Positions 1 through 64,000 are shown, counted from the first letter of the stretch. The stretch is DNA of 64,000 nucleotides from Kondoa subrosea (GCA_039545335.1 BCIN01000003.1:930001-994000), one strand, 5' to 3'. Numbers and translations are program-made. The notes: a model not told the origin generated them from the sequence alone.

Positions 1-1138
1 TACCATTCTCCTGAAGTCTATGGATTCGAGAGAGACTCGTGGGAAAGTCTGAAGCTGCCTACGGCGGATGGAACTCACATTGGAGTGACTTTCATGCGTG
101 CAACTGCTGCTCGTACTTTCTTCCGCTTAACAAACATTGCCAATGTAGCTGATCCGGTTAATAGCCTCTGCACGACCAGTTTTGCGTGAGTCTGCCTCTT
201 TGACTATAATGCCCTGTCATATTAACCATTTTTTGAAAGTCTACTTCCACGGCAATGCGGGCAATCGCCTGACTCCCAGACGTAGAGAGTTCGCCAAGCA
301 AGCTTTGAATCTAGGTTACGATTTCGTCACAATGGATTACAGAGGCTTTGGGGATTCCGATCGCGCTCTATACCCCAGCGAAAATGGTTTGAATATTGAT
401 GCTAGAACAGTCTATCATTGGTTAATACGTGGTGAGTGTCTTTGGCATTCATACCTTATCAATGAAGCTCAGTGATGAAGCAGAAAAGAAGACAGATGCG
501 AAGAATATAATACTTGCGGGACATTCGCTTGGGACTGGTGTAGCTGCTCACCTAGCATATTCATTAACACAAGAAGGCAACTCTCTTTCATCACATCGTG
601 CATACACGCTCGAAGCTGAACAATCCGCACAGGATCTCCGCCTCGAGCTCTGGTTTTGATAGCACCTTATACTTCAATCGCAAAACTTCTCGAGACATAC
701 CGTCTTTTCAAATTCATTCCAATCTTAGCAGTAAGGCTTTTCTCTTACTCTATCCTCCTTTCCCTTCTCAAGTGTTGGATATAGCCCATACGGAAAATCA
801 ACTACTTGCACAATTTGCTCCTTACCTACCTCAAAACCAAATTCGAAACGCTCTCCATCATCAATCAGATTCATTGTCCTATTCTGTTGGTTCACAGTCA
901 AGATGATTGGGATATCATCGCTTCACACTCTCGTGACTTATTTAATCATCTAGCGGGAGAAGAGAATATTGAATATGAAATAGTGCAAAGTTATGGAAGA
1001 GTGCGAGAGGTGCGGAAAGAAAGCGGGTTGGTAGTTCATCTGGAAGCAGAAAAGGGAGGACATAATCAGGTGATGATCAGCGAATCGGTTGCACTATACA
1101 TCAAGAAAGTAGTAGAGAATGGACAATCAAGTGCATAA
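1..1138 (+). CDS. Alpha/beta hydrolase, ABHD12/BEM46-like (5'-truncated by window, multi-exon)
   Basis: YFHGNAGNR, DYRGFGDS, PSENGL..DA, nucleophile elbow GHSLG, ILLVHSQDDWDI and GGHN catalytic-triad motifs spread over spliced ORFs. Confidence 0.85.
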
Positions 1139-1195
1139 ATATATAGTATAAAGCGAGGGAGCTAATCTATTGTAACATATCTTTAGCTTGACTCA

Positions 1196-2685
1196 TCAAA
1201 GCAGTGTTTCGCCTAATTTTTATCAATCAGCTCAAATCGAAGGCAGCAAGAAGAAGTTACATACCCAGAGCTGAGCGCACTAAGCTTCTACCCACCTCCA
1301 CTGTAGCTCGTACTGCTACAGTATCTTCCAGACTTGGGTTGACTTCCTGCATGATTCAATCAGCTTGTCGCTCTTGTAGTCAGCAATAAGTACTTACCAT
1401 CAGATCTAGTGCAACGAGCAGTCCAGTTTCCGCAATAGCTGTGGGAACACTTTAAATCACGAAAATCGGGCAATCATAATTACCGACCTTCGCAGATATA
1501 CTGTTGCAGCAGATCAATCAGCAAATACTTGTAAAAGAATGACAGACTCACATGACCCTCTCTGAAAGTTAGACCGCCCCGCACAGGAGTACCTGTCAAT
1601 TATCGTCAATCGAATACTTTAGGTCAGCAGAGCAAGACATACCCGTCGATGGTGCAACAGTAGGATCCATTGCGTCCACATCGAAAGAAAGATGTATCGG
1701 TCGATCTCGCTTAGGGTTGACATGATCGAGAGCCATTTCGACAACCTTGCCAATTCCATACTTGTCAACTTCATGCATCGAGAAAGCCTTGATTTCTATG
1801 AAAAGAATGAGCCAGGTTCAATCCATCTCAAATTGTGATGCGTACTGTTCTCTCGCAGAATCTTCTTCTCGCCAGAATCGACGTCTCTCAATCCGATGTA
1901 TACTAAACGATCTTTCTTCAAGATTGGTTTGATCCACGAGTATTCAGGTATCTCAGTTCCCTCTAGCCCAAGAAGAAAAGAGACAGGACAGCCATGCAAA
2001 TTTCCGCTTTCCTGTAAGTGGTCTATCAGCATGTGTTTCAGCACAATTTGAGAAACTCACAGTCGTCAGAGGTGTGTTGATGTCGGCATGAGCATCAATC
2101 CAGATCAGACACGCTTCGGGATATTCAGACATGGTTCCAGAGACAGTCCCCATTGCCTATAGAAGCATTTAGTCACTGCGTCTCAGGAAAGTGATTGAAG
2201 CAAACAAGAGAATGATCTCCACCTAAAGTCAGACATAATTGACCAGCTTTCAGATGTGCGGCATGGATCTTCGCTAGTTCCTTGTTGACATTGGACACCA
2301 ATCTAGGCTTCAAGAGTTTGCCAATAGGTGGATCCTCGACTTGAGACACGTATGCTGGGGCCATAAGAGGAAAACGATCATGTCCTTGGAAGTCGACTGT
2401 CCATCCCAACTCCTACAGGATTACTGCTTGAGAATGTTTACTCCAACATGACAACATGGACTCACTTTGATGTCTGATATGAGTCCAGCTTCCACTAGCT
2501 GCAAAGGACCAGTATCCACGCCTTGCTTGGGTTGTCCGCCTCTGTTGCAGACTGGTGTCAAATGAAGTCGATAAAGAACTCGCGAATCCTGCTTACGAGA
2601 AAGGAGCGGCTACGATTCCTACTTCTCGCTTCTTGAGGAACTTATGAGTGTTAGTAGAGTGCTCTACGTGTCCGTTAGTAGTCAT
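1196..2685 (-). CDS. CAR1: Arginase (multi-exon)
   Basis: [42 protein letters not shown] and STGTPVRGG motifs; C-terminal exon ...GETLL* reconstructed. Confidence 0.95.
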
Positions 2686-2890
2686 TTTGTCTGTTGAGTG
2701 ATGGTTCCAGGTCAAGACTCCTCGAGCCATACTTCTTTCGAGATCAAAGGGGACTTGAAGAGGGGCAACAGTGGCATACATCACGTCAGCTCTTCTTTCT
2801 ACAACACTGCCCGTACACTATTAGCCTGTGCTTCATACTTAAAGCAACCTCGCTTTCGTATCGCGTTTGCGGCATCCCGTGTATTTTTGT

Positions 2891-4866
2891 TCAAAGACCC
2901 TTGAGCACGAAAGTTGGATCATCAGTCTTTGCTTGACCTCCTTCGACAGATATATCATTGGATAGCAGCTGATAACCAATTTCGGGGTTCTTCAGATCCA
3001 GAATCATTTTATCGCCAACTTTCGGTCGAGCTGTAAGGCCAGGAGAGGTGGGATGCCGACGAGGTGTAGGGTCTTGTTTATGAGCTGCTAAGAAGAATTC
3101 GAGGATAGGTTTCCTGATCCAGCGTTTCTTGTGCTTCCATGCTGTCCAATTCGAGCCTTCAAACCAGCCCAAATGACCACCGCTATGATAGACCTATCAG
3201 CTAATGAAATATAACGAAGAAGAGCTCCCGCACTGTCTTGTTGTAGCTAGAGCTAGATTGGGTTTGCTCCTGAAGATATCGTAGGGGATAGAATTGGCCA
3301 GCGTGATACTGTCTGAGTCGCTGTGAGACCAATTGGGACGAAATCAGTCATGAGTATACAGAGAGCACCAATTTCCTCACCTGTGAAAAGCCAACATCGG
3401 AATAGTGACTTGAGGCAATTCATTGGCACTTGACGCATTTAGGTAGTAGTCTTCCACAGATCCATAGCCCGCTAGCCTGGACCAAGTCGCATATCATATA
3501 TCAACAGGTATAGTGGTGATGAGGAGTTGCCTTACCGCGCGGTGACCTCGTTATCGAATTGATATAGGGACTGACGAGGATGACTAAAGATGCAATCCCA
3601 AGGCAAGCGAGGATCATTCTTAAAAATGTGCTCGTATTTCTTGACTATCCTTCGTAGGTTGCCAGCCATAGCTCGAGAATAAACCATTCCCATGAAAGAT
3701 TGCTCTAGACCAATGTGACCAGTCCAGAAGTTCCATCTACGTGAATGCGAGGTCAGTCTTTCGCTCTTCAAATACGCAGGGAAAATAGACTTGCGGATTG
3801 CTTACTGGACAGACAGCTTTTATGGTCGTGCCGTCCCCATCTTGACCGACAAGTCTGTTTAAACAATCAGCCTGACCATGTAAAGAGGTTCAATCACCAT
3901 ACTTTGCTATCACATTAGCACCTAAGCTGAAGCCAACGCCATATAGAGGTGCATCAGCTAGAATAAGTAATACGTTAGGCTGTTAGTGAAACGGCATATG
4001 ATATTGCCTCACGAAGAAGATGTGATAGATATAGGAGTGCTCTTCTTGCATCATCAGTGTATGCTCCGCTGCTCCTATATCAGCGCAAGATGTCATATCA
4101 AGGACCAAACTAACCTATATAATTTCGCACTCGTCAAAAAAGCAGGTTGTCCGCAGCCTCTGAATTGGACCCTGACGAGACATGATTAATTACTTCCCCT
4201 CTTTCAACCACAAATACTCACACCACTGCTCTCCAACCACGCGGTATGAATTCCGAAAGTACTGATCGTACATAAGACTCGTGACTACCCTATAACAAGA
4301 GCATCGGCATGTGTGTGTTCTAGTCTAACCTTGGCTCACTCCTGTTAATCCATGGCAGACGACTAATACAGGACGAGTATCGTGCGGGTTCTCAGTTGAG
4401 AAAGGCGGTGCAAAATCGAGCGAGAGCGTCCCGCCATCGCTTGAGGCAATATCAGACCGGCAAGTGAACTATTGAAGGAGTATCTTACGGCACTCGAAGA
4501 TATTGTCTTTCGTAGAGAATCTCATCCACTCGACTGAAATCTGCAAAGGCAGAGAAGATTGTTGGCAAATGACCGCCAAGGAAGTACTGTAGCAATATGA
4601 GATCCAATAAAGTTCAATGGTATCGCTCAACTAGCCAGAGGTGGACTATAATAGTCTTTAAGCGATGGACATTGGTTTAGCATAGCTCGCAGCGATGCAT
4701 CCACGTTCGGCGCATGAAGTAATGCGACAGGTGATGAAAGACCAAGCGGCGTGAGGACGTAGCGAGCCAAACAAGTCGATAGGGATCTTATTGTCAGGCG
4801 TTTAGGTAGACCAACCAGGACCAGCAGGACTACACCAAAGATGGCGGAAGCGACTGCATTGGCCAT
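2891..4866 (-). CDS. AB hydrolase of the YheT/EHT1/EEB1 (ABHD1-3) family, acyl-ester synthase/esterase (multi-exon)
   Basis: LSLDFAPPF, LHGLTGGSHESY, NSRGC, FSLGAN and GGHLGWFEG motifs read on the minus strand; N-terminal hydrophobic anchor; start codon is tentative. Confidence 0.8.
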
Positions 4867-5062
4867 GCACAGCTGAAAAACCGGATGGCTGCTTCGAGAA
4901 GACCAGGCTCCCGCCAAGACATCGAATATCAAAATGCTCATTTTTCATATGCATGAAAAATGACGTGAACAGAGACTCAAGACGCGCGTTCTGAAGCATG
5001 ATTAGATAATGGGCGAATGCCCGAGCACAGTGGAAGTTTGAATTGAATGCTATACATGCACT

Positions 5063-8000
5063 TCACGACTGTTTCTGCGCTCTGCTAACCATCTCGCTCA
5101 AGCCAATTGGCGAGAACTTGGTGCCTTCTTGCACCCAAACGATATCATCTTGCAGATAAACAGTAATACCAGACTTGCCATCGACATTTGTAGACACTCT
5201 GAACAAAACTTGACCACTTTGTTGATGCGATTTTCCAGTCGGTAAGAAGACAAGATTATTTTCTGCTGCATGTTCTTCAACCAATGAGCGAAACGAGACT
5301 TCTGCTACAGGAGCTTTGACTGTCGGTGTCTTCTTGGCTGGTTTGGATGATTGCACAGCTGGAGTTGTAGAATCTGGCCGTCGAAGCCTGTGGAGAGACG
5401 TGTTAGCGTTATCCATAGAAAACCAGAGGTAGCCTCGCCTGTATTTCGCATCATCGCCCAATGCCATAGCACTGTTCATCAAGTCCAAGCCCTTCATGAA
5501 ACCTCTTGAGACACCTGGCAAGGACGTGATATTTTCATCAAAGTATGATTTCCACCACAGATACCATTCAGTGACTTGCTGATAATTCGGTTCGCTGGTG
5601 AGCCAAAGATAAAGCGCATCGAGCCATTTTGTAAAGAATTCCGTCTCGAGTAGTTGATCCAGTATTGAAGATCGTAACATTGAAGACCAGGCAGTAACTC
5701 TTTCCAGCTGGTCCAATTTCTGATCCCTCGGATTGATCTGAAACTTTTCTCGAAGTGTTGAACCAAGTTGCGGTACGACATAGCGAAGCATGAGGTCATC
5801 CCATTCTGAAGCTGTATAGACCTATATGTCAGCGAACAAGCGTAAATTAGATCAGCCGGGTTTAAAGCAGGTATATGATGCTCACATCTCGCCAGATTGA
5901 TAAATCCGAAGGCACTCCATCTCTAGGTCGCCAGCTCTTGAGCCAAGTCTTGATTTTCCGTTTGGCTTCATCGAGCATCTCTTCCATCCTAACACCAGCA
6001 AGCTCGATCCAAGGAAGGACGAGAGTGTGTAGAGCTGTATTAGATTTAGGTGTCCAATCCGAGACAGCTTTCGATATTTTCGGTAGTATAAGTTGGTCGA
6101 GTACATTATCGTGCAGGAAACGAGGTAGAATGGAGGTCCAAGCGGAAAAGAAGGCAATCGCTGGCGAAGGATCGGAAGGAGACCATACATTACTGAAGAC
6201 ACGAAAAGAGAAATTGAGTTTCAATACAAAGAAAAGCACTCAGATAACTCACTTTATGGCACTGCGCACTCGCGGAAGCCAATGCGTCCATAGAAGCGAT
6301 TCGTAAGGCGTCATATGGGAAGCAGTCGTTCTGTAATACCAAGATCAGCAATGCCACATTTGCCTGAAAGAATACTCACATCCGCGACGAGGAAGAACCA
6401 GCTTGACCAGAGCCGTATATATCAAGTTGCGTGCTACTAGATGCAGGTTGGACTTTCGCTATCCTGAATGCCTTGCGCCATTTCTTGAGCTGTTTCGTCC
6501 CTAGATCGGGTTCTTCTAGAGGATTCCAATCTGACCATGTAGATCGAAGCTGTTAAACCGGAATCATCTTCTAAGCGAGCAGACCGCGCTGAAGATTGTC
6601 GGACTTACTATCGGCGCTATTGCTGCCACAACAGCTTCATCTAGATTATAGCTCTCATACTCGTCCGGAAATTCGTCTACAAGCCTTCCAATGTTATCTT
6701 CGAGGGAACTGAAAGCATTGACTAATGAACAAGATTGAATAGTCGAAGAAGTGCTAGATAATTCAGTGACAATGGCTGTAATCTGTTCCAGCCTGGAGAT
6801 TCTCGAGGAATCTTGCGAGACTTGATTTGTAGCTTTCTTGGCTTGATTATCAATCCATTTACGTTTCTCTTGAACTGCCTTGCCTTCTTTACCTAGAGAA
6901 ACAAGCTCGCCTTGGGTTGTGTCGAATATCAATTTGATGTTGTGCCTTATTTCTGGCAGACGAGTGGTATCACTGCTAGGTACTGGTATATTAAGCGATA
7001 GAGAAGAGGCCAAAGAGGGGAGCTAAAAGCACAAATTAGCGGGAAACTTTCTGTTGAGCGTAACGACTGACAGCTGCTCCACTGAGATCGATGAGCTGAC
7101 CAAGTCCAGAATCAACAGCGTTGACTTCGCCAGCATCCTGCAGAATCTCTTCATAAGTCTTATGTTCGATTTTGCTCTTCTTTCTTGACATGGCAGGTTT
7201 TTTCCAAGCTTCCTCCCGCTCAGCTTTTTGACTCCCCTGCAATAGATCTTGGCCAAATCCAGCAGTTTTGCCTTTCCTGCTTTTCCTATTTGATTGATTT
7301 TCTTCCTCTTCATCAGGTATGACTTCACCTCTTCTTCTAGCTTCAGCTTTAGCTTGTTTCGTTCTTTCACTGAAACCACCGGAACCAATACCAGCATTCT
7401 TTGGTCTCAATTGACTATCCACAGGCGTTACTCGACCTTCACCTTCTTTACCTAAACCCGTTCCGCTTGCCCAACCCATTTTAGCAAGCAATTTGTATCC
7501 CACACCACCTTGTTGTTCGAGCTTGCTGAAATGTTTTGATTCTTCCGACGAGAGGTTAACTTTGGGTATTGAAGTTTTCGGAGCAGGTTGAGAGAGGAAA
7601 GAACGAGTTGGTCTATTTTGACCAAAAGCAGTAGGTAGTGAAGAAGGTGGCGGAGGGAAGGATGTAGATACAGCAGGACGAGAACCAATTCCACCTCGAG
7701 ATGAACCGATTCCAGCTTGAGAGCCTATTCCACCTTTTGCGCCTATTCCGGCTTGAGGTGCGAAAGATATGGGTTCTTCTCCTTCTGCTATTGCCGCGGA
7801 AGGTAATGTAGGCTCGTCGTCTTCTTCGTCCATATCTGAGCCAGAACCGGAGTCTGAACCTTCCGACTCTTGTAACGGTATTTCAGCATCTTGACCATTT
7901 ATTGCTGTGGCTAAGTTATCTATCTCATCGTCGTACGCTGTGTTGTTCAAGGCAGAAGTAGCTGAAGGAACGAATTTTGGAGTTTTGGTGAGATTGGATC

Positions 8001-8250
8001 TCGCTTGCTTTCCAGCTCTAGGTCTTTGCTCTTCCTGATCTTCGTCATCTGAGTCACCAGCAAACATGTCTTTCCTTCGCCTCTTCTGACCATTCTTACG
8101 AGATCCATAAGGTTGTGCATTCAAAGCGAACTCTGCTGCCTCATCTCCTGATAACTGAAGCCCTGCTTCAGCTGCACTATCGCCTGATCCATCCGAATCG
8201 GAGATGTCGTCGTCCAGCAAGCGATTCTTTCCAGTTCCTCTTCGACCCAT
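5063..8250 (-). CDS. TFIP11: G-patch spliceosome disassembly factor TFIP11/Spp382(Ntr1)/Cwf28-like with GCFC domain
   Basis: G-patch GYKLLAKMGWASGTGLGKEGEG, LPEIRHNI, Trp-rich GCFC region (FFTKWLDALYLWL..PNYQQVTEWYLWWK). Confidence 0.9.
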
Positions 8251-8495
8251 CGTCGTTCAATGAAAACAAAGGTGCAGCTTATTCCAGGACGAGCAACTGC
8301 CTACATTCTGTTCTGTGGCCAAGTCTCGGTCTGCGTACTCCCCAAGATACCCTTGCACTCTGCTTTTGCTGCCCTCAGATCCCGCTGCCTCTGACTTCAC
8401 GACACACTTCATAAATCGCATTTCTCTACATCATTACACTTGCATCTTTGTCTCTCGTTTCGCTTCAGTACTAGACATACCTATAGTATCCACGC

Positions 8496-9795
8496 ATGGC
8501 TCAAGTCAAAGTGAGCTTTGCTATCAATCAGCTCCCGAGTTAAGTAAGTTGACTTCGAATGTTCCGGACAGTCTACACCATTGGTTTGCGGTGGTCATAC
8601 AAGGTAGGGTTCTCCCTCTTCAGCTCTAGTATCTTCTTCTGAAGATGAGGGAGATAGACCTATTCCTCAGATCGCTTTCAGCGCTCTTCAAGCCCAACCA
8701 GGTTTCCTGCTCATTTCATCTTGCAAAGGTACATTTTATCTTCTGCATCGCGCGCATCAATGCTCAGGTATCTATAACAGATGGTAAAGCTATGCTTCGG
8801 GACGGAATGACTGGAGATTGGCTTGGTACTTTTCTCGGCCATAAAGGAGCTGTCTGGTCCGGGAAACTTAACGCAGACGGGAGTAAAGCTGTTACTGGCT
8901 CTGCGGATTTCACAGCGTTCGTGTGGTGCTTTTCAATCAGCACATAGCTGATTCAAAGATTTCAACCGAACAGCAAAGTCTGGGACACATTTACTGGCCA
9001 ATGCTCTCTGACTTTGGCACATAACCATATCGTTCGATCAGTCGATATCTCACCGAGCGGATCGCACGTTGTTACTGGTGGTCAGGAGAAGAAGATCCGG
9101 TTGTTCGATCTGCAGAGACCTGATGAACCACTCTATTTCGTCAACGTTGCTCTGGGATCCGATCAAGCGCATAAGGAGAATATCAAGAGCGTCGTATATG
9201 ATGATGAACATCAGCAGATTGTTTCAATTGATGAACATTCGGTAGTGTGAGTCCACCCCATTGTATCCGTAAAGCGCGAGCAGAGCTTACTCACACGTAG
9301 TTTCTGGGACACTCGAACGCAACAACCCACTTCAAGTCAATCTTTTACCGATACAATCACTTCCATGGATCGCTCGCCATCCTCCTCGATCCTGTCTCTT
9401 ACATCGGGCAAAACCGTTTCCTTCTTCCATCCTTCCTCGGCTCAACCTTTCCTGACCCACACATTATCTTACACACCTTCTTGCGCTTCCTTACATCCGA
9501 CAAATCCAACCAAATTCGTCACTGGCAGTACACCAGATGGATGGATCCGAGTTCATTCAGCTCAAACGGGTCAAGAGAAAGAATTGTATAAAGGTCATCA
9601 TGGACCTGTTCATTCAATTTCTTATTCGCCAGATGGAGAATTGTATGCCAGTGGAAGCGAAGATGGAACAATTCGATTATGGCAGGATGAGCCCAAAACC
9701 TATGGGTAAGATTGCCATTAAGCTCTGTTCTTTCAAATCAGCTGATTCAATTGTACAGTTTGTGGAGGTATGATGCTGGGCAGGACGACCAGTAG
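8496..9795 (+). CDS. STRAP: WD40 protein, STRAP/UNRIP family
   Basis: [81 protein letters not shown]. Confidence 0.92.
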
Positions 9796-9963
9796 CACTC
9801 AGAGCAGAGATCTGAAGAGTGATGAGCCGCGGGTCGGCTGATGAAGAAGAGGGGATGATGTAGAGGCGGCAGTAACAGTAGAAGGGGGTATCGAAATGCA
9901 ACGAATTACAACGACTGTATGTCAGCATGATTCTACAATTGTTCACAAGCGGTTCCCATTTGT

Positions 9964-11834
9964 TCAAGCTCGATCTGAGAGTTCAACTTCGTCATTCTTT
10001 TCCTGCTCTTGCATTGGTCGATCGTCATCAACGGATAGTCTCGCATATTCTAGAGTTGAATCTTCTGTGGATTGACGCTTGAACATTGAGCTCCAACTCA
10101 AAGGTGTATCTTGACGTTTTGCATTTTGGCCGGAATTGGCATAGAGCGCGAGCAGCATATTGACCCAAAGGAAAAGGGCGAAGGTTGCGCTCAGTATAAG
10201 CAAAGCATAAGTAACGTGATCCATATTGATTTCCATAATCCATCTGAGCTGTTCTTGCGTTGCGCTTTGAAAAGTCATCCTGTCGACGGTCAATGAGCAC
10301 TGTGGTCTCGCCTTATCGGTTTGTACTCACCCCGCAAACATAAGCACCAGGGGCGAAAGATATTGGAAAGAAGAAGGCGACTGAACAGCATGACTGTCTT
10401 TGAGTAAAAAGCTAATTTCCACTATTCGCACAACTGCGAAAAGCGCCAAAGTCATGCCGAAGATTTTGTGAACCATCTGACAAAGAGATTGAGCGAGAAT
10501 GCTGCCGATCGCAAGTAGACTTACCGTAGCTAACATATCACTTTGTGCATGGGATCCCATCGCGAGACCCGTTGCACCCATGACTAATGCGGGAATGACT
10601 GAACTCTACCTGAGCTTCAAACATTCAGCGTTGTAGGATCACTTACCGTTTCTTTGGCTGTTTCTTCCCATCCAGATTCCGGCAGCGCCAGAAATCCACC
10701 AGAAGACACCCTACAAATCAAGCATCAGCCGATCACGACGCTACATGGAAGTTGCCAAGTCAACCATCGTCGTATGCTGCATGTCTGCATAGTTGCATCA
10801 ATGTATTGGTCACATAAACAATGCAACGTCGCCCACCTTTGTGCGACCAATGCGATTCTGAGCCAAAGAAGTTGTGCATCGTAAAGGTATTGATCTGTGA
10901 AGCTGTTATAAGGCTCGAATGCGACGAAAGTGGTCATAGACCGACAATGCCCCAGCACATGATCATCCAGCTATCCAAATATTCCTGACTGGTCTTTCGC
11001 TTCGCCAGCCAAGGTTGGCCGTATCTTATCATAATGAGAAGACAGATGCCATAAGCTTGAAAGGCGCTACCCATAATGAAGCTGAAAGAAGTGAGTTCCG
11101 AGTGATAACTGGTTGCTGTATAGCTTACTGAGCAAGACATTGGCCCAGGTAGTCATCTGGAGGTGGATCATTGAAGCCTATAGACGCCGAGTCTCATAAA
11201 CAGGACGACAGGAAAAGTTATTGCTTCAAACATACAGACTAAATATCATTGTCAGCTCCAGCCGAACAGTAGACGAAGGCAGCTTACATCCGAGAGCTGT
11301 TATAGCTCCGAGCACAATCTGTATCCAGCTCAATACAGGAAAGATCTTGCCCATGAGACTGTGCGCCGAGCGCACAATCTTTCGTGCTCGCGAACCTTCC
11401 ATTACATGAAGTTTGAGAAAGATGCCGCATCCGACTTGCGCAATCAGATAAAAGAAGAGGAAGTACGCCAGACTACCATGAGCCGTGTGATAGAAGGTTC
11501 GTCCTCCATGGTGATGCTTTCAGAAGATCATCACGTGAGAAAAGCAGACATCGATCTACGTGAAACATACAGCGAATTGTATGGCCACTATCGATAATAA
11601 GATCCCAAGCGTTTGCACCGGAACATGAAAACGAGATTTCGTCAATCCAAGCACAGCTCCAGCAGGCAAGATGATGCCCCAAGTGAAGAGCTGCATTCCC
11701 ATATGTATCTTGAGCAGTATATCTATCGGTACGCCGTAATCTGGCGGTTCCATGAATTCGTGCCCTTCATGAGCATGCACCGAGAGGATTAAGATCGATA
11801 GCAGAGCGAGCCTCTGCGACAGAGAGCTTCTCAT
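9964..11834 (-). CDS. YTP1: YTP1-family polytopic membrane protein (DUF2427)
   Basis: Signal peptide followed by HEGH, IHMGMQLFTWGIILPAGAVLGLTKSRFHVPVQ, FIMGSAF, SQEYLDS, MGSHAQ, FQSATQEQ and MDHVTY motifs. Confidence 0.8.
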
Positions 11835-12332
11835 TATTGATTTATGCCAGTCAGTCGCGTATTGGCGGTGTTTGGGCAAGAGTCAGCGATCAGAGAGATG
11901 AGGGCTCGTCTCGAGTCGGCCAAGAACATCTTAAAGACTCTCTGTATGATGTCCCGCGCTTGGAATATGACCCAGCGCTCGCAGCCTGTCGCGTATACCA
12001 TGCTCATGTCCAGACATTGCAAGCTGAATGACATTTCTCGCATTTTTATGAATCGCCTACTTTCGCGTCCATAGCTGGACTCTACAGCCTGCCTATGCTG
12101 TCTTTTGATTTCTGGAGACGCTCTCTTCACACTACAATGCGCTGTTCAGCCAGGCACCAACTGTCGCCTCCGACTTAGTCTTTGCACTTTCCACTTTGAG
12201 TAATTCATTTACAGCCAGTCGCGATATTAAGCGGGCCACTCTCTTTCTTGTGACTCCCTTCTCTCTTCTTCCCGTACCATCATCGACTTTTTTCAAGCAA
12301 ATCATCGTCAAGTCAAGCACAAACAGAGCAGA

Positions 12333-14267
12333 ATGGAATCACTCGTGCCATCACCATTGGCTCAGATCTGCAATCTACAACTCCATCCTTTCCGCTACAA
12401 CTGCATCCGCGATTTCGCCTACGTTGCTCCTGCAGTCGTTGAACCAGCCAAAATGAACAACGCTGGTTTGGTCTACTTGTTGGTCATGAGCATCTTTGGT
12501 TGCTTGATCATGTACAATGCGGTGTTGGCTGGGCTCGAGGAATGGAATGCTATGGATTTCCAGAAGGAATATGTTCAACCTGTTTACGACTTCATTGTGA
12601 GTTTTACATTCCTTACTAATTGAGGAATGCAGTACTGATGCGAACTCATGTAGAATTTCCTTGTCGCCTATGAGAAATCTGAAGCCATGTTTGAATCAGA
12701 AGTCATTGAAGAGGAAGAGGAAGTCACTATCGTAGAGGGATTGGTCATTGCAGAAATCATTGCTGTAGCCTCACCCTGCTCAATCGGCACGGAAAGCTCT
12801 TCACCTGCCTCTCCTTCTTCTCCATCAAAGTCGAATTCAAGCGAAGACGATGCATCATCTTCGGACCCTATGGATTTGGATGAACCAGAAGAGGATAAGG
12901 ACGTCTTCTTTAATCCAATCAGTCTTCCGCCTTTACAAGAGATCAAAGAACTCAAGTCTCAAGTGGTTCGTTTCGAACAGCAACTGGAATTGGCTGCTTT
13001 CGTTGCTACTCAAAAGGTCGACAAAGCAGAACTTCAACAAACTGTCAGAGATTTCGCTCTATACCGCAAAGTCAAGCACAATGTTTCACAGAAGCTCTTC
13101 ACTGCTCAAGCTGAGATCGAAGTAAAGCAACTTCGCATTACTGAATTGGTCGCTCGGTCAGAAACTGCTCAGTCTCAAATCTCGAACCTCACAGCCGAAC
13201 TAGCTAACAAATTCACCGAAATCGAACAACAACAAGCTACAATCTCTTCTCAAACATCTGCTCTGGCCACCAATGAGGTCAAGCTTGCGGAACAGGAAGC
13301 TTTTCTTTCAAGCAAAGACGCTGAGATTACTCAACTCAAAGCCTCACTCGCTTCTTCCAAGTCCGCTCAAGCCAAAGCTAGTGTCGAAGCGAAGAAGGCC
13401 ATTCAACAACTTCAACTGCAACTAGTCAAAGCTGAAGAAGCGAATAAGGCGCAAAAGGTAGCTATAAGCGCTAAAGATAAGGAAATGGTTGATCTAAAGG
13501 AGGACATCAAGAGTTTGGAAAAGGATAACGAAGCTTACTTGAAAGCTATCGGCATGTTCACTTCCATCTACAAACCTGCTGTGAGTCAAATTACTTCCCT
13601 TTGTTTTGAGACTTCTTATTGATGAGCTCGATTCTAGATTATGCCTGTTGATGTGGTCAATCACTTTTTCGGCGACAAAGCTGAAGCTCTTCTTAAACCC
13701 TCTTTGACCAATGCAACTGAACTGGAAGCAGCAGTCAAGAGCATCAACAAGCAATTCCTCAGAGTCAAGCAGGCTACTCACCCAGACAAATTCCCTAAGT
13801 CAATCAAGGAACACATGGATAGCCTCAGCTACCTCACCGAAGCAGCTCAAAATGTCATTATTGCTGATCTCAACTTGCGAATCAAAACTATCCAAGCTGG
13901 CCCAGGACTTCAAAGAGCAATCTTAAAATGCTACACTGTTGATCCCGACACCAATCTCTATGCTGGATACAAAACATTGCAAGAAGCTTTCTTCAATGCA
14001 AGAACTTATTATGCAAACAAAGGCAATGGTAGCGGATTGACTGAATGGACTTCAGCTCATCGCAACTTTTTGGCTCGCTTGCGCGAACAGAATTTCAATT
14101 CACCTGCTCATACTCAAGCTTTCGAAGCTCTGCATCCTTGCTATGGCTGGACTCCTTCTGTTACAGAAATGGAACAAATTGTTCAACAGAATGAGTTCAC
14201 CTTTGAAGGGTATGAAGAAGTCGAAATCGATGAGCGATGCAAAGAAGATCGTCGAGAAGATGCTTGA
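12333..14267 (+). CDS. Orphan ~606-aa protein: N-terminal TM helix, acidic/Ser-rich linker, long coiled coil, C-terminal J-domain-like (HPD) region; copy A
   Basis: Exons 12333-12596, 12654-13580 and 13638-14267 join in frame through two canonical GTGAGT..TAG introns; LVYLLVMSIFGCLIMYNAVLAGL hydrophobic helix; heptad-rich Q/E/K/A region; KSINKQFLRVKQATHPDKF; identical exon structure in copy B. Confidence 0.8.
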
Positions 14268-14940
14268 GCTTGATCTTTACCTTTATGCTGTTTTGGGTTG
14301 TCGAGTCAATTCTTCACTTCTTAGTCTGTGCTGTAAATCAAGAGATGTTGTCAAGAGGTGTGTACGGAGTACAGGAGAGAGATGGATGCACTTGTGCCAG
14401 TGCTAGATTCAAGAGATCTACAGGCGCGGATTGCGTGAGTCTCATTGATCTCTTTAGATACTGTTTGCTGACCTTCTTTATGTACAGAAAACATGCCCTC
14501 GCAATCCATGTCCTTCGTGAAACCTTTCATGAGCCGTTAAAACCAAGAGCTACTTTCTTCCGAGGAGTGCTCTTTAGGCTGGAGGTGACGAAAAGTCAAA
14601 TATTGAGGTTGGGTCCAACGCTATGCCCTCGGCGTTCGGTACTGTCAGGAGTTCTATCGTCATATGAGCGATCAGAACTTCATCAAGAGATGCTAAGGGA
14701 GTGACGAGTATGTCCTTGCCTTTTACTTTGATTGACCAAGCTGATTGTCATTGCTTCAGTCTGCCATATCTGGCTCATCGATCACAAAGACTAGCTGTGG
14801 TCTTCATCAAAAGCTTCTCAAGAAGAACTGGCACTGGTATTTTGTGAGCCTCACTGCTTTGACTTTCGCTTTCCTCAAGCTGACTTAGACTTTCCAGTCT
14901 CTCTCCTCTGCGGACATGTTGACGGATTGTATGAGGTTCA
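14268..14940 (+). pseudogene. Decayed intron-containing gene relic (or spliced non-coding 3' region) inside cassette copy A
   Basis: Three canonical intron-like units (14435-14487, ~14708-14759, ~14844-14897) conserved in both copies; all frames carry stops, and two 1-nt indels differ between the copies. Confidence 0.45.
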
Positions 14941-15131
14941 TGTGTAGTGTGTCCGTCGTTCAGTATTTGTACCCGATTTATGTAAAGTGCAGTATTTGTT
15001 TTTATCGTTCTGTGTGATAATGCATTTGTTCTTCTTCACATATTTCTTATTTAGATAGGCTTCCCATCCTTATATCTCGCAGAGACCCGCAGCTTGTTGA
15101 AAGTCTTCTCTGATCAACTTCGTAATGGGTA

Positions 15132-15141
15132 CCTATAAATA
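15132..15141 (+). promoter_or_regulatory. Putative TATA box of methyltransferase copy A
   Basis: cctataaata ~210 nt upstream of ATG 15351, followed by CT-rich sequence. Confidence 0.35.
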
Positions 15142-15350
15142 TCCTCCAACCCTTCTCAAGTCTTCAGCACTTTGTCACTGTTTTTACTCTGCTTCCCATC
15201 AGACGTGCTTGTTCTACAGAAGTCAGAAGAGCATGTTGTCCTCAATCAGTGGCTGACTGTGCAGCTGACTGTTGCTGTGCTTCTAGCTTGTGCTCGTCTT
15301 CTCTCTTTATCTCTCATCACCACTGCTTTCGTCTTGACGTATCTTAGAAC

Positions 15351-16242
15351 ATGGACTCTTACATGCTTCCTAGACATGAGCAAGAGAGCCAAAGGTTAGC
15401 CTTTCTTAGCTCTGGGGCTCCGCGAAGCTGACGCGACAGACAGGCTCACTGAACAGCATCGCATGTACATGAAGCTCTTCGAAGGCAACGCAATCAGCCC
15501 CAAGATCACTTTACCCAATGATGCATCTGTTCTGGACTCAGCTACTGGCACTGCTATTTGGCTCACTGAACTTCCTTCTTCTTACCAACGCTTCGGTTGC
15601 GATCTCTCACCAGCCCAATTCCCTCCCCAAGATCAAAGAAATGGTTCTACTCTTTTCGAGCAAGATGTTACTCAACCTTTCCCGGACCAGTACCAACAGA
15701 AGTTCGATCTCGTTCATCAGCGTTTGCTCGTCTTGGGTCTTGATCGCAAGACTTGGCCTATCGCTTTAAAGAATCTCTTTAATACCATCAAACCTGGAGG
15801 ATACATTCAACTCGAAGAAATCAGCATGAAGCTTTTTGTAACCGGAACAGAGCTGCCCAAAATCTTTGAACAAGTCAACCAAATGTTAATTCAAGTAGGC
15901 GACATCACGGGTAGGGACTTCTTTGTTTCAGAAGCTTTGCCTGGACTCTTGGAAGAAGCTGGATTTTCAATGGTGGATGTAGCTCATCGCAACATGCCTT
16001 GTGGGAAAGCTGCTTTGGATGCGGGAATGAGCGAAGAGGTTGCCAATAAAAGTACGAAGAATATTCTGGCTGTTGCTAGCAACATGTATGCTGCTTTCGA
16101 AAAGACTGGGAAGCTCGACTTGCTACCTCAAGAATGGCGAACCTCGGAAGGATTCAACGAAGGCATCGAGATGACGGGTCAAGAAATTACAGACAACGGA
16201 ATGGTCGCGCATGTCACTATGCTTGTTGGCAGGAAGCAGTAA
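15351..16242 (+). CDS. Class I SAM-dependent methyltransferase, LaeA-like; copy A
   Basis: Exon 1 MDSYMLPRHEQESQR, intron 15395-15443, then LTEQH; motif I VLDSATGTAIW, GCDLSPAQFP, FDLVHQRLL, IKPGGYIQLEE. Confidence 0.9.
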
Positions 16243-16441
16243 GGGGACTTGCTGGTCACCAGTCTGAGGCTAGTTGGTCGAATTGAGGGTTTTGACAGTG
16301 ATCGCCGGAAGGATTGAAGTTATGCTGTATAACCATAAATGCATGCTGTAAATATATGAGGAAGCCAACAGCTGAAGTTGACTGAATGTTCCATTAACAA
16401 GCTTCCTCGTCATCTTGCAACAAGCAAGACAACCATTTGCA

Positions 16442-17324
16442 ATGTCTAGCCTGTCCAGTCGGAAGCATGCAAAATCCAGTGCGCAGTCTACACCGAGCGG
16501 AAGCAAGCCAGAGAAGAAGAAGGGCAAGAGCTTTGCGGCAATTGGTGTCAGTTTTATTTTTCTCGGATGCACTTCTCAGCTGTCATCTGCTTCTTCTGGC
16601 ATAAATACAACGAGTCTGAAATCGTGTCCTGTTTCTGCAGCCCAAACCTCAAGATGGGAAGTATTCTGGTCACATCGATAAACTCAAGCAGAAATTGATC
16701 GCTAAGGCTAAAGGTAGACCTTCATCTCGGATGATTCGGGGGCTGTCTCATTCGATGTGTCAGTCAAGAAATCGTATGCCAAGCTGCTCAAGAAAGAAGG
16801 GATGGCAGTAGACGAGTCGGAAAGTGCTCAAGGCGAAACGCTGATGGAAACAGACGAGCCACAGCCAGCTGAAGAAGATGAAGATATGGCGGTAGACTCA
16901 CCGCAAGCAAGTCAGAGTAAAGGCAAAGGGCGAGCTAAGGCAGTGGATTGGATGGAAGAGGACGAGACCGTCAAGCTGAAGAAACGGAAATCCGATGTCC
17001 TGTCACCTGAACCTGAAGATCCTGCGCGACCTGCAAGCGAACAACCTTTCGTGCATCCCTCTCGTCGAGGCAAACCAAAAGCGCCTGAGCGACCTGCTAG
17101 AGAACCGCCCAAAAAGAAAGTGAAACCTACACCGGATGAACTCGAGGTCATTCGTGCTAGGCGAGCGGCGGACAAGGCTGCTTTCAATCGGAAGACTAAG
17201 AAGGGTCAATTGAACCTGAATAGCAGTCAGTTTCGCCTTAGGTACTGCCAAGTTCATAGTGCTTACCTAATACTCAGGAATCGGCGTAATGCTGAAGCAG
17301 ATCGAGAAAACACACGGCAGATAA
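16442..17324 (+). CDS. Basic rRNA-processing protein, FYV7-like
   Basis: KLKQKLIAKAK-VKKSYAKLLKKEG near the N-terminus and C-terminal KTKKGQLNLNSRIGVMLKQIEK after splicing. Confidence 0.7.
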
Positions 17325-17374
17325 TCCGTAGCATCAGTATGCATGACTATGTAACATTAATGCATTGTATAACA

Positions 17375-20011
17375 TCACTTTGAATCCCAAGGATTGTCCA
17401 CGTCCGATGCATGATGCGATTCTCCCGCGAATCGACTCTCTTCTATGTATGATGGTATATCTTCTCGAGATTCTGTTGACAAAATGACTTCTTCCTGTTT
17501 GAGAGCGCCAGATGTTTGTACATCTGCTGGATTCCGATCAACAGATACTTCAAACACTTCTTGCTGCTGTTCGCTTGTGCTGGCGCCAGCTGATGATGTC
17601 CCAGATGCGGCGGATGCTTCTGGGAACCAAATCTTGCGATAGACTTTCCGCTGGCGACCTCCCAGCGCGTTTATGTCGCCCTTTTCTCGCGCTTGTCCAT
17701 CTGCTACTTCTTGCGCAGCTGCATCCTCGACCATGATATCAACGCATCCATCAGGCAAGCTCGACTTCTTGCGTCTATACCTCTTGCGCTTCTTGTCTGA
17801 ACTAGAATTTATTGCAGGCTGATCATTAGACTCTTTAGCTTTCCCATTCGACTTCTTTGGTATTGTAGGCTTGTTTCGCCGCCGGTTATAGACTATTTCA
17901 TCTTCTTCATCTCGTATTCTCCTTCGAGCAGCTTCTCTTGACGCGTCAACCACTGGACTGTTGTAATCGCCGAATTCTAGCTTCTTTGCATCTTCGAACA
18001 GCTCCTCGTCTTCGTCTTCCGGGTCACTGAATTCTAAGCTGGAATCACTTTGCGGTTCGTCGCCTTCCATATAAGGTCCACTCTGTCTTATCATTGCATC
18101 ATCTTCCCAACGACCTTCTGTATGGACAGCACTGTCGATCTCTTGAGGACTACATCTACATTTCAGCGAGAAATCATTTTCGAACCAAAATATCCACTTA
18201 CTTTGTATGAACGACCTGCGCAGCCTGCTCAGGACTTAAAGGAGCATAACCATTGATCCATTTCCTTTCTTCTTCCATTCTCTTCCTCGTTTCATCCAAA
18301 GGATGTTTGATGAAATCTTTCCAACCACTTTCCGCTCCGCTAGCTTTCTTTTTCCCATACGCTTCACCACTTTCCGCTCCAGGCATAGGTAACCAATATT
18401 TCGCTTGCCCACCTTTGGCATACCTTAACCCAGCTCGAACTCTTTTATCCCTCGCTTGACCTTGATGAACACCACCTTCAGCAGGTTCGAAAGTTCTGTA
18501 CGAGAACCCAGTTCCTCTGAATGTGGTCAAAGAATCTTGTAGTACATCTTTGAACCCAAACAGACAATCTCGCGTTGCGTAATAGAAAGGCATTCGACCA
18601 GAAAAAAGATTGTTTGGATCTATATAGTCTTTGTGTGAGAAGGCGTAGAGATGGAGGACGGCGAAGAAGGGCATTTCAACGCAGATCAATGCGTCGGTAA
18701 TGGCGAGAGAGAAATCTTCTTTAGTGTAGACATCGGATTTCAGAGCGCCTGTTGATACTAAGATGGAGATGAAGAAGGATTGCCAGAAGGTTGCAAAGAC
18801 TGTGATATAGGCCTCGACATCAAGCTTTTGCAATCAATCAATGTAAGACTTGGCTCACTAATGCCTTTGACGCAGATGAATTTTGGTAACGGCCTGTATG
18901 GAAACTGTTCCCTCGATACCTTACGATAAAGGATCGAGCTCAGTTACATACCGATATGGCTTCAAATCTTCGTGCGTGCAAGACCAAAACAACACCAAGC
19001 AGTATAGACTTAAAGCGACACTGTTTCGCGGTTCAGCTTCGGAGCACAACGAGCAATCCCTTGTGTGCTGACCTAATGTTATATACGACACTGCAATGAT
19101 CATAAGCTACTAATCGACCTTCAACAAAGGATATCCTACCTGATATACGTGTAACCGTTATCTTTGGTCAGTGTGCCTTCTTGATACTTGCCAAGCGCTT
19201 TCAAGACCATAGTAATCCCAGCCAACAGCGGTTTAAGCTGTACATATTCTGTACGCACAGCATCCTGCTCATGAAGCGTGTAACGCAGTAGAACAGGAGT
19301 GACGTACGTAGTATGCCCCTCTTCAAGCCTAGGAAAGCGAAGGGATCTGATACGTCTAAGGGTTCTAAGAAGTAGTTGCAGGGAAACACGTGAGGTGTTG
19401 AAGGTCGACCATGAAGGGTGATGATGAGGGATCGTTCTCCACCACTAGTACGAGATCAAGAATACATAGAAACATATTGTGAGATGGCTTACAGGTACTC
19501 TACGAGCAGAGAGAAGAAACAACTAGAATCCGATCAGCGCGAGACACAAGATAATACAGAATAACAATGTACTAGATAACGAAAGCCTGTGGCCCAATAT
19601 CAGCTCCTTCGCGAATTAATTTGAATCATGTACTGACTTCATAGATGTCTCGCACTGCATCCACGAAGAAAGCAGCTTCACTTGAATAGAGCGAGATTGC
19701 AGAAGATATCGAATAAACCGGAACCCTGTCTCAACTCATTCAATTGGTGCCCGGAGTATTTCCGCATTGGAATGACCGACATGACCATGATCCTGACTAC
19801 CCATCTCTGAAGGTGTATCTTCCTATACTGTTTACCACTTCGTCATCAACTTGTTCGCAATTCGTGACAAGCGGGAGAAGCAATGTACATTCTTGAGTTG
19901 TAACCAAATAGCCCATATACTGACTACCGTGCTCAAGATGGAACATGCAGTAGAAGTAGCCAAGACCCAGATTGGTAAACCGAACCCACTTCCGCCGCTC
20001 GAATCTGCCAT
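17375..20011 (-). CDS. TMEM184/OST-alpha (DUF300) family membrane protein with long charged C-tail
   Basis: SIWAIWLQLKN, LQRWVVRI, AFFVDAVRDIYE, DPFAFLGLKRGIL, ALSLYCL, FWQS and DALICVEMPFFAVLHLYAFSHKDY. Confidence 0.9.
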
Positions 20012-20181
20012 TCGCTCGAGGTTTGGTATCTTTGCAGCTCAGCTAGAGCTCAGACTTCAGCTAGAGCTTCTGCCTTGAACGGGTAGTCAAGCCTGGTCTA
20101 TTGGGTATAGAGTGTTGGACGTGATTGGAAGAAAGGGGTTGGACAGCTACCGCCGAGCTCAGCAATAGCAGAGAGGGGCAA

Positions 20182-21959
20182 ATGAATGAAGACAGAGAAG
20201 CTTTGATAGCGCAATTCAAGTCGATAGCCAATTGCAGCGATACTCAAGCCAGACAAGCACTCACGTCGAATCATTGGAACATACAGGTCGGTCCATTTCG
20301 AGCCAGAGGTCACATCGAGCTTACACCGGCATACAGACAGCTGTAGCCAACCTATTTGACGATCCTGATTCGATACAGACAGATCAGCACCCAGATCAAG
20401 TCGAACAAGAAGGTGCATTCATAGAGCGCGAACCTCTGTTGGTGGATGATTCACGTCAGACTGGATCAAGAAAGCGGTCTAATGCATATACACCTGGAAA
20501 CGTAGGCTTCGGCACAGCGCGAAGGGTGAGTTATATCTCATGTTGTCGGATTACTTGATTCTAATGACACGTATAGTTACTTCAAACACCTCTCCAACTT
20601 CTAGCTCTACCTTTCACCTTGCTCTTATATGCCCTCTCTTCCGCTTTGTCACTCATAGGTCGCATCTTTGGTGTTCGGCCAAACCTACCGTCTTTCTCAC
20701 TCAGACCTCTATTCTCATCAAGTCCAAATCGAATACTAGACGCCAGAGCAGCAGCAGAATGTTTCGTTCGAGATCTTGAAGAAGAAACAGGCAACTCATC
20801 AAGTTATTCTTCTGTCTCTACTGGACTTCAAGTTGGATCTTCTTCTTCAGCATCAAGAACAAGTCGAACATTACCAAACTTTCATATCGGATCATATGAT
20901 TCTGCTTTGACTCTGGCAAAGGACAAGATGCAACCTCTTTGTGTGATTCTTATCTCCTCAGAACACGATGATGCAGCGAGTTTCAACAAACAAACGCTTT
21001 GCGATCCAGAACTATTGGCCGCTTTTGAAAACCGGAATTTCATCGTTTGGGGAGGAGATGTAAAGTATAAAGATGCTTACCAAAGTGAGCTCATGTTTGC
21101 ACCAGCTGTTTCGATGACTTGCTAACGTGATACTGTTGCAGCCTCCCAAATATTGGAAGCGACTACTTTCCCATTTGTCGCTTTCATCACTCTTCAACCA
21201 CCTCGTTCAACACCAGGTTCACCTTCACCAGGATCAACACCTAAAATGACACTCTTTTCTCGATTAGAAGGATCCCCTTTAACCCATACTTCACCTTCTT
21301 CCATTTTAACTCATATCAACACAGTCTTTATCCCACGTACTTCAAATTATTTAGAACGTATAAAGAGGGAGAAAAGAAATAGAGAACAAGAAAGACAAAT
21401 GAGGTTAGATCAAGATGCTGCATATGCTGAAGCGGGTAGAAAAGATGTTGAACGTATTCGAGCAAAAGAATTACAGTTGGCAAAAGAGAAAGAAGCTGCA
21501 GAGATAAAGCAGAGAGAAGAAAAGGATAAAGCTAGTTTGGAAGAGAAAAAGTTGCAATATAGAAAATGGGCGAAAAGAAACTTGGTACCTACGGAAGAAA
21601 CAAATGGGGAAGGTGTAGTAGCTAGGTTGAGTGTGAAACTACCTGATGGAAGAAGATTGCAAGCCAAGTTCAACAAACAAGTTAAAGTGGAACAGCTTTA
21701 TGCTTGGATCGATTGCGAAGCTTTTGAACCTGATTGTCAACCTTCTTCAAGTTCTTCAACACCGCCAAAAGGATATCAACATCAATATGAGTTCACTTTG
21801 GTTACTATGTTCCCTAAGCGGACGTTGGCATATCAAGAGTCGAAGGAGCTGGATTTGCAAAGTGCTGGATTGGTACCTTCTGCTTCTTTGTTAGTCGAAG
21901 GAATGACTTTGGTCACGGGAGAATCTAGTGATGAGGAAGTAAGCGAGGAAGAAGCCTAG
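20182..21959 (+). CDS. UBX2: UBX-domain protein, Ubx2/FAF2 type (UBA-like, membrane hairpin, UAS, coiled coil, UBX)
   Basis: QF..IANC..ARQALTSNHWNIQ UBA-like; LPNFHIGSYDSAL..AK, HDD..FNKQTL, FIVWGGDV, TFPFVAFI UAS; VKLPDGRRL, TMFPKR, GLVPSASL UBX. Confidence 0.88.
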
Positions 21960-22040
21960 ACATCATTTATTGCATCTGTCGTTCATTCACATGTCTTTCC
22001 CCTTGTTGATGTGAATTTTGAAGTTTAACCGTTACTTATC

Positions 22041-24340
22041 ATGTTGCGTCGAGGCTTGCGACCCTTCCACAGACTGAAGAGTACTGGTACTATGAAAGTA
22101 CCTACCTTCGAGAGCTGGCGTTATGGTCCTCAACCAGTAGCTCCTAAAGATTCACCTTTGCGTTCCAATGAAGATGAACTGCCTTCTCTGCCTGTCCCAG
22201 ACCTGAAGAAGACTGTTGCTAGAGCTATAAGTTCTTGCGAAGCGGTCTGTTATGATCAGGAAGCGCTGGACACGCTCAAGGAAAGAGCTGGCTACTTTCT
22301 TGATGATCCTTTGGAAGGTCAATTGCTGCAGAAACGCTTGCTGGAGAAAGCTGCAAAGTCTCGTAACTGGCTCGCAAAGGTCAGCTGAGCATTTTTGGGT
22401 TGCGAAGAACTGTTATTGATGCGTAAATGTCAGGACTGGGATCAATTGGCTTACATGACTTATCGTCAATCTGTCGTTTGCAATGTTTCGTACTACTAGT
22501 GAGTTGCAAACCATTACTTTCTGCTGAACGAACTGAGGAAGATTTGTTTGGTCGCAGCGGTTTCAGCAAACTCCCGCAAGGACCACCAGAATCCAACAAG
22601 ACAGAAGATCCAGCTTATGTTGCAGCAACTATCACTTACTATGCCGCGCATTATCGGGACAAGATAATTTCAGGTCAAATCGAACCTGATCAAGCCGGAG
22701 GAGCCAAACAAGACATGGGCGCTTTTCAATGGCTGTTCAACGCTTGCCGTATCCCTGCTCCGAAGGAAGACTACAGTGTCAAGATACCAGAGGATGACCC
22801 ACGAGGCGATCATGTTATCGCAATCAGGGGCAACCGTTTCTATAAAGTACCGATTGTAGGCAAAGACGGGAAACGCTCAACGGTTGAACAATTGCATCAA
22901 GCATTCAAAGAAGTCTACTCTTTAGCCGATAGAGCCAGCAGGAGCGCTAGCGAAGAAGCACCAGCTGTCGGCGATCTCACTGCTGCCAACCGAGATCACT
23001 GGGCTACTGCTCGAGCACATCTGACGGGCCACCCAACTAACGCCAAGACACTGAAAGCTATTGAACAGTCTATCGCTGTAGTCTGTCTGGATCATGCGAG
23101 ACCAGCTAATGGCGAAGAACTCAGTCGACATTTGTTCCACGGTGAAAAGGGTAGCCCGGCATGGTGGGATAAGCCTATGCAATGGTGTATCTACGATAAC
23201 GGTCAAAGTGGTATACGTGGTGAACATTCGGTTATGGATGGTACACCAACTGCGAGGATGAACAACGAAATGACGCTCGATTTGATGCACAACAAAATTC
23301 CTTCGCTTTCAGAGCCTTCGTTGGAAGCTATTGAAGTTACCGCCCTGTCCTGGGAATTGGTCGATAAGGGAAGAAAATATATTGATCAAGCTTCTGCAGA
23401 GTTGCAGCAGACCATTGCCGATGTGGGTCAAGCAAGCTATACTACAGTTCATTCACACTGTTGACTCCTTTCCAGAACGAATTGCACTACCTCTTTTTCG
23501 ATACTTACGGAAAAGAGCAAATCAAAAAACACAAGTGCTCACCAGACGGATGGTTAGTTGCCTTTTGCCACAGTCTTCGATTTGCTTATGGTATCAAAGG
23601 GTTCAAATGGTCATGCAGCTCGCTTATGCGTTGACTTACGAAGGCAAAGTCGCAGCAACCTATGAATCAGCTTCAGTCAGGCGTTTCCACCTTGGTCGAA
23701 CAGAAACCGTTCGAGTGTGTTCGAACGTATCTCGAGCTTGGGTGGAATCGATGATGAATGATAATCAAACCAATGACGAGCGTCGTGAACTATTCAGGAA
23801 AGCTGTAGCGCAGCACGGATCAGATATGAAAGAAGCGAGTGCGGCTCAAGGAATAGATAGACATCTTCTAGGTCTCAAATTGTGCGTTGGAGAAGACGAA
23901 GCAGAGCCCGACTTCATTGGCGATCCTTTGCTCGCGGCTGCTTCGTACTGGACATTGTCTACTTCTCAAGTCTATGGTCGCTATTTCCCTGTCTATGGAT
24001 GGGGTTGTGTCGCTCCGGATGGATATGGAATCCCTTGTGAGTGTGAAGTCGACAGTCAAAGTACCATTTTAAGAGTATTCCCTCCAGATATGATTCAGCC
24101 TGAGAGTCTCCTCTTCACCGTCACGCATCGGAAAGGTGCAAAAGGCGACCAGGTGAACTCGATTGACTTGTTTTCAGGCATCGCTAATCAGCGAGCAAAC
24201 AGATGATTGCCAATCTGTAGGGTCTTCCTATCAGGCATTGAGAAAACAGCTGATTTCTGCTTGATAGCAAACGTGCGGCCGACCAACTTATGGCACTTAT
24301 GGAAGACAGTCCTCAAGACGCGCCCAAAGCAAAGCTTTGA
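22041..24340 (+). CDS. CAT2: Carnitine O-acetyltransferase with mitochondrial presequence and C-terminal PTS1 (AKL)
   Basis: LPSLPVPDL, RNWL, FNACRIP, WWDKP, catalytic GEHSVMDGTP, TYESASVRRFHLGRTETVR, GIDRHL, LSTSQ, GWGCVAPDGYG; last exons give ...MIANLKRAADQLMALMEDSPQDAPKAKL*. Confidence 0.93.
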
Positions 24341-24357
24341 CAAGGAAGAACATGACT

Positions 24358-25361
24358 TTATGCAATTCTGTATCCGCCCTTTCGATCTGCCACTTTCCCT
24401 TCCCACCTCGCCAACTCTTTCCTGGAGTTTGCAAGGTCTAACAGACCAGCAAGAATGGAATCACCCGCTTTCACGGGGCCAACTCCCGACGGAGTCCCCG
24501 TTAACAGAAGGTCTCCTTCCTCCAGAGTCATGATGGAAGAGCAGTGTGCTATCAGTTCTGGAATCTGTAACAATGTAGATATTTAGCATTTTGCATTGCA
24601 CGTTGTAATCGTTTCACATACACGGAAGATCATCTTTGCAGTGCCTAACAATTATAATGCCGTATTGTTAGATCACTATGCAGATGAGATGAAGCTTGCT
24701 CACTTTCGCGCTGCTTGCTTTCCCCATTGACGTCCAGAAACAGTTCAAGATTGTAAGGGTCTTGAATGGCCTGCTTCGGCAAGAAATTGCTGATAGGGGT
24801 AAAGGTATCAAAGCCTTTGCTCGCTGACCTGCGTAGGTATTCATATGTAGCCAGGATGAAGGGGTGGCTCCATAACTTACCACGGCAGGCCTGCCTTCTT
24901 TGCTGCTTCTTGAGCAACGCGAGCAGTCCTACACCACGAGTAAGTCATGTGAAGACACAGAGGATGATGCGTACATACATATCAATTGCTAAAGCATAGC
25001 CCGCAATATAGTCTTGTGCACTTCGGGCGTTCACGTCGCGGGTTTTCTGACCAATGACAACGCCAAGTTCCACTTCGTAGTGCTGCATACGATCAGAGCG
25101 ATCGAACGCTGACAGCGAAGCACTCACTACGTTCTCGCCTCGGGGTAGCTCGATAGTCCCGTTGTTTGGCAGATAAGAAGTGGTTCTTGAGGACATCATG
25201 AGCATGAGACATAAAGCGAATCATATCAACGGTGAAGCTTACGGCTTCAAGAAAAAGAAAGGCTCTTTCGGTACCGCATTGCCCAATTCTTTGGCATGGA
25301 GACTGTAGTTTCTTCCAATACAGACCAGCTTCTTCCCTGTCTGAACGAAATTGCTGGCCAT
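24358..25361 (-). CDS. FAHD1: Fumarylacetoacetate-hydrolase-domain protein (FAHD1/Fmp41)
   Basis: [69 protein letters not shown]. Confidence 0.92.
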
Positions 25362-25488
25362 GATTGTTCCGGAAGAGATGTAAATGAATCAATAACTTCG
25401 AAACGTTTGCGGATTACGTAATGAACTACTGCTTCATCTCGTCAAGCGTGCTCAGGCTTGTATGCTGCATCTATACAGGCTATATACA

Positions 25489-28400
25489 TTATTCGCTCTT
25501 CGCGACGTGTGCTTCGTCTTTCGGTACCAGCAGAGTTCCAGCTCCATCGGCCTTATTTTCCACTTCGACCAACCCCTGAGGACCAGCTCGTTCCTTGTCG
25601 GGATCTACGACATCCTTGATTATGCAAGCACATCATCAGTCAAATTACTTTAAAATGATGTAGGAGCTGTTGACAAACCTTCAGTGCATCGAGGCCGGCT
25701 GACTCTTCTCCCGCACTATTTGTACTCGTATCGAAAACAGAGGCGCCAGCATCTTCGAAAGATGGTAAGAAGCCAGAAGCGCTAGCGTTGAATTCATCAT
25801 CAAACGGTCCAAGATGTATTTGTTCAGACGTCGAAGTCGAAGCTGGAGCAGTTTCGAAGTCTCCAAAATCATCATCAAAATCATCATCATTCTCTTCCTC
25901 GTCTTCAGCACTTGCAAAGGGATCACTGAAAGGATCGACGTTATCGTTGGCTGCCGAGCTGTCGTAATTTGTTTTGAATTCTCGATTCCAGCTAAGCAGA
26001 TTGTCAGCTTGCGTATCTGATGGCAAGCTTGTACTCACTCTGCAGGAGTGAGATTCGGCTGAGTAGAGCCGAAACTATCATCAAACGACCCTTTCTTGTC
26101 TATTGAAGGTGGACTCTCGAAGTCGCCAAACGCATCTTCTGCTGAGGACTAAAGCAAGACATCACTTCAGATCCGAGTGAGTATGACGATAAAATAATGT
26201 ACGTTTAGCGATGCCGATTTCTGGTCACTTCCAAACAGGCCAAAATCAGTATCTTTGGGGTCAAAGCCAGACTGCCAATCGTCTTCCTCCTCGTCGGAGC
26301 TGGAGGTAAATTTGTCAGGTAGATCACTTGATATTTGCTGTATCAGGTAGCGAGCGAACTATATTACATCTGAAGTTCAGCCAAGCCACTTGAACCAGCA
26401 GACGTTGCTCACTTGATCATTTGTCTTGCCGTTCGCTGTAGGGCTTGCAGGTTGGCCAGTTTTAGAATCCCCGTCCGAGCCTTCATTGGCATTCAAGCTC
26501 ATAATTCTCGAGGATCGATTCGACATTGGGAATTCATCATCATCATCGGACATTCCGCTGCTGGATGAAATAGTGTCATTGACTGCCGCACTGACGCCAC
26601 CGCCTAATAAAGCCATATCGCTCTGTCGTGTAGGCCGCAGAATTGTCGAAACGTAATTGTCCCAAGCTGAAATGTCCATGTGTGCTTTCGCCGAGCGGTA
26701 GATCTCTTCTGGGTAATGACTGAATAGCTTGACGATTTCTTCTGCTATGAGTGACATGTGGCCCATGTAGCCCATTCTGACACCTTTGCCGGATTTACTA
26801 CATGATTGTCAGTTTACCGGTCATTCAGCAGGAAAAAACAAACAACATACTTTGCATTATCATTGGCAGCTTGACCTTCGAGTATTCGGTTGGTGAGCTG
26901 ATTCTCAGTGAAGACTTGCAAACACATTTTGCGACTGAGAGGATTATCGAGTCGTCCGGTAAAGGTTTGTTGCAGCAGATCATAGATGACATTATGCAGG
27001 AAGTTATTCCAGGGGTATTCGAAGAAAAGGTCCTGTGCCGTTCAGATCAGAATAGACCTTGCTACATGCCAATGAAGCTCACTATCAGAACATTTGTGAT
27101 CTTCTGGTCGAGCATTCGGCTTTTAAGTAATTGTCCAGGAGTGATGGCATTCGAAGTGGATTTCTCTTCTGCTATTGCTTCGGAGTCGATAGATTTCTCC
27201 TCGAGCGAAAGATCCTTGATTTGTTCTTCTGCATGAGAGGTGTTTTCAAAGGCTCTGACTCTAGACTGAACAGGACTTTGCGCGGGTGAATCGAGAGAGA
27301 TATCTTCCATTCCTGCAGGTAAATGGAACGATTCGTCCGTGTAAGCTTTTGGCGAGTTGTAATTTGATGTTGCATCTGATCCTAAATCCACTGTGTTGGC
27401 CGATTGATCACTATCGACTACAGGCTGAGGATTGCTCAGAGCTATTTCTAAGCGGCTGATCGCATCCGTATGAGGGATCAGTCGGCCTGTCGAACCGTAT
27501 TGAGGCCCTTCGCCAGACTTGCGATTCAGTAGGCCCATGTTGGAGCAATGTAGCAGTTCCGCGTAGAACTCGCATATACGAAACCGCTCTTTTGACAGAG
27601 GTGTCACTGGTCCTTGAGTCATATGCAAAGGCGTGATCTATAAAGTAATAAGATAAAGCACAGAGGAGCGAGATTGCGAGGCTCACATTCGATCTTGGGT
27701 GTAAAAGGAGTTGCTGAAAATCTCCGAGCCGCTCGCTGACCAAACACAACAGCGGTCCAAGATGAACTACACTGGGACCATCTTGAACTTCATCTTTTAA
27801 TTTGGTCTCTACTGAAGGCTCTTCTTCCGTAGTCGGCGAAGAAGCAGCCGTAGGTACTCGTTTTTTCAAGTAATGTAATATCTGCTGTTCTGAGAAATCC
27901 GAATTGTTCTTCCGTATCAGATCGATCAGAATTGCAAGAGAGTTGACCAGCGAGGAAGTAATGGATTCAGGAGAAGGTGAAGATTTGGTGAATGGAGAAG
28001 TAGGGAAAGTAGGTAGACGAAGTTCGTTAGGCTGAGCAGGAGAAAGAGTTGGCAGATTTGTAATCGACGTTGCTAGCGACGCATTACCAGATCCAGAAGG
28101 AGTTGCAACAAAGTCCTGGAAAGTACTTCTCTTCGGCGTTGTTGCATCTTGTGCTGCAGCTGCGTGTGCCTCTAGCTTTTCTTGTGGAGCTCCAGTTATC
28201 GAAGCCGCTGCTTCTGTAGCATCATCGAACATATAGTTGAGTAGTCTCGTGACAATCTCCTCGCTGGCCAATTCTCGCAGAAATTTGCTGTCTACCCAAT
28301 GAGGTGCTTGATCATCATCTTGCCTTTGCAAACCATTGATCTTGGATTGACCCCAAGCCGTTTGTGATCCATTCGCGCCAGCTAGCGGCAGATTGAATTC

Positions 28401-29423
28401 GATATTAGCTGCTGTTGTGTTTGCGGTGCTACAGAAGTTGATGATAGCCTTGATGAATTCGGCTACGTTGGCATGTGTATCAGCAGGGTATGAAGGTGAA
28501 AGGTAATCAATCAATCGAGAGACAATTTGTAATTCCGGATGGCTGCAAAGGTATTCAATGATTCCACGACCCATGCCTGATTCTTCTGTTTGGATGTAGC
28601 GAAACATCAGATCTGAAATAGCAGTGGCAGAAGGAATGTGTTGTATCAGACGAGAGACGATGGCAGGATTGGATTTGAAGTAAGCTATCATGTCAAAAGG
28701 TCGTTCGGCTAGCAAGAAAGAGTTGACTTTAATCCAATAACCGAGTTGTACACTGTTGATTGTTCCTACGGGTGTTTGAGATGGATCATCAGATGGAAAG
28801 CGATCTAGCACAGTGGTCCAGAAGGGTTCTGATCAGATTAGTATAAGCGCAAGTAGCGCTGTCAGGTTGAAATAGACTTACTGATGTAGATGTCTAGGTC
28901 GCGGTAGAGCTCTTGTATAACCGAATGCACGTTACATAGAATGATTTCTGAGCACACATGAGGATATCTGTGGGAGCGCTAAATTAGCATCGATTGTGTT
29001 CGAGCTTTGGGTGACTGACTTGATGCGCTTCCTTTGCCTACTTTCGTTCTCGGATGGTGTGCTTGGGATCTCATCATCAGCTTCGAACGCAGAGCCATCC
29101 ACATAATCCAGCAGTCGTCGCACGACCCTCGGACGACCTAGAAAGTCAACCTGTATACTATTCTAAGCCGCATTCTCCATGCCTGGAATAGCCCAGCATA
29201 CGAGCTTGCTATGACCATTCTTGCATTCCTGCAACAGGTCATCCTCTTCCAGCAATTGTTCCAAAGTCAAGATAGGTACATGATCTGCTGATCCACCATT
29301 GCCGCTGCCGTTCTGATGTTCTAATAGCGAGCCTGAGCCAGGTGTGCTTGGTCCAGAAGCAGTGTTGAGCAAGGTATCTATCGCTGATTGCTGCGTGAAC
29401 GACCCAAACTTCCAGAATGACAT
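25489..29423 (-). CDS. SIT4/PP6 phosphatase-associated protein (SAPS family, Sap190/Ekc1-like)
   Basis: MSFWKFG...AIDTLL, LLEEDDLLQECK, IDLIRKNNSD, ERFRICEFYAELLHCSNMGLLN, YPWNNFLHNVIYD, RMGYMGHMSLIAEE. Confidence 0.92.
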
Positions 29424-29643
29424 TTCGGCGCAAGTGCTGGGACAAAGGGTGTAAAGCGAGCGTTATAGCAAGTCCATTGAGTCTCTTCTGGCGCGGCTGT
29501 GCTTAAGCAGGTCTGTACAGACTGAGTATGAGATCTACGGCTGTTATTTGTCAAGAGCTCAAGCGCGACTGCAAGCGCGAGGGTATCGATCACAATGCAA
29601 TGAAAGATGCACATAGCTCGGTCGAGCGCGTAGAAGCATATCA

Positions 29644-30470
29644 TTACGTCCATTCAAAACTCATTTCACATAGTTCAATACTAGCCCGCCTATAAGCATC
29701 CCATACAATCCATACAACCACATCTATTACGGTAGAGGTGAGTTAGCCTTTAGTCAAGAGAGAGCAATCTGAACTCGCGCCAGTTGTTGATTGACCAAAT
29801 CCAATCGTGATGCATAAACAGCAGAAGACAGCCCCGACGTTGAAGTAAAATAGTATTTTGGACCAAGAAGAGCTGTTGACGCACAGTCAGACGGTGAATG
29901 CAACCCACGGGAAAGACTTACGACCAATCAGATTTGCCAAAGATAGTTGGGAAGTGTTCGTCATTCTTTGGTGCCGTAAGCTTGACCTCCAGCCCTTTGG
30001 TGACTGCGTCGTCCTTCTCAAGCAATGTCAGGATTTCCAAATACTCCTGCCCCGTAATACCATATGCAGGAATTTCCAAAGTACTACTGTCGTCCATCCG
30101 CAGATCCAGGGATTTGATCCTCCATTCGTCCAACCTCATATCGTTTTGCCCATCGTGCTTCCAGACGTCCTCTTGTTTGTTTCCGATCACGCAAGCAATA
30201 GCTCCGAGTCGTTGAGCATACCTGATCTTTTCAACATAAGTGCAATCACAGCGCTGAACAAGTGCTATCCAATTTGAAGGTGGTTCAGGAAGCGCTTCTT
30301 CTGCAGTTTTGTCGCGACCGAATCTGTACGGCTCATAGTATGGGCAACCACGATTGATTGGCGTGCCATTGAGGTCGAATGGGAAGATAGGAGCAAGGTG
30401 GCGCTTGACCGTCAGGTTTGAAGCGATGAACGTTCAAAGACCGAAAGAGACTGGGCTATACATCGCTGGT
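29644..30470 (-). CDS. PA (protease-associated) domain plus transmembrane protein, no RING finger seen; 5' end unresolved, may extend to ~31100
   Basis: Frame not fully shown in the ORF track reads NRGCP...NWIALVQRCDCTYVEKIRYAQRLGAIACVIGN...LEIPAYGIT; after splicing a hydrophobic helix (KILFYFNVGAVFCCLCITIGF) and a short tail follow. Confidence 0.65.
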
Positions 30471-31198
30471 CGCTGATCGAGTGGTTGGGAAAGGAAGGTC
30501 AGGAAAAGAGAGACGCTTCTGAACACAAAGGTGGATTGGGTAATATTGTAATTTACGTATCGAAAGACACAATTTGCACAAAGAGCAATAGGGAGCGACG
30601 CGCCCAAGCTTGAAGAGCAGCATGGATCCAGATAGTCAAAGACTGGGTATGAGCTTTGTGAAGTGGCTGTTTCGCGACAAGACTCAGGCGCGGCTGCAGC
30701 GGGGCGAATTGAATCGCCATTAGCAGTATTTCAAGTGGAAACTGATGTATGATGTACACTGCGTCAACTATGCTGAATCTCATTACAGGAGTCCATCTTC
30801 ATTAGCCGCAATTAACCTGACAATCATGATTAGGTGATGGATTCACAACCTCGGAAGAGTCGACACGTCACATCAGGTTGACAACAAATAGCGGAAGCAG
30901 GACATAGAGAGGGACTAGAGAAAAGATGGAAGACTGGGACGAGAAAAAACCAAAATATTCGCCGACTTCGATGTCGCTGGAATAAGATCTGAAGGGAATC
31001 CAGAACAACTGGTTTGATTGCCGCAAAGTACGCAAGAGGGACACCAGAGGTTTGGCGATGAAGAGACGAGACATGGACAAGAGCGAGAACGATAGCAGTC
31101 CAGCTGAGCAAATGCCAAAACGCTGCAGTCCACAGCACATACAATCACGTACATTAAGATAATCTTCATATTATACATTTGATACCCAGTAGAAACGA

Positions 31199-33530
31199 TC
31201 AGGTTGCCATAGAAACTTTTAAAGGCATTTGCGATAATCCAGAAGGATCATTGCGAACATAAGGTCTCTGTGCGATCGTGAGCAAGCAGGTCCACTTTTT
31301 TTGTCAGAGAATTAGCGCACCGTCACAATCAATGTCTTGCCATAAATGTCCCTGTGAACATCATGTTCATCGAATTGCAAGGTTTCCAGAAGAGTTGAAA
31401 GTATAGCTTTGAATTCCAGAAGGGCGAAGCGATCTGTTTCACAAAGATTGAATAGGCATGAGGTGAGCAAATGCAGCCTTTGGAACGACGTACATCCAAT
31501 GCCTGTGCGCGTCAACAGATCAGACTGCTGTCAAGATCATGCAGACAATGACTCACAAGCACGCGGTCCACCAATGAAGGTGCTTAAAAATCGTCAGCTT
31601 TCTTCCAGGTGCAGACGAGGCAACTTACAATATGTTCGAGTAAATTGATCCGCGAGTGGCAGGACCGACTGTTTCCGGCAGATCAGACAACCAACGATCA
31701 GGACGGAATTGACCAGCATCTTCTCCCCAGATACTTGGGAGAGCTACAGCGTTGAGTTTAGTCAACAGCGCGAGGAATTAGATAATTCTGCTCACTGTTG
31801 ATAACCCTGATGGGAATATGGAAATTGTCTCCTTTATGTACGCGAATCGATGTTACTTGAGTACCGTTCTTGAGTGTGACAGGTGCCGAGAGTGGAAGAT
31901 CATCATCCTTGTCGACAGTTCTTTCGGTATTGAGAACAGGAGGGCGAATTCTCAGGACTTCTTTCTGTATGGGAACATATTCAACACAGATATAATCTGC
32001 ACTGTCATCACTTACAGTTACCGCTTCGAGGAAAGGCATAGAATTCAATTGCTCCGCAGTGAAAGAGTCCAATGTATCAAGACCGTTTTCGATTTTTGCC
32101 TGGCGTATTTCTTCGCGTAATCTCTTCTGTGACGCTTGATCGCGAGCCAGTTCCAATAATCCCCAGGTGAGTGCAGTGCTGGTAGTCTCAAATCCGGCTA
32201 CAAAAATCGTCTTAGTGTCATCACCAGATACTACTGTTGAAAGCCCTACCCAAAAGGAAGGTAGTCATCTGAATTCATATTGAGCGTTGGTCAAATTGAT
32301 CTGAATGAATGATTTGAAATGAATAAACTTACCTGTCCCAAAACTTCTTCATCACTCAAAGCCAATTTTGGATCGTCCCCCTGATTTGCCTTGACCAACA
32401 AGCTGAGTAAATCTTTACCAGTACTCTTTTCTCCAGAATTCGCGTCCTCTTTAGCCTTTTTCAGTAGCTTGATACATTCTTTGCGCATACTAGCTTGAGA
32501 GGCACTGATGGCTCGCGTTCTGCGAGTAGGCAAGTTTTGCAGTTTCGGAAATTTCACGAAGAAGAAGAAAGCAGCTTGGGCGAAAAGGTTGCCGGCGATA
32601 GATATTTGCTCGAATAGTCCTTCAAAAGCGACGCAAAGAGGATGTCTGTTTGCTTTCAAGGTATCAAATTTGGCTCCTAGTCCAGCAGCCCTACTTGAAG
32701 TTTAGCTGAGGCAGAGCAATAGATACAAAGGATACTCACCCAATGATATCAAGAGTGCATAGCCCGAGAGGAGGATTGACATTACCCGACCAAGAACCGG
32801 AAGCATCTTTGACAAACTTGGTAAAGAGTTCTCGCAAGCCCAACGCTTTCTCGTTGAAGACGGGTACTAGAGCATTGACATTAGGCTGGTTGAAGGCTGG
32901 ACCCAATGCTCTCTTTTGATTTCTGTGAACGTCTGTTACTTAGATGAGTAACAGCCGTCTTCACTGTTGGGAATGCAAGAGACCTACCTCCTTCCATGAA
33001 TAGAATACCCTTTCCTAAAATCCGGCCAAGCAAAGCACCGACTTCTTCAGGTTTGGGGTAGTCATATGAACGGTTTAGCATTATATGAGCCAATGCCTTG
33101 GGATCGCTGATCATAATTCTTTCGTTGCCAGCAAACACTAAACTCTGGGTCAATACCAAGTCTGTATTGTGACGAAACACCTACAGCCGTATCGGACGAC
33201 GCTGCCAAATTTCTGTGTCCAAGTCTGTAAAGTAACATTAGGCAATGATGCAACGTGTCAATGTTCACTAACAGTGTGAATCACTCCAGGATCGGTCGCA
33301 AAGATCTCCTTCATGTTACCGCTGAAGAAGCTAGTTCTTGCAGGGGAAGGAAGGTTGCGATTGTGAGAGATGTAAGGATACCAGATGAATGTCTTGTACA
33401 AGACATTGACTAAGATGTATGCGAGAAACAAGACAAAAAGACCAGCGGTTGCTTTGGTCAAGCTGAATGGACCAAATAAATTGTATAAGGAGTCGGAGAC
33501 TTGTAACAGAACATCTTGAACGGAACCCAT
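31199..33530 (-). CDS. Cytochrome P450 (multi-exon)
   Basis: N-terminal anchor followed by LPSP, I-helix AGFETT, K-helix KEVLR, FRPDRW, heme motif FIGGPRAC split by introns. Confidence 0.93.
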
Positions 33531-34057
33531 GCTCGACAGCTGGTTGCAGGTGCAAGAGGACTGATTACACGTATAGAGCTCCATGTGAACGTGAAAAGCG
33601 GAAATTAAATTATGTAAGGCCCTGACCGAGCGTCCGAAGACTCAAGTGATAGTGTAGGTCTCTCAGATGGTGTCATCTAAGCCTCGGTTATCGCTATTGC
33701 ATCCGAGAAGCTGCTCCAGGCCCGATGCAATTGATGAGAGAAATCTCGAAAACAACCTGAAGAGAATGCTGTAACAACGAGCAGGACTGCCCGCCATGGC
33801 TACGCACAGGATTACAGAGTATCCACCATATACCAGACTGTTCTCATGTCGTCTGCACCATGTTTGTTGATGAAACACCCTAATGCCACGCATTTATCTC
33901 TGCTTGAGCCGCTCACTAATTTTCGTTTCTATGTGTGATTCTCTCGTTTTTCTCTTTTCCCACCACGTCCTCCGCTTCGCGTCCCACTTTCCTTTTGCTG
34001 GCTTTCTGTCGTATCTCCGTCTATTCGCTCAACCATCCTTGGAAATTTGTCAACAGC

Positions 34058-35990
34058 ATGGGCGCTTACGCAGTCGTTTCGGAAGCAGTACAGCAAGCGC
34101 TAGCCAAACAATTAATCAGTTTACCAGCGGACGTCAAGTGAGTGCAGTTTTATGAGCGCACAAACAGAGCTGCGCTGAAAAAAGTACGCGAAGTCCATAT
34201 CTCTTTCTTGGGGCAAAGATAGAAGAAACCATTCCCGATCTGGATGACGGTCCATTCAAAGGGCTTCTGTATTTCGCGCTGGCAGTAAGCGGCATTCGAG
34301 CGGAATGAATGCTTGCTGACTTTTTGTGGCAGAGTCATGTTGTCGCTTTGATATGCAAGTGAGTGACGTGATAGATAGCCAAGGAAACTCATTGATGGAC
34401 TGATGTAGCTTGGGAATCATATTCCAGAAATGTGAGTTCATCCCGTCTAAACAGCATCTTTAACTTACTCTTCTGCTTAGTCCGCAGCAGACAGCTGTGG
34501 CTGTTCAAACGTGTATGTCTCAAGCGCGGGACTTATATCTGTATGTGCTATGAAGCCATTGTCAAGCGGAACGCTAATTGGTTTCTCAGGTATGCACGCA
34601 AACCTGGCTCTGGCAATCTTTGCGACTATCTACTGCGGAGTAGTATTACCCGCCATCTGGTTCCAAGGTATGTTCAGATCACTAGTACGTAATCACTACT
34701 CACCTTTCACAAAGCTACTCGAACACTTCCCGATCTCATGGATCATCTGCAACTCTACATCTTACTAGCAAATATGTTCCTACTTCTCTCTGGATGGACC
34801 GAAATGTGTGGATGCGTTCAGTCGGCTATTGCTTTTCAGCAAGCGGGAACGTAAGTCGCCTCATGCACCGCTGATTCGACGCTGATGTTAACGAACGTAG
34901 ACAAAGTGACTACAGCATCTTCACTCTCCCTCCGCTCGTTATCGATTCGGTCCTATATGCTTTCCCATTCATCTTCGCTGGCGCATACCTGCCTTTCCTT
35001 GTTCTCCTGGATCAACATTACACCAAAGCCATTCAATCAGTTCGCACTATTCTACATTTACTAGATACCAAAGGCGCTACATGGACAAGTGGTCGTATGG
35101 AACTACCAGTGGCTGCTCAAGGTGCGCACTTTGCACTTTCTGACCCAAAAAGAGCTATGGCTCTAATGGGTCATACAGCCTTACAATTGTTTGGACACTT
35201 TAACACTGAATACTCAAGCTTTATTCGATGGACTGCGACTTTGGGCGCCTGGAGTCTTGGAGTAGTCGTCTTCCTTGTGCTCGTAAGTACAAATAACCCT
35301 TTCTATCTCCAACTTGGCAAAACAAGGTGACAGATCTGGTTGCCTTTCCTGATTGCTCATATCGCAATGATTCTGCATCAAATACGTGTTCTGGTGAGAG
35401 ATTATACTAGCCTGTGAAAGGATAAATGCAGACCATGTTTACTCGCCCTACAGAAAGACTCCTCGGTTGCTCAAATGAAGAGTCGATCAGGTGGTCAGAT
35501 CAGCTTATCAGAAGAACAGCACGCTTCTGATGATACTATTGCCAACTTGGTTTCTGTCTGCAAGAAAAGAGCCATTTCGGCCTTGATTATCATCACCATT
35601 GCCTTGTTCGACGTGGCCATTTTGACTCTCCCTGTCTTTTGGCCTTGGGAATTGACTCTGCAAAGGCATCTGTATCAAACTTTCATTGGTAAGCTCCGCA
35701 AACCTTTTCCCGATAGATTGAGATCTAAGCCTTGAAGTAATCAATCAGTCGGGCCGTTGATTATTTACTCTGTTCTTGGTACACCTATCAGCGCTGTTAT
35801 TCTCTGGAACTGCTTTCAATCCCAAGCTGTGCGAGAAGGAGCCCGAAACCAAAAGAGCGGAGAATCTGTCTTTCGACTCAACAACGGAACGCACACCATT
35901 ACTGTTACCGTGGATCGCAGGATTGATGTCGACGGAAGGAGTATTACAAGTCAGGATGAATATGAGTTGAAGAAGACTGTGTCTGAGTAA
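34058..35990 (+). CDS. Uncharacterised multi-pass membrane protein (about 6-7 TM, many short exons)
   Basis: Canonical introns separating hydrophobic exons (LALAIFATIYCGVVLPAIW, FIFAGAYLPFLVLL, LGAWSLGVVVFLVL, AISALIIITIALFDVAILTL, IIYSVLGTPISAVILW); polar C-tail. Confidence 0.6.
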
Positions 35991-36230
35991 GCTTTTGGTG
36001 TTGTATTAAACAGCTTTCAGGTCACTCATGCGCGGTTCATCAGGACTGTTTTTGGCGTCGCATGATTAAGAGAAAAGTGTATATTAACGGGCCAAGGTGT
36101 ACTATGTATGCAAAATTTGGTAGGACCGAGCAGATAAATGACCCCAACGCGAAGTACAAATTCAAGTTTAGGCTGTTCCTCTTTTCTTCAACCATTACCG
36201 GAGCTTGCAGCAGAGTCTGAACAACCTGCT

Positions 36231-39200
36231 ATGAGTCAACCTAACGGCTTTGTGTCTTCTGTTTCCTCCCTCCTCAGCATCAATGGGACACACACAAATG
36301 GCCCAACGCTCGACAATACTCGACCTCTAGTTTTGTCCTACACTCCCACTGGGACCAGAGTACATCTACCTGTGCCAGAAAAGGACTATGTAGCTGCTGA
36401 AATCCTGCGAGATGTTTTTACTCGATTTTTGGATGATAACCAGGATGCGAAAGTTGCTCTAGCTTTTGATGAAGTAGATGGATCAGCAGAAGAGGAAGAG
36501 AACGACGACGACGATGCAAACGCTACAAAAGCTGGTCAAGCAAAAGCACAACTTAAGCAAGATAGACAGCTAGTCTTGCTTTCTCTCTTTCTTCGCTTAG
36601 TCGCTAGTCCAGCCCATACCAGTCCTCGCAAGAGTGCTCGTTCAGATGCAAACGTTTCTATCTTACTTGCTGCGGTCACTTATCTGGTTAAAGCTTTCCT
36701 CGAACCTTCAAACATCGATATTCATGCTCTCGCTTTCAAGCTGGATACTGAGCAAAGAAGGATTGTTATCCGAAGCTACTTTGAAGCTAGGACAGTATTG
36801 GAACAGGCAGGCAAACTCAATATCGCTACTGGTCCGCTCAGCAAATTGTTGACGGGAAGTCAAGATCAAGCTACTATTCATGCTGTCTTTGGTGGTCAGG
36901 GAACAAACGAGGTCTACTTCGATGAGCTATCCGTAAGCGCAAATTGCACTGTATCCTGCTTGTTACGCTGAACTTTCATCCAGAGCTTATATGCACTTTA
37001 TGCACCGCTCTTGACCGACATCCTTTCCAAAGCAACCGATGTCTTGTCGAAATTGGCTGAAAAGAATAAGGCAACTCTTCTCTACCAACACTCGCTTCTT
37101 CCTCTACCCTGGCTACTGTCACCCGAATCTCGCCCGCCAACTGCTTACCTCGCTTCATGTTCCGCTTCCTTACCTCTGATCGGTCTTACTCAAGTCTGCC
37201 AATACATCGTCACCGCCAGAGTACTTGGCTTATCACCTGATGAAATGAGAAGCAAGTTTTCTGGTGCGACCGGTCATTCGCAAGGTGTAGTTACTGCAGC
37301 TATTATTTCGCGTAAAGTGGATGGAAAGGGATGGGAGGGATTTGCGGAGAATGCTGTCCAAGGACTGACTTTGCTCTTCTATATCGGCATGAGAGGGTAA
37401 TTAGATTCAGTCAGAGACCGATGGTCTGGATGCTCAGTCAATACTTACAGAACTGAAGCCTTTCCTCCTCGCTCGGTGGCGCCTGCTCTGGTGAAGGACT
37501 GTGTAGAAGAAGGCGAAGGAACACCTACTCCTATGTTGGCCGTCACTGGTCTAGCGGAAGCACCTCTTCAGAAAACAATCGATCAAACCAACGCTCACCT
37601 TTCTTCGCAAGGGAAAGGCACAGTTCATATTAGCTTGTACAATGGTCTGAAAGCGTTCGTTGTCACCGGACCACCTGCAAGTTTGGTTGGTCTCGCCTCG
37701 CATCTTCGCAAGAACAAGGCTCCTTCAGGCAAAGATCAATCCAAAATCCCATACTCCAAACGGTTGCCTTCTTTCTCCTTGCGATTCTTACCTATTCCAG
37801 TACCTTACCATTCCATCTACCTTGAAGGTTGCACAAAGAAGGTCATTGAGAATGACATTCCAGATGGTTCTTTCTGGGATCGCAAACAATTGACTATTCC
37901 AGTCTTCAACACTGAACATGGGAAAGATCTACGAGAAGAAAATAGATCCGACTTACTCACTGAATTGTGCGATCAAATCTTTTCTTCTCCTATACACTGG
38001 GCTATTGCTACCAACTACCCACCAAAAAGTACTCATGTGATTGATTTCGGTCCTGGTGGAAACAGTGGAATTGGTAGTCTGACTGCTAGAGAAAGAGAAG
38101 GAACTGGTGTGAGAATTGTTTTCGCTTCAGGCGGAACTGCTGGAAGAGGCAATGAAGAAGTGTACGATGCTCAAAGAGTTCGCTATGAATCTAGATGGGA
38201 AGAGAAGTTTGCACCGAAATTGGTAAAGACTTCTGATGGACGGATTCATCTTGATACACCTTTCTCTCGATTACTCAGCAAACCTCCTCTTATGATTGCT
38301 GGTATGACTCCTTGTACTGTTCAAACGGGTTTCAACGCTGCTTTCCTCAATGCTGGTTATCACGGTGAACTTGCTGGTGGAGGTCATTATAATGAGAAAG
38401 CTTTGAGAGCAAGAGTAGCTGCTATCTCTGCTGAGCTCAAGACTCCAGGCATTGGCTTGACCCTGAATGCTTTGTATATCAATCGTATGTTAGATCTCGT
38501 GGTCGCTTGTATCCGGCTAATAGCTGCCATAGAGCGTCAATTTACTTTCCAGGCAAGCAGGTTACTGAAAGGCAAAGTAGTCTAGGCTAATGTGTCACTG
38601 CTTCTTGCAGTTTCCCTTATGGTGTCAGATGAAGAAAGAAGGTCTACCTATAGAAGGTCTTTGCGTTGCTGCAGGTATCCCAAGTGCAGACAAAGCTGCC
38701 GAAATTATTTCAACACTTCGGGAAGCCGGTATAAAGCATGTCAGTTTCAAGCCTGGATCTGTTGAGGGTATTCGCCAAGTAGTCAACATCGCTGCCAGCA
38801 ATCCTGATTTCCCTATTATCATGCAATGGACCGGAGGTCGAGCTGGTGGTCATCACAGTTGCGAAGATTTCCATCAACCTATGCTTGCCACTTATGGCTC
38901 AATCCGTCAATTCCCTAATCTGATTTTGGTTGGTGGCTCTGGATTCGGAAGCGTAGATGACGTTTACCCATACTTGACTGGTGAATGGAGTAAGAAGTAT
39001 GGCGTTCAGGCTATGCCCTACGATGGTTTCCTCTTTGCAAGTCGTGTCATGGTTGCGAAAGAGGCGCACACTAGTACATCGGTCAAGCAGCTTATTGTTG
39101 ACGCTCCTGGTGTCGATGATGATAAGGTGAGTATTGAGCCCGATTTGCAGAATGCTGCTAACTCAGTGACTTTCCCACAGTGGGAACAAACCTATGACAA

Positions 39201-40656
39201 GCCGACTGGAGGCATCTTAACAGTAACTTCAGAACTTGGTAAGCTGAATTTGCATAAGACAGTCTCTTGCTTACACCATATCGCAGGCGAGCCTATTCAC
39301 AAAGTCGCAACTCGTGGTGTCAAGCTATGGCGCGAATTCGATGACACTGTCTTCGCTCTTCCTCGGGACAAGCAAGGAGCATGGCTGAAAGAGAAGAAGG
39401 CTTATGTCATCAAGCGCCTCAATGCTGATTTTCAAAAGGTATGCGAGTCAATTCACAACCGAATTTGTGTTCTGAATGAGTTACAATAGCCTTGGTTCGC
39501 TGCGAAAGATGATGGAACGGTCTGCGACGTTGCAGATATGACCTACGGCGAAACTCTGCGCCGCATGGTCAAGCTGATGTTTGTCAAGCATCAGTCAAGA
39601 TGGGTCGACAGGTCGCTCCGTGACCTTGTTGGAGATTGGATTCGACGGATAGAGGAAAGGTGTGCAATGTTACCTTCTGACTGTGCCTAGTCTCAGACTG
39701 CCTTGTACCACTACAGAATTTCCCAGGTCCAGCCCGGAACCAAAGTCAACTCAGAATTGCAAAGCTTCGTCGAGCTCGAAGATCCTTTCAGCTTTATGGA
39801 TCGCTTCTTCAAAAAATATCCAGCTGCCAACACGCAGCTTCTGGCAGCTACAGATGCGCGTTACTTCCTCGCGATCTGTCAACGACCGGGCCAAAAACCA
39901 GTGCCTTTTATTCCTGTTCTTGATTCTACCTTCTCTGTATGGTTTAAAAAGGATTCATTATGGCAAGCAGGTGAGACTTGTTGTGGCAATGGAGAACTTA
40001 TTGCTGATTGAACTATGCAGAGGACATCGATGCGGTGGTCGATCAAGACCCTCAAAGAGTTTGCGTGCTGCAAGGGCCTGTTGCAGTCAAGCATTCCACA
40101 AAGGTTGACGAACGTCAGTACTGCTATATTCTATCTGGGCCTGATTAACAGATGTCATGTAGCTGTGGGCGAAATTCTTGGTAACATCGAATCTGGCCTC
40201 ATATCCAAAGTCCTTGCATCGCAATACAAGGGCGATGAAAGTCAAGTACCGACTGAGGCTTACCTGGCTCGCAAACCGACAGTGTCGGAAGCTGAAGTAC
40301 TAAAGAAGCACGGTATCAGACATACAACCAGCGATGGACCAGAAGGAACAACAGTCCATATCTACGACATCACAAAAGAGCTGCCATCGCATGGCGAATG
40401 GCTCGAAACACTTTCAGGGCCAAAATCGAATTGGCTCAGAGCTTTCCTCACCAGTATTTCAATCGTTCAAGGTCCAAAGGTCGTAGAGAATCAAGCAGCA
40501 AGAGTATTTGCTCCTCGCCCGAAACAGCGAGTCAAGATTGTATTCAGTCAAAATGGCGATCCGCTCAAAGTAGAGGTCAGTTTCTTATCAAAATTGGCAG
40601 AGTGTGTCCTCGTGTCTCATCTTTTTCCGCAGGTCTTCGGCGCCACAAGGAGTTGA
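36231..40656 (+). CDS. FAS1: Fatty acid synthase beta subunit containing only AT and ER domains
   Basis: FGGQG, AT active site [78 protein letters not shown]; ends VFGATRS*. Confidence 0.95.
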
Positions 40657-40830
40657 GAAGAACGACAAGAGGGTAGAAAGGGAATCATGCATCAGTTCAG
40701 TTGCTAGACATTGTAAACATCACGGGATACCAAAAAGAGAGAACAAGTCAATTGGATCGACAAAAAGCAGAGCACTAAGGTCTTTGCACAAATCATAGAA
40801 TGCATTATTTTCCTATGCTTTGTGACAAAT

Positions 40831-43385
40831 TCACGCTTTTGTGCAGAACATGCTGAAAACAAAATCAATGAGACAAGGTCGATACTAATAAGATGCCGGC
40901 TTACTCTACGAAAGTGCTGACGGGCGTGCTTTCTAATTTGCTTTGATCGGCAGTCAAGTCAAGAATCTTCTTCACATGATCAGCTGGGACTGTTAGTGAA
41001 ACGTCAGATACTGCCGGGCTCTTTGCAGAAGGTAAGACGAACAATGGGGTTCAAGGTGCCTTTTGAATTTGGCTTCCAGTACAGGAGTCCCTTCGGCTCT
41101 CCTCACTCGGTGACCAATTGGATCTATTGAATCTTAAGCAGATGTTGCGACTGCAAGTGAGGCAAACTGACATTTGATCTCAATTTCTTCCATGACTGTA
41201 CCGTCGTTGAGAGTGATCTGTAGTGCGTTACCAATAGATCTAGAAGAAGGTTCATGGTAATCTTCGCTGAAATGTCTGAGGAAGAAAAAGAGATTTAGCT
41301 CAGCAAAATGGGTTAGCTCTATGCTCACTTGTCTTCCACGCAGTACATCTTTTCTCGGAGGAGATCGATCTTAGGATCAGCTGCAACTGAATCAGAGTAC
41401 TAGCAAGTTTCGTCAGAGCTAAGTCGAGAAGAATGAAATGGAAATTACATCTTCAGTGGTGAGGCGGCCGTAGATGAGAGGAATAGCGACCATGTATTGA
41501 ATGGTGTGATCTCTGTCGGCGAAATTATCAAGCTTGCCCTTCTTGTCGATAATTCGGATCTGAAGCAACATTATCAGTCTACATTTTTCTGTTTAGAAAA
41601 GGAGACTAACGGCAGCCTCTTGTGTCCTGATACGGACTTCTTTGATGTCGTCACTGGTCTTGCCCATCGATGCTAGCTTCTGATGCAAGAGAAGAGCACA
41701 TTCGACAGCCTGTAGCATAGACAATTGCTTGAGCTCCTTCGAGCACAGTGATGTACCACCTACAGTTTGAGCGTGGAACTCTGCTGGGAAGCTGATCTTG
41801 AAGCTGAATCAATAGTCTAAGCAAAGAAGGTATGACTTCGACATGGAAACCTACAGAACGTTCTCCATGATGCTAGAAGAGAAGGGTCAGATCAAGTAAA
41901 TAATAAAGCGCATAATGCAACTGACTCTGTGAGGCACAAGGTACATTGAATGAGCGATTACCGTAGCACAGCTGGATCATAACTCACAAGATCCGTAAGG
42001 CCTTTGGAACTGGAAGGGTTTGCCCTTGAAGAGAACATCATAAAATCCCTGTTTGCCGCAGAATCTTTGAGCAATTGATTGCTAAGACGACTTTTTGACA
42101 AACCCAAGTCTTTGCCGTCAATCTGAAAGAATAATACATTGTAAGACTGATTGTCTAAGCGCTCATGCAATCGTACTCACGCCGTAGGATAACCCATTTC
42201 ACCTCTCTTGACAGTCATGGCGAGATTGACAGCTCTACTGCACGCATCTCCGGCAGCCCATGATTTTCTTGAACCAGTATTAGGCGAGTGTCTACACATA
42301 CTTCATCATCCACTGCTGCCTTTATAGTCTAATAGGACAGACCTGTAAGTACGAAGCGATTGTCCATCAATCCAAGCATGAGAAACAGCGTCAATAGTCT
42401 GGTTCAAGTCCAAGCCAAGCATTTTTGAGACGACCGCAGTGGAAGCGACTTTGACTAGAACGACGTGATCCAGACCAACTCGGTTGAAAGAGTTTTCTAG
42501 TGCTAGACAGCCTTGAATTTCATGTGCCATGATCATTCCTGTTCTGTAAACCACGCAAACGCTTATAAGAGGAAATCTCTCAATGCGAAATGATTAGCTT
42601 ACAGGACGTCCTTGACTGTTAGTTTTGCACCGGTTCGAGAGAGGAAGTCTGCTACAGCTAAGATAGCTCCAAGGTTATCAGAGGGGTGCTACACAGATGA
42701 TCAGCGTTGATGAGAATAGTGACTTTGCTGACTTACACCCCATTCAGCAGCCAAGAAGCAATCCTACTCCACATCAGTATAGAGCACAGAGTAGGTAGAA
42801 CAGGCATACGTTGAAGTCCAGCCAACGAATTTGAGTACCAATAGCGAAAGCAGCACGAACAGGATCCATTTGGTAAGGAGTACCAGGAACTTTTGATCCG
42901 TTTGGTACAATAGTGCCTTCGACAACAGGAGCCATCAGATTTCTGCAGTTGGGGCTGACTCTGAGTCCTTCGAGACCGCAACCAATAGTATCAATCAAGC
43001 ATAATCTTGCGGTGTTGTATGCTAAACTGCTATCCACCTGTGTGACTTTGAATTCAGCAGAGGTTTGTTGCGCTACATAGTCGAGATGCTTACATTGTAC
43101 TCGTGCACGTATTTGGCACTGTTTGCTCATGTTATTTAGCCGGAGCTGCTTTCATATGGATTACCGAGACTGAACGCACATATCTACAAGCACTTGATCA
43201 GGAGGCTGACGCTCTGCCTGTTCACCACCGTGTACAGCCATTGTTCTAGCAGAAGTAGAGAAAGTAGAAGCTTGAGTAGGCTGAGCGACTTGAATTATTG
43301 GTCGAAGAGTTGCAGCTGTAGCTAGACTTGGGATTGTGCGTGGGAGACTCTTTCTGATTCTTAGAGCTCTTCTGGCAGGGAGCAT
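40831..43385 (-). CDS. PDH1: 2-methylcitrate dehydratase (PrpD), mitochondrial presequence
   Basis: [98 protein letters not shown]. Confidence 0.95.
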
Positions 43386-44226
43386 TGCTTGGAACCCAGA
43401 TGATCGCTTGAGACTAAGCAGGACCCCAGTAACTAATAGAGAACTCCGCGTGAAAGTTGGGCTTGGCCTTGTTCAGCGATGTTGGTCCATAGTAGTTGCT
43501 CTGATCCTCTAGCTGTACATTATTCAGTTTCGTAATGCTTGTCTGGACTCAATGCCTTTGTGGAAACTTTCTTTCATAGACCCGCCTGAGGACCTCACTG
43601 CTCGAGTCCGGTTGTTCAGTATTCATTGCTTTCATCTCTTGTTCTTCTCATTCTTCTGATCAGTTATTGCATGCTTCTATCGCTTCTTTGCAAAATCCTA
43701 CGAGCCGAACATCATGATCAAATGAGCTTGAATATGCAACGCGTTACTATTTCGCTCGTAATAGATTGCACTCTCAGCTACAATCTCAGAGGTCGCGAGA
43801 CCCTTCTGACTTCCTGCTTGCTATCGCGCGGGATATAAATGACAAGCTACAAAGCTTTTCTCGCAATGTGATACTGAACTGAACTTATCAAGCTTCCTGG
43901 TTTGACGCGCAGATGCTAAATTCAAGCAAGATACTGCGGTGAGAGCTACTTAACTCGTAGTGTTTGGCTGAGGGATGTCAGCTGTCTTCTCAAGTTCCGT
44001 TATGTCTCGAAAATGTGTCCTCAATTAGGCTCCTCTATCCAGTGTGCAGTCCTTCATGTAATCCCAGTCTGTCTTGTTGATAAATCAGCGTAGCACAGCA
44101 GCTCCTTGACCCTCGCACACCTCGGATTAATCGAGCGCATTTTACACTCCGCACTTTCGGCTGAACGGATGATGATTACACCAGCACCCTTTGTCATCCT
44201 TTCTCTCGTTCCACAACTATACAAAA

Positions 44227-44960
44227 ATGGCTCACCAAGGATCATGCCTCTGTAAGTGTATACTTCATTGCCATTTGAGCGGCAGCTGAGTTCTTCTTGC
44301 AGGCGGAAACGTCAAGATTGTCAGTCTTGAACATGTGCTTTACGCGATTCCTTTTTGACACGGTATACAGACCCTTGCTAAGCCATTCGACGAGCAAATC
44401 ATCTGCCACGTAAGTCATGCAGCTTTCAGCCAACATCCTTTGAGCTCATACCTTTTGTCACCTTGTGGCGATCAGTGCACCGACTGCAAACAGACTTCAG
44501 GCTCTGCTTTCTCTACCAATGTCCTAGCTCAGCAAAGCGATGTGACTATTGATGGCAAGACTGCCAACTTTGACATTAAAGCTCGTCAGTACTTCCCGGG
44601 TTCAAGACATTACTGCGCTGACTTGCTTCATGTCATGCCCACAGCAAGTGGAAACACCGTTACCAGAGTCTTCTGCCCTACTTGCGGTTCTGCTATCTCT
44701 CACAAGTCAAAAGCTTTCGGTGATGCTCAAGCAATTCAAACTGGTAACTTCAAGGATTTCGCTAAAATGTGATTGCACTTGTCTGTGTGTTTGAACAATT
44801 GTGCTGATATATGATTGCTAGCCCCGTAAACACCGAATTGTTCGTCCGCGATCGATGGTCTGGCAGTAAGTAGCTCGTCAAAGTGTCTGACTGCTCTTGA
44901 GCTTATGACGCTCTTGATTTAGTCCCCAAGACTAGCGGCAAGCAAGTAGAGACTATGTAA
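44227..44960 (+). CDS. GFA/Mss4-like (CENP-V) zinc-binding protein
   Basis: MAHQGSCLC, ICH-CTDCKQTSGSAFSTN, SGNTVTRVFCPTCGS, ELFVRDRW. Confidence 0.88.
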
Positions 44961-45307
44961 AGGTCTACTCATACGTAGCTGAAAATGAAAGCGAACAAAG
45001 AACAGTTATGAAAGTCTAACTTATCAATTACCAAACACTCTCTGTTCTTCAATAATCGTTATTGTCTGTCTGTCTTCTTATCGTTCTTTCGGCTGCACAG
45101 CTCTGTCTCTCTTCTGTCAAACTCTTCTGCATCTCTCATAACTATAAGTCGTAGACTCATGTCGACTTCAACAAGTCTGCAAGTCATTGCAGAAAGTACA
45201 TTGATATCGATGATAAGCATAATTCCTGATGTCTAGATACAAGCGAGACTGTAGCAGACAAGAGGTGAGAAGTTTATTTCGCTTGCTCTAGCCATGCCCA
45301 CCAAATT

Positions 45308-46198
45308 CTACTGCTTCTTCGCAACAAGCATAGTCACTTGAGAAAACATTCCCTTGTCTGTAACCTCTTGAGCCATCGTCTGAATGCCTTCCTTGAATCC
45401 TTCCGGAGTTCGCCAAGCCTGAGGCAACAACTCGAGGTTGCCAGTCTTCTCGAAAGCAGTATACATAGCGCTTCCTACGGCAATGAGGTTCTGGGTCTGA
45501 CTATTTGCAACCTCCTCGCTCATTCCTGCATCCAAAGCAGCTTTGCCACCAGGCAGTTTGCGATGAGCTACATCCACCATTGTAAAACCAGCATCTTGCA
45601 ATAATCCAGGTAAAGCTTCCGGGATGCAAAGATCTTTCCCAGTAATATTGCTCACGTCAACTAACATCTTATTGGCCTGTTCAAAGACTTTGGATTTCTC
45701 TGATCCAGCTTCAAGAACCTTTATGCTTGCTTCTTCAAGTTGAATATATCCTCCAGGTTTGATGGTATCGAAAAGATTCTTTAGCGCGATGGGCCAAGTC
45801 TTGCGGTCAAGACCCAAGACGAGCAAACGTTGATGAACGAGGTCGAACTTCTGTTGGAACTCGGCTGGGAAAGGTTGAGTAACATCTTGCTCAAAGAGAG
45901 TAGAACCATTTCTTTGGTCTGGAGCGGGAAATTGGGCTGGTGAGAGATCGCAGCCGAAGCGTTTGTAAGAAGAAGGAAGTTCAGTGAGCCAGATTGCAGT
46001 GCCAGTAGCTGAGTCGAGAACAGATGCATCATTGGGTAAAGTGATCTTGGGACTGATTGCGTTGTTCTCAAAGAGGTTCATGTACATTCGATGTTGTGCA
46101 GTGAGTCTGTTGCCATATCAGATCGGAGGCTCCGCTCAGCAAAGTACAGCTTACCTCTGACTCTCTTGCTCATTTCTAGGCAGCAGATAGGAACTCAT
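45308..46198 (-). CDS. Class I SAM-dependent methyltransferase, LaeA-like; copy B
   Basis: Exon 1 MSSYLLPRNEQESQR plus GTAAG intron; same motifs and same length (259-aa ORF) as copy A. Confidence 0.9.
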
Positions 46199-46757
46199 AT
46201 CAATTGAATTGGGATTGAGCTAATTGTGGTAGTAACAAGCAAGAGATAAAACAGAAGAGAAATACAGTCTTGAAGCACATGGACTTTAGTGCATGGATGA
46301 GTAACTCGAAACATGACAGAATGTAATGGAAGCTTGGCGAATATAGGAGGTTGCTGTGCATTATAGGTGATCGATTGTTTAAAGCTGAGCTCAGAACCCG
46401 CAGAAAGGACAAGCAGCGATCGCGGCATGCTACATAAAAACAACCTCCTGAGTGCGTTGAACAATTGCAGCGATAGAGAACAGGACTCGCATGACTTTAG
46501 GCAGAGTAGAGACAGCAATTTTAGGAAGCATGGAAGGCAAGACAAGCTGGAATATTATGCAGAAAGTTATCCTTGAGAAACTTAGCAGCCAGACCAAGAT
46601 CAATCAACGGCTGCGCGGCATTCAGCGGCTTTCAGTAACAAACTTATGTACTGTATACGAAGGGAATGATTCGAGAATATATGATGCAAGAACATAACGG
46701 AACAGGAACTACATTATACAACGTACAAATCGGGACCAAGGACTATGACCAAGAGCG

Positions 46758-47435
46758 CTACACATAAAGCCGCACGCAACACGTCGATACGTCCGCAGGG
46801 GAGAGAGACTGGAAAGTCAAGTCAGCTCGAGAAAAGCCAGAGACAAAGCATTGAGACTCACAAAATGCAAGTGCCAGTTCTTCTTGAGAAGCTGTTGATA
46901 AGACCACAGCTGGTCTTTGTGATCGATGAGCCAGATATGGCAGACTGGAGCAATGACAATCAGCTTGGACATTAAAAGTAGAAAGCAAGAACATACTCGT
47001 CACTCCCTTAGCATCTCTTTCTGAAGTTCTGATCGCTCAAATGACGATAGAACTCCTGACAGTACCAAACGCCGAGGGCATAGCGTTGGACCCAACCTCA
47101 ATATTTGACTTTTCGTCACCTCCAGCCTAAAGAGCACTTCTCGAGAGAAGTAACTCTTGGTCTTAACGGCTCATGAAAGGTTTCACGAAGGATACGGATT
47201 GCGAGGGCATGTTTTCTGTACATAAAGAAGGTCAGCAAACAGTATCCAAAGAGATCAAAGAGACTCACCCAATCCGCGCCTGTGGATTCCTCGATTCTAG
47301 CACTGGCACAAGTGCGACCATCTCTCTCCTGTACTCCGTACACACCTCTTGACAACATCTCTTGATTTACAGCACAGACTAAGAAGTGAAGAATTTTCTC
47401 GACAACCCAAAACAGCATAAATGTAAAGATCAAGC
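46758..47435 (-). pseudogene. Decayed intron-containing relic inside cassette copy B
   Basis: Same three intron-like units as copy A; protein-like fragments (GWVQRYALGVWYCQEFYRHLSDQNF; CHIWLIDHKDQLWSYQQLLKKNWHLHF) interrupted by stops. Confidence 0.45.
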
Positions 47436-49370
47436 TCAAGCATCTTCTTGACGATCTTCTTGGCATCGCTCATCGATTTCGACTTCTTCGGGTCCTTCAA
47501 AGGTGAACTCATTCTGTTGAACAATTTGTTCCATTTCTGTCACAGAAGGAGTCCAGCCATAGCAAGGATGCAGAGCTTCGAAAGCTTGGTTGTGTGCAGG
47601 TGAATTGAAGTTCTGTTCGCGCACGCGAGCCAGAAAGTTGCGATGAGCTGAAGTCCATTCAGTCAATCCACTGCCATTGCCTTTGGTTGCATAATATGTT
47701 CTTGCACTGAAGAAAGCTTCTTGCAATGTATTGTATCCAGCATAGAGATTAGTGTTGGGATCAACAGTGTAGCATTTTAAGATTGCTCTCTGAAGTCCTG
47801 GGCCAGCTTGGATAGTTTTGATTCGCAAGTTGAGATCAGCAACGATGACGTTTTGAGCAGCTTCAGTAAGGTAGCTGAGGTTATCCATGTGTTCCTTGAT
47901 TGAATTAGGGAACTTGTCTGGGTGAGTAGCCTGCTTGACTCTGAGGAATTGCTTATTGATGCTCTTGACTGCTGCTTCCAGTTCAGTTGCATCGGTCAAA
48001 GAGGGTTTCAGTAGGGCTTCAGCTTTGTCACCAAAGAAGTGATTGGCGATATCAACAGGCATGATCTAGCATCGAGCTCGTCAGTAAGAAATCTCAAAAC
48101 AAAAAGAACAAACTGAACTCACAGCAGGCTTGTAGATGGAAGTAAACATGCCGATAGCTTTCAAGTGAGCTTCGTTATCCTTTTCCAAACTCTTGATGTC
48201 CTCCTTCAAATCAACCATTTCCTTATCCTTAGCGCTTGCAGCTGCCTTTTGCGCCTTGTTTGCTTCTTCAGCTTTGAGTAGTTGCTGTTGAAGTTGTGCA
48301 ATGAATTTCTTTGCCTCGGCACTAGCTTTGGCTTGAGATAACTTGGAAGAATCGAGTGAGGCTTTGAGTTGAGTAATTTCAGTGTCTTTGCTTGAAAGAA
48401 GAGCTTCTTGTTCATCGATCTTCGTTTCGTTAGAGGCTAGAATGGATTGCTGAGAAGAGATTGTAGCTTGTTGTTGTTCGATTTCGGTGGATTTAGTAGC
48501 TGATTCGATGTTAAGATTCGCGATTTGAGATTGAGCAGTTTCCGACTGAGCGAGCAATTCGGTAATGCGAACTTGCTTTGCTTCGATCTCAGCTTGAGCA
48601 GTGAAGAGCTTCTGTGAAATATTGTGCTTGGCTTTGCGGTACAGAGCGAAATCTCTGACAGTTTGCTGAAGTTCTGCTTTGTCGACCTTTTGGGTAGCAA
48701 CGAAAGCAGCCATCTCCAATTGCTGTTCGAGACGAACCACTTGAAACTTGAGGTCTTTAATCTGATCTAAAGGCGGAAGACTGATCGGATCAAAGAAGAC
48801 ATCTTTATCTTCTTCTGGTTCATCCAAATCCATAGGGTCCGAAGATGAAGAAGCTTCTTCGCTTGAATCAGACTTCGATGGAGAAGAAGGAGAGGCAGGT
48901 GAAGAGCTTTCATCGGTGGAGACAGCAGGTGAAGCTTCAGCAATGATTTCTTCCTTGACCAATTCCTCCTCAACAGTGACTTCCTCTTCTTCATCAATGA
49001 CTTCTGATTCGAACATGGCTTCAAGATTCTCATAGGCGACAAGGAAGTTCTAGATGAGTTCGCATCAGCATTGCATTCCTCAATCAATAAGGAATGTAAA
49101 CCTTACCATAGCATTGTAAACCGGTTGAACATATTCTTTCTGGAAATCCATAGCATTCCATTCCTCGAGTCCAGCCAACACCGCATTGTACATAATCAAG
49201 CAACCAAATATGCTCATGATCAACAAGTAGACCAAACCAGCGTTGTCCATTTTGGCTGGTTCAACGACTGCAGGAGTAACGTAGGCGAAATCGCGGATGC
49301 AATTGTAGCGAAAAGGATGGACTTGTAGATTACAGATCTGAGCCAAAGGTGATGGCATGAGTGATTCCAT
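47436..49370 (-). CDS. Orphan TM / coiled-coil / J-domain-like (HPD) protein; copy B
   Basis: ORFs of 96, 311 and 208 aa match copy A lengths; KQFLRVKQATHPDKFP conserved; both introns retained. Confidence 0.8.
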
Positions 49371-50127
49371 TCTGCTTTGTTTGTGCTTGACTTGATGATG
49401 ATTTACTTGGAAAAAGTCGATGATGGTACGAGAAAAAGAGAGAAGGGAAGGACGAGAAAGAGAGTAGCCCGCTTAATATCGCGACTGGCTGTAAATGAAT
49501 TACTCAAAGTGGAAAGTGCAAAGACTAAGTCGGACGCGACAGTTGGTGCCTGGCTGAACAGCGCATTGTAGTGTGACAAGAGCGTCTCAAGAAATCAAAA
49601 GACAGCATAGGCAGGCTGTAGAGGCCAGCTATGGACGCGAAAGTAGGCGATTCATAAAAATGAGAGAAATGTCTTTCAGCTTGCAGTCTCTGGGCACGAG
49701 CCTGGTATACGCGAGAGAGAGCAGTAGCCCTGGGTGATATCTTAAGCACGAGATATCGCAGTCTTTAGATTATCCTTGGCCGACTTAAAATGAGCTGTGT
49801 TTGGATTGTTTCGGCTGGGAGTTTGCTCTTGCAATGTGCACAAGCACCTGATCTTTTCCGAATTCTAGTGACTGCTGGTGATACAGACTTGCTCAGGAAC
49901 CGAACATTTACGTCTATCATGGCCTTTTGCTTCAGTCGCCTATCAAACCATGTATTTCTATTGCGTCTTACTAAGCTACCTGTGCTGCGGTCCGAGATAC
50001 CGGTAGAGTGCATAGACCTTAGCATGTTGGCTATTCGAAGGCGACATAAGAGGAAGAAAATGTACGAGAACAGATACAGGCGAGCCCGATGGCGAAGTCA
50101 ATGAAGACGTCGCGGCATATGAACGCG

Positions 50128-50206
<79 letters not shown>
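50128..50206. repeat. Compound microsatellite (TA)n(GA)n
   Basis: About 20 TA units (one interruption) directly followed by about 19 GA units. Confidence 0.97.
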
Positions 50207-50209
<3 letters not shown>

Positions 50210-50259
50210 AGCCGGGCGGAAAATTGTCAGATGTAGGTTATAGAAGGCAAACAATGATT

Positions 50260-52288
50260 TCAAGGAACACCTTCGAATGGAGTAATTCCCCTGATAGCCA
50301 ACAAGATAGATCAGAGAAAGCAGATGATGACACGGAAGCAACCCACCCTGCTGTTAGTATCTCGCAACCCGTTTCTGTGATCAGCAGCAATTCTTCAAAC
50401 TGAGCCGAGCGTTTCCCATCAACCGTTGTAGCAGTCCAATTATCCGGCCTACATCAATCAAAGTCAGCAAAATCGTTGTAGAAGGACAGACGAGCTGACC
50501 AATGCATATCTTCTCCGCTTCCAAGACAGACCATACTGCACGTTATCAAGGTCAATCATGAAAGTCAAACGACCAGAGACTAACGGGACGTACGGCTCTA
50601 TTGTGAAAGTCATGCCAGGTTTCATAACATGTGGTGCTTTGTTATTCGCATAATGCTAACATGATGTTCAGCTTTGACATTTCCGCATATGTCCCTAGCT
50701 TACAGGCACAGTAGGAGCACAATGAAACAGTTCTCTCGTTCCATGTCCATTATATCTGCCTATTTGATCAGTCGTGCTCCGACAGATTGATCTTGTAACT
50801 TTACCGCTTATTAACTGAACACCCATTCTTTTTCGCGATGGGTTCAATAGCTTTCCCAATATTCCTAAACGGTACGCCAGGTTTGCATACTTTGATAGCA
50901 GCTTGCAGACATTCTCTTGTCGTCCGGATCAAGCGCTCGCTATCCGGGTCAATCTTGCCTATTGGGTAAGTAGCGTTCAGGTCAGAGTGATATCTGCTTG
51001 AACTTTCAGCATGAGACAGGTGTAGGGATGAAGAGCTTGCCCGCCGTGATAGAGCGAAATATCAAGGTTGACGATATCGCCTTCGTGTAGCGGTCGAAGA
51101 TCAGGAATACCTGTCAGCTCACACTCTCCACTAAGATCGCGAACGATTGCAGTAGATCAAGTGACTGACCGTGACATATCGTTTCGTTTACGGATCTGTA
51201 AATGCCTGGCTTTCTCAAAGTTTCCAAAGAACAACGGAAGTCGGACTTACGTGCAAAGAGATTTCGGGAAATTGCCCTGTGTAGCAAATCAGTTTAAAAT
51301 ATCCTAGCAAAATAGCGAGACTCGCATAATTCAGCGGACTAGGATAGCAATTCCTCGCTATCGAAGCTTCATGAACGATCGTATCGATTTCGTCCGTCGT
51401 GATCCCAGGCTTAAGCGCAGCCGCAGCAATCTCCAGTACTTCTCTTCCCAGCTGATTCTCATCTCAGCGAACATTAGAATGACATAGTGGAAGAGAAACA
51501 GACCTTGCATACTACTCGCATGCCTTCGATTTCTTTTTCGCTAAGACATTTGATACTCCTTTGCGCATAAGCAGACATTTCAGATTTCGAACTCCCTCGC
51601 TCTGGTGATCATTGATCAGCACAGATAAACTTCATGGAAGAAGAGAAACCGACTGTCATCTGCGTAATCTGGTCTCGCTATATGCGAAGGTACTTCTTTT
51701 AGCTGTATCTTATAATAAGTACAATTCTAAGCTAGCAGGCAGAGCAGACGTACAGACCAGGGTTGTCGTGGATAAAGAGCTTGCAATGATCCAGAATAAG
51801 AGAAACCTTCTGTCCGGATCCAAGGATCGATAGCTATTCATTTACAGACATATGAGTACTTCTCATGAAGAAGGTAGTAGTGTGAATTACTAGGTGAAGA
51901 AGGATCATCATCAGGTATGATCTTGGATTTGGCTTTATGCACCGCTTTGTGGGTGCTCTGGCGTTCAATTAGCGTGCGTTGTACATTACAGAACTTCCTG
52001 CTCACCCCTGTAAGAAGTCTATCGGCTACGAACCCAGAGAAGTAATGCGTCTATGGAAACTCACAATTCCGTTTCAGACACTCCTGCGAACAGAATGGAG
52101 CTCTAGCTAATCCTTGTTTCGCACAAGTAGGACAAATGAGTGACTGCGCTTGCTGGTCGCAGTCCCTTCCGCTACAAGGCACTCTGCAACCACCAATTTC
52201 AGAAATTTGTAAAAGAGTACAAGTGTGAAGAAGCGGACTCTATTGTTACTTGAGATGTGATCTTTGTCCGTGCCAGATCGGCAGACAT
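50260..52288 (-). CDS. MAP1: Methionine aminopeptidase 1 with N-terminal zinc finger
   Basis: CSGRDC...LICPTC...[66 protein letters not shown]. Confidence 0.93.
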
Positions 52289-52602
52289 TTCTGCTATAGC
52301 TGGAGTCTGCTGCATTGTGTAAGGGGTATAGCGTTTGGAAACAACAAGCGCATGAACGATTCTTCATGCACATTGAAATTATGCGAGCTAAGTCGCTGCA
52401 ATCCAACAGTATCTGAGCTGAAGTACTTCCAGCAGGATCAGCGAGACATAAGCCCCAAGAAACGCAGATTGTCAAGCACAGGGCAACAGGCTCTTAAGCG
52501 AAATGCATTACATCCACGCCTTCCATTCGTTGTAGCACGCTGTTTTAAATATGTACACACCACCCTTCTATCTTCATCAAAGCAACCGAGCTCGGTTATA
52601 GA

Positions 52603-53145
52603 TCATGATTCGTCTGCCAATTGTCGACTGTACCGCACATGGGCAAGGCATCAGCATAAACTAAAGCCCTACACATTGGACGTACATATATAGCACCTAA
52701 ATACATTACTAGATTAGAAAACATTGATTCGTAGACGGACAGTAGCCAGACTGACATTATTACACCTGTCATACAATACTACGTAAGCGAACATATCGCA
52801 GCAAAGCAGTATTCCAACTGACCTTATGAAGACTTCTCCCAGCGATCCAGCAGATTGATCATTTTGCCATTCTTCCGTATTTGCCAGCTATACCCCATTC
52901 ATATTCAATACTCTCAAGTTCCTACCAATTAGTCCAAAGACTGACCTGTAAGTTCATGTAACTATCCACAGAGACCAAGTAACCCTTGTATTGCATTCCC
53001 CATTTCAGCTTAACCCTAATCGCGAGTAAAAACTTCGAAATAAGTCTTCAAAGCCATGCGTTTGGAACAGGGGTTGGACTTGCATGCATGGATTACCAAC
53101 AAGACCTTGTAGGAACGGTCTAGGGTTCACAATTTTATCAGACAT
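52603..53145 (-). CDS. SMX3: Small nuclear ribonucleoprotein F (SmF); absent from the ORF track
   Basis: Spliced reading [80 protein letters not shown]; first intron is GC-AG (53083-53016). Confidence 0.93.
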
Positions 53146-53203
53146 GGCGTATATCGAACAAGAGTCAATTCAGTGGGTTTTCAGGCGTTGGCCAAACTTG
53201 AAA

Positions 53204-53981
53204 ATGTCGGACAATGAAGAAGCTACTACTGGAGCTGGAACTGTTCCTGGAGATGATGTAGATCTACCAAAAGCTACAATTGCCAAAGTGAGTTATTACA
53301 GAAGATGCAATGTTGTTCTCGCATGCTGATTGCGTGTGTTAGCTTATATCAGGTAGGCTGCTCTGTCTACAAGCTATATGTAGCTTCAAGAAGATACCTG
53401 AAACCTACAGAATATCTGCCTGATGGCCTAAGTTGTGCGAAAGACGCTCGTGATTTCGTAGGGGATGCATGCAAAGGTCAGCCTTTCTCGCTGTATACAT
53501 CTCCTATCTGTCTCATAATGTGCTTAGAATTCATCGTACTGCTATCTTCGGAAGCACAAGAGATTTGTGAGAAGAACCAGAAGAAGACTATGCTGCCTGA
53601 ACAGATTATAGAGGCGCTCAAGGTAGGATCTACTCATCTTCTAGTGAACTTGTTTCACTAGAATGTATGACTGGTCTTACAGTCACTCGGTTTCGAGAAG
53701 TATGTCGCGGAAGTAGAAGCAGCTACAGAAGAAACCAAGACGAAAGCAAAGGTTCGTGAAATGCTGCTGTTGATGCATGATCATCTACAGAGCTGACTTC
53801 TGCGAACAGACGGAGAAGGTCAAGAAGCAGAACAAGATGAAAGATTCTGGATTGACAGAGGAAGAATTAGCAGAACAGCAGGAGAAGATGTTTGCAGCGA
53901 GTAGAGCTAGGTTCGCTCTTCTTTATTTATCTATGTGTTAGTGCTAACGAACGACGCAGAATGGACATGGAGCAAACATAG
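53204..53981 (+). CDS. NCB2: Negative cofactor 2 beta (Dr1) histone-fold protein
   Basis: DDVDLPKATIAK, CAKDARD, EFIVLLSSEAQEICEKNQKKT..PEQIIEALKSLGF, SGLTEEEL.EQQEKMFAASR. Confidence 0.9.
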
Positions 53982-54037
53982 CGGTATCCAATTGGTTTTG
54001 TACTTTGTATTAATGCATGTGGTCTGTAAATGTTTTC

Positions 54038-55230
54038 TTATCTCTCCCTCAACTCTTTCAGCCTCTCCTCAGGCTGTTTGCCTTCTCCGTTCCATCTATT
54101 TGTACTCGGGTCGTACGAGCATATCCCATATTGCTCCAGCACGAGGGAAGCAGAGACACTTCCGTATAACATCCCTTCTCTTAGAGTGTCTTCGTGCAAT
54201 GATAGACCAGCTATCATTCCTCCCTACTAGACATATCAATAGTCTTCACCTCATCGAAATCGGACTCACTATGAAAGCATTTCCACACCCAGTAGGATCA
54301 ACCACTTTACTCTGATCAGTAGTAAAAGCTTCAACCCAATCCACCTTGTTCCCTTCTTTCTCAAGCGCACAACTTCCTAAACTTCCACTTCTAATCACAA
54401 CTCTTCTTGCACCCAAATCCACGAATTTCCTACACAACTCCTGGATTCCTTTCTTCTTCCCCTCTGACTCTAGATTGTATTCCGAGGAAAAGAATGCAGC
54501 AGCTTCTTCATGATTAGGTGAAAAGACGTGTACTCTATGAATCACTTTCGCCAAATTATTAAGCTCAGAAGGTAAACAGGAATCAGGTATCGGTTCATAA
54601 GCTATTTTCGGTTCCCATTTTAATTGATCTAATTCGCGTAAGATTTCTCCTAATCGGGTTGGAGTACAGACGCAATGTAGGTATTCTGATTGAAGAGAGG
54701 GGTGGAGATCTGATGGGTTTAATCGGATTTTAGGTGTGAGGTAGGAAAAAAGACGGGTTTCTCCATGATATGTGTTGATAGCCTGTCAAAACCTCAGTCT
54801 AGTCATCAGTTGAAACTGATGAAACAAGGTCAAGGGATTGACCTTTGTTGTTAATCGAGTGGAATCATCCCGATAACGGAATATAGAACCAAAAGAATTC
54901 AATTGCTTTTGAGCCCAAGAAGGCCAATCAGAACCACGATCTACAATCATTCCTACTTGATCTTCCTTTAACCTTTAGCTTGCAAAGTCAGTGCTTATGA
55001 AAGCTTTCAGAAGGTGTAACGACAAACGTACCACATGCGTGCCCCTAGTACTACATATACACCACCACCGCCTATGAAATGTATGAGAGAACGAAGAGAT
55101 AACAGAGGGGAGATAAGAGTTCACCAATCGCTTGATCAGGTACTGCGGTCGCGTTGAATGATGCATTGGTGACATCGAAAGTGTCGAGAATGAACATGCC
55201 CGTTGTTGTGCATACGATAGACGAAGACAT
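54038..55230 (-). CDS. MAK32: PfkB/ribokinase-like protein, MAK32 type
   Basis: TGMFILDTF, GGGG..VVLGAR, IVDRGSDWP, YEPIPDSC, VFSPNHEEA, VIRSGSLGS, VVDPTGCGNAF, SFVIEQ-like AGLSIARR region. Confidence 0.8.
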
Positions 55231-55458
55231 GAGGAGTGCAGTAGAGATTGGTTATATGAGGTAAGCAGGATCAACACAAACGCGTGCACGACAGAGTGAA
55301 GCAAGCCTCGAGAGCAGGCAGGAAGGAAGAGCGAATGATAACAGATCCACAGCAGTCACTGGAGATCGTCTGAGCACTTACAGAAGGTGCATGATTGTTT
55401 CTTGCAAACAAACATAATTGCGCTGGTTGCTTCTTGTCGGCGACTCAGACAGCGGACA

Positions 55459-58400
55459 ATGGCTGATCCAGATGAGACTAGACCTACTCAATCTCAAGGT
55501 CAACTGCCACCATGGACCCAAATCGAGGACAATGCTATAGATCCAGAGAACTGCATCAAGGTGAGATGAACTTGCATGAAAGTGTGCGCGTGTGAGACTT
55601 AGGCTGACAACTGCTCAAGATTCTGTTGGCTACTGATAACCATATTGGTTACAACGAACGAGATCCTATTCGCGGACAAGATTCCATCAACAGCTTCAAG
55701 GAAATTTTGGAACTTGCTGTAGAGAATGATGTGTGGTCCAGCTGTTACGAGGAAAGTCCTGTGCTAAGAACAAGGAATAGGTCGACATGCTCTTACTGGC
55801 TGGCGATCTGTTTCACGAGAACAAACCATCAAGAGGTTCACTGTATCAGACGATCTCTCTCCTACGCGAGCATACGCTGGGCAGAAGACCTATCAGTTTA
55901 CAATTGATCAGCGATGCTGGTGTTGGCTTGGGTCATCAATACAGGTAAGATCTTCTTCACTTTTGTCATTGCATGCAGAACGGAATCTTTGGACCGCAGC
56001 TTCCCTCAGATTAATTACGAAGATGAGAACTTCAACGTCGGTTTACCTGTCTTTTCTATTCACGGCAATCACGACGATCCTCAAGGAGCTGGACCTGTTT
56101 GTTCCTTTTACCATCAGGTAGAAGCAATGTCTGACCGCAGTATAGGATGGAGCTCTTTGCGCTTTGGATATCTTGTCTGCTTCTGGTTTGATCAATTATT
56201 TTGGTAGACAAGAATTACCTGGTCAAGCTGAAGATGACGATGAAGCTCGAGATGCTGGTATTCAAGTCAAACCCGTTTTGCTACAAAAGTCCGTCACATT
56301 GCCATTGCGCTCCTTACGAGCTTAGTTTTAATGTGAGTGCACAGAGGCCGAACCAAGTTGGCCATGTATGGAATCGGTAATGTTCGAGATGAACGTTTTC
56401 ATGCCGAAATGCGCAAACAGAGAATCTCAATGTTTCGACCTGCTGACGATCCGGAATCTTGGTTCAACTTGTTACTCATTCATCAAAATCGGGTAGCCCA
56501 TGGACCTAAAAGCTCAGTCCCGGAAAATGGGTTTGGGGATGAAGTGCATTTAGTCGTTTGGGGTCATGAACATGATTGTCGGATTACTCCTGAAGATGTT
56601 ACGGGCAAGAATTACAAGATTTGTCAACCTGGTAGTTCTGTAGCTACTTCTTTGGCTGCTGGTGAATCTTTGACAAAGTAGGTTTTTGGGTCGTGCAAAG
56701 TGTCAAATCGTTTGACTTGCGTTTGATCTCGGACCTACAGACATGTTGCTATTCTCAAGATCCAAGATCGGCAGTACAACGTCGAACCTATTCAATTACG
56801 AACCGTCAGACCTTTTATTTTCGATGATGTGATTCTAGCTGAAGCAAGAGAAGATGGTGTCAAGTTGGATACCAAAGTTCAGATCACCAAATACTTGAAA
56901 GAACAAGTTGAGCAATTGATCGAAAGAGCTAACCAGTTATGGGATGAGAATCATGGACCCGAGGAAGAAAGGATGTTGCCTTTGATCCGATTGAGAGTCA
57001 GTGCACGTCCTTCCTTAAGCCAATTTTCATGCTTAATCTGGGACGCTTGCATTACAGGTCGATTTCAGTCCCTCCGGTCCTGATGAGCAATTCGATGTTG
57101 GTAACCCTCAGCGATTTGGCGGTCAATTCGCAGATCGAGTCGCGAATCCAAAAGATGTTGTTCAATTTCACAAGAAGAAAGTCATCAATCGTAGGTCTAC
57201 ATCATCAAATCAGCCTCAGTAATTTGGATGATTGTGGGTCTTACAGGCAAGAAGAAAGTCAATATGGATCAACCTGAACCTATGGAAGAAGATGATGCGA
57301 TTGCGGACGAATCGACCGGTAGAATCGCTCGAGTTAGGGTAGAACAACTGGTCCAGCAATACCTTGAAGCTCAACAATTGCAAGTCATTCCTGAAAATGG
57401 GATCATGGCTGCTGTGGAAGAATTCGTCGACAAAGATGACAAGGATGCAATTAAAGAGTGAGTCTTTTACTGATTTGAAGAGATCGGGCATACTCATGGA
57501 GTTGTATAGCTATGTGAGGGAATCTTTGAGCGAAAGACATGTTGCTATTCTCAGTAAGGCTACCGATGTGAATATGGATTCCGACGAAGAGCTAGACAAC
57601 CAGGTATATTACAGATTTCGTGCTGTTATGACAGAAGCTGAAACTTTATGTAGGTCACAGAAGCCAAGAACGAGGCTTTCGAAGCATTCGAAAAAGACGG
57701 AACACTTCGAGTACGTTTCTGCTGGTCGTAGCTATACTTATGCTGAGAAAATCGAGCAGAAAGGCAAGGGCAAAGCTAAAGCGAAGGGTAAAGGCAAAGC
57801 GAAAGCCGTCAGCGAGGACGAATCCGATTTCGACAAGATGTCCGATACACCGAAAGGAAAGAAGAAAGCCGTAGCTACGACCAAGAAAGCTCCTGCCAAA
57901 AAGAAGAAGGAAGAATTGGTGAGTAGTCTGATCGCCGTAAGATAGACTATTGGTTGACATGACATTTAGTTTTTGGAAGAATCGGAAGAGGAAGAAGAGG
58001 AAGAGGCTCCCAAAGCTAAGAAGAAGGCTGCGTAAGTGAGAGCTCTCATTCCTTGATCAGACCTCAACAAGTTTCACAGGCCCAAGAAAGCTGTTGCTAC
58101 AAAAGCACCAGCCTCAAAGAAAGCGCCAGCTAAATCAAAGCAGTATGTTATATTCCCTCGCAGCGTTGATCATGCCTGATAGAGTACATCAGGGGAACTA
58201 TTGATTTTGCGCCATCGCGGGGTACTCGCGCTGCGTAAGTCGTACTATACCTCATACCGGTATCCAAGCTTATCATCAATTACTCCTGATCTCAGTGCAA
58301 CGAAAGCTAGCAAGAAGATGGCCGTCGAGATCAGCGATAACTCTGATGAGGACATGTCTGTAGGTTCATGGGGTGCCTTGCCGAGGTTACTGTTACTGAA

Positions 58401-58472
58401 TCACGCGTCCAGGATGGCAACAAACAAGGTTCTAGCAGCGAAGAAGCACCAGCAGCGAAGAAGAAGCGTTGA
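55459..58472 (+). CDS. MRE11: Double-strand break repair nuclease Mre11
   Basis: [70 protein letters not shown]; Lys-rich C-tail. Confidence 0.96.
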
Positions 58473-58657
58473 AATTCAGTGGAGCATTGTAGAACTTTAA
58501 ACAATACCAGGCACCAATATTCGGATGGAGCGGCATTAATGCATTAATCACAAACAGCGAATGCTGTTCCAGATAATACCATAGGCTGGCTTGCGCACCA
58601 TTGGAATATATCTTGAGGTTGATTCCATTGTAGCCTGTCCGAGGCAGAATCATCAAC

Positions 58658-61600
58658 ATGGACATGTCCATTTCCCCAGCGGCAAGTCCTCACCTCGAAG
58701 AGGACTCGGGTGCTAGCAGGATTGCATCCCAAGAAGCTGCCAAGACTCAAAGCAAGCAACGCAGTCTCCAGGCTCTGACAGAAACTTCGTGCAAGACTTT
58801 CTTTGAAGCGTTCGCTTTCCCCGTTGCTGTTTTCCAGAAGGAGCCCATCGTCGATGCTCTGGTCCGGCGAATCACTGTCGCTCGTGAACGCAATCCTGAA
58901 GATGATCTTGCCAATTCATTGAACTTCGACAATACCGCGGCTTCTTCGCTGGACGAGGGCAGAGCAAGGCAGCGAGCTTTCAAGCGATCGCGTACCACAT
59001 CGAACAGATCTGAAAAGTCCGATTCAACCGAATCTGCAGCTACACAAAAAGGCCCAGCAGATCTAACAGAAGATGACAACGCAATACTGATGCAAGCCTT
59101 CGAAGGCTCTATCGCTCGCCAGGAAGGACCTCCTACTTCTTACCCGATCGTGAGCGGCAGGAATGCAGATGCAGGGCATGGTACAAGTCTGAGGGATCTA
59201 TTGTTGCCCGTTTGGTCCAACTCTGCAATGCAAAGAACCTCAAGGGAACTGCTTTCAACAGCAAGCGCTAGCTTCTTGGATTTCTTGAGTGCCGAGAATG
59301 GTCGAGCACTAGCATCTCACTTGCAATCTGTTCTGCGCCAGGAGAATCAAGCCAGCGTCCTGAATCTTGTCATGTCTAAATCATCTCCAGTAGACCTAGC
59401 CATCACAACTCTTGAAACTTCTTCTGGACCTCTTCTGGTATTCACATTAAACCGTTCCCCTCTCACTCAACCTAAAACACCAGTCATGGCTCCCAAATTT
59501 CAGATCAGTTTGCCGCCTCATCCAACACAACATGAACTATTCGAAAGCCCTGTTGTGGTCACACCTGAAGCGGAACAAGTCGCTGGATTCATTGTCGAGA
59601 GCACGGACACCGATGGCCGGCGCAGGAGAAAGCGAAGGATGACAGAAGAGATGGATACGCAGGCTACGCGTCTCGATTCATCCAGACCAGTTCAGCTAGA
59701 ATCAGACAGCTCTACCACTACTGATCAACAGTCTGCGGGCATTCTGCCTGCCCTCGTCCTTGACGAATCAGACCCCTTCAACCAGATCTTAGCGCGCACC
59801 GAAACAGGTCGTTTGATCTTGTCAAGGGATTGGTCTGCATCAGCACTGGGACCCATTGAGACATGGTCGCCTGAGGTTAAGACCGTGATCAGTCTTGCTA
59901 TGGCTTCACCGAATAGGTATGTTGCTTTTCTACAGCCTATGAAAATACAGCTAATTGTTGCCGCAGATGGGCTGTATGGATCGGGTCCGACATGTGCATA
60001 CTTTATAACGACGCATATATACCAACTGCTGGTATCAAGCATCCACAGATGCTGGGAATGGCTGGAGCAGTAGCGTGGTCTGAATTATGGGATGAAATCG
60101 GGCCGTTTGCTTTGGAGATCCAAAAGGGCGCCACCTTCTCGCGTTTTGACAATCTGCTCTGGATGGAACGCGGAGCAACCCAAAAAGTTGAAGAAGTATA
60201 CTACTCTTGGGTCTGGTCACCTGTTTTCAACAGCTCCGGCCAGTTTGTTTGCGCATCGAATCAGTCTTTCGAAACAACAAGTCGAATCATCGCAGAAAGG
60301 TACAATCTATGTACGTTCATAGCATGCATTTCGCTCACGAGTGCTACAGGCGGCTCGGCACACTGCGGCAGCTTGCACAGACAACTTCTACAGCCAGAAC
60401 GATGGACAGCTACTACTCTTCAATGCTTGCAAGCCTGTCCAGTAATCCGTATGATGTACGCTACGCGAGTTTCATGCCGGACTGCATCGCTGATCGTGCT
60501 TGTAGCTACCCTTTGTCATCTTTTATAGCTGTAAGACGGGTCAATCCAGTAAAGTCCCCCTCTCTTCGGTGCCGACATTTGTTCCTCCTGGTAATTCCCG
60601 CAAGATGCACCTCAAGCTCGAAGGCAGTCTCGGGGTTCCTGAAGACCATCCCTCTGTTCCCACAGCAATATCTATCAAACTTGACATGAGTACCAGTGGA
60701 TTGGAAGAGTCTATGTCTTCCTCGGCGTCATCCAGTACTGCTACGGGCACGCAGTATACAACGGAAGATGGACTAGCCTGGCCTTTTGCGGAGGCCCTCA
60801 GCGGTCGGCGTCCAGTCTATATGCCCGATTTAGGCGATAGGATTCAAGGTTTCGAGATTCGCGGTTGGAATGAGGCCGGTAAGCGACAGCTAGCCAATCT
60901 GGTTATTATGCTCTTAAATCATTTCGTAATTTTCAGCAAAAAGTGCAGTATGCATCCCCATCTTTAGTGAAACCGCTTCAGAAGCGCAAGGAGTACTTAT
61001 TTGCGGCCTCAATCCTCGAAGACCATGGGTCAGTGCGTTTCTGTCATTGCGATCATGAATTGACAAGACTCCTTTCCCGCAACAGAATGTGAGCCAGAGA
61101 TTCCCTTGCTTGTATTTCGCTAATGGCTTGATGCCTATTCTAGGAGCAATTTGCAGTATTCCTGCAGCTGCTATCGCGACAGATCGTAACAGGTCTAGTA
61201 TCTGTGCAGAGCTACGAAGAAGCAACAATGCGAGCGCAAGAGCTTGCGAAGCTGGATGCAGCGAAGAGTAGCTTCTTCCAGGTATGTAACAAACACAGGT
61301 CAAGACTGTGTCTCAGACAGCTTGCAGAATATTTCCCACGAATTGAGAACACCTACCACACGTTCGTTCTGCAATCTCACTGTCCAACGTGCTGAAACTT
61401 CGATATAGTGATATTGGGCCCATTGGAAGATCTGCTGAATGACAAAGAATACAACTTAGAGAAGCCAGTGAAGGATACTCTGAAGATCTGCTCTCGTAAT
61501 GCACAGCGCCTTCTGAACCTGGTCAATAGTCTGCTGGATTTTTCTTCGCTCGAAGCCGGCAGAATGCAGGCGACCTGGAGAGCAGTCAACTTTCCACAGT

Positions 61601-64000
61601 ATATTGCAGACCTATCTTCACTGTTCAGAAGTGCAATTGAGCGCGGAGGCATACAACTTATAGTTGATTGTCCTGCTGACTTTCGGCTATGTTATGTAGA
61701 CCCAAATTTGATGGAAAAGGTCGTGTTCAACAGTCAGTGTGCTTCTCATCCAATGACGCTTTTCGCTGATAAGTCTCAGTCCTTGGTAATGCTTTCAAAT
61801 ATACATTGAGCGGAAGTATAACTGTGTGTCAGCAATCAGCAATCCTGCGTTGACTAAATTTTGGCTCTCTTTGGCTACAGGTGTCAGCAAGAGTATCGAA
61901 CGATACGGCGATATTTAGCGTGCGGGACACGGGAAGTGGCATTCCGCCATCTGAACTCGAGCAGATCTTTGAGAGATTCCAGTAAGCCCTACCTCAAGTG
62001 TCATGCAGCGCTCTGCTCTGACTCTAGCGATAGTCGCATCAGCACTGAAGGAAGATCGCAAGAAGGATCCGGCATAGGTCCATCTCATTGCTCATCGCCT
62101 GTGTCTGTTCCAAAAGCTGATCGGTTTTCGCAGGGCTGGCACTGACATGCAAGTTACACTCGGCTGCAATGACATTGAACTCGGGCTTAATCTTTCTGTG
62201 TCTAGTGGAAATCGTCAAAATATTACACGGAACTATCAACGTGCAGAGCAAAGTCGGCGAAGGCAGTATCTTTTCAGTCGAACTGCCGATGGGAACTGGT
62301 CACTTGAATCCAGATCGAGTCATCCAGGTGGAAACGTGCGTCGTGTCTCGATTCAACACACTTCTATGCTGAGCAAGTTTTTAGGCTGGAAATCGATCCC
62401 GAGCCGAATCGATTGCGCTTCGCAATGGGAATCGTCCAAGAAGCAGCACAGTGGACCCTAGGCCAAACGGATAATCCGATGATCTCTCCTCTGCCGAGCG
62501 AGTCTTCGGGAAATTCGTCTGGTAGCGACCCCTTTTTAGACAGTCGCTCTCTTCCGGGCAATCTATCAACAAAAGATGCAGTCATTTTGATTGCGTAAGT
62601 TAGCCTGGGGTCAATATGCTACAGTAACAGATGCTGATTTGATGCGCAGGGACGACAACGCTGATGTCAGTTGTCAACTACAATGGTTTTGAGAATTACT
62701 GATATGGCCAAAGATGCGCGCATATTGCAAGAATGTCCTCAAGCAGTACACCTGCATCGAGTGTTGCGATGGACAGCAAGCCTGGGATATCCTACAGCAG
62801 CGTTCAGACAGTTTTCAAGTTGATCTGGTGCTTTCGGATGTAATGATGCCTAAGTAGGTGGTCAATACTTCTGAAGTGTCTCGCTCATGTTCAGGTAGGG
62901 TTGATGGCTTCCAGCTGCTACGGTTGATACGAGAAGATCCGAGCACCGCTTTGACGCCCTTCATTCTGCTCAGTGCCAAAGCAGGAGAAGAGGCCAAAGC
63001 AGAAGGATTGTTTGCTGGAGCAGACGACTATCTGAACAAGCCCTTCGCAAGTAAAGAATTATTAGCGGTAAGACCGGTTCCAAACCCGCTCGAATTCGCT
63101 TAGTATGAGCAACAGAGAGTTCACGTGCATCTGCAGCTTGGAAAGATGCGGTTGGAGTTGGAGAAAAGAGTTGAAGACCGCACACGTGCTCTTGTTGACA
63201 GTGAACTTCGGAGTAAAGATCTAGTACGCATGCTCTGATCTACGACATAAAGATGTTTCTTGATTTTCACGCTAGGCGGATCATTTCAGCCTTGTCTTGA
63301 ATACAGTGAGAAATCTTTCTCCGCCGTGCTGAGATCCACTAATGTCCAATAGAATCCGGCTGGAATCTTTGCTGCATCTTCCGACGGGGTCCTCACATAC
63401 ACAGTGCGTGTAGCTTTGGTTTAAGCTGAAAAGCGACTGATCCTACAATCATGTTCACTGCACAGAACAAAGCATGGTGAGCAATTTCCGATACTTTTAG
63501 GCACTGCCTGACTTCGTATACAGGCGGGACATCAGCGGCTATTCTGAGCGATCCATCAACATTGAAGAATGGCAAAAAGCTGTACATCCCGAGGATTTGG
63601 AATCTCTGCAAGAACAGTGGAGTACGTTTGGTCACATTCAAGCCGGCACTTCCTGATTTGCAATCCAGATGGCGTGATAGAAGACGGAAAAGATATCAAT
63701 CTCTTCGAATTCCGATGGCTTCGTAGGCACCATATATAGCCACTGTCGTATACTTTCTAACGTGCATTCTGACTTCAGATCCGGATGGCAAAGTCGGTAA
63801 GTGCAAGCCGTTGGTGTCGCTGCCTTTGCTGAGGTTGGCTAGTATGGTCTCACGTAAACACTACATGCCTCAAGGGATCAGATACTGCAGCAATTATTGG
63901 GTCGATTGTGGACACAACACAGATCAAAGAGCTGGAACAGCTTCACATCACTGCTGTTGAGCAGCGAGCTGCTGACGCTGACAAGGTCGGATCATTCATC
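58658..64000 (+). CDS. Hybrid histidine kinase (PAS-like, HisKA, HATPase, receiver, further PAS), probably dual-HK type; runs off the window
   Basis: DWSASALGPIETW, LYNDAY..KHP, EEVYYSW, H-box NISHELRTP, LLDFSSLEAG, EKVVFN-LLGNAFKY, RDTGSGI, GSGIGL, receiver DDNAD / DLVLSDVMMP / LSAKAGEE..GADDYLNKPF; PAS-like WQKAVHPED after the receiver. Confidence 0.9.

What the first reader, a model, noticed from the sequence alone, without database searches (positions are those of the whole stretch)
11904..49795. Duplicated two-gene module (TM/coiled-coil/J-like orphan plus SAM methyltransferase) kept intact as an inverted pair
Seen: the same ordered unit (~430 nt conserved upstream DNA, orphan gene, relic, methyltransferase) occurs at 11.9-16.2 kb (+) and 45.3-49.8 kb (-). 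Both copies point inward and sit between unrelated housekeeping genes (YTP1/FYV7-like and GFA/MAP1). Both genes are intact in both copies with identical exon lengths, while the relic between them has accumulated stops and indels, which implies selection on both genes. No transposase is present. Inference: the two genes may be a functional unit that was duplicated together, for example an effector/modifier pair, a toxin-antidote or drive element, or an allorecognition module in which each methyltransferase acts on or with its own partner. I do not recognise this pairing from any described system.
Basis: partly seen in the sequence, partly recalled or inferred. Interest (0 to 1): 0.85.

Follow-up and report, generated by a model that had tools for sequence, protein, structure and literature searches.

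The report
Old inverted two-gene duplication, partly homogenised
Two neighbouring fungal genes, a lineage-restricted membrane/coiled-coil protein and a SAM methyltransferase, were copied together long ago as an inverted pair and both copies are still kept by selection, but nothing shows that the two genes work together.

Summary
A 4.3-kb unit at 11900-16242 (+) recurs inverted at 49799-45308 (-), around 29 kb of single-copy housekeeping genes. Another assembler's 30,543-nt contig spans the centre from arm to arm.

Both genes are intact in both copies, with equal exon lengths. The orphan has 566 aa in 3 exons and the methyltransferase 280 aa in 2 exons. Pairwise dN/dS is 0.27 and 0.20, so both copies are constrained.

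The two halves have different histories. Neutral proxies differ about threefold: orphan introns show 18 mismatches in 114 nt, the methyltransferase intron 18 in 48. Identity steps sharply at 12018 and 14890. This fits an old duplication followed by gene conversion over the orphan half only.

The 'relic' is not decaying. It is 93% identical and better kept than 4-fold sites. The decayed part is the spacer at 14891-15350.

The orphan family is tiny: 4 hits in 1.8 billion representatives. It carries an HPD loop in a helical hairpin but fails the test for J-domain membership. No linkage, expression or binding evidence could be obtained.

Verdict: an ordinary segmental duplication with gene conversion. 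Functional coupling is untested. Interest is low to moderate.

The parts
11900..16242 (+). Arm A of the inverted duplication (whole unit)
45308..49799 (-). Arm B of the inverted duplication (whole unit)
11900..12017 (+). Outer fringe of arm A. It is homologous to B 49799-49686 at only 71%, the old neutral level.
12018..12452 (+). Conserved non-coding 5' flank of orphan A (94.3%; B 49685-49251). A possible in-frame upstream start at 12333 is not settled.
   Evidence: no codon periodicity; RNA fold z 1.25 over 11986-12452
12453..12596 (+). Orphan A exon 1 (48 aa, hydrophobic N-terminal segment). B is 49250-49107.
   Evidence: The hydrophobic run is read from the sequence; no TM predictor was run.
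12654..13580 (+). Orphan A exon 2 (309 aa: acidic/Ser-rich part, then a heptad-like helical part). B is 49049-48123.
   Evidence: Omega is 0.36. P0013 aligns over this part.
13638..14267 (+). Orphan A exon 3 (209 aa plus stop), the conserved C-terminal helical domain. B is 48065-47436.
   Evidence: Omega is 0.14.
13779..13787 (+). HPD tripeptide in the loop between two long helices (B 47924-47916)
14268..14890 (+). It is 93.2% identical and carries three intron-like signals on the gene strand, at 14435-14487, 14708-14759 and 14844-14897.
14891..15350 (+). Decayed spacer and presumed methyltransferase promoter (B 46815-46199). It is 60-71% identical, with 229 gap columns in all.
15351..15394 (+). 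Methyltransferase A exon 1 (44 nt). B is 46198-46155.
15444..16242 (+). Methyltransferase A exon 2 (799 nt including the stop), carrying the Methyltransf_23 domain. B is 46106-45308.
16243..45307 (.). Single-copy centre between the arms. It holds Ost-alpha, UBX, carnitine acyltransferase, SAPS, P450, FAS beta and GFA.

Best explanation
This is an old inverted segmental duplication of two genes that happened to be neighbours. One gene is a lineage-restricted protein with a hydrophobic N-terminus, an acidic linker, a long helical part and a C-terminal helical domain carrying an HPD loop. The other is a class I SAM-dependent methyltransferase of the Methyltransf_23 (LaeA-like) kind.

Both genes have stayed functional in both arms. 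Later, non-allelic gene conversion between the inverted arms re-homogenised a 2.9-kb core (12018-14890) that holds the orphan gene and its flanks, but not the methyltransferase half.

SHOWN
- the duplication
- intact reading frames
- purifying selection on both genes
- the two levels of divergence and the sharp identity steps

INFERRED
- gene conversion as the cause of the steps
- constraint on the non-coding flanks (long UTRs or regulatory DNA)
- the biochemical roles

My best guess for the orphan is a membrane-anchored, coiled-coil scaffold whose HPD hairpin contacts an Hsp70-type partner. I put that at about 0.25.
For: - Repeat: the only repeat in the window, confirmed by an independent assembler's contig spanning 15504-46046.
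- Frames and selection: full frames are open in both copies. Amino-acid identity is 86.6% (orphan) and 77.1% (methyltransferase). Omega is 0.27 and 0.20.
- Two layers of divergence:
  - Orphan dS is 0.24-0.33 against 0.58 for the methyltransferase.
  - 4-fold mismatches are 29/197 against 24/95, p 0.035.
  - Orphan introns show 18 mismatches in 114 nt. The methyltransferase intron shows 18 in 48.
  - The fringes at 11900-12017 and 14891-14960 are both 71% identical, against 94.3% and 93.2% just inside them.
- Methyltransferase: Methyltransf_23 scores 40.5 bits against a cut-off of 27. It aligns end to end with a 274-aa Xylaria methyltransferase.
- Orphan family: 4 hits with E up to 0.001 among 1.84 billion representatives. 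P0013 shares the helical-plus-C-terminal-domain layout.
Against: - Within the core, the non-coding flanks (73 mismatches in 1086 nt) are better kept than 4-fold sites plus introns (47 in 311; p 1.6e-5). A single conversion event followed by neutral drift does not predict this. It needs either constraint on the flanks or several patchy conversions.
- No third sequence or outgroup was available, so conversion cannot be told from stronger constraint or a lower mutation rate in that half.
- Retention of both genes in both arms is also what a functional pair would show.
- One contig at 14081-14093 has three times single-copy depth in both runs, so the copy number may exceed two.
Confidence: 0.62

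Rival explanations
1. The two genes form a functional module. The methyltransferase acts on or with the adjacent orphan protein, and the pair is kept together in both arms because of that coupling.
For: - Both genes are kept under purifying selection in both arms, with order and orientation unchanged.
- The genes are only about 1.1 kb apart, on the same strand.
Against: - The adjacency derives from one duplication event, so it is one observation.
- The halves have different divergence histories.
- The spacer holding the presumed methyltransferase promoter has decayed freely, so there is no sign of shared regulation.
- Methyltransferase relatives exist where no orphan relative was detected.
Confidence: 0.13
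2. The 2.9-kb orphan core (the gene plus its conserved flanks) is a selfish or mobile multi-copy unit, drive-like or toxin-antidote-like. It spreads or homogenises among loci, and the methyltransferase is a bystander.
For: - The family is lineage-restricted.
- The high-identity core has sharp edges and its flanks are better kept than neutral sites.
- One contig has three times single-copy depth.
- There are two in-frame candidate starts, at 12333 and 12453.
Against: - Omega is 0.14-0.36 with no sign of diversifying selection.
- There are no terminal repeats and no transposase or reverse transcriptase.
- The window holds only two copies.
- At 12389, 12432 and 12892-3, where contigs carry letters of neither arm, summed depth is about twice single copy.
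- Fringe homology on both sides of the core shows that it sits at the same place in both arms.
Confidence: 0.08
3. The inverted arms matter structurally. They allow recombination that flips the 29-kb centre, giving an inversion polymorphism, and the genes in the arms are incidental.
For: - The arms are 4.3 kb, inverted, and 82-94% identical.
- The evidence of sequence exchange between the arms implies that they pair.
Against: - No read or contig bridges a whole arm, so the orientation of the centre is seen only in the window itself.
- The centre holds ordinary housekeeping genes.
Confidence: 0.1
4. The duplication is an assembly artefact.
For: The only runs that hold the stretch come from one sample, which may be the window's source.
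Against: - The arms differ at hundreds of positions and have different flanks.
- A second assembler gives one contig running from arm to arm.
Confidence: 0.02

Closest known systems
Inverted segmental duplications homogenised by non-allelic (ectopic) gene conversion
   Same: - Two collinear inverted arms.
- Mosaic identity with sharp steps.
- Coding sequence kept by purifying selection.
   Different: - Only one half of the unit is homogenised.
- The non-coding flanks inside the tract are better kept than 4-fold sites.
- For the literature I saw search listings only and read no paper.
J-domain proteins (DnaJ/Hsp40, PF00226), for example membrane-anchored J proteins
   Same: - An HPD tripeptide lies in the loop between two helices and is kept in the two window copies, P0013 and P0014.
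- The best solved-structure sequence match is the J domain of CWC23 (E 0.045).
- Two Atlas leads point to DnaJ clusters, scoring 0.86 and 0.85.
   Different: - There is no significant PF00226 match: E 0.13 in 1 of 6 members, and none for the window's copies.
- The model is a two-helix hairpin with a 47-residue second helix, not the compact four-helix J fold.
- No J domain appears among the fold matches.
- P0012 has HCD in place of HPD.
LaeA-like / Methyltransf_23 fungal SAM methyltransferases
   Same: - The Pfam match is above the cut-off in both copies.
- The length matches a 274-aa Xylaria relative, with an end-to-end alignment.
- The conserved D53 and H91-Q92-R93-L94 columns are present.
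   Different: - Identity to the nearest named relatives is only 28-33%.
- The glycine-rich loop reads LDSATGTA instead of the usual G-x-G-x-G. I read the loop; the usual form is recalled.
- No evidence bears on substrate or on LaeA-type regulatory function.
wtf / Spok-type fungal drive genes (recalled, not looked up)
   Same: - A lineage-restricted, duplicated gene with a hydrophobic segment.
- Exchange between copies.
- Two candidate start codons.
   Different: - Strong purifying selection.
- Only two copies seen.
- No flanking LTRs or other repeats.
- No sequence similarity was tested.

Membership tests
J-domain (PF00226 DnaJ) | HPD tripeptide in the loop between helices II and III | tested here: met
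   HPD is aligned in window copies A and B, P0013 and P0014. P0012 has HCD, and P0015 starts after it. The loop lies between helices 11-31 and 39-85 of the model.
J-domain (PF00226 DnaJ) | Significant match to the family profile | tested here: not met
   No DnaJ hit at E up to 0.1 for the window's exon 3. Among the 6 members of A1, 1 matches at E 0.13. The profile against solved structures gives the CWC23 J domain at E 0.045 only.
J-domain (PF00226 DnaJ) | Compact four-helix J fold | tested here: inconclusive
   The 209-aa model has pLDDT 69. The 90-aa model has pLDDT 83.8 and is a two-helix hairpin. No J domain is listed by Foldseek or VIA wide (best Z 6.3, generic helical).
Class I SAM methyltransferase, Methyltransf_23 | Profile match above the gathering score | tested here: met
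   40.5 bits for copy A and 35.3 bits for copy B, against a cut-off of 27.
Class I SAM methyltransferase, Methyltransf_23 | Glycine-rich SAM-binding loop (motif I) and the acidic residue after strand 2 | tested here: inconclusive
   The loop reads LDSATGTA in both copies, so two of the usual glycines are alanine. The D of G-x-D-L is nearly invariant in alignment A2. No structure or SAM docking was done.
LaeA orthologue (velvet-complex regulator) | Orthology to LaeA and a nuclear regulatory role | not tested
   Sources name the best hits only 'S-adenosyl-L-methionine-dependent methyltransferase', at 28-33% identity.
Segmental duplication with ectopic gene conversion | Collinear paralogous arms with step changes of identity and different neutral divergence along the unit | tested here: met
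Segmental duplication with ectopic gene conversion | A phylogeny with an outgroup showing the arms closer to each other than to orthologues in part of the unit | not testable with these tools
   No genome is held. No related loci were found.
Transposable element | Terminal repeats or target-site duplication, and a transposase or reverse transcriptase | tested here: not met
   Inside the unit there are no terminal direct or inverted repeats of 30 nt or more. No such Pfam domains were found.
Toxin-antidote / drive / allorecognition gene pair | Rapid, diversifying evolution between copies | tested here: not met
   Omega is 0.14-0.36 by exon. The highest 150-nt window reaches 0.59.
Toxin-antidote / drive / allorecognition gene pair | Presence/absence or copy-number polymorphism between strains, and segregation distortion | not testable with these tools
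   Only one sample holds the stretch.

The most novel reading that the evidence does not exclude
The orphan core (12018-14890 and its twin) may be a self-maintaining genetic unit: a lineage-restricted membrane/coiled-coil protein with an HPD hairpin, flanked by about 435 nt and 620 nt of non-coding DNA kept better than synonymous sites, with a spliced non-coding 3' part. It would be exchanged between loci by gene conversion, and either act selfishly (drive or toxin-antidote through two start codons) or depend on the adjacent methyltransferase as its modifier.
Probability: 0.07. Interest if true: 0.75.

Novelty: new member of a known kind. Interest (0 to 1): 0.3.

Why it matters
As it stands, this is a clean small example of an inverted two-gene duplication in a fungus, with a gene-conversion tract covering only one gene. 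It is useful as a caution: co-duplication of neighbours is not evidence of a functional pair.

Two points are worth a specialist's glance.
- A very small, lineage-restricted protein family carries an HPD hairpin outside the recognised J-domain family.
- Long non-coding flanks, one with three intron-like signals, are better conserved between paralogues than synonymous sites.

If the pair were shown to interact, it would link a LaeA-like methyltransferase to a chaperone-type partner. My two searches of the paper library found no such link.

Tried and rejected
SEARCHES FOR CONTEXT AND RELATIVES
- Whole genome: none is held, so copy number and other paralogues could not be searched.
- Earlier findings: nothing by place, by sequence or among relatives.
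- Longer relatives of exon 3: none with E up to 0.001 among 2396 candidates.
- Profile search with A1: returned only P0013 and P0014 again.
- Genomic context of orphan relatives:
  - The A1 alignment was too diverged for a pattern scan.
  - The scan with P0013 found 117 pattern matches, none a relative.
  - The scan with A3 found 257 pattern matches, none a relative.
  - The tool that fetches encoding contigs is closed, so linkage in relatives stays untested.

EXPRESSION AND BINDING
- No RNA holder is listed.
- Complex prediction on methyltransferase exon 2 plus orphan exon 3 gave no verdict: score 0.00 in two runs, and the alignments were not used. This is no evidence either way.

FOLD
- Foldseek against PDB gave nothing with E up to 0.001 for either model.
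- VIA wide gave only generic helical matches, best Z 6.3.

THE 'RELIC' AS SOMETHING RECOGNISABLE
- As a gene: no Pfam hit below E 0.04 in 11 ORFs scanned on both strands; these also included two ORFs of the spacer and two of the 5' flank.
- As a spliced gene: after removing the three intron-like segments, no frame is open in both copies.
- As protein: the Atlas recognition value is 1145 and the best score is 0.77.
- As RNA: two sub-threshold Rfam rows only, neither inside the relic. Folding energy is ordinary, with z 0.29 for the relic and 1.25 for the 5' flank.

OTHER
- Codon-position periodicity in the flanks: none.
- A third copy: 6 of the 26 'other letters' that I compared match neither arm. 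At 12389, 12432 and 12892-3 the summed depth is about twice single copy. Only the contig at 14081-14093 shows three times. This is not resolved.
- My first methyltransferase model started at the ATG at 15377. I rejected it because it frameshifts copy B.
- Papers: 'DUF7902' gave 0 papers. 'LaeA-like methyltransferase' plus 'J-domain' gave 0 papers. Two broader searches were seen as listings only.


Full report
THE OBSERVATION

A repeat search over the whole 64-kb window finds no direct repeat families and seven inverted pairs. All seven belong to one unit: 11986-16241 on the + strand and 49717-45309 on the - strand, with arms of 49 to 1764 nt at 72-94% complementarity. A MAFFT alignment of the two units shows homology from about 11900 to 16242.

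Two public runs of one sample hold the stretch. In another assembler's contigs of those runs, a single 30,543-nt contig covers exactly 15504-46046. Its far end maps back on arm A in the opposite direction. The inverted layout is therefore in the reads and is not peculiar to this assembly. The sample may be the window's own source, so this is a check on assembly, not on another isolate.

GENE MODELS

The orphan gene has three exons in phase 0.
- Copy A: 12453-12596, 12654-13580 and 13638-14267. The introns start GTGAGT and end TAG.
- Copy B: 49250-49107, 49049-48123 and 48065-47436.
- Both copies give 566 aa without a stop and are 86.6% identical.
- An in-frame ATG at 12333 is open in both copies and could add 40 residues. 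I could not decide between the two starts.

The methyltransferase needed care. The obvious ATG at 15377 gives a frame that works in A only and frameshifts B. With the ATG at 15351 (46198 in B) and the second AG as acceptor, both copies read through.
- Copy A: exons 15351-15394 and 15444-16242.
- Copy B: exons 46198-46155 and 46106-45308.
- Both give 280 aa and are 77.1% identical.

The length agrees with a 274-aa Xylaria relative that aligns from its residue 9 to its end.

SELECTION

Nei-Gojobori estimates by exon:

| Part | dN/dS |
|---|---|
| Orphan exon 1 | 0.16 |
| Orphan exon 2 | 0.36 |
| Orphan exon 3 | 0.14 |
| Methyltransferase | 0.21 |

Over the full models, omega is 0.27 for the orphan (bootstrap 95% 0.20-0.37) and 0.20 for the methyltransferase (0.13-0.29). 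If one copy had been free of constraint since the duplication, the pairwise value should be at least about 0.5. Both copies of both genes have therefore been constrained for most of their history. No 150-nt window exceeds 0.59, so there is no sign of diversifying selection.

TWO LAYERS OF DIVERGENCE

The unit is not uniform.

| Segment (arm A) | Identity | Note |
|---|---|---|
| 11900-12017, outer fringe | 71% | |
| 12018-12452, 5' flank | 94.3% | |
| Orphan gene, introns included | 89.0% | |
| 14268-14890, 3' flank | 93.2% | 3 gap columns |
| 14891-14960 | 71% | |
| 14961-15350, spacer | 60% | 227 gap columns |
| Methyltransferase exon 1 | 77% | |
| Methyltransferase intron | 62.5% | |
| Exon 2, first 357 nt | 90% | |
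| Exon 2, rest | 76% | |

Neutral proxies agree with this picture.
- The orphan introns show 18 mismatches in 114 nt.
- Orphan 4-fold sites show 29 in 197.
- The methyltransferase intron shows 18 in 48, and its 4-fold sites 24 in 95.
- dS is 0.24-0.33 for the orphan against 0.58 for the methyltransferase, rising to 0.94 in its 3' part.

The simplest reading is an old duplication with neutral divergence of roughly 0.35-0.6. A later gene-conversion tract between the inverted arms then reset the 2.9-kb core at 12018-14890. This is inference, because I had no outgroup.

THE 'RELIC' AND THE FLANKS

That is not what the alignment shows. The stretch between the orphan stop and about 14890 is among the best-kept parts. 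The part that decayed is the spacer in front of the methyltransferase.

Within the core, the two non-coding flanks together have 73 mismatches in 1086 nt. The 4-fold sites plus the two introns have 47 in 311 (Fisher p 1.6e-5). The flanks are therefore either constrained or were converted more recently than the coding part.

The 3' flank carries three canonical intron-like signals on the gene strand, each with a GT donor, a CTRAY branch and a YAG acceptor, of 52-54 nt. All three are kept in both copies. The same pattern occurs about 0.9 times per kb and strand across the window. The second and third intron-like segments are more diverged (14 mismatches in 106 nt) than the segments between them (26 in 471; p 0.01). 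That is what real introns in a constrained transcript would show.

Yet nothing identifies the region:
- It has no reading frame common to both copies after splicing.
- It has no Pfam match.
- It has no Rfam match at threshold.
- Its folding energy is ordinary.
- Its longest ORF does not look like protein to the Atlas model.

I take it to be a long spliced 3' UTR or a separate non-coding transcript. Without RNA data (none on record) this stays open.

WHAT THE PROTEINS ARE

The methyltransferase matches Methyltransf_23 above the cut-off in both copies. Its nearest relatives in 5.8 billion clustered proteins are only 28-35% identical. The named ones are generic SAM-dependent methyltransferases of Xylaria and Glonium. 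The glycine-rich loop is unusual (LDSATGTA), but the acidic residue after strand 2 and an H-Q-R-L block are conserved.

The orphan's C-terminal exon finds 4 proteins with E up to 0.001 among 1.84 billion representatives. All are unnamed and come from ENA or Logan assemblies. One of them, P0013 (480 aa), shares the long helical region followed by the same domain.

Four of the six aligned sequences have H-P-D-K-F in the same column. A profile of the family finds the J domain of the splicing factor CWC23 as its best solved relative, but only at E 0.045. Pfam DnaJ is not matched by the window's copies and is matched at E 0.13 by 1 of 6 members. The Atlas gives DnaJ clusters at 0.86 and 0.85, which the tool rates as leads only.

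AlphaFold models gave the following.
- The domain (pLDDT 69): an all-helical bundle.
- The 90-residue segment (pLDDT 83.8): a hairpin of two helices with HPD in the loop.
- No fold search returned a J domain.

The protein thus works possibly like a J protein, but it fails the profile test for membership.

The hydrophobic N-terminus and the coiled-coil character are my reading of the sequence. I ran no predictor for them.

ARE THE TWO GENES A UNIT?

Nothing I could run speaks for it. Their adjacency in two places stems from one duplication. Their halves diverged at different rates. The DNA between them, which should hold the methyltransferase promoter, has decayed.

Linkage in relatives could not be tested:
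- No genome is held.
- Two metagenome scans found no related locus.

A structure-based binding test gave no verdict and counts for nothing either way.

CONTEXT

The arms lie between ordinary genes.
- Outside arm A: a DUF2427 protein.
- Inside arm A: a weak rRNA_processing (FYV7-family) hit.
- Inside arm B: GFA.
- Outside arm B: a Peptidase_M24 gene.
- The centre holds Ost-alpha, UBX, carnitine acyltransferase, SAPS, P450 and FAS beta.

No mobile-element domain or terminal repeat was seen.

VERDICT

This is a real, old, inverted segmental duplication of two neighbouring genes. Both are retained under purifying selection, and the orphan half has probably been homogenised later by gene conversion. 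It is a new instance of a known kind of event.

The unexplained residue is the strong conservation of the orphan's non-coding flanks, together with the tiny HPD-bearing family. I score interest at 0.3. The boldest reading not excluded, a self-maintaining or methyltransferase-dependent orphan unit, gets about 0.07.

Noticed in passing
window 12389, 12432, 12892-12893, 14081, 14730: Contigs of the public runs carry letters that match neither arm of the window: 6 of the 26 places I compared. At the first four places the summed depth is about twice single copy, so one arm in the reads differs from the window there. That could mean another isolate, or polishing cross-talk between the arms. At 14081-14093 one contig has three times single-copy depth in both runs.
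   Followed up: partly
window 10982-11594: Outside the repeat, in the DUF2427 (YTP1-like) gene, contigs show 9 other letters at depths above single copy, and a loose end at 11594 that runs on unlike the window. This may be a paralogue or a structural difference (tables 3 and 7).
   Followed up: no
window about 50030-50240: Dinucleotide microsatellites, (CT/GA)n next to (TA)n, lie about 250-450 nt outside arm B. They show up as SLSLSL / IYIYIY / RERERE reading frames.
   Followed up: no
window 15444-15800 versus 15801-16242: Within the methyltransferase, the first 357 nt of exon 2 are 90% identical between the arms and the rest 76%. dS rises from 0.3 to 0.9 along the gene. There may be a second, older conversion edge or a gradient of constraint.
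   Followed up: partly
window 12776-12791 and 13190-13290: Mismatches between the two orphan copies cluster, for example about 14 in 16 nt at 12776-12791, in the acidic linker and the helical part. These look like replaced patches rather than scattered point changes.
   Followed up: no
window 36138-40656: A fatty acid synthase beta-subunit gene (FAS_N, SAT/AT, Fas1 helical and meander domains) and a P450 fragment at 31758-32264 lie in the single-copy centre.
   Followed up: no
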